A stretch of 44,868 bases of DNA from an uncultured Deinococcales bacterium. GTDB taxonomy: Bacteria > Deinococcota > Deinococci > Deinococcales > JAAFIG01. Each line of letters opens with the position of its first letter. Positions within the stretch are counted from its first letter, which is position 1. The translations under genes were made by a program, and so were the position numbers. The stretch lies in the NCBI GenBank assembly GCA_964244895.1, contig CAXTKV010000012.1:1-44868 (forward strand), written 5' to 3'. Below are positions 1-44,868 of this stretch, in pieces. Below the pieces are notes generated by a model, which had not been told where the DNA came from, did not search any database, and worked only from the letters and a program-made list of their open reading frames with translations.

Positions 1-258
1 ACCAACACCGTTTTCGAGCGCAACTTGTATTTCAATACGACCGACATCCCGAACAAGGCCGCCGCCGACCTGATCGGCGTCGACCCGAAGTTCGTGCAGG
101 CCAGCACCGACTTTGCTCTGGCGAACTTCCGCCCGCAATCATCCAGCCCCGCGATTGACGCGGCGCTGGCCTCGCAGATGCCCGCAGTTGATCTGGAGGG
201 GCACTCGCGCCCGCAGGGTTCGGCTCCCGATCTGGGCGCGTATGAACTGCTGAAGTAA
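1..258 (+). CDS. C-terminus of a probable secreted beta-helix / choice-of-anchor-Q-type protein (5' partial)
   Basis: Frame 1 is open from base 1. It ends with DPKF...SSPAIDA...DLEGHSRPQGSAPDLGAYE, a typical choice-of-anchor Q C-terminal pattern. Confidence 0.7.
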   Translation, partial: TNTVFERNLYFNTTDIPNKAAADLIGVDPKFVQASTDFALANFRPQSSSPAIDAALASQMPAVDLEGHSRPQGSAPDLGAYELLK

Positions 259-273
259 ACCCAAGCGCGGCAT

Positions 274-333
274 CTCGAGAACACCGTGCTGGACGGTCTT
301 CTTGGAATGCCGAAAACACTGTGCTGGACGGTG
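274..333. repeat. Palindromic intergenic repeat, two tandem units
   Basis: CTCGAGAACACCGTGCTGGACGGTCTT and AACACTGTGCTGGACGGTG between convergent genes; abuts the stop codon at 334. Confidence 0.85.
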
Positions 334-1119
334 CTACGAACTCGCGCTGGTGTAACTGCGCACCGCGTACCGCCAGAACGCCCTCGAGACGCCCAACAGC
401 ACGGCGGCCACCGCGATCCCGGTCAAGGCGCTGGACAGGCTGACGCGCCCGAGCAGCGCCTCCGTCGGGACGGTCGTGATGAACGCCACCGGAACCACGA
501 ACGTGAACAGCAACCGCACCCAACCCGGAAAGGCCGTCACCGGGAACTGACCCGCGCGGTACAGACCCCAGAAGAGTTCCAGCGTGTTCTCCACGCGCAC
601 GAACCAGAAGGCGGTCGTGGCCAGCATGAAGCACAGCGAATACACGATCCCGAACGCGCCCAAGAGCAAAGCCGCGCCCGTCAGCGCGCCCAAAGCCGTG
701 ACCGTGTTCAGTTTGAGTCCCGCGTAAACGATCAAGCCCAGCCCGATCAGCGCGTCCGGCAACCGGAACACGTCCACCTCGCGCATGGAGACCATGAACT
801 GCGCGTCCACGGGTTTCAGGAGCGTGAAATCCATGCTGCCGGTGCGCACGCTCTCCGCGATGCGCCGCAGGTTCGGGTACACCACCATGCCCATCAGCCC
901 GTCCACCAGCGTGAACACGCCGACCAGCGCGGTCGCCTCGAGACGGCTCCAGCCGCCCAGCCCGGAACCATCGCCGAACAGCACGCTCAAGCCCAGGAGC
1001 GCGCCCGCCGAGCGCAGCAGCGATTCGAACAGGTTGACGATAAAGTTCGCGCGGTACTCGAGCCGCGCGGCGATGGAGGCGCCCGCCAGAATCCGCGCCA
1101 GCCTGACGTAACGAATCAC
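334..1119 (-). CDS. ABC-2 type permease (DUF990-like)
   Basis: About 6 TM segments, LEYRANF and GSMDFTLLKPVD motifs; in an operon with a second permease and an ATPase. Confidence 0.9.
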   Translation of the reverse strand: MIRYVRLARILAGASIAARLEYRANFIVNLFESLLRSAGALLGLSVLFGDGSGLGGWSRLEATALVGVFTLVDGLMGMVVYPNLRRIAESVRTGSMDFTLLKPVDAQFMVSMREVDVFRLPDALIGLGLIVYAGLKLNTVTALGALTGAALLLGAFGIVYSLCFMLATTAFWFVRVENTLELFWGLYRAGQFPVTAFPGWVRLLFTFVVPVAFITTVPTEALLGRVSLSSALTGIAVAAVLLGVSRAFWRYAVRSYTSASS

Positions 1120-1143
1120 GCGCTGGCCTCGGCCAGATGATAC

Positions 1144-1225
1144 GAGAACACCGTCCGGGACGCGATGCTCGAGATACCGTCCAGCACGGTGTTCTCGAGC
1201 CGAACACCGTCGAGCGCGGCTCGAG
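1144..1225. repeat. Palindromic intergenic repeat, three units inside the operon
   Basis: GAGAACACCGTCCGGGACGCG, ATACCGTCCAGCACGGTGTTCTCGAG and GAACACCGTCGAGCGCGG. Confidence 0.85.
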
Positions 1226-1255
1226 GATCAATCTCGGGCGCGGGGGTTTTCAAGA

Positions 1256-2098
1256 TCACGCGCCGACCGCCCCATATTTTTTGAGCCCAGCCCGCCACAT
1301 GATCCTGGAAATCACCCAGAACACCACCAGCCAGCCGACCAGCGCCAGCGTCACGCGCAGCACCTCCGGCCAGCTGAGCGCCCCCGTCAGCACGCGCGCC
1401 GGGTAGTAAATGATGTACGGGAACGGCGTCCACTCGATCGCGCTCCGCAACCAGGCGGGGTAAAACTCCAACGGTGCGAAGCTGCCCGCCAGGAAGGTGG
1501 CCAGCACGAAATAAAACTCGTCGAAGGCCGTGGCGTTTTCCAGCCAGAAGCACAGCATCCCGATGCAGTAACCGATCACGAACCGCACCAGGAAGGCCAG
1601 TTGGATCACGCCGATGAACGCCAGAACGTGCCAGACGCTCGGCGTCAGCACCGTGCCCGGAACCAGGAACACGCCCGCCACCACGACTGCGATCACGAAC
1701 GGACCGCGCACGAAACGTTCCGTGAAATGCTGCGCGGCGTACTCCCAGACGGGGTCGAGCGGGCGCAAGAGCTTGATCGAGAAGTTGCCCATCCGGATGG
1801 CGTAGTCCATCTCCCAGGCGACCCACACGACCGTGAACTGCTGCGACAACCAGGCCGCCAGAAAGTACGCCGCGAAATTCTGCGGCGTGAAACCCTGCAG
1901 GTTGCCGCCCGCCGCCTGCGCCTTGCCGATCCAGACGGCCATCATGATCAGCGGCAGCATCCCGACGAGCATCCAGATCACGATCTCCGCGCGGTAGATG
2001 GTCATGTGCGCCAGCCACGCGTTGAACAGCACGCGCGCCTTGCGCCAGGTGCTGGATGCTCGAGCCTGAGGGGTTGAACGCGGCTCGAGGGCGCTCAC
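1256..2098 (-). CDS. ABC-2 type permease (DUF990-like)
   Basis: TIYRAE and IRMGNFSIKLLRPL motifs, multiple TM segments; overlaps the ATPase stop. Confidence 0.9.
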   Translation of the reverse strand: MSALEPRSTPQARASSTWRKARVLFNAWLAHMTIYRAEIVIWMLVGMLPLIMMAVWIGKAQAAGGNLQGFTPQNFAAYFLAAWLSQQFTVVWVAWEMDYAIRMGNFSIKLLRPLDPVWEYAAQHFTERFVRGPFVIAVVVAGVFLVPGTVLTPSVWHVLAFIGVIQLAFLVRFVIGYCIGMLCFWLENATAFDEFYFVLATFLAGSFAPLEFYPAWLRSAIEWTPFPYIIYYPARVLTGALSWPEVLRVTLALVGWLVVFWVISRIMWRAGLKKYGAVGA

Positions 2099-3099
2099 GC
2101 CGCGACCCGTTCGGCTTCGGCGCGCGCGGCGCTCGAGGCGGCGAAGACCTGCCCGATGACTTCCTCAAGGGGTGGGTCCTCGATGGTCACGTCGGCGATG
2201 GGCAGTTCCGCCAGCAACCTGGCGCTGACCCGGCTGACCTCCAATCGCGGCACGAGCAGTTCGGCGTTCAGACCATCGAGGGATTTGACTTCCGCGTAGG
2301 TCTCGAGCACATCGCGCGCAACGGTGTGCTCGAGTTGCAGCTTGACGATCTTCTGGGTGCTCATGCGTTCCACCAGCCCGCCCAGGTCGCCATCGAACAC
2401 GATCCGGCCCTTGTCGATCACGATGATGCGTTTGCACAAGGCCGTCACGTCGGCCATGTAGTGGCTGGTCAGGATCACGGTCGCGTTGACGCGCGCGTTG
2501 TACTCGGCCACGAATTCCCGGATGCGAACCTGCATGTTGACATCCAGCCCGATGGTCGGTTCGTCCAGGAAGAGCGTGCGCGGCTTGTGCAGGAGCGCCG
2601 CCGCCAGCTCGCACTTCATGCGTTCGCCCAATGACAACTTGCGAACCTGTTTGTTCAGCACGCCGTCCAGTTCCAGGATCTCGGTGAATTCCTTCATGGT
2701 GGCTTTGAAATCCGCATCGCTGATCTCGTAGATCGCTTGATTGACCAGAAAGCTGTCCATGGCGGGCAGATCCCAGATCAGTTGCTGCTTCTGGCCCATC
2801 ACCAGCGTGATGGATCGCAAGAAATTCGTGCGCCGCTCGAAGGGCGTGAAGCCCTCGACCCGCGCCGTTCCCGCCGTGGGGTGCAACAAGCCCGAAAGCA
2901 TCTTTAGCGTGGTCGTCTTGCCCGCCCCGTTCGGCCCCAGGAAGCCCACGATCTCGCCGGGCGCGATGCTGAACGACACGCCATCCACGGCCTTGACGGT
3001 CTTGGTGCGGCGCACGAAAAAGGATTTGACGGAACCGGCGAACCCGGCGTCTTTTTCGGCGACCGTGTAGTGCTTGTGGAGGTTTTGAACGTCAATCAT
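2095..3099 (-). CDS. ABC exporter ATP-binding protein
   Basis: Walker A GPNGAGKT, LSLGE signature, LFLDEPT. Start trimmed to the ATG at 3099 (MIDVQNL). Confidence 0.93.
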   Translation of the reverse strand: MIDVQNLHKHYTVAEKDAGFAGSVKSFFVRRTKTVKAVDGVSFSIAPGEIVGFLGPNGAGKTTTLKMLSGLLHPTAGTARVEGFTPFERRTNFLRSITLVMGQKQQLIWDLPAMDSFLVNQAIYEISDADFKATMKEFTEILELDGVLNKQVRKLSLGERMKCELAAALLHKPRTLFLDEPTIGLDVNMQVRIREFVAEYNARVNATVILTSHYMADVTALCKRIIVIDKGRIVFDGDLGGLVERMSTQKIVKLQLEHTVARDVLETYAEVKSLDGLNAELLVPRLEVSRVSARLLAELPIADVTIEDPPLEEVIGQVFAASSAARAEAERVAA

Positions 3100-3185
3100 T
3101 CGTCCCGAGCGTACCCGAGTTGCGGTTTGGCGCGATATACGCACACTGGCTTGCGGCACGGGTTTCTCGAGCCTCGGGCTTTCGG

Positions 3186-3233
3186 GAACACCGTCTGGTA
3201 CACGTTTCAGGTTTTGCGTGCTGGACGGTGTTC
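3186..3233. repeat. Palindromic repeat doublet
   Basis: GAACACCGTCTGGTACACG-tttcaggttttg-CGTGCTGGACGGTGTTC. Confidence 0.9.
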
Positions 3234-3252
3234 TCGGGTGGGTCGAGTCCGC

Positions 3253-3603
3253 CTAACCCTGAGCGTGCTGGTTGATCTGCACCAGCAACCCGTCCGGGTC
3301 GCGCAGGCGGATCGAACGACCGAAGGATTCGTCCGCGATCTCGCGCTCGAGCGGAATCCGGGCGCGCCCCAGGCGCTCGGTCACGGCCTCGAGGCTTTCG
3401 TCGGTAGCGATGCAGACGTGCAACCGTTCGGGGTCGTGGGGCCGAAGGTTCTCGGTTCGGTGCAGCCCCAGGAAAGCCTCGCCGCACCAGAGTTCCGCCC
3501 ACATTCGGCTCGGCGCTCGAGGCCCGAGCTTCAGGCCGAGCGTCCGGTAGAATTCTACGGCGCGTTCCACGTCGCTGACGGACAGGATCAGTTCAACCCT
3601 CAT
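3253..3603 (-). CDS. VOC/glyoxalase family protein
   Basis: VSDVERAVEFY and FGRSIRLRDPDG motifs. Confidence 0.9.
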   Translation of the reverse strand: MRVELILSVSDVERAVEFYRTLGLKLGPRAPSRMWAELWCGEAFLGLHRTENLRPHDPERLHVCIATDESLEAVTERLGRARIPLEREIADESFGRSIRLRDPDGLLVQINQHAQG

Positions 3604-3788
3604 GATTTGCCCTTTCTGTTGGCTTTCTGCGGCGACCTGGTCTCGGGCTGCGCTGGCTCGAGGTAGGCGCGGAGGGCGCGCTCTACAAATTCAGAGAGCG
3701 AGACGCAGGCGTCAATCGCCTCGTGCTTGACCTCGATGATCAGTTCGCGCGGCAGGTAAACGTTGAATTGCTGCTTCTCGTCGGGCAT
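3600..3788 (-). CDS. Ribbon-helix-helix (CopG-like) DNA-binding protein
   Basis: QFNVYLP beta ribbon followed by two helices (SLSEFVERALRAYL); ATGA overlap with the VOC gene. Confidence 0.8.
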   Translation of the reverse strand: MPDEKQQFNVYLPRELIIEVKHEAIDACVSLSEFVERALRAYLEPAQPETRSPQKANRKGKS

Positions 3789-3855
3789 CAGGAATCATCA
3801 CACGGGTTGAAGCTGGCCTCGGACGCTCGCCGGCGCGCCTCGAGCTCTGGAATCG

Positions 3856-4422
3856 TCACTCGCGCCCTCCCGCCCGACGCAGGGTCTCGGCGATCTCGGG
3901 GTGGTTCATGGCGATGGCCACCTGAAGGGGCGTGCGGCCCCGGTGGTCGGGCGCGTTGAGGTCGCCGACGCGCGCCAGCAACCAGTCCGTCATCTCGAGA
4001 TGGTTTTTCATGACGGCGGCGTGCAGGGCGTGATCGGGCACGTCGGCGCCGTGGGCGACGATCAATTCCGCGATCTCGGGTTTGCCCGATAGGGCCGCGT
4101 GAAACATCAACGAGATCCCGTGAACGCCGGGTTTTGCGGCCAGGCCGGGATCGACCTCGAGGAAACGCCCGACCTCCTCGGTGCGGCCAAGCATCGCCGC
4201 GGCAAAAATCTGCAACGGTGCGCCCGCCTCGAGGAGCATATCGGCGATGTCTGCGCGCCCGACGTGTCCGGCGGCCTCGAGCGCCGTCTCGTCGAACCTC
4301 TGAAACGACTGGTTCAGCAACCCAGGTTCCTGCGCCAGCAGGATCTCGACTTTCTCCAGGTCGCCGTGTGCGGCGAAGACGAATTGCTCGATCAGGGCGG
4401 GGTCTACGGGTAACGTCGCCAT
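3856..4422 (-). CDS. Ankyrin repeat protein
   Basis: AAHGDLEKV, TALEAAGHVG, ALHAAV and GRTPLQVA repeats; AAGGAGG SD upstream. Confidence 0.88.
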   Translation of the reverse strand: MATLPVDPALIEQFVFAAHGDLEKVEILLAQEPGLLNQSFQRFDETALEAAGHVGRADIADMLLEAGAPLQIFAAAMLGRTEEVGRFLEVDPGLAAKPGVHGISLMFHAALSGKPEIAELIVAHGADVPDHALHAAVMKNHLEMTDWLLARVGDLNAPDHRGRTPLQVAIAMNHPEIAETLRRAGGRE

Positions 4423-4442
4423 TTCGCGCCTCCTTAAACTCT

Positions 4443-4460
4443 TAGAATGCTAGCATTCTA
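4443..4460. promoter_or_regulatory. Perfect 18-bp palindrome containing TAGAAT -10 boxes on both strands; candidate operator
   Basis: TAGAATGCTAGCATTCTA in a divergent intergenic region. Confidence 0.55.
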
Positions 4461-4521
4461 GCCGCGAATGTTCAAATCCGGTTCCTCCAGACCCAGCCCC
4501 AATGGATTCGCGAATCCCAAA

Positions 4522-4567
4522 AAGACCGTCTGGAGCGCAAATCGCGAGTGCCGTCCCGCACGGTGTT
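4522..4567. repeat. Degenerate palindromic repeat doublet
   Basis: AAGACCGTCTGGAGCGC...GCCGTCCCGCACGGTGTT. Confidence 0.7.
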
Positions 4568-4623
4568 TTCGGGCACAACCTCGGAACCTGGGCGGGCTGG
4601 TGGGCGTGTTAACCTGACAACTC

Positions 4624-6306
4624 ATGACCGAGGCCAGCCTCAACAACCTGCTCAGCGCACCCAGGGCCAACACCGTGCTGCTGGCGGGCGATATCTCCCC
4701 GGCGGAACTCGCACGGCACGCGGTCGGGCTGGCGAACGCCAAGGGTGGCACGCTGGTGGTGGGCGTGGATCGGGACGGCAAGCTCGAGGGCGCGCAGGAT
4801 CTGCACCCGCTGCAACTGACGCACGCGGTCTTTGAACTGACCCACGGACGGCTGACCGTCCATTGCGCCTCGAACACCCTGGAAGGCAAGCCCCTGCTGG
4901 TGGTCAGCGTGCCCAAGAGCCCGTTCGTGCTGGCCACGCCCCAGGGCGAGGTGCTGCACTGGAACGGGCGGACGCTCGAGCCGTTGGGTGCAGCCGAATC
5001 CGAGCCGATGCCGGAGCCGGATTTCACGGCGATGGTGCCGCCGACCAGCAGCCTGTCTGACCTCGATCCGTTGGAGGTTCACCGCCTGCGCAGCGTCCTG
5101 GGCACGCGGCGCGGCGCGCAACTGGCGGAATTACCGGATCTGGATTTGCTGCGCGCGGTCGGGCTTCTGGAGGGCGAGCAACCCAACCTGGCGGGCATCC
5201 TGCTGGCGGGCACGGCGCGGGCCTTACAGCGCTACGTGCCGCAGTCCGAACTGGATTTTTATCACCACGCCACGCCCGACCTGGAATTCGAGTTCCGCGA
5301 GACGATCCAGAAACCCTTGCCCGCGCTGCTGGAACGCCTGCGCGAGTTGATTCAGGCGCGCAACCAGTACAAGTCCTTGCAGGTCGGTTTGTTCCGCATT
5401 GAGGTCTGGGATTTCGACGAGGTCGTCTACCGCGAGGCGATCTTGAACGCGCTGGTGCACCGCGATTACACCTCGCGGGACACGGTGCAGATTCACCACC
5501 ACCCGGATCGGCTGGAAATTTCCAACCCCGGTTCCTTCGCGGGCGGCGTCAGCCCGGAGAACATCCTGCGGCACGCACCCAAACGCCGCAACCCCGTGCT
5601 GGCCGAGGCGCTGGCCAGGTTGGGTTACATCGAACGCGCGGGCATCGGTGTGGATCGCATGTACCGGCTTTTGCTGCAGCACGGCAAGGAACCGCCCGAG
5701 TACACGTCGTACCCGGATTCGGTGGTGTTGACGCTGCGCAACCCGGAATTCGACGAGGGTTTCGCGCGCTTCGTGGCCCGCAAGCAAGAAGAGATCGGTG
5801 CGCTGACGCTCGACACGCTGATCGTGCTGGCCAACCTCAAGCGCGAACGTCAGGCCGACAGGGACGCGCTCTCTCGAGCCTTGCAGCTCGCGCCGGACAA
5901 ATTGCCCCGGCTGCTGCGTCCGCTCGAGGACGCTGGACTGATCGCACGGCAGCAGGACACGTGGACGCTGTCACCGGAGGCCATCGCCGCCATCGGCGTA
6001 TCATCGCGCGCCGCCATCGGCGTGTCATCGCGCGCTGGCGTTCGGCCTCGAATCGTTTCGCCAAGCGAGCCCAGTGCCCGAAACCAGCCGCCAGCCGCGC
6101 AGACGGCGCGTCAGGCGCGCGCAGCCTTGCGCCAGTCGGTGCTGAAGATGGTCGAGCAGGCGGGTTCCGTCGCCAACCGCGACGTTCGGGCTGCGTTCGG
6201 GTTGACGCTCAACGGCGCGAGCCACCTGTTGCGCGCCATGGTGCGCGAGGGCTGGTTGAACCGCACCGGGCTGACCCCGAAAGAAACCCGTTACGAGAAA
6301 GCATGA
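4624..6306 (+). CDS. AlbA_2 (Schlafen-like) + HATPase_c_4 + wHTH protein
   Basis: LANAKGGTLVVGVD (AlbA_2), REAILNALVHRDY, ISNPG, RRNPVLA, IERAGIGVDRM; C-terminal winged HTH. Confidence 0.88.
   Translation: MTEASLNNLLSAPRANTVLLAGDISPAELARHAVGLANAKGGTLVVGVDRDGKLEGAQDLHPLQLTHAVFELTHGRLTVHCASNTLEGKPLLVVSVPKSPFVLATPQGEVLHWNGRTLEPLGAAESEPMPEPDFTAMVPPTSSLSDLDPLEVHRLRSVLGTRRGAQLAELPDLDLLRAVGLLEGEQPNLAGILLAGTARALQRYVPQSELDFYHHATPDLEFEFRETIQKPLPALLERLRELIQARNQYKSLQVGLFRIEVWDFDEVVYREAILNALVHRDYTSRDTVQIHHHPDRLEISNPGSFAGGVSPENILRHAPKRRNPVLAEALARLGYIERAGIGVDRMYRLLLQHGKEPPEYTSYPDSVVLTLRNPEFDEGFARFVARKQEEIGALTLDTLIVLANLKRERQADRDALSRALQLAPDKLPRLLRPLEDAGLIARQQDTWTLSPEAIAAIGVSSRAAIGVSSRAGVRPRIVSPSEPSARNQPPAAQTARQARAALRQSVLKMVEQAGSVANRDVRAAFGLTLNGASHLLRAMVREGWLNRTGLTPKETRYEKA
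5986..6033 (+). repeat. In-frame 24-bp tandem duplication (AAIGVSSR x2)
   Basis: GCCGCCATCGGCGT[A/G]TCATCGCGC twice, one mismatch. Confidence 0.9.
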
Positions 6307-6308
6307 AA

Positions 6309-6329
6309 AACACCGTCCAGGACGGTGTT
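6309..6329. repeat. Single perfect palindromic unit
   Basis: AACACCGTCC-A-GGACGGTGTT, 2 nt after the stop codon, between convergent genes. Confidence 0.92.
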
Positions 6330-6358
6330 CATGTCGCGCGATAAAAACTGTTTCGGCG

Positions 6359-7012
6359 TTAGGCCTCGTCGGTTTCCGCATCCGCCGCGCTGCTGACGAG
6401 CGGCGCGTCCTCGCCCGCGAGTTCGGACAGGAAATCCGTCAGGGCGGGATCGGGGGCCGCTGGGCTCGATCCGTTCGGTGCGGCCTTCGCCTGGGATTTG
6501 GTCGCGCCTGCCGGATTGCCGGTGGGCGGCGTGACGCGCCCCATCGAGATTTCCATGCGGTTGCGCGGTTTGTTGCTGACTTCCGGCTGCGTCTGCGTGA
6601 TCGGCAGCAGGCGCAACTGCACGGGCGTCGGAATGAACAGGGCCACGAAGGTGTAACGCTGGGTTTTGGTGGCCGAATAAATGTATTTGTGGTTTCTCGA
6701 GTCCACGTAGACGGGTTTCAAGTACACGATCTCGAAGCGGATGCCGTTGGCCACCAGGTATTGCTTGACGTTTTCCAGGGAAATGTTGTCCTGGTCTTCG
6801 GTGGCGCGCACCGTGAAATGCCCGATGGCCACCCAGACCGCGCCCGGACGCACTGCGCCCTGGTTGCGTTTGCCCTGCCGTCGGCGTTCGGGAAAATTTA
6901 GATTTGCCGACGCTTTAGGCTGGCGACGTTCGGGATGAACCGTGGTGATCCACCCTTCCACGATCGGATGGGTTTCCCCGACACCTTCCAGACGACCGCG
7001 ACTGAGATCCAT
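6359..7012 (-). CDS. Hypothetical protein (217 aa)
   Basis: AGGAG SD before the ATG at 7012, plausible globular core and low-complexity tail; no family recognised. Confidence 0.7.
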   Translation of the reverse strand: MDLSRGRLEGVGETHPIVEGWITTVHPERRQPKASANLNFPERRRQGKRNQGAVRPGAVWVAIGHFTVRATEDQDNISLENVKQYLVANGIRFEIVYLKPVYVDSRNHKYIYSATKTQRYTFVALFIPTPVQLRLLPITQTQPEVSNKPRNRMEISMGRVTPPTGNPAGATKSQAKAAPNGSSPAAPDPALTDFLSELAGEDAPLVSSAADAETDEA

Positions 7013-7238
7013 GCACTCCTCGAGCCTTCCCTGAGTGGACGGTGCAGGAACCGGGCTGCACCGAATGGAGATCAGTATACGCTTTTCGTGATTTTCAATT
7101 CGCTGGCCTGACCAATTTGGGGCTGGACACGGTGCGAACCCAGACCATCCCGGTGGGTGAGTACGATGGGCGCATGGAGCAGGTTCAGCCCCCGAAGCGC
7201 TGGTTTTTCTCGAGCTGGCAGGCCAGAGCCTGGGGCTG

Positions 7239-7286
7239 GCCGTGCTGGACGGCGTTTGCAAAGAAAAAGCTGTCCAGTGCGCTGTT
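7239..7286. repeat. Degenerate palindromic repeat units
   Basis: GCCGT-GCTGG-ACGGCGTT followed by GCTGTCCAGTGCGCTGTT. Confidence 0.6.
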
Positions 7287-7313
7287 TATTCGTATCCTTC
7301 CTCGGGTCGCCGT

Positions 7314-8333
7314 GTGATTCCCGCCAGCCTTCAGGTCGCGCTCGCGCTCGAGTCGGTCAGCTTGACGTACCCCGGTGCGAGCGGTAGGGCGGTCGATTCG
7401 GTCAGCCTGAGCCTGAACCCCGCACAGACGCTGGCGATCCTGGGGCCGTCCGGGTGCGGCAAGTCCACGCTCTTGCGGATCGCGGCGGGGCTCGAGACGC
7501 CCGACGCGGGCCGCGTGCGGATCAAAAGCCGGGATGTCACCCGAGAACCGCCGGAGCGTCGCGGGGTGGGGTTGGTGTTTCAGGATTACGCGCTCTGGGG
7601 GCAGCGGAATGTCTTCGGGAACGTGGCCTACGGGCTTGAGGAACAGCGCCTGCCGCGCCCAGAAATATCGCGCCGGGTCGAGGGGGCGCTCGAGCGCGTC
7701 AACCTGGCTGGCTACGGGTCGCGCCAGATTTCAGCCCTGTCCGGAGGTGAGCGCCAGCGCGTGGCCCTGGCCCGAGCCCTCGCGCCGGAACCGGCGTTGC
7801 TGCTGCTGGACGAACCGCTCTCCAACCTCGACGAGCGCCTTCGGGACGAACTGCGCCTCGAGTTGCGCGGGCTGTTCGGTTCGCTCGGGCTGGGCGTGGT
7901 GTTCGTCACGCACGACCAGCGCGAGGCGTTCGCGTTGTCACACCGCGTGGCCGTGATGCGCGCGGGTCGGGTCGTGCAGGTCGGCGATCCGATGGATGTT
8001 TTCGATGCGCCCGCCGATGTCTGGACGGCGCGCTTTCTGGGTCACACCAACCTGCTTTCGTCCGGTGATGCCGAGCGCCTGGGGCTGGCGTGCGCACCGG
8101 GTCAGCGCCTGCTCGTGCCGGAACGCGCCATCATCGTCCAAGACGATGATGGCGCGCTGGACGGTGCTCTCGAGGGGAACGCCACCAGCTCGATCTTCGA
8201 GGGTCGCTCGAGCCGCATCGCGTTGAACCTGCGCGGCGTCCAGCTGGAATTCGATCACCCGCGCCCGCTCGAGCCCGGTACGGTCGTCGCCGTCAGGCTC
8301 GAGACTGCGGCCATCAGGGCGGTTCCCGAATGA
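7314..8333 (+). CDS. ABC importer ATP-binding protein (ThiQ/FbpC/PotA-like) with TOBE-like C-terminus
   Basis: GPSGCGKST, VFQDYAL, LSGGERQR, LLLDEPLS; coupled to thiN. Start (GTG 7314) is approximate. Confidence 0.85.
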   Translation: MIPASLQVALALESVSLTYPGASGRAVDSVSLSLNPAQTLAILGPSGCGKSTLLRIAAGLETPDAGRVRIKSRDVTREPPERRGVGLVFQDYALWGQRNVFGNVAYGLEEQRLPRPEISRRVEGALERVNLAGYGSRQISALSGGERQRVALARALAPEPALLLLDEPLSNLDERLRDELRLELRGLFGSLGLGVVFVTHDQREAFALSHRVAVMRAGRVVQVGDPMDVFDAPADVWTARFLGHTNLLSSGDAERLGLACAPGQRLLVPERAIIVQDDDGALDGALEGNATSSIFEGRSSRIALNLRGVQLEFDHPRPLEPGTVVAVRLETAAIRAVPE

Positions 8334-8965
8334 TGGCGCTGATTCTGGCCGGAGGGCGGCTCGAGGTCACGCCCCGCGTCCTGGAACGCGTCGGGGAAGC
8401 CAGCCTGGTGATCGCCGCCGACGGGGGCGCGCGCCACGCCGACGCGATTCACCGCCGGATCGACCTGTGGGTCGGGGATTTCGACTCGAGCGACGCGCAA
8501 CTGATGGCGCGCTGGGCAAACGCGCCGCGCCAGACGCACCCGGTCGATAAAGCCCAGGTGGACACGGAACTCGCGCTTCAGGCGGCCAGAGAACGCGGTG
8601 CGACGCGCGCGCTGATCCTCGGCGCGTTCGGCGGGCGTTTCGACCACACGCTCGCCATCGCCACCATCGCCGTCAGGAACGCGCTTTCCGGCTTCCCGGT
8701 CGCCCTGGAAAGCGGCGACGAGGCCGCCTGGGTGCTGACGCCGGATCAACCCCTCTGGCTCGAGCTTCAGCCCGACCAGACCTTCAGCGTGATCTCGCTC
8801 GAGCCGGTATCGGTCGTCAGCGTGGGCGGCGCGCGCTGGCCGCTCGAACGCGCCGAATTGTCGTGGGGGACGGGATTGGGCGTCTCCAACCGGGCGCTCG
8901 GGCGCGTGACGATCGAACTCGAGCGCGGCTCGGCCCTGGTGATCGTGCAGTACGGGGCGATCTGA
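8330..8965 (+). CDS. thiN: Thiamine diphosphokinase
   Basis: AADGGA, GDFDS, DK..DTELAL, GGRFDH and LGVSN motifs. Confidence 0.92.
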   Translation: MMALILAGGRLEVTPRVLERVGEASLVIAADGGARHADAIHRRIDLWVGDFDSSDAQLMARWANAPRQTHPVDKAQVDTELALQAARERGATRALILGAFGGRFDHTLAIATIAVRNALSGFPVALESGDEAAWVLTPDQPLWLELQPDQTFSVISLEPVSVVSVGGARWPLERAELSWGTGLGVSNRALGRVTIELERGSALVIVQYGAI

Positions 8966-9007
8966 AAGCGTGCTGACGAAGTCTCGAGGAATGTCAGCCA
9001 GGGTAGC

Positions 9008-9100
9008 GAAGGTAAAAGGCGAAAGGGAGACCATCAGACGGGCGACGCATTGGAACGCTTGGCTTTCACTTTTTCCTTTTGACTTTCAGCTTTTACCTTC
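9008..9100. repeat. Inverted heptamer tandem arrays
   Basis: GAAGGTAAAAGGCGAAAG can pair with the CTTTCA/CTTTTTC/CTTTTGA/CTTTCAG/CTTTTAC/CTTC array. Confidence 0.6.
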
Positions 9101-9130
9101 ATCGGCGCGTTCTGGGGGAATCAATCGCAG

Positions 9131-9183
9131 GAACACCGTCCAGCACGCGTTTCCTGATATGCGTGCTGGACGGTGTTCTCGAG
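9131..9183. repeat. Canonical palindromic repeat doublet
   Basis: GAACACCGTCCAGCACGC-gtttcctgatat-GCGTGCTGGACGGTGTTC-TCGAG; perfect 18-bp arms. Confidence 0.95.
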
Positions 9184-9331
9184 GATGAGCTTCAAATCCC
9201 CGCCCGAAACGGGTTGCTCCTGATCCGCTGTGTCGTCGGCGTTCGAGTCGTCGCGTCTCGAGCGCATACGGCTCGATTTGTGGTCGCGTGGCTGACGGTG
9301 CAATCCCGACGGAAGTGTTGGAATACCGCGC

Positions 9332-10393
9332 ATGAGCCTGTTGTTCAGCCCGCTCGCGTTGCGCTCCGTGACCTTGAAGAACCGCATCGCGATGTCACCG
9401 ATGTGCCAGTATTCCGCCCAGGACGGGCACGTGACCGACTGGCACACCTTGCACTACCCAGCGCGCGCCCTGGGCGGCGTGGGCCTGATCGTGGTCGAGG
9501 CCACCGCCGTCGAAGCCGTGGGCCGCATCAGCCCGGAAGACCTGGGCATCTGGTCTGAGGCTCACGTGGCGGGCTTGCGCGTTTTGGCGGATCGGATCAA
9601 ATCCGGTGGCGCAGTCGCGGGCATTCAGCTCGCGCACGCGGGACGCAAGGCGGGCAGCGCCAGACCCTGGCCGAGCGATTCGACGCCGTTCTCGTGGAGG
9701 GCGGTCGCGCCGAGCGCCACCAGCTTCGGTGAGCCGTACCCGACGCCGCGCGCCCTCGAGACATCCGAACTCGAGCAGGTTCGGGACGCGTTCGTTCAGG
9801 CCGCGCAGCGTGCGCTCCTGGCCGGGTTCCAGGTGATCGAGTTGCACATGGCGCACGGCTACTTGCTCCACTCGTTCCTCTCGCCGCTGTCCAACCACCG
9901 TGCGGACGCGTACGGCGGCAGCCTCGAGAACCGGATGCGTTTCCCTTTGATGGTCGCGCAGGCCGTGCGCGAGGTCGTGCCGCAGGAGTTGCCCCTGCTG
10001 GTGCGCGTCTCCGCCACGGACTGGACGGAGGGCGGCTGGGGTGTTGATGACACCGTGCGATTCGCGCAGGAACTCAAAGCCATCGGCGTGGATTTGCTGG
10101 ACTGCTCGAGCGGTGGCAACGTGCCGAACGCCCGGATTCCTGTCGGTTCCGGCTATCAGGTCGGTTTCGCCGAACGCGTGCGCCGCGAGACGGGCCTCTC
10201 CACTGGCGCGGTCGGCGCGATCACCGAACCCGCCCAGGCCGAACAGATTGTCCGCACCCATCAGGCCGACCTGGTGTTTCTGGCCCGCGCGCTGTTATCC
10301 GACCCGTTCTGGGCGTACCGCGCCGCCCGCGCGTTGGGCGTCAAGGAATCCGTCTGGCCCTCGCAGTACGACCGCGCCTTCCCGTCGCGCTGA
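9332..10393 (+). CDS. NADH:flavin oxidoreductase / Old Yellow Enzyme (YqjM/NamA type)
   Basis: [34 protein letters not shown] motifs. Confidence 0.93.
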
Positions 10394-10566
10394 TCCCGCC
10401 ACCTCGAGCCCGCGATTTTGTCTTCCGCTGCCCTGACGGCGGCGGCTCCGTCGGTGTCATCGGCCCGCTTTTGGCCCATCGCGGAGGGGTCGGCGTACCC
10501 CGACTCGCGCAGCAGGGGAGATGCCGTCTCGTAGCCCTTGAGAATTTCAGTGTTATTGCTTAAGAT

Positions 10567-10620
10567 CACCGTCCAGCACGCGATTCTTGGGGATCAAGAC
10601 ATTGCGTCTGGGACGGTCTT
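10567..10620. repeat. Palindromic repeat doublet
   Basis: CACCGTCCAGCACGCG...TGCGTCTGGGACGGTCTT. Confidence 0.8.
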
Positions 10621-10654
10621 CTTTTCCTGCCCGTTCCCCTGGTACGGTGAACGC

Positions 10655-11878
10655 ATGAGTCTCGAGGTGAGCGTGCGACCGAAAACCGCGCTCCGGGGCA
10701 TCACGGATCTGGAGCGCCAGCGCGGGCTGAACGTCATCCTGGCGGGCACGTTCCTGATGTACTTCGGGTTTTTCTTGTGCATCCCGTTGATCGCGGTGCG
10801 TTTCGTGGATGGGTTGGGCTGGTCGGCGGCCTCGGTCGGGTTGATTCTGGGAGCGCGGCAGATCACGCAGTTCGGTTTGACGATGTTCGGCGGCGCGTTG
10901 GCGGATCGGTTCGGCCCGAAACGCTTGATGCTGTCGGGGATGTTCGTGCGCGGTCTGGGTTTCGCGGCGATGGGCTTCGCGGGTTCGTTCGGCGGGTTGA
11001 TGGCGGCCACGGTGCTGTCCGCGCTGGGCGGCGCGATGTTTGAAAGCCCGCGCATGGCGGCCATCGTGGCGCTGACCGACGCAAAATCCAGGACGCGTTT
11101 TTTGTCGTTGGCGGCCACGGTCGGTGGGGTCGGCATGACGCTCGGGCCGCTGGTCGGGTCGTGGTTGTACGGCGCGAATTTTGCCCTCGTGTGCGTCGCG
11201 GCGGGTGCGTCTTACGTGCTGGGGATGCTGTTCACCTGGCCGCTCCTGCCGGACGTGCGCTCGGGCGCGACGCAGCACCTGACGGAAGGTCTGGGGCTGG
11301 CCTTGCGCGACCGGCGGTTCATGGCGTTCGTGCTGATCCTGATCGGCGTTTGGTTCGGCAGCACGCAACTTTCAATCTCGTTGCCGCTCAGGGCGGTGGC
11401 GGTTTCGGGACAGCAGCAGACGGCGGGTTGGGTCTACACGCTGAACGCCTTGATGGTGGTGGGCTTGCAGTACCCCTTGATGCGCGCCCTCGAGCGCCGC
11501 CTCGAGCCGATGCGGATCGTGGTGCTGGGGGTGTGCGTGGTCGCGGCGGGCTTCGCGCTGATCGCGTTCGCATCTCAACCCTGGGCGTTCCTGGTGGCGG
11601 TCGGGGTGTTCTCGTTGGGTCAGTTGATCGCGCTTCCGGCGCAGCAGGCGATGGGTGCGAGCCTGGCCAACCCGAAGGCGATGGGTTCGTATTTTGGCGT
11701 CCAGGCGATCTCGCAGGCCCTCGGTGGCAGCCTGGGCAGCGTCGCGGGCGGCGCGCTGTACGGGTTCGGCGCGCAGGCTGGAATGCCCGCTTTACCCTGG
11801 CTGGTCTTCGCTGGGATTGCGGGCTTGACCGCGCTCGGGCTGTCGGGTTTGAACCGGAGTTCGGCTTCGGATGCATGA
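10655..11878 (+). CDS. MFS transporter (MdtH-like)
   Basis: About 12 TM segments, GGALADRFGPK motif A; ATG 10655 lies 6 nt after TACGGT. Confidence 0.9.
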   Translation: MSLEVSVRPKTALRGITDLERQRGLNVILAGTFLMYFGFFLCIPLIAVRFVDGLGWSAASVGLILGARQITQFGLTMFGGALADRFGPKRLMLSGMFVRGLGFAAMGFAGSFGGLMAATVLSALGGAMFESPRMAAIVALTDAKSRTRFLSLAATVGGVGMTLGPLVGSWLYGANFALVCVAAGASYVLGMLFTWPLLPDVRSGATQHLTEGLGLALRDRRFMAFVLILIGVWFGSTQLSISLPLRAVAVSGQQQTAGWVYTLNALMVVGLQYPLMRALERRLEPMRIVVLGVCVVAAGFALIAFASQPWAFLVAVGVFSLGQLIALPAQQAMGASLANPKAMGSYFGVQAISQALGGSLGSVAGGALYGFGAQAGMPALPWLVFAGIAGLTALGLSGLNRSSASDA

Positions 11879-12039
11879 GGCTGAAACCTTCATGAGCATC
11901 GTTCAGGACGCATCCGAGTCCATTCTTCGGTGCGCGTCCGGCGCGGTTGGCTGACGTTGCGCTGATCGTTATACTGACGCCAATCTCGAGCGTGATCGCT
12001 CGGGCAGCATTCGAGGGGCGAGAGGGATCTGGAGGCGAC

Positions 12040-12942
12040 ATGAACAAACTGGCATTGGCTTTTGTCTTTGGTGCGGCCACCATCGCGGGTGCGAGCATTC
12101 TGGGGGCGCAACCCGCGACGGCCTTGGCGGCGGAAAACTGCCGCGTGATTCGCATGGGTTTCAACCCGGCGCAGGACGCCACCAAGGTGTTGACCTCGGC
12201 CAAACCGATCGCGAATTACCTCGAGGAAACCATCCGTGGCGTAGAGGTGCGCGCCACCGTCGCGCAGGATTACCGCGGCCTGATCGAAGCCATGCGCTCG
12301 GGCAACCTGGATTTCGCGTGGTTGAACCCGGTCGGCTACGTGGATGCCGCCAAGGAAGGCATCGCGGACGTGATGCTGAAATCATCGCGCGAGGCCGGGC
12401 CGTTCTACTGGTCGGCCTTCGTGGTGCGCACGGATTCCAAGTACAAGACCTTGAAGGATCTCGAGGGCTCGACCATCGCCTGGGTCGATCCGAACAGCGC
12501 GGCGGGCTACCTGTTCCCGCGCGCGACCCTGAAAAAAGCGGGCTTCGACCCGGAGAAGTTCTTCGGCAAGCAGGTCTTCGCGGGCGGGCACGATTCTGCG
12601 GTGCTGTCCGTGCTGAACGGAACCGTCGATGTGGCCGCGACCTTCGCGAACAACAAGAAGGGCACGTCCGGCGCGTGGACGCAGTTCGTGACCGACCCGG
12701 CGCAGCAGGCGCGCTTCCGCGTGATCGCGTACTCCGATCCGATCCCCGGCGATACGGTGTCCGTCCGCAAGGATTTCAAGGGTGCCTGCGCCGGTCTGGT
12801 GACCGAGGTGCAGAACGCGCTGATCGCCATGAAGTCCAATCCTGCCACGCAGAAAATGCTTCAGGATTTGTACCGCATCAAGGCGCTGGTTCCGGCCAAG
12901 GATTCGGATTACGACATCGTGCGCGCTGCCTACGCCAAGTAA
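12040..12942 (+). CDS. phnD: Phosphate/phosphite/phosphonate ABC substrate-binding protein
   Basis: Signal peptide, DYRGLIEAM, DPNSAAGYLFP, GGHDSAV; GGAGG SD. Confidence 0.88.
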   Translation: MNKLALAFVFGAATIAGASILGAQPATALAAENCRVIRMGFNPAQDATKVLTSAKPIANYLEETIRGVEVRATVAQDYRGLIEAMRSGNLDFAWLNPVGYVDAAKEGIADVMLKSSREAGPFYWSAFVVRTDSKYKTLKDLEGSTIAWVDPNSAAGYLFPRATLKKAGFDPEKFFGKQVFAGGHDSAVLSVLNGTVDVAATFANNKKGTSGAWTQFVTDPAQQARFRVIAYSDPIPGDTVSVRKDFKGACAGLVTEVQNALIAMKSNPATQKMLQDLYRIKALVPAKDSDYDIVRAAYAK

Positions 12943-12974
12943 ATCCGGCTCGGTGACTCGAGCTTGAGCCCGGT

Positions 12975-13069
12975 ACACCGTCCAGCACACGAGTTTATGA
13001 ACGCGTGCCGGACGGTGTCCGCCTCGTCGTATCTTCAAAGAACACCGTTCCAGACGCGGTTTTCTCGAG
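12975..13069. repeat. Palindromic repeat doublet plus a third unit, between phnD and phnC
   Basis: ACACCGTCCAGCACACG...CGCGTGCCGGACGGTGT and GAACACCGTTCCAGACGCG. Confidence 0.88.
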
Positions 13070-13091
13070 CTTCAAGCCACAGGGTGGGCGC

Positions 13092-13838
13092 ATGATTGAA
13101 GTCAAGAACCTCTCCAAGATTTTCCCGGACGGCACGCGCGCGCTCGACGATGTCAGCCTGAAAATTGCTGACGGGGAGTTCTTGTGCGTGATCGGACTTT
13201 CCGGCGCGGGCAAAAGCACCTTCATGCGCTGCCTGAACCGACTGAACGACCCGACCTCCGGCCAGATCCTGATCGACGGCGATGACATCGCGGGCGCGAG
13301 AGGCCGCGAGTTGCGGCGCGTGCGGCGGCGCATCGGCTTCGTGTTCCAGCAGTTCAACCTGGTCAACCGCCTGAGCGCCATTGAAAACGTACTGACCGGG
13401 CGGCTCGGGTATCGCGACCGCCTGACCGGATTGTTCGGCTTGTATTCCGCCGACGACCGCGACAAGGCCGTCCGGGCGCTGAAACGCGTCGGGTTGGACG
13501 ACAAGATCAACACGCGCACCTCGAGCCTGTCCGGTGGTCAACAGCAGCGCGTCGCCATCGCGCGGGCGCTGGTGCAGGAACCGACCCTGATGCTGGCGGA
13601 CGAACCCACGGCCAGCATCGATCCGAAACTCTCCGGGGTGATCATGGGCTTGCTGAAATCCTTCAGCCAGGACGGCATGACCGTGATCGTCAACATTCAC
13701 GAGTTGCGTCTGGCCAAGGATTTTTCCCGGCGCATTCTGGGTTTCAACAAGGGCCAGCTCGTGTTCGACGGCCCGCCCGAAGCCCTCGACGACGACGAGG
13801 AAGCGCGCGTCTACGCGGGCAGCGTGGCGGATCTATGA
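13092..13838 (+). CDS. phnC: Phosphonate ABC ATP-binding protein
   Basis: GLSGAGKST, FQQFNLVNRLSAIENVLTGRLG, LSGGQQQR, LADEPTAS. Confidence 0.92.
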   Translation: MIEVKNLSKIFPDGTRALDDVSLKIADGEFLCVIGLSGAGKSTFMRCLNRLNDPTSGQILIDGDDIAGARGRELRRVRRRIGFVFQQFNLVNRLSAIENVLTGRLGYRDRLTGLFGLYSADDRDKAVRALKRVGLDDKINTRTSSLSGGQQQRVAIARALVQEPTLMLADEPTASIDPKLSGVIMGLLKSFSQDGMTVIVNIHELRLAKDFSRRILGFNKGQLVFDGPPEALDDDEEARVYAGSVADL

Positions 13839-13861
13839 GGGTGCTCAGCGCTCGAAGTGCA

Positions 13862-13896
13862 GTCAGAAGTCAGAGGTCAGGGCTCAGAGGTCGGAT
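13862..13896. repeat. Heptamer tandem repeat x5
   Basis: GTCAGAA GTCAGAG GTCAGGG CTCAGAG GTCGGAT. Confidence 0.7.
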
Positions 13897-13991
13897 CGAA
13901 CCCCTTTTGCGCGGCCCAGGGGCGAAGGTCGTGCTTCAGCGCGCATCGCATGGTGTGTTCGCCCGCGAGACGCGGAGTCAACGGATTGCTG

Positions 13992-14049
13992 GATCCAGGG
14001 AACACCGTCCCACACGGTATTCCCTGGATCGCGTCCCGCACGGTGTTCC
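13992..14049. repeat. Palindromic repeat units between phnC and phnE
   Basis: GATCCAGGGAACACCGT-CCCAC-ACGGTATTCCCTGGATC followed by GCGTCCCGCACGGTGTTCC. Confidence 0.85.
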
Positions 14050-14076
14050 TGCTCGCGGCTCGCAACGGAACCAGCC

Positions 14077-15921
14077 GTGATCCTCAGTTACGCGATCATC
14101 GCGCTCCTGATCGGCGCAGCCACCCTGGCGGCCCGCGGTTCGGCCAGAAGGCTGGTGGTGGCGGGCGCGCTCGGGTTGATCGTGGTGTTCCTGGCGCAAC
14201 CGTGGGTGCAGCTGGAGGGTGCGTTCAGCCGCCACCTGGTGAAACCCACGCCGATCGCGTTCGCGCTGGATTTCCCGTCGCTGTGGATCGTGCCGGTGCT
14301 GGCCGTCGTCGCGTTGGTGTTGGCTCGAGGCCGTCAGGCGCAGCGTGTGGGTGCGCTCGGGCTGGTCGGTGGGTCGATGGCGCTGATTGTGGCGTTCGCG
14401 TTTGGCCTCTCGCCGGAGCGTTTCGTGCGCGTCAACGGCGTGCCGTGGGTGCTCGAGGTGCTGATCCCACTGATCGCTCTGGCGGTCGCCTACGCGATCT
14501 CCAGAAGTTACGCGGAAGCCCGTTTGCAACTCGCGACCGTGATTGTGGGCGCGGTCGCGGCCCTCGGGCTGGGCGCGTACGTGTTCAGTTCCGCCGGAGC
14601 CGTGACCTTCGATGCGCTGCGCGGCTATTACAAAGTCGTCGGCGCACCGACGCCGACCGATCTGGCGTTGGTGGTCAAGAACTGGAACGAGACGCTCGAT
14701 CTGACCAACGCCGAACGCGCGCGCATCAACACCGACTGGGCCAGTGCCGGAACGACCCTCTTCAACGCCGAGGCAGCGCTCCAGAAGGCGCGAGAGGTCG
14801 AACGCGGCGCGGCGGCCAACGGTGCGCAGGCGCTCGAGGTCGCACGCAACGCGCTGCGCGAAGCCGAACGCAGCCTTCAGGGCGCGCGGGACAAGATTGA
14901 CCAGATTCGCACGCAACGCCTCGAGTTCGGCCTGAGCGACGAAAACGCCAAGCTGGAACCCCTGGGGGCGATTCAGGACGCGTCCGCGCTCCCCAAGGGC
15001 TACAAGCCCGAGCGCGAGGCGTCCGACGCAGGCGTGCGCCGCGTCTTCCCGGCGCACCCGGCCTACGGGTTCGGCGCGTGGGTGCTGTTCGGCATCCTGA
15101 TGACCGTCGGTGGCGCGGGCTTGCTCGCCAGGCCCAACGCGCTCGAGGACGCGGACCTGACCTCCGGTGTCGTGCTGGCGGTCGTGATCGCGGTGCTGGC
15201 CTTCGGCTTCAACGCCGTCGAATTCGACCTGGGGCGTTTCATTCGCGGTTGGCCGTTCATTCAAGATTTCGGGCGTCGTTCCTGGCCCCCGGACTGGAAC
15301 GCAATCCTTTCAGACGTGCTCAAGGCGCTGGCCATCACGGTCGCCACCGCCATGATCGGCACGGTGTTGGCGGCGTCATTGGCCTTGCCCGCGTCGTTGC
15401 TGGCCTCTCGCAACCTGACGCAGCGCAGCCCGGTCGGACGCGCGCTGTACATCCTGACGCGCGTGTTCTTCAACGTCGACCGGGGCGTGGACACGCTGAT
15501 TCTGGCGCTCGTGTTCGTCGCGGCGGTCGGCCTGGGGCCGCTGGCGGGCGTGCTGGCCATGGCGATCCACTCGATGGCCGATCTGGGCAAGCTCTACTCC
15601 GAAGCCATCGAGAACGCCGACAGAGGCCCCCTGGAAGCCCTCGAGGCGGCTGGAGCACCCGGCACGAGCGTGGTGCGTTGGGCGGTGCTGCCGCAAGTGC
15701 TGCCGTTGTTCGTGTCTTACACGCTGTACCGCTTCGAGATTAACTTTCGCGTCTCCATCATTCTGGGCTTCGTCGGTGCGGGCGGCGTGGGCTTCTTGAT
15801 TCAAGAAACCATGCGTTCCGGCAAGTACAGCCAGATGATCGTGGCCGTGCTGGCGGTCGTGGTGATGGTCAACCTGTTGGATTTCGTCAGCGCTTCCGTT
15901 CGCCGCCGCATCATCGGTTGA
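14077..15921 (+). CDS. phnE: Phosphonate ABC permease PhnE with a very large N-terminal extension
   Basis: C-terminal PhnE core: AVGLGPLAGVLAMAIHS, GKLYSEAIE, LYRFEINFRVS..LGFVGAGGVG. Confidence 0.88.
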   Translation: MILSYAIIALLIGAATLAARGSARRLVVAGALGLIVVFLAQPWVQLEGAFSRHLVKPTPIAFALDFPSLWIVPVLAVVALVLARGRQAQRVGALGLVGGSMALIVAFAFGLSPERFVRVNGVPWVLEVLIPLIALAVAYAISRSYAEARLQLATVIVGAVAALGLGAYVFSSAGAVTFDALRGYYKVVGAPTPTDLALVVKNWNETLDLTNAERARINTDWASAGTTLFNAEAALQKAREVERGAAANGAQALEVARNALREAERSLQGARDKIDQIRTQRLEFGLSDENAKLEPLGAIQDASALPKGYKPEREASDAGVRRVFPAHPAYGFGAWVLFGILMTVGGAGLLARPNALEDADLTSGVVLAVVIAVLAFGFNAVEFDLGRFIRGWPFIQDFGRRSWPPDWNAILSDVLKALAITVATAMIGTVLAASLALPASLLASRNLTQRSPVGRALYILTRVFFNVDRGVDTLILALVFVAAVGLGPLAGVLAMAIHSMADLGKLYSEAIENADRGPLEALEAAGAPGTSVVRWAVLPQVLPLFVSYTLYRFEINFRVSIILGFVGAGGVGFLIQETMRSGKYSQMIVAVLAVVVMVNLLDFVSASVRRRIIG

Positions 15922-16070
15922 AGCTGCAAAGAGCGCTCAAAGTTTGCGGAAGGTATCTTCTCACGGATGCCATTCGCAACTCATTGTGTGATTCGAGATG
16001 GCCCCAGAAGACACGATTCGCCCTCGAGTGCGCCGTCCTGGATGATCCGAGATGGATAACGCGGATTGTA

Positions 16071-16088
16071 AACACCGTCCTGGACGCA
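16071..16088. repeat. Single repeat unit
   Basis: AACACCGTCCTGGACGCA. Confidence 0.75.
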
Positions 16089-16229
16089 ATACGGAACGAT
16101 TTTTCTGATGAACTCGCTCATGAAGTGACAGAATTGTGGCGCCAGGGTAACCTGACCGCCTGGGGGAGAAGCAGTGCGAAGCCGAACAATCCTGATCGTC
16201 CTGAACGCATCATCGAGGCAACCCGAAGC

Positions 16230-17555
16230 ATGAACCAATCGGGTTTCCGCGACATGCTCCGCCATCCCGGCAGCCTGACGTACGTGCGCATCTGGGCCAG
16301 CCAGATGCTCTCGAGCGTCGGATCTGAAATGACCAGCTTCGCGCTCGCGGTCTACCTGTACCAGCGCACCGGTCAAGCGACCGCGCTGGCCTTGACGCTG
16401 GCCATCGCGTTCCTGCCGCGCGCGCTGTTCACAATCATCGCGGGTGGCGTGGTGGATCGCACGGATCGGCGCACGGTGATCATGCTGGCGGAATTATCGC
16501 AAGCCACCGCCTTGATCGCGCTCCTGACCCTGGCGAACATCGGCAAGCTCGAAGCCTGGATGATCTGGATCGCGGTCGCCGTGACTGCCGTCAGCACCAG
16601 CTTTCAGAACATCGCCAGCGCCGCGACCATCAGCTTGCTGGTGCCCAAGCAGCACCTGGCGCGCGCCAATGGCCTGCAATCGATCGCGGAGGGCGTGCAG
16701 TACACGATTGGCCCGGCTCTGGGCGGATTGCTGTTCGGGTTGTTCGGAGTGCTGGGCGTGCTGCTGATCGACTTTCTGACGTACCTGGTGAACCTGGCAA
16801 ATTTGATTGACCTGTCCATCCCCAACCCGCCCAGGGAATCGCGCCCGAAGCGCCTCTCGATTCTCGAGGATGCGCGCACGGGCTGGAATTTCATCCGATC
16901 CAGGCCCGGATTGTTCGGGTTGATGGGCATGTTCATCGCCTGGAATCTGGTCGTGGCGACCGAGCCGCTGTACCGCAGCGTGGTGCTGGCCAACACCAAC
17001 AACAACGCCACGATCCTCGGCTTCGTGGCGACCGGCGAGGGGATCGGCGTGATCGTCGGCGGACTGTTGATGACCGCCCTCGGCGGCCCGAAACGCTTGA
17101 TCAACGGCCTGCTCTCGAGCGTGTTCTTTTTCGGTTTGTTCGGCCCGGTGCTTTTGGGTCTCTCGCGCAGCGTGCCGTTCTGGTTCATCGGGACGATCCT
17201 GTGGACGGTCTTTGGTTCGATCTACCTGGGGTCTTTGGGAACGTTGTTTCAGCGCAAGATTCCGCCCGAATTGCAGGGTCGCGTTTTCGCCATGCGCCGC
17301 GTGTTGACCATCGCCGGTCAGCCGCTGGTGCTGTTCGCCGTCGGGCCGCTGGTGGACAAGGTTTTTAACCCGTTGATGGGTGGTTCCCTCGGTCGCAGCC
17401 TCGAGTCGGTCTTCGGTGTTCACGCCAACCGTGGCGCGTCGGTGATGCTGGTGCTGATCGGTCTGATTCTGATGATCGTGCCCGCGTTGACCGCACTGAA
17501 CCCTCGGGTTCGGAACCTGGAATCCGAGATTCCCGACGCCGTTTCGGAAGCCTGA
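16230..17555 (+). CDS. MFS transporter (DHA3/macrolide-efflux-like)
   Basis: WASQMLSSVGSEMTSFAL, AGGVVDRTDRR, LARANGL, QRKIPPELQGRVFA. Confidence 0.9.
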   Translation: MNQSGFRDMLRHPGSLTYVRIWASQMLSSVGSEMTSFALAVYLYQRTGQATALALTLAIAFLPRALFTIIAGGVVDRTDRRTVIMLAELSQATALIALLTLANIGKLEAWMIWIAVAVTAVSTSFQNIASAATISLLVPKQHLARANGLQSIAEGVQYTIGPALGGLLFGLFGVLGVLLIDFLTYLVNLANLIDLSIPNPPRESRPKRLSILEDARTGWNFIRSRPGLFGLMGMFIAWNLVVATEPLYRSVVLANTNNNATILGFVATGEGIGVIVGGLLMTALGGPKRLINGLLSSVFFFGLFGPVLLGLSRSVPFWFIGTILWTVFGSIYLGSLGTLFQRKIPPELQGRVFAMRRVLTIAGQPLVLFAVGPLVDKVFNPLMGGSLGRSLESVFGVHANRGASVMLVLIGLILMIVPALTALNPRVRNLESEIPDAVSEA

Positions 17556-17562
17556 TTTTGAA

Positions 17563-17608
17563 AACACCGTCCAGCACGCGTTCTTGAATATGCGTGCTGG
17601 ACGGTGTT
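17563..17608. repeat. Canonical palindromic repeat doublet
   Basis: AACACCGTCCAGCACGC-gttcttgaatat-GCGTGCTGGACGGTGTT, 7 nt after the stop. Confidence 0.95.
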
Positions 17609-17709
17609 GTTGTAGATCAGCCTCGTGCCGCAAGCCGCAAGGAACAACCGATCCCGCTTGCAGCTGACGGCTCGCGGCCTGCGGTTCGAGCCGCGCGTTA
17701 AAATCCATC

Positions 17710-18063
17710 ATGACCATCTTCGAGAAGATCATCGCCCGCGAGATTCCCGGCACCATCGTCTTCGAGGACGACGCGTACATCGCCTTCGAGGACATCAACC
17801 CGAAAGCCCCCGTGCACGTGCTGGTCGTGCCGAAGAACGTCACGAGCCGCCTGGACGAGATCACCGACGCACCGGAGATCGGACGGTTATTCCAGACTGC
17901 GATCAGGGTCGCCCGAGAATCGCTTCGGCTGAGCGATTACCGCCTGGTCGTCAACGTCGGCGCGGGCGCGGGCCAGATCGTGTTTCACACGCACGTTCAC
18001 ATTCTGGGCGGCTGGCTCGACCAAAGCGCCGATGCCCACCACGACGAGATGGCTCGAGCCTGA
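17710..18063 (+). CDS. HIT (histidine triad) family protein
   Basis: [17 protein letters not shown] and [15 protein letters not shown]. Confidence 0.95.
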
Positions 18064-18127
18064 TCGGGAACCCGGCTCGAGCCTCCGGCATCGGCCTGAA
18101 CGGCGCCAGTCCGAAATGGGAAACGCG

Positions 18128-18153
18128 AAAAAGGGCGTCCAGATGGACGCCCT
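18128..18153 (-). terminator. Intrinsic terminator of infC
   Basis: Minus strand AGGGCGTCC-ATCT-GGACGCCCT followed by TTTT. Confidence 0.75.
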
Positions 18154-18169
18154 CAAGGTTCGCGTCGGG

Positions 18170-18763
18170 TTACTCTGCTGCGCCGACGGTCGCGGGCTCG
18201 GTTTCAGGATCAACGTCGGGCGGCAGGTCGGCCTTGACGACCAGCGCGGCGGCCTTGGCGGTCGGCGCGACGATCATGTTCATGTCCATGCCCGCCAGCA
18301 TCGGTGGCACTTCGATGATCGCGGCCTCGCCCAGCGTGACTCCGACGCGCTTCAGGAGCGCCTCGCCGAGTTCCGGGTGGGTGCGCTCGCGACCGCGGAA
18401 CATGATCGTGACCTTGACTTTGTGGCCTTCTTTCAGGAAGCGCTTGACGTGGTTGACCTTGGTTTCAAAGTCACCGCTGCCAATCTTGACGCGCAACTTG
18501 ATGGATTTCTGTTCCTGAGATCGCGCTTTCTTGCGCGCCTCTTTTTCCTGTTGTTGGGCTTCAAAGCGGAAGCGACCGTAATCCAGGAGTCGGCAGACCG
18601 GTGGAACCGTGTTCGGCGAAACCATCACGAGGTCGAGGCCCTTTTCCAGACCCATGCGCATGGCATCCTTGGTATCGATGATGCCGACCTGATTGCCCTC
18701 GTCGTCGATCAGTCGAACCTGACGAACCCGGATCTGCTCGTTGATCTTGTGCTCCTTGGCTAC
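18170..18763 (-). CDS. infC: Translation initiation factor IF-3 (probable non-canonical start)
   Basis: INEQIRVRQVRLID, PPVCRLLDYG, GHKVKVTIMFRGRE. GGAGGT SD is 7 nt before GTA at 18763. Confidence 0.95.
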   Translation of the reverse strand, partial: VAKEHKINEQIRVRQVRLIDDEGNQVGIIDTKDAMRMGLEKGLDLVMVSPNTVPPVCRLLDYGRFRFEAQQQEKEARKKARSQEQKSIKLRVKIGSGDFETKVNHVKRFLKEGHKVKVTIMFRGRERTHPELGEALLKRVGVTLGEAAIIEVPPMLAGMDMNMIVAPTAKAAALVVKADLPPDVDPETEPATVGAAE

Positions 18764-18976
18764 AGCAACCACCTCCAAGTGGTTTCGATCCCGGTCAGCC
18801 CGAGCAGTCTCGCTCGAGCGAAAGCCGTGATGCGTGGATGTTCGGGGCGCGCGTTGGCTTCCTCGGACACCTGAACTTGAGCATTATAGCCCTTTCGGGG
18901 CTGCGGTCAGTGCGATGGAGCGCAGGATCGCGTTTTTGCCGACGGGTACGAACCGGACGGGTGTTAGGCTCGCCGC

Positions 18977-19186
18977 ATGAAATTGATCTTTCGCGAGGAT
19001 GGTTCCGTCGGGATTGAAACGACCGGATCGTACATTATTCGTAAACCCGACGGCACCGAAGAAACCATTGAGAAGCCCAAACTGTCCATCTGCCGCTGCG
19101 GGCTTTCAGCCAACAAACCCTTCTGTGACGGGGCGCACAAGAACTCCGGTTTCAAGGCCGACCCGCTCGAGATCGAGATTCTCTGA
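18977..19186 (+). CDS. CDGSH iron-sulfur domain protein
   Basis: CRCGLSANKPFCDGAH; TAGGCT 6 nt upstream of the ATG. Confidence 0.93.
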   Translation: MKLIFREDGSVGIETTGSYIIRKPDGTEETIEKPKLSICRCGLSANKPFCDGAHKNSGFKADPLEIEIL

Positions 19187-19331
19187 GCTCGTAGACGGCT
19201 CAGTGCGCCATTCAATCGCGATCTCGAGCGGTTTTGCCCGCGGTTGACGCCCTCGCTTCGAGCGGCGGCATGTTGGGTGTTCAACCGATACCCCGAAAAC
19301 CCGTCCGCACCCCTAGAATGGTTCGTAGCTG

Positions 19332-20324
19332 ATGCACCTGACCCTGTCCCACAACCGACTGATCCTGATGCAGTGGGCGATCATGACCGCCGTCGCGGCG
19401 CTCGAGATCTTCCCGCGTCTGGTTCTGGAAAGCGCCACCGATCCGTGGGTCGTGGCCTTGCGCTTCGGGATGCTCGGGCTGATCGCGTTCTTTTGTTCGC
19501 GCCTGAACTCGCGCGAACCGGAACTGGCGGTCGGGTTGTACACCGTGATCGTGGCGGCGCTGGCGGCCTTCGATGTCCGCATCAGCCCCGAAATCTGGCA
19601 GGCGAACGACCTGGAAACCGTGATGTACGCCGTGATCGGTCTGACGGGCGTGTACGGCCTGGCGCTCTTCTGGGGCGCTCGTGGACTGATGGGCGGTTTC
19701 GTGATCGCGGCGCTGGTGGTCGGATTGGGCACTCGCGTTCCCGCGCAGGTGATTCTGGGATGCGTGATGATCGCGGGCGGGCTGGTCGGCTGGCGTCTGC
19801 ACCAGTTCTTTCACGAACTCGACGAGATGCAGCGCGATCTGCGTTTGCGCGCCAATACGGACGCCATGACGCAAATCGGTAACCGTCGCGGCCTGGAAGA
19901 GGACTTCCGCCGCTTCCGCGCCAACGCCAAACGTTTCGGCGTGCCCTTATTGCTGATTTCCTGGGACGTGGACGGTCTGAAAAGCATCAACGACGCCGAG
20001 GGCCACGCGGCGGGCGACGCGCACCTGATGGGTTTCGTCAGCGCCCTGCGCGTGACGGTGCGCCAGGGCGACGGGCTGTACCGCATCGGCGGGGACGAGT
20101 TCGTCAGCTTGCATCCGGGCCTGAACCTCGAGAGCGGCGCAGTCTTGTACAAGCGCGTCCTGCAACGCTTCTCTTACGTGTCAGCCGGCTGGGTCAAGGC
20201 CACCAACGATTCCCTGGACGCGGCGCTCGAGGAGGCGGACGCGAAGTTGTACACTGACAAGGAAGCCCGCCGGATGGCCCGCTTCCGCAGCGAACGCCGC
20301 GTCTCCGAGACGGCCACGGATTAG
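19332..20324 (+). CDS. Membrane-bound diguanylate cyclase
   Basis: N-terminal TM segments; TDAMTQIGNRR, DVDGLKSIND..GHAAGD, YRIGGDEF. Confidence 0.9.
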   Translation: MHLTLSHNRLILMQWAIMTAVAALEIFPRLVLESATDPWVVALRFGMLGLIAFFCSRLNSREPELAVGLYTVIVAALAAFDVRISPEIWQANDLETVMYAVIGLTGVYGLALFWGARGLMGGFVIAALVVGLGTRVPAQVILGCVMIAGGLVGWRLHQFFHELDEMQRDLRLRANTDAMTQIGNRRGLEEDFRRFRANAKRFGVPLLLISWDVDGLKSINDAEGHAAGDAHLMGFVSALRVTVRQGDGLYRIGGDEFVSLHPGLNLESGAVLYKRVLQRFSYVSAGWVKATNDSLDAALEEADAKLYTDKEARRMARFRSERRVSETATD

Positions 20325-20346
20325 GGGTCGCCCGAGACCGCGTTTC

Positions 20347-20411
20347 CAGGAATACCGTCCAGGACGCTCTTTTTTTGATCCTCGAGAAACGCGCGCTGGA
20401 CGGTATTCCTG
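20347..20411. repeat. Palindromic repeat doublet (ATACCGT variant)
   Basis: CAGGAATACCGTCCAGGACGC...GCGCGCTGGACGGTATTCCTG. Confidence 0.9.
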
Positions 20412-20526
20412 AAATCCCGCCGGGGATTCTGCGGCTGGTTTTCCGGTGAAGTCGTCCATCTCGAGTCTGCGATCCGCAAAGGGCCGCGCCTCGAGCCATC
20501 GGCCTCGAGATTCAGTTTGGGCGTCT

Positions 20527-20582
20527 TCGAGTTCACCGTCCTGGACGCATTCTTGAAAACGTGTGCTGGACGGTGAACTCGA
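20527..20582. repeat. Palindromic repeat doublet (TTCACCGT variant)
   Basis: TCGAGTTCACCGTCCTGGACGC-attcttgaaaac-GTGTGCTGGACGGTGAACTCGA. Confidence 0.9.
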
Positions 20583-20594
20583 GATTGTAACCGG

Positions 20595-22160
<1,566 letters not shown>

Positions 22161-22186
22161 GTGAGGCGATTCTAACGTGTCACAGA

Positions 22187-22255
22187 AGCCGCGAGCCATC
22201 AGCCGCGAGCAAAACCGGTTTTCCCTTGAGGCTTAAGGCTTGCGGCTTGCGGCTC
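22187..22255. repeat. Inverted heptamer arrays around the palindrome AAAACCGGTTTT
   Basis: AGCCGCG AGCCATC AGCCGCG ... GAGGCTT AAGGCTT GCGGCTT GCGGCTC. Confidence 0.65.
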
Positions 22256-22261
22256 GAGCCG

Positions 22262-22288
22262 ACGCCGTCCAGGACGGTGTTTCTCGAG
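22262..22288. repeat. Single palindromic repeat unit
   Basis: ACGCCGTCC-A-GGACGGTGTTTCTCGAG. Confidence 0.85.
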
Positions 22289-22313
22289 AATCGAGATTTG
22301 CGTTTGGGGCAGT

Positions 22314-23204
22314 TTATTGGCGCGCCTCGAGCCCGCCGCGCCAGGCGTTCGAGAGGGCGCTCGAGGCGATCAGGCGCTCGAGCGTGCCCGCGTCGGGTCG
22401 TTCGTCGTGCATGGCGCGGTTCGCTTCGGCGATGGTGACGGCGTTCGGGGCGCGTTCCAGCAGGCGGATCTCCTCGCCGGGAGCGACCTGGCCGGGCTCG
22501 AGGACGCGGCAGTAAAAGCCGGTGAAACCCGTCTCCTTGATCCAGCTTTGCAATTTTGGGGCGCGGTGGCGCAGGCTCAGTTTCTCGCACAGTCCGCGCG
22601 GCTGGCTGACCTGCACGATGGCTCCAGAGGAGGCCGCGCCGACGCGGTAGACGTCGCCGATGCAGACGCGAGCTTCGGTCAGTCCCCAGGCGCTGAAGTT
22701 CTCGCCGAACGAGGCGGGTTCGAGGGCTCTGGACAGGCGTTTGGCCCAGAACGGGTAGTGCTCCAAGGGGTAGACGCAGACCGCCCGATCCGGTCCGCCG
22801 TGCTGCTCCAGATCGGCTTGCGCGTCGCCCTCCAGGCCGGACGGGTTCAGGCGCAACGCGTCCGAGATCGGCGATTTGACGATGCTCGAGAGGGTCGTCT
22901 GCGCGCCGCGCCGCAGCACGCGCGGCTGCCCGATGTTGAGCGAGACCAGACCGGGAAAGACCTCCGGTTGCGCATCCTCGAAGAGTGCCGACAGGTGCAC
23001 GCCGAACGCCCCGGCCAGTCGGAGCAGCACGCCGATCGAGGCCTGACGGTCGCCTGCCTCGAGCCTCGAGAGGTGCGCCTTAGAGACGCCAGACAGCGCG
23101 GCCAGACCATCCAGCGTCAAACCGCGCTCGAGCCGAAGATGGCGCAACCGAGCGCCCAGCCGGATCAGTTCGGGCGCGATACCGCGTTCGGGCGCTTCTG
23201 GCAT
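22314..23204 (-). CDS. XRE-family HTH fused to a YiiM-like MOSC + 3-alpha domain
   Basis: N-term LRHLRLERGLTLDGLAALSGVSKAHLSRLEAG; C-term HGGPDRAV, FGENFS, QPRGLCEKL, TGFYCRVLEPG; TACAAT 6 nt upstream of the ATG. Confidence 0.88.
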   Translation of the reverse strand: MPEAPERGIAPELIRLGARLRHLRLERGLTLDGLAALSGVSKAHLSRLEAGDRQASIGVLLRLAGAFGVHLSALFEDAQPEVFPGLVSLNIGQPRVLRRGAQTTLSSIVKSPISDALRLNPSGLEGDAQADLEQHGGPDRAVCVYPLEHYPFWAKRLSRALEPASFGENFSAWGLTEARVCIGDVYRVGAASSGAIVQVSQPRGLCEKLSLRHRAPKLQSWIKETGFTGFYCRVLEPGQVAPGEEIRLLERAPNAVTIAEANRAMHDERPDAGTLERLIASSALSNAWRGGLEARQ

Positions 23205-23240
23205 GGGCGCATTGTAGAGGATTGCGAACCCAAAAAACAC

Positions 23241-23272
23241 TGTTGCCTCTGCGTCAACACTGCGCTTATACT
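23241..23272 (+). promoter_or_regulatory. sigma70-like promoter overlapped by an inverted repeat
   Basis: TTGCCT-18-TATACT, 6 nt before GTG 23279; TGTTG-N9-CAACA at 23241-23259 overlaps the -35. Confidence 0.6.
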
Positions 23273-23278
23273 CGAGCC

Positions 23279-23773
23279 GTGAGCCCGCAACCCGTGACAT
23301 ATTCCCCGGTCGGCGTGGTGCGTTCACCGTTCACCGACCCGGCAGGAATGCCGATCCAGTCCGCGAGCGCTTCCGGCGTCGCGGGTCGCGTCGAACTCGA
23401 GCCGGAGTTCGCGGCGGGATTGCGCGACCTGGACGGCTTCTCGCACCTGTGGTTGCTGTGCCACCTGCACCGCGTTCGGGGCTCTTCGCTCGAGGTCGTG
23501 CCGTTTCTGGACGCGGTTTCTCACGGCATTTTCGCTACGCGCAGCCCGAAACGCCCGAACCCGATCAGCCTGAGCCTGGTGCGCCTGGAAAGCATTCAGG
23601 GCACCGTCCTGCACATCTCCGAAATCGACGTGCTGGACGGCACACCCGTGCTCGACATCAAACCCTACGTGCCGCGCTTCGACGCGCGCCAGACGGATCG
23701 AATCGGCTGGTTCGCGGCGCGCCTGGATCGCCTCGAGAACACGCTGTCCGACGACCGTTTCAAGACGCCCTGA
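23279..23773 (+). CDS. trmO: TsaA/TrmO-family SAM-binding protein (m6t6A37 methyltransferase-like)
   Basis: GLRDLDGFSHLW, GIFATRSPKRPNPISLS, DVLDGTPVLDIKPY. Confidence 0.85.
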   Translation: MSPQPVTYSPVGVVRSPFTDPAGMPIQSASASGVAGRVELEPEFAAGLRDLDGFSHLWLLCHLHRVRGSSLEVVPFLDAVSHGIFATRSPKRPNPISLSLVRLESIQGTVLHISEIDVLDGTPVLDIKPYVPRFDARQTDRIGWFAARLDRLENTLSDDRFKTP

Positions 23774-23805
23774 CACCCGAGCCCTTCACGCCGCAAAGGA
23801 GATCC

Positions 23806-24594
23806 ATGCGATTCAGATTCCTCGCTCCCGCAGCCCTGCTCGTTCTCTTCGCCAGTTTCTCGAGCCAGCCCGTCTCGGGTCAAACTGGCCCCGCCCTGAC
23901 CGTCTTCGCCGCCGCCAGCCTGACGGACGCCTTCACGGAAATTGGCAAGGCCTTCGACGCCAAAACGGGCGGCAAGACCACCTTTCAATTCGCGGGATCG
24001 CCCACCCTCAGACAGCAGCTCGAGAACGGCGCGAAAGCCGACGTGTACGCCAGCGCCAACGGTGCGCAGTTCGATCCACTGCTCAAAGCTGGTCTGGTCG
24101 TGAGCGGCAGCGTCTTCACCAAAAACCGTTTGATCGTGATCGTGCCGAAAAAGGGTTCGGGCAACGTCAAGACCCTTTCCGATCTGGCCAACCCCGGCGT
24201 CAAACTGGTGATCGCCGACAAGAGCGTCCCGGTCGGCGGGTACGCCCGCCAGGTCTTCGATGCGCTCAACAAATCCGGTCAGTACGGCCCGGACTACGCC
24301 GCCCGCGTCCTCAAGAACGTCGTGTCCGAAGAAACCAACGTCCGCCAGGTGGCCCTCAAGGTTCAACTCGGCGAGGCCGACGCGGGCGTGGTCTACACCA
24401 CCGACGTGACCCCGACCCTCGCGCCGTCCGTGATTCAGATCGCGATTCCGGCGCGCTTTAACGTGATCGCCGCGTACCCGATCGGCGCGCTCAAGGGTTC
24501 AGCCAACCCGGACGCGGCCAAAGCCTTCGTCGATTTCGTGCTGAACGACGGGCAAACCATCCTGAGCAAGTGGGGCTTCCTGCCCGCGAAATGA
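23806..24594 (+). CDS. modA: Molybdate ABC substrate-binding protein
   Basis: VFAAASLTDAF, FAGS, ADVYASAN, VPVGGYA, GEADAGVVYTTD; AAGGAG SD. Confidence 0.93.
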   Translation: MRFRFLAPAALLVLFASFSSQPVSGQTGPALTVFAAASLTDAFTEIGKAFDAKTGGKTTFQFAGSPTLRQQLENGAKADVYASANGAQFDPLLKAGLVVSGSVFTKNRLIVIVPKKGSGNVKTLSDLANPGVKLVIADKSVPVGGYARQVFDALNKSGQYGPDYAARVLKNVVSEETNVRQVALKVQLGEADAGVVYTTDVTPTLAPSVIQIAIPARFNVIAAYPIGALKGSANPDAAKAFVDFVLNDGQTILSKWGFLPAK

Positions 24595-24602
24595 GGTCAG
24601 GC

Positions 24603-24815
24603 ATGAACATCAGCGCCAGAAACGCGATTCCAGGCAAGATTGCCCGCATCGAACGCGGCGCGGTCAACGCCGAAATCACGCTCGAGATCGCGGGCGGCAC
24701 GGAAATCACCTCGGTGATCACGCTGGCCTCCGTCGAACGGCTCGGGCTGACCCTCGGACAGACCGCCTACGCGGTCATCAAGGCCAGCGACGTGATGATC
24801 GGCACGGACGACTGA
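24603..24815 (+). CDS. Molbindin (Mop/TOBE) protein
   Basis: MNISARN, ITSVITLASVERLGL, AVIKASDV. Confidence 0.93.
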   Translation: MNISARNAIPGKIARIERGAVNAEITLEIAGGTEITSVITLASVERLGLTLGQTAYAVIKASDVMIGTDD

Positions 24816-24821
24816 GATACG

Positions 24822-24877
24822 CGAGAAGACCGTCTGGGGCGCGAATTAGAAAACGCGTGCTGGACGGTGTTCTCGAG
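24822..24877. repeat. Palindromic repeat doublet inside the mod operon
   Basis: CGAGAAGACCGTCTGGGGCGCG-aattagaaaa-CGCGTGCTGGACGGTGTTCTCGAG. Confidence 0.88.
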
Positions 24878-24913
24878 CGTGACGGGTTTCTCGAGAACAC
24901 TTCAGGAGGCAAC

Positions 24914-25426
24914 ATGCGAATCATCGTTCGGATCGGATTGCTCGTCCTCGCGTTGATGTCCGCCGTCTCTGGCCAGAGCGTGCCGCGCCCGACCAGTCCG
25001 TCGTTCACGCTGGGCGGTCAGATTGCCAACCCGCGCGCGTACACGCTCGCCGATATCCAGGCGCTCCCGGCGAAAGAAGTCGTGCTGGAATACTCGGCGG
25101 CCAACCAACCGCAGAAACACGCGTTCAAGGGCGTGCTTCTGTACGACCTGATCGCTGCCGCTAAACCCCAGTTCGATGCGAACACCAAGAACGACGCGTT
25201 GCGCTGGATCGTGCAGGCCACGGGCTCCGACGGGTACGCGGCGACCTTCGCACTCGGGGAACTCGACCCGAACTTCGGCAACAAGGGCGTGCTGGTGGCC
25301 TTTGAACAAGATGGCAAACCCTTGCCGCCCGAGGATGGGTTGCTTCGGCTGGTCGTACCCACAGACCTCAAGGGCGGACGCTTCATCAGCGCGCTGGTCA
25401 CGGTGATCGTCCGGCGGCTTCAGTAA
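24914..25426 (+). CDS. Secreted sulfite-oxidase-fold (Oxidored_molyb-like) protein with no cysteine
   Basis: YTLADIQALP, FKGVLLYDLI, ATGSDGY, DGKPL...GLLRLVVP; Sec-type signal; AGGAGG SD. Confidence 0.78.
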   Translation: MRIIVRIGLLVLALMSAVSGQSVPRPTSPSFTLGGQIANPRAYTLADIQALPAKEVVLEYSAANQPQKHAFKGVLLYDLIAAAKPQFDANTKNDALRWIVQATGSDGYAATFALGELDPNFGNKGVLVAFEQDGKPLPPEDGLLRLVVPTDLKGGRFISALVTVIVRRLQ

Positions 25427-25449
25427 CGCGTGTCGTATCCTGAGCGGCC

Positions 25450-26277
25450 TTGAATCTCGCTCGTGAACGCAACCCCGCCCGAAACCGCCGCGCCCCGAAA
25501 GACCGTGCGCCCGCCCTGCCCGTCGCGCTCAGTCTGGTGCTGATCGCGTTCTTGCTGCTGCCGACGCTGGTGATCCTGGCGCGCGGCATCGGCGCGGGCT
25601 TCGCGGGCGCAATCGTTGATCCCGTCGTGCTCGAGGCGTTGCGGGTCAGCCTGACCACGACGGCCATTGCGCTGCTGTTGACGGTCGCGTTCGGCGCGCC
25701 CGTCGCGTTCTTGCTGGCCCGATACCGCTTTCCCGGTCACACGCTCCTGGATGCGCTGCTGGACTTGCCGATCGTGCTGCCGCCCGTGGTGGCGGGTGTG
25801 GGCCTGCTTCTGACCTTCGGGCGGCGCGGCCTGCTGGGTGCGCCGTTGGAGCTGGCGGGCATCTCGTTGGCGTTCTCTCCGGCGGCGGTCGTGATGGCGC
25901 AACTTTTTGCCAGCGCGCCGTTTTTCATTCGGGCGGCCAAAGCGGGTTTCATGGCGGTCGATCCCGATGTGGAAGAAGCCGCGCAGATCGACGGCGCTTC
26001 AGCCGTGCTGGCCTTCCGCTTCGTGACCTGGCCGCTGGCCTTTCCGTTCCTGCTCGAGGGCATGGTGCTGGCCTGGGCGCGCGCCCTCGGGGAATTCGGC
26101 GCGACCATCCTGTTCGCGGGTTCGCTGGCGGGCAGCACGCGCACGATCACGCTCTCGATTTACGCGACTCTGGAGAGCGACCTCGCGCCCGCGCTGGTGC
26201 TGTCCGCGATCATGGTGGCGGCGGCGTTCGGGCTGCTGTTCGCCGTGCGTTCCCTGGCGGTGCGGCGCGAGCGCTGA
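25450..26277 (+). CDS. modB: Molybdate ABC permease
   Basis: LDLPIVLPPVVAGVGLL, EEAAQIDGAS, WARALGEFGATILFAG. Start approximate. Confidence 0.92.
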   Translation: MNLARERNPARNRRAPKDRAPALPVALSLVLIAFLLLPTLVILARGIGAGFAGAIVDPVVLEALRVSLTTTAIALLLTVAFGAPVAFLLARYRFPGHTLLDALLDLPIVLPPVVAGVGLLLTFGRRGLLGAPLELAGISLAFSPAAVVMAQLFASAPFFIRAAKAGFMAVDPDVEEAAQIDGASAVLAFRFVTWPLAFPFLLEGMVLAWARALGEFGATILFAGSLAGSTRTITLSIYATLESDLAPALVLSAIMVAAAFGLLFAVRSLAVRRER

Positions 26278-26285
26278 GGGCTCGC

Positions 26286-26329
26286 GAACACCGTCCTGGA
26301 CGCGTATTCGATCTCGCGCGCCGGGCGGT
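26286..26329. repeat. Palindromic repeat doublet (right arm degenerate)
   Basis: GAACACCGTCCTGGACGCG...CGCGCGCCGGGCGGT. Confidence 0.8.
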
Positions 26330-26490
26330 CTCGTCGTGGAATCGTCCTCGAGTTTCAATCCCTCGAACCGCCCCTCGAGCAACCGCCGTCGAGCTCGTCT
26401 TTGAACCCGGTCGAAGCTTCACTTCGGGCTCGAGACGCCATTTTCCCCTGCCGCCCGTGCTAGCCTCGATCCACCCACAAGGAGGCTTCC

Positions 26491-27339
26491 ATGAACGTCG
26501 CCGTCGTCACGGATTCCACGAGCGATATCCACCCGCCGCTCGATGCGCAACTCGGGGTCAAGGTCGTGCCGTTGTACGTGAATTTTCGCGGCCAGGTGCT
26601 CAAGGATGGCCTCGAGATCAGCACCAACGACATCTTCAAGGGCGTCGCAGAGGGCGCGGCCATGCCCAGCACCTCGCAGCCCACGCCGGTGGATTTCACC
26701 AACGCGTTTGAATCCTTGCTGATGACCCACGATCACGTGCTGGTCGTGACGATCTCCTCGAAACTTTCCGGCACGCTGCAATCCGCGCAGATCGCGGGCG
26801 CGAATTTTCCCGGCAAGGTCACGGTCTTCGATTCGCAGTCCGCCAGCGGCACGCAAGCCATGCTGGTGGATCGCGCCACGAAGCTCTTCGGCGCGGGCTC
26901 GAGCCTGGAGGATGTCGTGCGCCAGCTCGAGGCGGTGCGCGCTAGGCAGATGCTGCGTTTTTCCGTGGCTTCCCTCGATTACCTGAAGAAAAACGGTCGC
27001 ATCGGCGGCGCCCAAGCCCTGCTGGGCGGCTTGTTGAACATCAAACCGATCCTGGGCCTGAAGGACGGGCGCGTGGATTCCGTCGGGCGCGAACGCGGCG
27101 CGCAAAAGGCGCTGGCGCACGTGATCGCGGAACTCAAGGAGTACGTCGCGCACAACGGCAAATCCCGTTGCGCGTACATTTACACCGACAAGGCTGAAGA
27201 TGTCACCCCCCTGCGCGATGCCGGTCGTTCGCTCGGCATCGAGGAATGGGGCGTGATGCAGTGCGGCCCGGTGATCGCCGCGCACGTCGGCCCCGGCACG
27301 TACGGCGCGCTGATCGAACCGGTGGACGTTCCAGCCTGA
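26491..27339 (+). CDS. DegV family fatty-acid-binding protein
   Basis: [42 protein letters not shown]. Confidence 0.95.
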
Positions 27340-27345
27340 ATCGTC

Positions 27346-27396
27346 AGAAGACCGTCCTGAACCGTGTTCTCGAGAACGCGTCCAGGACGGTCTTCT
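27346..27396. repeat. Palindromic repeat doublet (AGACCGT variant) filling a convergent gap
   Basis: AGAAGACCGTCCTGAACCGTGTTCTCGAGAACGCGTCCAGGACGGTCTTCT, with CTCGAG at the symmetry centre. Confidence 0.9.
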
Positions 27397-28344
27397 CAGG
27401 CGGTATGCCCAGTGCGAAGCGCTCCAGCCAGATCGCGGATGTGGTCCGGGCTGGTGCGGCAGCACCCGCCGATCACGCGCGCGCCGTGCGCGTACCACGC
27501 TCGGGCTTGCGTGGTGAACGTCTCGCAACTGGACTGGCCGCTCCAGCGTTTCATGATGGCATCGTAGGTCTCGCCAGAATTTGGGTACGCCAGGATCGGC
27601 TTGTCTGTGGCGGCGCCCAGACGTGTGACCAACTCGGTCACGAATTCCGGAGCCGTGCAGTTCACGCCGACGGCGGCGACCTGCGGGTGCGACCCCAGCA
27701 GGCTCGCGCACGGGCTGATCGGCTCGCCGCGGTTGGTGTGCGCCCCATCGCGGGCGCTGAAGCTGAACCAGGCGCTGACGCCGGGGAATTCCTCCAGGAG
27801 CCGCAGCAACGCCCTCGCCTCGAGCAGGCACGGGATCGTCTCGCAGGCCAGGAGGTCGGCCCCGGACGCGGCCAGCACCGCCAGGCGCGGACGGTGAAAA
27901 TCCATCAATTCCATCTCCGTCAGGCCGTAATCGCCCCGGTACTCTGAACCATCCGCCAGGAACGCGCCGTAAGGCCCGACGGAGGCCGCCACGAACGGGC
28001 GCGAACGCCGCGCGGTTGGCGGGGTTTGCCCAGAACGCGTCCCGCGCTTCAAAGGCCAACTGCACGGAGAGCCGCATCAGTTCAGCGGCCTGCGCTGCGT
28101 CCAGTCCGCGCCGCGCGAAACCCTCGAAGCTCGCCTGGTAGCTGGCAGTCGTGGCGCAATCCGCCCCGGCGGCGAAGTAATCCGCGTGCACGTCCCGGAT
28201 CAACTCGGGCCTCTCGAGCAGCACCCGCGCGCTCCACAAGGGATCGTTCAGGTCGCAGCCGCGCCATTCGAGTTCCGTGGCCAGCGCGCCGTCCAGCACG
28301 ACCACAGCCTGATGCTCGAGGATGCTGGAAATGGGGTCAGCCAC
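27396..28344 (-). pseudogene. mmuM: Homocysteine S-methyltransferase, frameshifted near 28010
   Basis: 5' part [28 protein letters not shown] is in one frame; [37 protein letters not shown] is in another. Confidence 0.8.
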
Positions 28345-28451
28345 GGGTGTTCCTTTGCGCGATCATCGCGATTAGACTACCCCGGCAGATGACCTCGGGA
28401 TGGCGCCCTGAACGCGCCGGCTGGCCGCTGATGCTCAGTCCTGAGGATTCC

Positions 28452-28512
28452 AGGAATACCGTCCGGGACGCTCCGCTTGAAGTTCTCGAGAATACCGTCC
28501 TGGACGGTATTC
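28452..28512. repeat. Two repeat units, the second a perfect 23-bp palindrome
   Basis: AGGAATACCGTCCGGGACGC and GAATACCGTCC-T-GGACGGTATTC. Confidence 0.9.
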
Positions 28513-28572
28513 CCTGTTTTACCGTCTCGAGGCACACAGCGCCCATTCGAGCGCGGCGCTAGGTTGAAAGGC

Positions 28573-29691
28573 GTGAACACCGCCCTGACCCCGACGCAGA
28601 CCGACACCCCCAAGAACCCGTTCGAGGTCGGCCTTTTCTCGTTCGCCGAAAACGGCCCGGATTCGATCACCGGCCAGACCCTCAGCCCCGCGACGCGCCT
28701 CTCGAACCTGCTCGAGACGATCGAGCTGGCCGATCAGGTCGGGCTGGATGTCTTCGGGCTGGGCGAGCACCACCGCCCGGAATTCGTGGCGTCCGCCCCA
28801 GCCGTGATCCTGGCGGCAGCGGCGGCCCGCACGAAAAACATTCGGCTGACCAGCGCCGTCACGGTGCTCAGTTCGGATGATCCCGTGCGGGTCTTTCAGG
28901 AATTCTCGACGCTGGATCTGCTCTCGAACGGTCGCGCCGAAATCATGGCCGGGCGCGGTTCGTTTATTGAATCCTTCCCGCTCTTCGGCTACGACCTGAA
29001 GGACTACCACGACCTCTTCGAGGAGAAGCTCGAGCTGCTCTTGAAACTCCGCCAATCCGAACGCATCACCTGGGAAGGCCATCACCGTCCAGGCATCGAC
29101 GACCTGGGCGTTTACCCGCGCCCGGTGCAGAACCCGTTGCCCGTCTGGGTCGCGGTCGGCGGCACGCCCGAATCCGTGGTGCGCGCCGGAGCGCTCGGGC
29201 TTCCGATGGGCCTGGCGATCATCGGTGGGATGCCGGAACGGTTCGCGCCCCTCGCGAACCTGTACCGTCAGGCCGCGCAGCAGGCCGGGCACGATTTGAG
29301 CGCGCTCAAATTGAGCATCAATTCCCACGGGTTCCTGGCCGACGATTCCCGGCAGGCCGCCGACGATTACTTCCCCAGCTTCTCTGAGGCGATGGGCAGG
29401 ATCGGGCGCGAGCGCGGCTGGCCGCCCGTGACGCGCCAGCAATTCGAGGCGTCCCGCAGCCTTCGCGGATCGGATTTCGTGGGCGACCCGGAAGAGGTGA
29501 TCGAAAAGATCCTCTTTCAGCACGGCTTGTTCAACCACCAGCGCTTTTTATTGCAGCTGGGACTGGGCGGCATTTCTCATTTGAAGATGATGCGCGCCGT
29601 GGAGTTGCTGGGCACGAACGTTGCCCCAATCGTGCGCCGGGAAATCCAGGCTCGAGCTTCGAGCCTGGCCACGGCTGCGAGCCCGAACTGA
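28573..29691 (+). CDS. LLM-class (luciferase-like) flavin-dependent oxidoreductase
   Basis: [49 protein letters not shown] 7 nt before the GTG. Confidence 0.92.
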
Positions 29692-29702
29692 GGCTCGATT
29701 CA

Positions 29703-29720
29703 TGCGTCCTGGACGGTGTT
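29703..29720. repeat. Single repeat unit
   Basis: TGCGTCCTGGACGGTGTT. Confidence 0.8.
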
Positions 29721-29778
29721 TCCAGGATTCGGGCGCGGTTCCTGGGAACGCTAAAGCCGATTCGGGCATACTGGTGTC

Positions 29779-30786
29779 GTGCCCGTCTGCCCGTATTGCC
29801 AGACGCTGAACCTTCCGCAGGTCACGCAATGCACCTCGTGCGGCGCGGGTCTGGGCGCGAAACCCGGCGCGATCTCGAGTCGGACTTCACCCCAATCGTT
29901 GCCGAGCGGCACGCGGTTGGATGACGAACGGTATGCGCTCAAGGGCGTGATCGGTCACGGCGCTTTCGGGTTGACGTACAAGGCGCTGCACAAGGCGTCC
30001 CTCGAGATCGTGGCGATCAAGGAACACTTCCCGAGCGGTCTGTGCGAGCGTAACCCGAACGGGCGCGTGGTCGCGCTGTACAACACGAATCAGGAATACG
30101 CGCAAAGCCTGGATCGTTTTTACCGCGAGGGCGAGGTGCTGGCTCAGTTGCGCCACCCGAGCAACGTCGAGGTGCGCGGTTCGTTCCAGGCGTTCGGAAC
30201 GTCGTACCTGGTGATGGAGTTTCTGGAAGGCCAAACGCTCGAGCAACGCTTAGTAGTCGGGGCGCGGCTCGCGCCCAATGAAGCGCTCGAGCTGCTGCGC
30301 GATCTGCTCGGGGCGCTCGAGGAATTGCACGCCCTGGGTTTTTTGCACCGCGATCTGAAGCCCGCCAACATCATGCTGACGACGGGACGCGCGGAACTGA
30401 TGGATTTCGGTTCGGTCACGCGCTTTGACGCCCTGCGCGCGGTGCGGGTCAGCGCGCGCCTGCTGACCCCCGCCTACGCGCCCTTGGAGCAGTACGCGAC
30501 GGAAGTTCGGCTTTCACCCGCGACTGATCTGTACGCGCTGGCCGCGAGCGTCTACGAGGCCCTGTGCGCCCGCGCACCCGAAAGCGCGTTGGCGCGTGCG
30601 AACGGGATGCCGATGATGCCAATTCAAACGTTGAATCCCGGTGTGCCGGACGCCTTGGCGCGGGTGCTCGAGAGCGCCTTGAACTTGCGGGTGGACGCTC
30701 GACCCGCCAGCGCCAGAGCGATGCTGGATGCGCTGGGCTTGAAGCCGAAAGGTCGTGAGTACGGCCCGAATTCCGAGGCGTGGTGA
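29779..30786 (+). CDS. Hanks-type Ser/Thr protein kinase with N-terminal zinc ribbon
   Basis: CPYC..CTSC, GHGAFG, AIKE, HRDLKPANI, DFG, YAPLEQ. Confidence 0.92.
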   Translation: MPVCPYCQTLNLPQVTQCTSCGAGLGAKPGAISSRTSPQSLPSGTRLDDERYALKGVIGHGAFGLTYKALHKASLEIVAIKEHFPSGLCERNPNGRVVALYNTNQEYAQSLDRFYREGEVLAQLRHPSNVEVRGSFQAFGTSYLVMEFLEGQTLEQRLVVGARLAPNEALELLRDLLGALEELHALGFLHRDLKPANIMLTTGRAELMDFGSVTRFDALRAVRVSARLLTPAYAPLEQYATEVRLSPATDLYALAASVYEALCARAPESALARANGMPMMPIQTLNPGVPDALARVLESALNLRVDARPASARAMLDALGLKPKGREYGPNSEAW

Positions 30787-30842
30787 TCTCGAGCAGTACC
30801 GGGTGATCTCGAGCAGTGACGGGAACACCGTCCAGGACGCGC
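30782..30842. repeat. 16-bp direct repeat followed by a palindromic repeat unit
   Basis: GGTGATCTCGAGCAGT at 30782 and 30802; GAACACCGTCCAGGACGCGC at 30823. Confidence 0.8.
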
Positions 30843-30885
30843 ACCGACTCTGGGCGTCGGCTCGCCCTTCGTCCATTCGCGCTCG

Positions 30886-31104
30886 ATGAAGGCCGTCAGG
30901 CTGGCGATCACTGCCGCCAACGTGGTGCTCTCGAGCCTGATTCACACCGTCTGGCAACTCGATCTGAGCTTCGGGTTGATGTTGGGCTTGGGCACGGGCC
31001 TGGTGGCCAGCGTGCTGGGCGCGACCATCGCCATCGCTGCGGCCTTGCTCAGCCTGGGCATCCGGCGCGTCTCGAGACCAGTGATTCCGGCTGGCATAGA
31101 CTGA
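30886..31104 (+). CDS. Small hypothetical membrane protein
   Basis: 72 aa with two hydrophobic segments; fills the gap between genes. Confidence 0.5.
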   Translation: MKAVRLAITAANVVLSSLIHTVWQLDLSFGLMLGLGTGLVASVLGATIAIAAALLSLGIRRVSRPVIPAGID

Positions 31105-31110
31105 GCGGTG

Positions 31111-31395
31111 ATGTCTCCCCTCGAGCGAATCATCGTTTCCATCTGGGTCAACGAGTTGAGCGCGAAGCTTGGTCGCTCGCCCCGGAGCATTCTCGAGCGC
31201 GGATTGAATGCGGGCGATTTTTCCATCCGCAACGCAGTCGAAATCAAGTTCGATGATGGTTCGAGTGCCCATTTTCGGCATGCGTTTTTTGTGAGTACCC
31301 AAGAGGCGAAACGCGTGGCTGTCTTGACTGAACATTGCGGCTACCACGAGTTTCACGCGGGCGGTCTCGAGATTCAAGATGTCGAGAGTGCCTGA
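31111..31395 (+). CDS. Hypothetical protein
   Basis: 94 aa, natural-looking composition (TEHCGYHEF); TAGACT just upstream. Confidence 0.65.
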   Translation: MSPLERIIVSIWVNELSAKLGRSPRSILERGLNAGDFSIRNAVEIKFDDGSSAHFRHAFFVSTQEAKRVAVLTEHCGYHEFHAGGLEIQDVESA

Positions 31396-31405
31396 AAGAA
31401 ATACG

Positions 31406-31450
31406 CACCGTCCAGCACGGTTTCTAAAGATTGCGTCTCGGACGGTGTTC
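31406..31450. repeat. Palindromic repeat doublet
   Basis: CACCGTCCAGCACGG-tttctaaagat-TGCGTCTCGGACGGTGTTC. Confidence 0.85.
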
Positions 31451-31481
31451 TCGGCATTGCGGGCGAGCTTAAACTTTCAGC

Positions 31482-32168
31482 GTGACCGACACGGAAAAAC
31501 TTGGCCTGCTCGAGGAAACCGCGCGGCGCTTGAAACGCCAGTACAAGCGCCGCGCGCCGAAGAAACCGGATTCGGATGACGACGTGCTGGACGGGTTGAT
31601 CGGCACGATTTTGTCCCATCAGAACGTGGACGCCACGACCGCGCGGATGTTCGCGGCGCTCAAGGCCGCTTTCCCGACGTGGCGCTCGGCGCTCGAGGCC
31701 GGGCCGGACGAGATCCAGCGCGTGCTCGAGGCCTCAAGGGGCGGCCTGTCACGCGTCAAGGCGAGCTACATTCACCGCGTGCTGATCGCGCTGATGGACT
31801 CCCGCGATGAGCTCTCGCTCGAGTTCCTGCGGACGCTGCCGGACGCGGAAATCCGCGCGTTCCTGGAAGCCCTGCCGGGCGTCGGCATGAAAACCTCATC
31901 GTGCGTCTTGATGTTCGATCTGGGCCGCGCCGCCATGCCCGTGGACACGCACATTCACCGTCTGGCGCGGCGTATGGGGTTCGTGGACGACAAGGCCAGC
32001 GCGGTGCAGGCTGAACTCTGGTTCGACGCGAGGTTGCCCAAAGATTGGAAGAAACGCTGGGAGTTTCACGTCAACGCCATCGATCACGGCAAAAAGACCT
32101 GCCATTCTCAGCGACCGGAATGCGCTGTGTGCGCGCTGAACGACATTTGCCCGAGCGCGAAAGCCTGA
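31482..32168 (+). CDS. Endonuclease III-like HhH-GPD glycosylase with [4Fe-4S] motif
   Basis: LPGVGMKTS, PVDTHIHR, C-X6-C-X2-C-X5-C; TAAACT 6 nt before the GTG. Confidence 0.92.
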   Translation: MTDTEKLGLLEETARRLKRQYKRRAPKKPDSDDDVLDGLIGTILSHQNVDATTARMFAALKAAFPTWRSALEAGPDEIQRVLEASRGGLSRVKASYIHRVLIALMDSRDELSLEFLRTLPDAEIRAFLEALPGVGMKTSSCVLMFDLGRAAMPVDTHIHRLARRMGFVDDKASAVQAELWFDARLPKDWKKRWEFHVNAIDHGKKTCHSQRPECAVCALNDICPSAKA

Positions 32169-32218
32169 ATCTCGAGCGCTGCGAGTTTCGAGATCGCCAG
32201 ACCAATCCACACATCGTC

Positions 32219-32267
32219 GTAGGGGCGAACGTCACGCCCAAGCGTGCAGGCACGACGCGTTCGCCCT
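32219..32267 (+). repeat. GTAG-class REP hairpin
   Basis: GTAGGGGCGAACG...CGTTCGCCCT; same GTAGGGGC foot as the RAYT-linked REP. Confidence 0.65.
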
Positions 32268-32332
32268 CTCGCGGAAACGATGCCCGAGCTTCCGTCGCGA
32301 GAACAGGCTCCAGATCGATTCGCGTCTCGAGA

Positions 32333-32393
32333 GAACCGTCCCAGACGCGAAATGTTCAAACAAAAGAACACCGTCCAGGACGGTGTTCTCGAG
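32333..32393. repeat. Two repeat units, the second a perfect 25-bp palindrome
   Basis: GAACCGTCCCAGACGCG and AGAACACCGTCC-A-GGACGGTGTTCT-CGAG. Confidence 0.92.
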
Positions 32394-32402
32394 GCTTGCG
32401 GC

Positions 32403-32654
32403 TTACGCCTTGTGGCCTTCCACCGTATCGCGCGACACGACGGCGTCGATGGACGCGTCCACGACCTCGATGGTGGCGATCACGGCGCGTTTCAGGCGCA
32501 CGGCGGCGCGGCGGCGAAAACGGCGCGCCAGACGCTGAGCCTGGTGAACGCTGTCGTACGTTCCCGAAACGAGTCTGTCGATCATGCCGTCCTGCCCGCC
32601 ATCGGCGTTGTCCAGCATGAATGTGGCCAGCACGAAGAAACCTTTCTTATCCAT
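32403..32654 (-). CDS. Small hypothetical protein (83 aa)
   Basis: TAGATT 6 nt upstream of the ATG; host-like codons. Confidence 0.6.
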   Translation of the reverse strand: MDKKGFFVLATFMLDNADGGQDGMIDRLVSGTYDSVHQAQRLARRFRRRAAVRLKRAVIATIEVVDASIDAVVSRDTVEGHKA

Positions 32655-32723
32655 GAGTTCAATCTAGACCCGAATTGATGGACGGAGTGTGAATTTGCCA
32701 TTGATCCCGCCCTGAACTCGCAC

Positions 32724-33674
32724 TCACGAATCGAGCCACTTCAGGATCGGCTCGCGCAGCCTGGAGTAACCTTTGTAGTCGCTCAGGGCGGGGCTCATCT
32801 CGCGCATGGCGGCGGCCAACTTGTTGCGGCGCGAGATGTCCTGGACGGCGTCCGTCAGGGGTTGCACGTAGACGCGGATGGTGAACAGCGCCCGATCCAG
32901 GTCGGGCATCGGGAAGGTGGTCTGGCGTTCCACCCGAAAAAACGTCTGTGCGGCCAGCGCATCCGGGTCGTCGTAGACGCGATCATCGGGCTCGAGCTTG
33001 GCATCTTCCGGGTGCTGCTCGAGGCGCGGATCGGTGGTGATCGACCACACGAACCGCACGAACGGCCCGCCCGTGACCATCGCGCGCGCGACGTTGCGGC
33101 TGGCGGCGATCAGCGCGGCGTTGTCCGCCACGGGTTCGTGAACCGCCATGAAGGACCGACCGATTTTTTCTCTCGGGCTCCAACGGCTCGGGAAGCAGAC
33201 GTGGATCAGTTCCGCGCGGGCTTCGTCTGCGCCCTGCACGATCACGAAGTCTTCTTGCATCCAGAGCGCCGTCGCATCAGCGAGGTGTTCAACGAACGAC
33301 CTGGCATCGAAAGGAGGGCCTCCCCATCCACCGAGAGCCGCCAACGTCGTCGTTTCGCCCTGATCGTCACGTTCGAACTTCACGAGATCGGGGTACTCGG
33401 ATGCAAATAGCTCCCGCACGCGTTGGAGCGCTTTGAAAAGACCGGGTTCATCATCCGTCGAGACGACGCGACAGCGAAACGGATCGCGCCGAAGCAACGC
33501 GCGTTTCCGCTCGAGATAGTCCGGGTACGCCCGGTCCAGCCTGAAATGCCCCACTTCTAGCTTCCCGTCCACGACCGTTCCCAACCTGTGCAGGTCGGCG
33601 CGGATGCGCGGTGGAACCTCGACCGGGAAGGGGATATCCGGTTCATTCAGGGTCTCGAGGAGATTTTCTTTCAA
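32724..33674 (-). CDS. DUF3445 / heme-dependent oxidative N-demethylase alpha-like protein
   Basis: WMQEDFVIV, CFPSRWSPREKIG..F.AVHEPV, FVRFVWSI, FRVERQT, LFTIRVY. Start uncertain (TTG 33674). Confidence 0.8.
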   Translation of the reverse strand: MKENLLETLNEPDIPFPVEVPPRIRADLHRLGTVVDGKLEVGHFRLDRAYPDYLERKRALLRRDPFRCRVVSTDDEPGLFKALQRVRELFASEYPDLVKFERDDQGETTTLAALGGWGGPPFDARSFVEHLADATALWMQEDFVIVQGADEARAELIHVCFPSRWSPREKIGRSFMAVHEPVADNAALIAASRNVARAMVTGGPFVRFVWSITTDPRLEQHPEDAKLEPDDRVYDDPDALAAQTFFRVERQTTFPMPDLDRALFTIRVYVQPLTDAVQDISRRNKLAAAMREMSPALSDYKGYSRLREPILKWLDS

Positions 33675-33732
33675 GAACACCGTCCCACACGCGTATTCTC
33701 GAGATAAAAGAACGCTGTCCAGCGCGGTGTTC
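33674..33732. repeat. Two repeat units
   Basis: AGAACACCGTCCCACACGCG-tattCTCGAG... and GAACGCTGTCCAGCGCGGTGTTC. Confidence 0.82.
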
Positions 33733-33739
33733 CCACGGT

Positions 33740-34210
33740 TCAATCCTTCTGAACGTGACCCGACCACGGGTAGACGATCCAGGCGTCGGTGGCCCGAGCG
33801 TGGTAGTCGGGTTGACCATCCACCTTGGAATTGCCGGGCTTGTAGTGCAACACGCACGTGACGGGCGTGCCGCCCGCCATGCGGACGCGCTGCACGACGG
33901 ATTCGATCGTCTTGCCGGAATCCCAGACTTCGTCCACCACCAGAATGCGCTGGGCGCGCAGCAACGGATCGGCGGGAAATTGCAGGAAGGTCGGGGCGTG
34001 CGCGGGCTGGCCGGTGTCGTCGTCGTAGAACTCGACCGCCGCCACCAGGATGTTGCGGATGCCCAACCTGTAGCCCAGGATCGAACCGGGAATCATGCCG
34101 CCGCGCGTGATGACCAGCATCGCGTCGAATTTCTCGCCGCGAAGGCGCTCTGCGATGCCGTTGACCATGTCTTCGATGTCCTGGTAGCTGGGACGCTCTT
34201 TGACGCTCAT
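33740..34210 (-). CDS. Type I phosphoribosyltransferase (xanthine/guanine PRT-like)
   Basis: ITRGGMIP, ILVVDEVWDSGKT, WIVYPW. Confidence 0.9.
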   Translation of the reverse strand: MSVKERPSYQDIEDMVNGIAERLRGEKFDAMLVITRGGMIPGSILGYRLGIRNILVAAVEFYDDDTGQPAHAPTFLQFPADPLLRAQRILVVDEVWDSGKTIESVVQRVRMAGGTPVTCVLHYKPGNSKVDGQPDYHARATDAWIVYPWSGHVQKD

Positions 34211-34441
34211 GCGAGCCAGTATGCCACGGCGCGGCACCCAACAAGACTCCCGCTGGCTCGAGCCGCAGGAACATATCCCGCTGTCGTTCTGAGGAACCAC
34301 GAAGCATCGTTCGCCCTCGCGCAGACGCGAAGCATCGCGCGTGCAGGTTCGCGCAGATCGAAGGGTAATGGCCGATATTTCTGGCGTCGCAGAGCGGGAT
34401 TTTTAACAGATACCCCTCACCCCGGCCCGTAAACTCGAACG

Positions 34442-36991
34442 ATGAAGTTCTGGTCACTTGCGAGCATCACAGCCCTGATCGTCCTCGCGTCGTGCAACAG
34501 CGGTAACGTCACGCCGATCCCACCTCCGGCAGGTCCGCCGCCGCCACCGACGCCGCCCGGCCCGACGCCCGGTCAGCAGACCTTCAAATGGTCGGACCCG
34601 AACGCCTGGGGCGGGAGCCTTCCGGCGGCGGGTGCGACCGTGACCATTCCGGCCAACAAGTACATCGTGCTGGACGTGAACACGCCCGCCCTGAAAGGTT
34701 TGCAGGTCGATGGCGCGCTGATCTTCGACGACAAGGATCTGGAATTGACTTCCAACTGGGTGATGGTTCACGGTAGCGGACGGCTCGAGGTCGGACGCAC
34801 CGATAAGCCCTTCACCAAACGCGCCACCATCACCCTGACGGGTACGGACACCGGCGAGAACGTCATGGGTATGGGCACGAAACTCCTGGGCGCGATGGGC
34901 GGATCGATCGAGCTGGTCGGTGAAGCCAACCGCACGCCCTGGACGAAACTGAGCGCGACCGTCGCCAAGGGCGCGAAATCCATCACCGTGGCGGATGCCA
35001 AAGGCTGGCGCGTCGGGGATCGGATCGTGCTGGCCTCGACCGATTACGAACCGACTCAGGCCGAGGACGTGACCGTTACCGCCGTCTCCGGCAACACCGT
35101 CAGCTTCGACAAGGCGCTGGCCTATTCGCACTTCGGCGAGGTCACGAATGGCGTGGACGAACGCGGCGAGGTCGGGTTGCTGACCCGCAACGTGGTCGTG
35201 CAGGGCGACGCGGGCAGCACGGGCGGTTTCGGCGGGCACATGATGGTCATGGCGGGCAGTTCGGCCCGCGTGGTCGGCGTGCAATTCCAGCGCATGGGTC
35301 AAAAAGGCAAGCTCGGGCGTTACCCGGTTCACTTCCACCTGGCCGGGGACGAATCGGTCAGTTTCATCAAGGATTCCAGCATCTTTGAAACCTACAACCG
35401 TTGCCTCACGATTCACGGCACCAACAACCTGCTGGTCAGCCGCAACGTGGCGTACAACAACATCGGTCACTGCTACTTCTTCGAGGATGGCGTTGAAATC
35501 GGCAACAAGCTCGAGGGCAACCTGGCGATCCTGGCCAAAGCCTCCAAATCCGGCGAGGAGGTCGTCCCGAGCGACAATCAGCCCTCGAGCTACTGGATCA
35601 CCAACCCGGCCAACAGCATCGTCGGGAACGTCGCGGCGGGGTCGCAGAACACGGGCTTCTGGTTCGCCATGCCCGAACACCCGACGGGCGCATCGAAGAA
35701 CGCCACTAACGACGCCGATGTCTGGCCGCGCCGCACGGCAGTCGGCGAATTCCGCGATAACGTCTCTCACTCCAACGACAACCGCGCGCTGAACGTGGAC
35801 GACATGCCGCGCCCGGACGGTACGCTCGAGACGGCGGGCTACACCGCGTATTCAGACCCGAAAAACCGCAAGGGCGTGCTGACCAGCGAATTCAAGACCT
35901 TCACGGCCTACCGCAACCGCCAACGCGCCGTCTGGTTCCGGGGCAGCAACCTGGTGCTGTCCGGCGCGAAACTGGCCGACAACGCCATCGGCGCGACCTT
36001 CGCGTCGGATGAAACGATGATCAAGGATTCGTTGGTCGTCGGTGAGACCGCCAACAAGGGCACGCCGAAAGACTACGAAGTCAACCAGGGTCGCATCGGC
36101 GTGGATGGGCGATCCTTGCCCAAACCCTGGGAGATCACCTTCCCGATTCGCGGTTACGAGTTCTACGACGGTCAGGTCAGCGCCGTCAACACGAAGTTCG
36201 TGAATTTCCAACCGAACGCCAAGCGTCAGGCGAGCGCGCTCTCCTACCTGCGGTTCACGGCCTTCGGTATAGACACGTTCAATGCTGCTGACAGCCTGAG
36301 CTTCGAGAATGCCAATCAGGTCTACTTCGAGCCCCGACCCGACCCCGTAGCGGCGGATGTGGCTGCAGATGCCAACAACGGTCAGGATGGGTATCGGGCC
36401 GCCGTGTTCCGCGATGCGACGGCCTCGGTATCCGGCGTGCCCGACAGCAGCGTCGTGATCGACAACCCGTTCCTGGTGGACGGCAATTGCACCGCCAAAG
36501 CCGCCTGGAACGCCCAGGTCTGCACGAACCGCTACGCGCGCGTCTGGCTGGAATCCGTCAACGACAACCCGGTGATTGCGCCCGTGACCTTGACTCGAGA
36601 GGAAGGTTCCAGACCCAGCTACACGATGTGGGGCGTGCCGAACAACGGCAGCCCGACCAGGAGCTTTCAGACCAGCGTGATCCTGGGCCGCGCGTATTCG
36701 TACGCGCTGTCCGGCCCGAAGCCGAATTACCTGCGGATTCACCTGCGCAGCGTCAAAGCGGGCGACTGGGTGCGCCTCTCGATTCCGTGGTCGGGCGCGG
36801 TTTACGCGTACCAGAACTACTACGTGGCCGATCAGAACAAGATGGTCAACGCCGCCAGCCTGAGCGATCTGGATGCGGCCACCAAGAACGCGTACTTCCT
36901 TGACGGTGGCACCTTGAATTTGAAGCTGATCGTGACGGGCACCAACGATTCCACGACCGCCGAGTTGTGCGGCACGAACCTCTGCAAATAA
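34442..36991 (+). CDS. G8-domain + beta-helix lipoprotein (TMEM2/CEMIP-like)
   Basis: Lipobox VLASC, Pro-rich linker, WSDPNAW G8 start, EVGLLTRNV, FGGH, MGQ..KLGRYPVHFH, NRCLTIHGT, GHCYFFEDG.E, YWITNP.N. Confidence 0.88.
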   Translation: MKFWSLASITALIVLASCNSGNVTPIPPPAGPPPPPTPPGPTPGQQTFKWSDPNAWGGSLPAAGATVTIPANKYIVLDVNTPALKGLQVDGALIFDDKDLELTSNWVMVHGSGRLEVGRTDKPFTKRATITLTGTDTGENVMGMGTKLLGAMGGSIELVGEANRTPWTKLSATVAKGAKSITVADAKGWRVGDRIVLASTDYEPTQAEDVTVTAVSGNTVSFDKALAYSHFGEVTNGVDERGEVGLLTRNVVVQGDAGSTGGFGGHMMVMAGSSARVVGVQFQRMGQKGKLGRYPVHFHLAGDESVSFIKDSSIFETYNRCLTIHGTNNLLVSRNVAYNNIGHCYFFEDGVEIGNKLEGNLAILAKASKSGEEVVPSDNQPSSYWITNPANSIVGNVAAGSQNTGFWFAMPEHPTGASKNATNDADVWPRRTAVGEFRDNVSHSNDNRALNVDDMPRPDGTLETAGYTAYSDPKNRKGVLTSEFKTFTAYRNRQRAVWFRGSNLVLSGAKLADNAIGATFASDETMIKDSLVVGETANKGTPKDYEVNQGRIGVDGRSLPKPWEITFPIRGYEFYDGQVSAVNTKFVNFQPNAKRQASALSYLRFTAFGIDTFNAADSLSFENANQVYFEPRPDPVAADVAADANNGQDGYRAAVFRDATASVSGVPDSSVVIDNPFLVDGNCTAKAAWNAQVCTNRYARVWLESVNDNPVIAPVTLTREEGSRPSYTMWGVPNNGSPTRSFQTSVILGRAYSYALSGPKPNYLRIHLRSVKAGDWVRLSIPWSGAVYAYQNYYVADQNKMVNAASLSDLDAATKNAYFLDGGTLNLKLIVTGTNDSTTAELCGTNLCK

Positions 36992-37044
36992 GCCGCGATG
37001 CTCGAGATCGAAACCTCGCCCCTCTGAGCTCGTGAAGTGCGTGA

Positions 37045-37090
37045 AACACCGTCCAGGACGCATTCCTTAATCTGCGTGCTAGACGGTGTT
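37045..37090. repeat. Palindromic repeat doublet
   Basis: AACACCGTCCAGGACGCA-ttccttaatc-TGCGTGCTAGACGGTGTT. Confidence 0.92.
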
Positions 37091-37366
37091 CTCGATTTTT
37101 GAGCCTCGGGAAGCGCCTCTGGATCGAGTTGCTCCGACACCGGCGGGCTCGCGGCTCGAGAGACGGCGCTCTGATCACTCGGAGCTCGCGATGCCCGAGC
37201 GGCAGGTCGGCGCTACGGTCGGGTCGAGAAGCGCTCGAGTTTCCCCAAAACACAATTTATTGGGCGATCTCTGAAGGTTCGAGTACGCCGTGTCATACGG
37301 CGTACTCGAGAGACGGCCATGCTTGCAGTAAGGAAAGCGTCAGGATGCGGCTGGTATACCGAGTGA

Positions 37367-37825
37367 ATGGCACTCACGGGCGATTTCAGTGAATTCCGTT
37401 TCGTAGACATCATGCCCTTCTTTGAAACCAACGCCCTCGCCTTCGGAACCGAGTGGTTGCCGAACGAAGGCGAGCTGGTGATGTACATCTCTCGCGGGGA
37501 AGTTTTGCACGCGCAGGTCAGCGGTCGAGCCCTGACCGAAGCCCAGGTGCGCGACGCCATCCGATTGCTGTTCAGCCGCCCGGACGGTCGTTTCGCCGCC
37601 CGCCGCGTGCCGCAGGGCGTGATTCCGCGCACCATGCGCGTCAACATCGGTGCGGTCGTGCTGAAAACCAGCGCCGAGTTCGATGAGTTCATGTCCGGCA
37701 AACGCAGCCGCCCCAAGCCCGAGTCCGCGCCTCCGGCTCCCGTAGTGGTTCAGCCTCCGGCGCGTCCGGGTTTCTGGGGGCAGGTTCGCGGCCTGTTCGG
37801 CGCCTCCGATTCCAGAGCCCGGTAA
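37367..37825 (+). CDS. DUF4388/PATAN-like domain protein
   Basis: MALTGDFSEFRFVDIM...MYISRGEVLHA...GRF pattern. Confidence 0.65.
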   Translation: MALTGDFSEFRFVDIMPFFETNALAFGTEWLPNEGELVMYISRGEVLHAQVSGRALTEAQVRDAIRLLFSRPDGRFAARRVPQGVIPRTMRVNIGAVVLKTSAEFDEFMSGKRSRPKPESAPPAPVVVQPPARPGFWGQVRGLFGASDSRAR

Positions 37826-37832
37826 GGCTACA

Positions 37833-37888
37833 AACACCGTCCAGCAGGCGCTTTCTCGATCTCGAGAAACTGCGCGCCGGACGGTGTT
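37833..37888. repeat. Palindromic repeat doublet with a palindromic CTCGA core
   Basis: AACACCGTCCAGCAGGCG-ctttctcgatctcgagaaac-TGCGCGCCGGACGGTGTT. Confidence 0.9.
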
Positions 37889-37993
37889 CTCTGCGTCTCC
37901 CGCTGGTTTGGACGGATCGAGCGACACAGTTCGCCCACTAGACCGTGCTTCCAATAGGATTCCCGAGCGCCCGGTCTCGTTATCATCGGCCTC

Positions 37994-39157
37994 GTGACGC
38001 TGCTCGAACCCCACCATCTGAGCGAACGACAGGCGCGATTCCTGGGAATGGCGACGCGCCTGAGCGCGAATTTCGCGGCTCGAGCCGACGAGTTCGACCG
38101 TCAGAACGCTTTACCGACCGAAAGTTACGCCGAACTTCGCGCTTCCGGGTATCCCGGTTTGACCGTGCCTGAACGCTTCGGCGGCGCGGGTGCGAACCTG
38201 CTGGAATTCGTCATGGCGCAATCCAGACTGGCCGTCGGTGACGCGTCTGTGGCGCTCGCCGCAGCCATGAACGCCCACGTCATCGGCACGGCGGGCGAGG
38301 CGGGCAACTGGCCCGAAGCGCTTCTGGAGCGCATCAGCCGCGCGATTGCCGACGGCGCGCTGATCAACGCCGTCGCGTCCGAACCCGAACTCGGCAGCCC
38401 GTCCAGGGGCGGGAATTTCCGCACCGTGGCGCACAAGGTCGAGGGCGGCTGGGAACTCCACGGGCGCAAAACCTGGGCGACCGGTGGCCGGATGATCGAC
38501 TTCTGGGTGGTTCAGGCCGCGCTGGACGGCAAAAACCTGGTTTCTAACACCGGACGGCTGATCGTGGACGCCAGAACCGACGGTGTCCGGCTCGAGCAAA
38601 CCTGGACGGATGCGCTCGCCATGCGCGCCAGCGCCGCCCACGATGTCGTCTTTGAAGCCGTGTACGTGCCGGACACGGATTTCATCCCGCCGACGCCGCC
38701 CGACCCGACGGGCTCGGCCTGGTTCTGGTCGTCCATGAGCGCCACCTACCTGGGCGTGGGCATCGCCGCACTGGAAGCCATCACGAAGTACGCCCAGGAG
38801 CGCGTGCCGACCGCCCTGGGGAAACCGATCGCGACCCTTGGGGGCGTGCAAGAAAAAATCGGCGCGATGGAACTGACGCTGAAAGCCGCCCAGACCGTGC
38901 TCTTCGAGGCCGCCGCGCGCTGGTCTGAGGGTCTCGAGCCCAAAGAATCCCTGCTGCCCCTGCTGGCCGGAGCCAAGCACCTGTGCACCAACGCCGCGAT
39001 TCACGCCACCGACCTGGGATTGCGCGCGGCGGGCGGCGGTTCCTTGACGCGCGCCCTGTCCCTCGAGCGGCACTTCCGCGATGCCCGCGCGGGGCTGGCG
39101 CACCCGCCATCGGACGAACTGGCCCTGCAGATGATCGGCAAATCCAGGCTCGAGTAA
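37994..39157 (+). CDS. Acyl-CoA dehydrogenase family protein
   Basis: VPERFGGAG, ASEPELGSPSRGG, GRKTWATG, LERHFRDAR. Confidence 0.9.
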   Translation: MTLLEPHHLSERQARFLGMATRLSANFAARADEFDRQNALPTESYAELRASGYPGLTVPERFGGAGANLLEFVMAQSRLAVGDASVALAAAMNAHVIGTAGEAGNWPEALLERISRAIADGALINAVASEPELGSPSRGGNFRTVAHKVEGGWELHGRKTWATGGRMIDFWVVQAALDGKNLVSNTGRLIVDARTDGVRLEQTWTDALAMRASAAHDVVFEAVYVPDTDFIPPTPPDPTGSAWFWSSMSATYLGVGIAALEAITKYAQERVPTALGKPIATLGGVQEKIGAMELTLKAAQTVLFEAAARWSEGLEPKESLLPLLAGAKHLCTNAAIHATDLGLRAAGGGSLTRALSLERHFRDARAGLAHPPSDELALQMIGKSRLE

Positions 39158-39201
39158 CACCGTCCAGCACATGAATCTTGAGATGCGTCCTGGACGGTGT
39201 T
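39156..39201. repeat. Palindromic repeat doublet overlapping the TAA stop
   Basis: (T)AACACCGTCCAGCACA-tgaatcttgaga-TGCGTCCTGGACGGTGTT. Confidence 0.92.
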
Positions 39202-39247
39202 CTCGTGCGACCGATCCTTTTGGTCGGCTCGGTAGAATGCCAGCACC

Positions 39248-40618
39248 ATGAACCTCGAGATCGAGACATTTGAACGCGACTGGGACGTGATCGTGATCGG
39301 CGGCGGAACCTCCGGCAGCATCGCCGGCATCGCCGCCTCCAGAGCGGGCGCGAGGACGCTCGCAATCGAACAATTCGGCAGCCTGGGCGGAACCGGAACC
39401 AACGCGCAGGTCACGCCGTTGATGCGCAACGTGTCAAACGGCGTGAACCTGAACCGGGGCATCACCGACGACCTGAAAAACCGCTTGTGCCAACGCGGGG
39501 ACGGCGCCATCGACAAGAACGGCAACGACAACTGGTTCAACCCCGAAGGCATGAAATTCGTGCTGGAGAGGATGCTCATCGAGGCGGGCGGGGAAGTGCT
39601 GTACCACACGCACTTCGTCGCACCGGAACTCGAGGACGGGCGCATCGAGGGCGCGATCGTTCACAACAAGGACGGACTGACGCGCTTGAGGGCGCACACG
39701 TTTATCGACGCCACCGGAGACGCGGACGTGGCCGTGCGCTCCGGCGTGCCCTTCGATGCCGGAGACGCCCAGACCGGACTGCACCAGGCCATGAGCCTGC
39801 GCTTCACGATGGGCGGCGTGAACCTGACGCGATTGTGCGAATTTTTAACGCGCCACGGCCAATGGCAGGAAAGCGAACGCTTCATGCACTTCTGGATGGT
39901 CTGGGACAAGAAATCCACGCTCGAGCCGCTGTTCAAAAAAGGCGTGCAGGACGGACTGCTGCTCGAACGCGACGGCGATTACTTCCAGGGCTTCAGCGTG
40001 CCCGGACAACCCGGCGCGATCTCCTTTAACTGCCCCAGACTGGACGCCGAGATCAACGACGGCGCGGACGCCTGGACGCTTTCCAGGGCGCAAATCGACG
40101 GCAAGCTCGCCATCGACCGCCTGCTGCGCTTCCTGCGCGCCAGCTTCGAGGGCTGCGAGGACGCCTTCATCAGCACCTACGCCCCGATGGTCGGCGTGCG
40201 CGAGACGCGGCGCATTCGCGGTGAGTACACCCTGACGCTCGAGGACATCCTCGAATGCCGCACCTTCCCGGACGCCATCTGCCGCAACCACTACCCGGTG
40301 GACATTCACACGCCGCGCGGCCAGAAGCTCGTTCACGAACGCGAAGGCGCGTACCCGTACTTCGCGCCCGACGCGTACCACGAGATTCCCTACCGCTGCA
40401 TCATCCCTGTCGGCATCACCAACCTGCTCGTGCCGGGACGCGCCGCGTCATCCACCTTCGAAGCCCAGAGCGCCATCCGCGTCCAACAGAACTGCCACAG
40501 CATGGGCGAAGCGGCGGGACTGGCGGCGGCCTGGTGCGCCAGCCGAAACGCGGGAACTCGAGAGATAGACGGAACCGAATTGCGGGAGGCGTTGAAAAAA
40601 CAGGGCGCGTACCTGTGA
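39248..40618 (+). CDS. FAD-dependent oxidoreductase (FAD_oxidored type)
   Basis: DVIVIGGGTSG, IDATGDAD, GVRETRRI, IPYRC..NLLVPGR. Confidence 0.9.
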   Translation: MNLEIETFERDWDVIVIGGGTSGSIAGIAASRAGARTLAIEQFGSLGGTGTNAQVTPLMRNVSNGVNLNRGITDDLKNRLCQRGDGAIDKNGNDNWFNPEGMKFVLERMLIEAGGEVLYHTHFVAPELEDGRIEGAIVHNKDGLTRLRAHTFIDATGDADVAVRSGVPFDAGDAQTGLHQAMSLRFTMGGVNLTRLCEFLTRHGQWQESERFMHFWMVWDKKSTLEPLFKKGVQDGLLLERDGDYFQGFSVPGQPGAISFNCPRLDAEINDGADAWTLSRAQIDGKLAIDRLLRFLRASFEGCEDAFISTYAPMVGVRETRRIRGEYTLTLEDILECRTFPDAICRNHYPVDIHTPRGQKLVHEREGAYPYFAPDAYHEIPYRCIIPVGITNLLVPGRAASSTFEAQSAIRVQQNCHSMGEAAGLAAAWCASRNAGTREIDGTELREALKKQGAYL

Positions 40619-40634
40619 CGGGTGATGGCGAGGG

Positions 40635-40661
40635 AAGGGCACCCACAAGGGGTGCCCCTAC
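40635..40661 (-). repeat. GTAG-class REP immediately upstream of the RAYT
   Basis: Reverse complement GTAGGGGCACCCCTTGTGGGTGCCCTT. Confidence 0.92.
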
Positions 40662-40663
40662 AG

Positions 40664-41188
40664 ATGGGATTTGATGCTTCAAAGCATCGCAGGCGTTCGA
40701 TCCGCCTCGCTGGGCACGACTATGCGCAGAATGGAGCGTATTTCGTGACGATCTGTGTAAACGGGCGGTTGCCTCTGTTCGGTGAAATTCATGATGGCGA
40801 GATGCATCTGAACGATGCAGGACGGATGCTCGAGACCCAGTGGAACGCTTTGCCCGAGAGATTTCCGAATATTGAACCTGACGTTTTCATCGCGATGCCC
40901 AACCACCTTCACGGCATCTTATTTCTCGTAGGGGCACCCCTTGTGGGTGCCCTTTCCGCCGCCCAGCCTGAATTGGGCGATGTGGTCGGAGCCTTTAAAT
41001 CCTTAACGACGAATGCTTACATCCACGGCGTCAAAAACCTCGCCTGGATGCCCTTTGAGACGCGCCTGTGGCAACGCAATTATTTTGAACGCGTGATCCG
41101 TTCCGATCGCGAATTGCTGGACACGCGCGAGTACATCCTGGGGAACCCGGTACGCTGGGAATCCGACGAGGAGAACCCAAACCGATGA
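40664..41188 (+). mobile_element. REP-associated tyrosine transposase (RAYT; IS200/IS605 Y1 HUH family)
   Basis: RRSIRL..HDY...GAYFVTIC, MPNHLH (HUH), FKS, WQRNYFERVIR, EYILGNP (catalytic Tyr); visibly lower GC than its neighbours. Confidence 0.92.
40928..40954 (+). repeat. Identical REP copy in frame within the RAYT gene
   Basis: GTAGGGGCACCCCTTGTGGGTGCCCTT encodes VGAPLVGAL just after the HUH strand. Confidence 0.92.
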
Positions 41189-42705
41189 AACGCGTTCTGT
41201 TCTTGCCGTGCGACACCCGCCCGCCGACCCTGGAGTACGTGCATCAGCTCGCGCGGGTGGCGGGGCTCGAGATGCGTTCGCCGCCGTTGGCGATGCTGAA
41301 CCACCTGAACGAACCGGGCAACATTCCTGGGATCGCGCAGTGGTTGCGGCAGAACGCGGCGTGGGCGGACGTGGCGATCATCACGCTCGAGACGCTGACG
41401 CTGGGCGGGATGATCCCGGCGCGGCGCGTGTCGGACAGTCTCGAAGATGCGCTGGCGCGCCTGGAGATTCTGAGCGAGTTGCGGCGCATCAACCCGAAAT
41501 TGCGAATTCTGGCGTACGGCGTGATCGTTCGTGTGGCGCACGACAACGATCCGTTGGAGGAAAAACCGTATTACGGTGAGCACGGCGCGGGTTTGCGGAA
41601 GGTTTCCGAGTGGATCGACCGGGTGGAACGCGGCGAGGATCCAGAGCAGTTCGCGATGGCGAAACGGGCCGTGCCGGACGATATTCTGGAAGATTGGTTG
41701 GGCACGCGAGAGCGCAATCACGCGATTCATCTGGCGGCGCTCGAGATGCTCAAAGAGGGCACTTTAGAGCATCTGTGTTTAACGCTGGATGACACGACGC
41801 CGTATGGATTGGCAGCTCGGGATCGGCGTCGTCTGGAAGCCCGGATCGACGCGTTGGGCGTGTGGGACAGGGCGGACGTGTATCCCGGCGCGGACGAGGT
41901 GGCGGCGGTTTTGCTGGCTCGAGCCATCGTCAACGATGGTCGGCGAAAGCCGAAAGTCTGGGTGCGGTACCCGTCCACATTGGCGGAATCCGCCGCGATG
42001 CTCTACGAGGACAGGCCGCTCGGGGAGTTGGTCAAGGCGCACCTGCGCGCGGCGGGCTGCGTTCCGGCGTCCAGGCTGACGACCGCCGATCTGGTGCTGG
42101 CCGTCAACGCACCCGCCATCAAGCAGGCGCACCGCCAGCCGGATTTCGAGCTGGTGGACACGGCCAGCCGCCACCTGCCGGAGTTCATCGAGCGCATTCA
42201 GGATGACCTGGAGGCCGAGCGCGCCGTCGCCATCGCGGATGTGGCCTACGCCAACGGCGCGGAGAACCGCTTCACGAAGCTCTTGCTCGAGAATATTGAC
42301 GCGACCAAACTCGCCGGGTACGGCGCGTGGAACACGGCGGGCAACACGCTGGGCGGTGCCATCGCATCCGGCGTGATCGCGCTGTCTGCCACCGATCCGT
42401 TGGCGCTCCTCGAGGCGAACTTTTCCAGGCTGGTGGACGACTGGTTGTACCAGGGGCGGGTGCGCGGTGAGGTTCGCGAATTCCTCGGGAATCCCAGCCC
42501 GTTCGATCTGGGCGAGTTGCGACCCCGAGCGGAAGCCGAGATCACCTCGAGAATTACGCCTCTGGCACGAGATTTATGGGATATGCACTTCGCGCCGCGC
42601 GTACCGGACGTGCGCCTGGAATGGGGCAAGCCGCACCTGTCCTGGCCGCGCTTGTTCACCGGTGTTTTCCCGTTGAAGCTCGTTCAAAACGCGAAGAACG
42701 CCTGA
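41185..42705 (+). CDS. DUF4127 family protein
   Basis: LPCDTRP, GGMIPARR, LTLDDT, YPGADE, ADVAYANGA, YGAWNTAGNTLG, DDWLYQ, WPRLF. Confidence 0.8.
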   Translation: MKRVLFLPCDTRPPTLEYVHQLARVAGLEMRSPPLAMLNHLNEPGNIPGIAQWLRQNAAWADVAIITLETLTLGGMIPARRVSDSLEDALARLEILSELRRINPKLRILAYGVIVRVAHDNDPLEEKPYYGEHGAGLRKVSEWIDRVERGEDPEQFAMAKRAVPDDILEDWLGTRERNHAIHLAALEMLKEGTLEHLCLTLDDTTPYGLAARDRRRLEARIDALGVWDRADVYPGADEVAAVLLARAIVNDGRRKPKVWVRYPSTLAESAAMLYEDRPLGELVKAHLRAAGCVPASRLTTADLVLAVNAPAIKQAHRQPDFELVDTASRHLPEFIERIQDDLEAERAVAIADVAYANGAENRFTKLLLENIDATKLAGYGAWNTAGNTLGGAIASGVIALSATDPLALLEANFSRLVDDWLYQGRVRGEVREFLGNPSPFDLGELRPRAEAEITSRITPLARDLWDMHFAPRVPDVRLEWGKPHLSWPRLFTGVFPLKLVQNAKNA

Positions 42706-42715
42706 GGCGAACCCA

Positions 42716-42765
42716 GGAACACCGTCCAGCACGCATTTCCTGATTTGCGCGCTGGACGGTGTTCC
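42716..42765. repeat. Canonical palindromic repeat doublet
   Basis: GGAACACCGTCCAGCACGCA-tttcctgatt-TGCGCGCTGGACGGTGTTCC. Confidence 0.95.
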
Positions 42766-42784
42766 CGTGCGCGTGACGTGGGCG

Positions 42785-42816
42785 CGTTGACCCAACTTGA
42801 TCAACGTCGTTAGACT
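42785..42816 (+). promoter_or_regulatory. acs promoter with overlapping inverted repeat
   Basis: TTGACC-18-TAGACT; CGTTGA-N10-TCAACG overlaps the -35. Confidence 0.6.
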
Positions 42817-42945
42817 CGGGGCACAAAACAATCTCGTCCCGCTCGAGCCGCAGGCGCGTCCTGAGCGCAGCAGCTCTGAGCATTCGCCAAACACCAGACA
42901 CGGATCACCTCGAGCGTTCTCAGTTCAGCCTTTCAGGAGGACACC

Positions 42946-44868
42946 ATGCCCGAACAGAACATCGACGCCATGCTGAACGAACAGCGACGTTTCGCGCCGC
43001 CCGAGGAGTTCGCGGCCAAAGCCAAGATGGATCGCGCGACTTACGACGCGATGTACAGACGCAGCCTGGAAGAACCCGACGAATTCTGGTCGGAGATCGC
43101 CGACCAACTGCACTGGTTCAAGCGCTGGGACAGGGTGCTCGAGTGGAACGAACCGCACGCGAAATGGTTCGTGGGTGGGCAGACGAACATGGCGTACAAC
43201 TGCCTGGATCGGCAACTGGAATCGCACGCCGACAAGATCGCGATTCTCTGGGAGGGTGAACCCGGCGATGTCCGCAAGGTCACGTACAGGGAATTGCACG
43301 CGGAAGTCTGCAGGTTTTCCAATGTCCTGAAGGGCCTGGGCGTCAACAAGGGCGACCGCGTGACTATTTACCTGCCGATGATCGTCGAGGCGGCAGTCGC
43401 GATGCTGGCCTGCGCCCGAATCGGTGCGACGCACAGCGTGGTCTTCGGCGGTTTCAGCGCGGGCGCGCTGGCGGATCGGATCAACGATTGCCAGTCCAAA
43501 GTGCTGATCGCGGCGGACGGCAGCTACAGGCGCGGTGCGATCGTGCCCTTGAAACAGAACTGCGACGAGGCCCTCGAGAACGCGCCCGGCGTGGAACAGG
43601 TGATCGTCGTCAAACGCACCGGGCACGAGATCGCCTGGAACGATGCGCGCGACCACTGGTATCACGACCTGATGGCGAAAGCCTCAGCCGATTGTCCCGC
43701 CGAACACCTGGACGCCGAACACCCGTTGTTCATCCTGTACACGAGCGGTTCCACCGGCAAGCCCAAAGGCGTGCTGCACACCACGGGCGGCTACATGGTC
43801 AACACCTACCTGACCGCCAGGTACGTCTTCGATCTCGAGGAAACGGACATTTACTGGTGCACCGCCGACGTGGGCTGGGTCACGGGCCACAGCTACGTGG
43901 TCTACGGCTTGCTGAACAACGGCGCGACCGCGCTGATGTACGAGGGCGCGCCCAACCACCCGCACCCTGGACGCATCTGGGAGATCATCAGCAAGCACCA
44001 CGTGACCATCCTCTACACCGCGCCGACCGCGATTCGCGCCTTCATGCGCTCCGGCGACGAGCACCCGAAAGCGCACGACCTGAGTTCCCTGCGCCTGCTG
44101 GGAACCGTCGGTGAGCCGATCAACCCGGAAGCCTGGCTGTGGTACCACCGCGTCATCGGGGACAGCAAAATCCCGATCATCGACACCTGGTGGCAGACTG
44201 AAACGGGTGCGATGATGATCACCACCATCCCCGGCGCGCACGACGCCAAACCCGGCAGCGCGGGCTTACCGATGTTCGGCGTGGAACCCGCCATCATGGA
44301 CAGGGACGGCAACGAACTGGGGCCGAACGAGGGCGGGTTTCTGGTCATCAAACGCCCGTGGCCCAGCATGCTGCGCACCGTCTACGGCGACGACGAACGC
44401 TACCGCCGCGCCTACTGGGGCGAGATTCCGCACGTCTACTTCGCCGGTGACGGCTCGAGGCGCGACGCCGACGGCTACTACACGATCGTGGGGCGCATAG
44501 ACGACGTGCTGAACGTCTCCGGGCACCGATTGGGCACGATGGAAGTCGAAAGCGCGCTGGTCAGCCACCCGAGCGTCGCCGAGAGCGCCGTGGTGGGGCG
44601 TCCCGACCCGATCAAGGGCGAGGGCATCGTGGCCTTCGTGACCCTCAAGGCGGGCAAGGAAGTCACCGTGGACGCCCTGAAAGCCCACGTCGCCAAAGAA
44701 ATCGGCGCGATCGCCAGACCCGACGAGATCCGCTTCACGGATTCCCTGCCCAAAACCCGCAGCGGCAAGATCATGCGGCGCTTGCTGCGCCAGATCGCCA
44801 GCGGGCAGGAGATGAGCGGCGATACCAGCACGCTCGAGGACGTGAGCGTGGTCAACAAGTTGCGGCAA
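42946..44868 (+). CDS. acs: Acetyl-CoA synthetase (3' end cut by the window edge; absent from the ORF track)
   Basis: [18 protein letters not shown]..., [44 protein letters not shown]. Confidence 0.96.

Follow-up and report, generated by a model that had tools for sequence, protein, structure and literature searches.

The 44,868-bp window analysed here, the whole of a genomic stretch from an uncultured Deinococcales bacterium, is densely occupied by a palindromic repeat whose unit has the core ACCGT-N5-ACG and A/T tracts 9–12 bp from the unit centre. The core occurs 46 times in the window, compared with 1.88 ± 1.28 times in 100 shuffled sequences (maximum 5). A preliminary description of the window had listed 28 loci, and all 28 positions hold a unit or a pair of units. 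The strict formula proposed there, AACACCGT-N5-ACG(G/C), fits 21 of the 28, the other seven (7239, 10567, 20347, 20527, 27346, 28452 and 37833) having variant arms. Missing from that list were an intergenic half unit (11894..11916, plus strand) and five weak in-gene matches, doubtful members of the family, which comprise a pair with a non-canonical 18 bp spacing (8129..8169) and units at 23599, 32831, 34660 and 41664.

The inverted doublets of the preliminary description exist, but their lengths form two classes and not a continuum of 46–65 bp. Twelve of the 28 loci are pairs with centres 25–26 bp apart. The spacing is 25 bp at 3186..3233, 4521..4568 (divergent gap), 9131..9178 (near-consensus, RNA fold −39.3 kcal/mol), 17562..17609 (6 bp after the upstream stop codon), 20531..20578 (CTCGAG on both sides, a rare class), 24825..24872, 31403..31450, 37044..37091, 39155..39202 and 42717..42764, and 26 bp at 14000..14048 and 27347..27395, the latter occupying a 56-bp convergent gap. 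The pair at 39155..39202 overlaps the TAA stop codon of an acyl-CoA dehydrogenase gene and lies in a gap of 93 bp, compared with 26 bp for the orthologous gap in the relative G003. Seven pairs belong to the longer class, with a spacing of 35 bp at 279..336 (convergent gap), 10564..10621, 32331..32388, 33675..33732 and 37832..37889, and of 36 bp at 20350..20408, which shares its convergent gap with 20531..20578, and at 28454..28512 (divergent gap). The X2 relative is aligned through the pairs at 28454..28512 and 33675..33732; at 32331..32388 the stretch is replaced (134 versus 163 letters), and at 37832..37889 its length is kept (about 91% identity) because the aligned piece is gap-free. The remaining loci are two triplets (1146..1224, spacings 26 and 30, in a gap of 145 bp versus 11 bp in the orthologous gap of the relative G006; 12973..13062, spacings 25 and 42), two symmetric single units (6308..6330 and 22260..22282) and five half units, on the plus strand at 16070..16092, 26286..26308 and 30823..30845 and on the minus strand at 7235..7257 and 29699..29721; those at 7235 and 26286 have a degenerate partner downstream. 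As for the perfect single palindromes also claimed, near-perfect singles are rare, and the only one in the window, at 6308..6330, lies in a convergent gap and overlaps the stop codon of the upstream gene.

The density of the window holds genome-wide and, as had been anticipated, amounts to thousands of copies: 3,132 loci in 5.12 Mb, of which 1,732 are inverted pairs, with a median of 6.6 loci per 10 kb for contigs longer than 15 kb. A profile search of the genome returned 6,531 matches, compared with 50 on the reversed sequence. Nearly all pairs (1,674 of 1,732) have centres 24–27 bp (960) or 34–37 bp (714) apart, and when partners were sought without a threshold around 4,373 strong intergenic anchors, peaks appeared at +25 (1,480), +26 (218), +35 (909) and +36 (330), with minor classes at 30/31 and 41/42. 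The two main spacings, 25(26) and 35(36) bp, thus differ by 10 bp, one helical turn. The fillers are near-random, AT-rich and fixed in length, and 1,729 of the 1,732 pairs are unique in sequence. The pairs show no orientation bias, either to transcription or along contigs.

The distribution of the loci saturates, mostly at one per gap. Their mean spacing is 1.64 kb, about one locus per 1.6 kb, with a coefficient of variation of 0.64 as against 1.28 ± 0.025 under random placement. Of 354 tandem gaps of 250–400 bp, 280 contain a single locus and 25 contain two (about 208 expected), and the occupancy of tandem gaps of 80–250 bp rises from 0.46 to 0.83 with growing length of the flanking genes. 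Most strong loci (2,432 of 2,658, 91%) are intergenic. Convergent gaps over 60 bp are 75–87% occupied, and the median distance to the stop codon is 8 bp in convergent gaps (nearer stop) and 22 bp in tandem gaps. Accessory-looking DNA totalling 337 kb (19 of the 221 contigs over 8 kb) is almost without sites, which are therefore not indispensable per kilobase.

Sites inside genes occur mainly at a distance from other sites. Within 750 bp of an intergenic site, strong in-gene sites number 20–39 per Mb; beyond 1 kb the figure is 107–181 per Mb. The density of weak sites and of CTCGAG is flat with distance. Orthologue comparisons drew on 2.42 of the 5.09 Mb of G006 and on short stretches from other relatives; identity was about 65%, and the gene calls were made in the analysis itself. 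Coding DNA aligned without gaps (1.29 Mb) contains 33 units of at least 16 bits here, 5 in the orthologues and 11–12 after synonymous shuffling, and the corresponding counts of canonically spaced partners are 11 versus 0–2. Among aligned in-gene sites, 47 of 50 strong single units and 8 of 16 pairs are free of gaps of four or more residues. Amino-acid identity is 0.38 within the in-place units, compared with 0.58 in their blocks.

The units are embedded in an alternation of AT- and GC-rich DNA with a fitted period of 11.1–11.6 bp that extends 50–60 bp on both sides. This rhythm is element-specific and mostly absent from the orthologues. It is not seen at composition-matched control anchors, where the slope is 0.05 ± 0.04 in non-coding and −0.10 in coding DNA. 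At 496 aligned coding ends, the slope is 0.55 ± 0.13 here and 0.11 ± 0.13 in the orthologues; the difference is larger at bases that differ between the two (1.05 versus −0.17) and at third codon positions (0.79 versus −0.18). At second codon positions the orthologues are equally rhythmic (0.29 ± 0.24 here, 0.46 ± 0.23 in orthologues), and part of the rhythm may therefore predate the sites. A choice of already phased targets, acting with equal strength on shared and differing bases, was rejected (beta 1.85 ± 0.77 versus 4.62 ± 0.92, bootstrap P 0.008). The G+C peaks of the flanks at +24 and +36/37 coincide with the positions of partner units; the rhythm does not stem from decayed third units. 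We also compared the flanks with strong gyrase sites of the BIME-2 type, whose GC rhythm has a period of 10.75 bp and spans distances of 20 to 66 bp from the cleavage centre; the extent is similar, but the period here is 11.1–11.6 bp and this identification was rejected. The correlation with the E. coli gyrase motif is 0.11 when centred on the unit, 0.49 for 17–40 bp and −0.38 for 40–65 bp, so that beyond 40 bp the two are out of phase; the best fit was 0.46 at a shift of +3 bp, and 0.64 was reached only after 6% stretching.

The repeat had been taken for lineage-specific, and the genome comparison bears this out: the strict 24–26 bp pair pattern occurs 511 times here and at most once in 363 other genomes of the phylum. 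Among the genomes examined, only one genus yielded the repeat; the family is also present in the X2 relative. The strict pair pattern is absent from each of 18 family relatives, which would be unexpected for a housekeeping role. Among the joints listed for contigs of relatives, no pair was seen to be cleanly skipped. The repeat had not been recognised as a described family, and the searches made likewise returned no match to one; no Rfam match in the window exceeded its gathering score.

Of the origins previously envisaged, binding of a protein to double-stranded DNA is favoured by the 10-bp spacing step, the phased flanks born in this lineage, the gain in place and the saturating spacing. We tentatively read the sites, with somewhat less than even confidence, as a chromosome-wide docking lattice for a putative DNA-wrapping protein. 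Each palindrome would be read by a dimer, with two dimers per pair held in one rotational register by the 10-bp step, and the putative sequence-specific protein would wrap some 50–60 bp outside each unit and have a local effect on the chromosome, organising or relaxing it. The flank rhythm would be the footprint of the wrapped DNA, imposed after the origin of the site by selection or as a mutational imprint; that its period equals the genome-wide AA/TT period, 11.2–11.3 bp, counts against this reading. The benefit of one site may cover about 1 kb, and new sites would therefore be gained mainly where none is near. The family was perhaps seeded by copying or insertion, as suggested by some in-frame insertions and enlarged gaps, and point changes or patch conversion may now also add copies in place; the preference for convergent gaps and for the 3' ends of genes would mark where a 50–60 bp site is tolerated. 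More tentative still is a fuller version, in which about 2,500 bipartite, helically phased sites at a density of one per 1.6 kb carry complexes wrapping both sides in a nucleosome-like manner, while selection for coverage writes sites into genes and rephases adjacent codons. If true, a bacterial lineage would have evolved a nucleosome-like lattice of sequence-specific sites across its chromosome. No cognate protein was found in the genome and no gene stood out by flanking units; IHF docks in BIME-1, and the HU/IHF copy number is ordinary here.

Saturation and gain in place would be expected from a bias in uptake or transfer as much as from the docking lattice. Like DUS and USS, the repeat might serve as a signal for DNA uptake (or donation) that molecular drive has spread, a reading that we consider possible but doubtful: pair-bearing fragments would be preferentially taken up and recombined by a machinery that favours bendable phased flanks, and the number of sites would therefore grow until most fragments contained one. 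The cores of DUS and USS are non-palindromic. They also need one copy, whereas the units here are palindromic and paired. Otherwise the resemblance, as far as the available parts of the sources describe Neisseria DUS and Haemophilus USS, is extensive: thousands of copies, lineage specificity, core-genome bias and, for composite DUS in meningococci, a spacing of about 1.5 kb (PMC2397512), close to 1.64 kb here; in-place origin at permissive coding positions and absence from recently acquired genes (PMC2397512); and, for USS, helically phased T-tracts (PMC3458573), as in the phased A/T tracts here. The repeat shares the even, fragment-scale spacing, the core bias (accessory contigs are depleted) and the in-place gain in genes, where amino-acid identity is lowered. 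ComEC, ComEA-type HhH and DprA matches are present in the genome, but competence genes are widespread, in 10–11 of 14 control genomes, and do not discriminate. DUS lie inside genes in 34–42% of cases (PMC2397512), unlike the 91% intergenic loci here, and the dyad unit, the strict 10-bp step and the two-sided 50–60 bp rhythm are without counterpart in the available text of PMC2397512 and PMC3458573. Hairpins that selection maintains in RNA at the 3' ends of transcripts, serving as terminators or as barriers to exonucleases, would account for the median folds of −27 and −24 kcal/mol, the closeness of units to stop codons, the high occupancy of convergent gaps and, in the 25-bp class, the covariation of loop positions 0 and +2 (z 8.2 and 7.4). 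However, a hairpin loop has no reason to step by 10 bp, 62% of pairs (1,073 of 1,724) have at least three mismatches in their 16-bp arms, covariation is weak overall and almost nil in the 35-bp class, strand bias is lacking, and mid-gene sites and the flank rhythm are left unexplained. The U-tail is lacking, as reported earlier: in the first 300 pairs of each spacing class, at least six T in 10 nt on either side occur in 19 short and 26 long pairs. With 45 of 600 in total, an intrinsic terminator, a GC-rich hairpin followed by a U run, was rejected. An RNA-structure role as the primary cause, one of the options first offered, is thus very improbable, and a secondary RNA role for some copies is likely.

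Of the earlier suggestion of a non-autonomous element, the REPIN-like anatomy and some in-frame insertions stand, but no cognate transposase or target duplication was found and the spread is strongly non-random. A REPIN-like element without the GTAG foot, its HUH transposase lost or in the unassembled 9% and its even spacing due to target immunity or loss of close copies, is in our view unlikely. The available accounts of REPINs (Bertels and Rainey 2011; PMC3337134) describe inverted pairs of imperfect palindromes, intergenic, with discrete spacings, no two spacers identical, and central deletions yielding palindromic singlets, all of which recalls the repeat here. GTAG and CGTC REPs and E. 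coli BIMEs, so far as PMC3733652 covers them, form dimers, adjoin stop codons or provide them, and are found preferentially in convergent and tandem gaps; the dimers, the gap preference, the 3'-end bias and the stop-codon overlap are shared here. BIMEs are protein docking sites, and BIME-2 elements are gyrase sites (PMC6379681). Gaps of at least four residues occur at 8 of 16 aligned in-gene pairs; near-identical neighbours (at most 4 mismatches) are in modest excess in the 25-bp class (113 versus 70 half-swapped and 52 Markov), three identical pairs have unrelated flanks, and even ribosomal protein S10 is missing from the 91% complete assembly. Gaps with a pair exceed their orthologues in length (median +67 bp, n = 91, versus 0, n = 144), but this is confounded, since among own gaps of 120–200 bp the empty (+55, n = 28) and filled (+52, n = 46) agree. 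The GTAG foot is indeed absent, no unpaired 5' GT(A/G)G tag appearing in the column profiles of any class. The single RAYT detected (40622–41188 in the window) is flanked and interrupted by unrelated GTAG REPs, has no unit within 1.4 kb (the nearest intergenic ones being at 39202 and 42717) and has homologues in 16 of the 18 relatives that lack the pairs. No 4-bp target duplication, as expected of a MITE of a DDE insertion sequence, was seen at any of 10 offsets, direct 4-mer repeats at offsets 9–18 equalling shuffled pairing (1,728 pairs), and insertion does not explain the gap-free in-gene gain. REPIN doublets are, in the available text, randomly spread in extragenic space with spacers that fold back (PMC3116915, PMC3337134), and 431 REP pairs are given for SBW25; here 1,732 pairs are spread evenly, complementarity at inner positions +7 to +9 is below chance, the flanks are phased and sites are gained inside genes. 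CGTC REPs, described with a terminal unpaired CGTC, an 8–9 bp stem starting with A/T pairs, a 4–5 nt loop and a CCA tail (PMC3733652), were excluded, CGTC here sitting inside the paired stem with no CCA tail. No gene family or locus was singled out as a transposase with the same ends, and no IS110 match was found; transposase-like fragments, noted by eye, lie within site-poor DNA on contigs C5 and C15. An SDR5-like module inserted by site-specific recombination into a hyper-abundant palindrome, as SDR5 inserts into HIP1 in cyanobacteria (PMC4390886, PMC5861425, in the available parts), is scarcely credible. The genome is likewise saturated with a palindromic word, CTCGAG (21,883 copies, 4.3 per kb); of 3,463 pair ends, 448 have this word outside them at a constant offset, versus 53 expected from independent columns. 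Yet it stands at both ends of only 13 pairs versus 29 expected, and these end counts already largely refute such insertion. The GAG of the arm is completed to CTCGAG at a rate of 0.43, versus 0.27–0.33 in other non-coding DNA, and the link therefore looks secondary. Unlike the repeat, which turned up in a single genus, CTCGAG is family-wide, and all 18 relatives, none with pairs, are denser in it.

All 28 palindromic loci listed in the preliminary description are present in the window; the strict pattern given for them, arm-N5-ACG(G/C), matches at 21 of the 28, and the remaining loci carry variant arms. The ACCGT-N5-ACG core occurs 46 times in the window, compared with 1.88 ± 1.28 times in 100 dinucleotide shuffles, amid ordinary transport and metabolic genes. 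The prediction of thousands of copies per genome was borne out by a half-site profile, which gave 6,531 matches in G000, the assembly under study (5.12 Mb, 328 contigs, 91% complete, lacking the S10 gene; the window is its contig C12), and 50 on the reversed sequence. When grouped, these matches yield 5,116 units and 3,132 loci; inverted pairs account for 1,732 of the loci, and the density is not confined to the window. Comparison of the window with Rfam gave no family match, in agreement with the initial failure to recognize the repeat.

Each unit is a dyad of 21–25 bp, in which CGT and ACG flank a five-base centre and A/T tracts lie 9–12 bp outward. In the pairs, the outer arms are full and the inner arms are shortened. 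Unit centres are spaced by 24–27 bp in 960 and by 34–37 bp in 714 of the 1,732 pairs, and an unthresholded partner search yielded the same spacing peaks, together with minor classes at 30/31 and 41/42 bp. Nearly all pairs (1,729 of 1,732) are unique in sequence; the 16-bp arms are perfect in 144 of 1,724 pairs and contain at least three mismatches in 1,073, and arm covariation, among the positions listed, involves a few positions, chiefly in the 25-bp class. The U-tail is absent at the pairs, as had been claimed, and the pairs gave no signal of target-site duplication or host-captured filler; no in-situ symmetrization of the flanks was detected. A 41-bp subclass (C111:3813, C127:3813, C170:1310 and about 20 others) has different outer arms and an extra A-tract 22–25 bp outside the units, and may represent a distinct binding geometry.

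The motif CACCGT-N5-ACG occurs 2,954 times in G000, against 32 in the control; its count in any one of 60 relatives is no higher than 179. A strict pattern for pairs spaced by 24–26 bp matches 511 times in G000, once in each of three of 363 other genomes of the phylum and never in the other 360; it is absent from all 18 family members. No comparable dense repeat was found in about 230 kb sampled from eight relatives, and the small repeats of Deinococcus radiodurans were set apart by pattern alone, none of 111 genomes from the largest genus having pairs. An exact 18-mer search of unrelated genomes returned at least 27 matches in the 29 of 64 parts scanned, all single and scattered. Viral contigs lack pairs, and their roughly 130 single 16-mers match chance expectation; the plasmids searched have no match to the repeat; and metagenome DegV relatives (32–55% identity) have 0–2 profile matches per locus across 26 loci. 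Run X1 yielded short contigs only; contigs of another compared run, X2, hold a relative of about 91% identity that has the same pair halves with other fillers between them; when it is aligned with the window, three loci are aligned through (one within a gap-free piece) and one is replaced. Because this relative carries the pair family too, the family is not an assembly artefact. No description of it was found in the literature searched, in which subscription papers are mostly lacking. The pair family is real and apparently undescribed, with a place between REP/BIME repeats and uptake sequences.

The sites show two routes of origin, with and without an alignment gap. Among in-gene pairs with an aligned orthologue, 8 of 16 lie at gaps of at least four residues and 8 do not, and 47 of 50 strong single in-gene units lie without such a gap; this count leaves out 14 further strong loci outside alignments and most in-gene loci, whose orthologues are absent from the sample. 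Whole pairs are found in conserved protein genes at C80:1859–4261, C61:5586–6539 and C289:3–2234, two of them without alignment gaps and the third as an in-frame insertion of 17 residues. Gap-free blocks totalling 1.29 Mb contain 33 units of at least 16 bits, versus 5 in the orthologues and 11–12 after synonymous shuffling, and 11 canonical partners (at about 25 or 35 bp) versus 0–2; amino-acid identity is lower inside these in-place units. Between genes, pair-bearing gaps exceed the orthologous gaps by a median of 67 bp (n = 91), versus 0 for comparison gaps (n = 144). However, enlargement is general among the gaps of G000, and empty gaps of matched length (120–200 bp) show it to an equal degree, so gap length supports insertion only weakly. 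Near-identical pair copies modestly exceed controls.

According to gene calls made in this analysis, 42 of 1,674 canonical pairs lie within genes. Loci occupy 75–87% of convergent gaps longer than 60 bp and 8–69% of divergent gaps, and many elements overlap a stop codon or directly adjoin one. There is no bias with respect to replication or transcription orientation, neighbours being alike in 158 of 299 and 91 of 167 cases. Across 215 core contigs of G000, tandem gaps of 250–400 bp contain no locus in 49 cases, one in 280 and two in 25, a single locus being far commoner than chance. The mean spacing of loci is 1.64 kb, with a coefficient of variation of 0.64; when loci are placed at random in the same non-coding DNA, the coefficient is 1.28 ± 0.025. 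Inside genes, the density of strong sites is 20–39 per Mb up to 750 bp from an intergenic site and 107–181 per Mb at distances over 1 kb (n = 144, p 7e-13; 37 sites, p 0.007 in gap-free alignments only), a trend found neither for weak sites nor for CTCGAG, a highly iterated palindrome of this genome. Gaps between longer genes are more often occupied, the occupancy climbing from 0.46 to 0.83. Since the density of strong sites near an existing site does not fall below the neutral in-gene level of about 4–12 per Mb, these distributions argue for a positive force that fades where a site already lies closer than about 1 kb, not for mere purging. Nineteen accessory-looking contigs (337 kb) have nearly no sites, yet carry CTCGAG at 1.6–6.7 per kb. 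By eye, the site-poor accessory contigs C5, C15, C36, C50, C55, C122 and C130 contain transposase-like fragments, integrases, an apparent CRISPR-Cas set of type I-C, and genes of restriction or BREX-like kind; C5 and C130 share a duplicated gene cluster.

Outside each unit, A+T content oscillates over 50–60 bp with a fitted period of 11.1–11.6 bp, and the G+C peaks at +24 and +36/37 are the two partner-unit positions. Decayed third units were rejected as the source of this rhythm, since 3,343 of 3,441 flanks retain it after weak third units are removed. It is absent around composition-matched anchors elsewhere and carries on into coding DNA, where all three codon positions show it. Orthologous flanks were compared at 496 element ends (65% identity), using 2.42 of the 5.09 Mb of one relative's genome, G006, and small pieces of other relatives. 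The slope of the rhythm is 0.55 ± 0.13 in G000 versus 0.11 ± 0.13 in the orthologues, 1.05 versus −0.17 at differing bases, and 0.79 versus −0.18 at third codon positions. Pure target choice, which predicts equal rhythm at shared and differing bases, was rejected (P 0.008, 570 ends). Against this stand a rhythm common to both at second codon positions (0.29 in G000, 0.46 in the orthologues) and a flank period equal to the genome-wide AA/TT period. Even with elements masked, the genome-wide 11.2–11.3 bp AA/TT periodicity is about twice as strong in G000 as in the G006 sample. In the accessible part of its description (PMC6379681), the E. coli gyrase motif has a flank rhythm alike in extent, but the phase drifts out beyond 40 bp, and the motif was rejected as the source on this mismatch.

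The window encodes a REP-associated tyrosine transposase (RAYT) at 40622–41188 on the plus strand, with HuH and Y-NP motifs and a match to NF047646 (E 6e-14, below the cut-off); it was detected by motif scan and NCBIfam, and a search with Pfam PF01797 gave no match. This subclass-2.4 enzyme, the sole copy in the assembly, is wedged without intergenic space between genes for an FAD oxidoreductase and a DUF4127 protein and carries its GTAG REP in frame; REPs lie at 40629–40661 (minus strand) and 40929–40953 (plus strand). The GTAG REPs are a conventional family of their own, with about 250 tags genome-wide, identical copies and several sequence types. Because the RAYT has its own REP family, and homologues in 16 of 18 relatives, which are without pairs, it is unlikely to have mobilized the pairs. 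No other candidate emerged from the gene-flank, recombinase, IS110 and HU/IHF searches: the genes with most flanking units look ordinary by sequence and none was singled out, tyrosine recombinases gave 11 matches, IS110 gave none, and HU/IHF gave three, the same as in several relatives. Paralogue clustering revealed no expanded transposase. The cognate gene may be in the 9% of the genome missing from the assembly.

CTCGAG occurs 21,883 times in G000 and at about 4.3–6.8 per kb in all 19 family genomes, whereas 22 other genomes do not exceed about 2.9 per kb; cyanobacterial HIP1 is sparser, HIPs being given at 0.5–2.5 per kb in the accessible part of PMC4390886. An element end is often completed by CTCGAG. 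Two-sided cases are below chance (13 versus 29 expected), and SDR5-type insertion into CTCGAG was therefore rejected. A crude motif scan revealed no CTCGAG-matching methyltransferase.

The fixed lengths with free fillers, the 10-bp step, the phased flanks changed in this lineage, the in-place gain and the kilobase-scale saturation point to a protein acting on double-stranded DNA. We tentatively propose that the sites constitute a putative intracellular docking lattice for a DNA-wrapping dimer of dimers, every functional step being predicted from sequence: two dimers would dock on paired units and wrap the DNA beyond both sides. This arrangement is preferred for two reasons: the unit has dyad symmetry, and the footprint is long and extends to both sides. 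A drive in which DNA uptake or donation spreads the sites would produce this population pattern too, and G000 carries competence genes; we nevertheless regard it as somewhat less likely, since known uptake signals, in the accessible parts of PMC2397512 and PMC3458573, require no more than one copy. An origin of the family like that of REPINs is unlikely: the anatomy fits that in the accessible parts of PMC3337134, PMC3116915 and PMC3733652, but the pairs fail the tests of foot, RAYT, spacer folding and random spread. The family may still have begun REPIN-like.

Here a bipartite, phased site is spread to saturation over an entire chromosome, and its footprint can be measured in the adjoining codons. 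Nucleoid-organizing sites such as parS, matS and SlmA sites number in the tens, and the docking lattice, if real, would be a sequence-positioned, nucleosome-like organizer in a bacterium. Driven motifs with a thousand copies are known chiefly from the uptake signals of two proteobacterial families; uptake or donation, if true, would imply a signal built in a new way and belonging to a different phylum. The pair family is also a clear-cut setting in which to ask why REP-like repeats persist.

Several further features were observed. CGGCCG (30 sites) and CCCGGG (60 sites) are strongly avoided in this 63% G+C genome, which suggests restriction systems. Another GTAG REP lies at 32217–32266 of the window, and its family is also present in two relatives' genomes (G002 and G005) and in run X2. 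The segment at 34295–34355, with an apparent GTAG REP arm remnant, measures 59 bp versus 134 bp in the X2 relative, a difference that may be a REP polymorphism. At 27396–28344 (minus strand), homocysteine S-methyltransferase matches are split over two reading frames (profile positions 1–90 and 91–282), so the gene looks frameshifted or misassembled.
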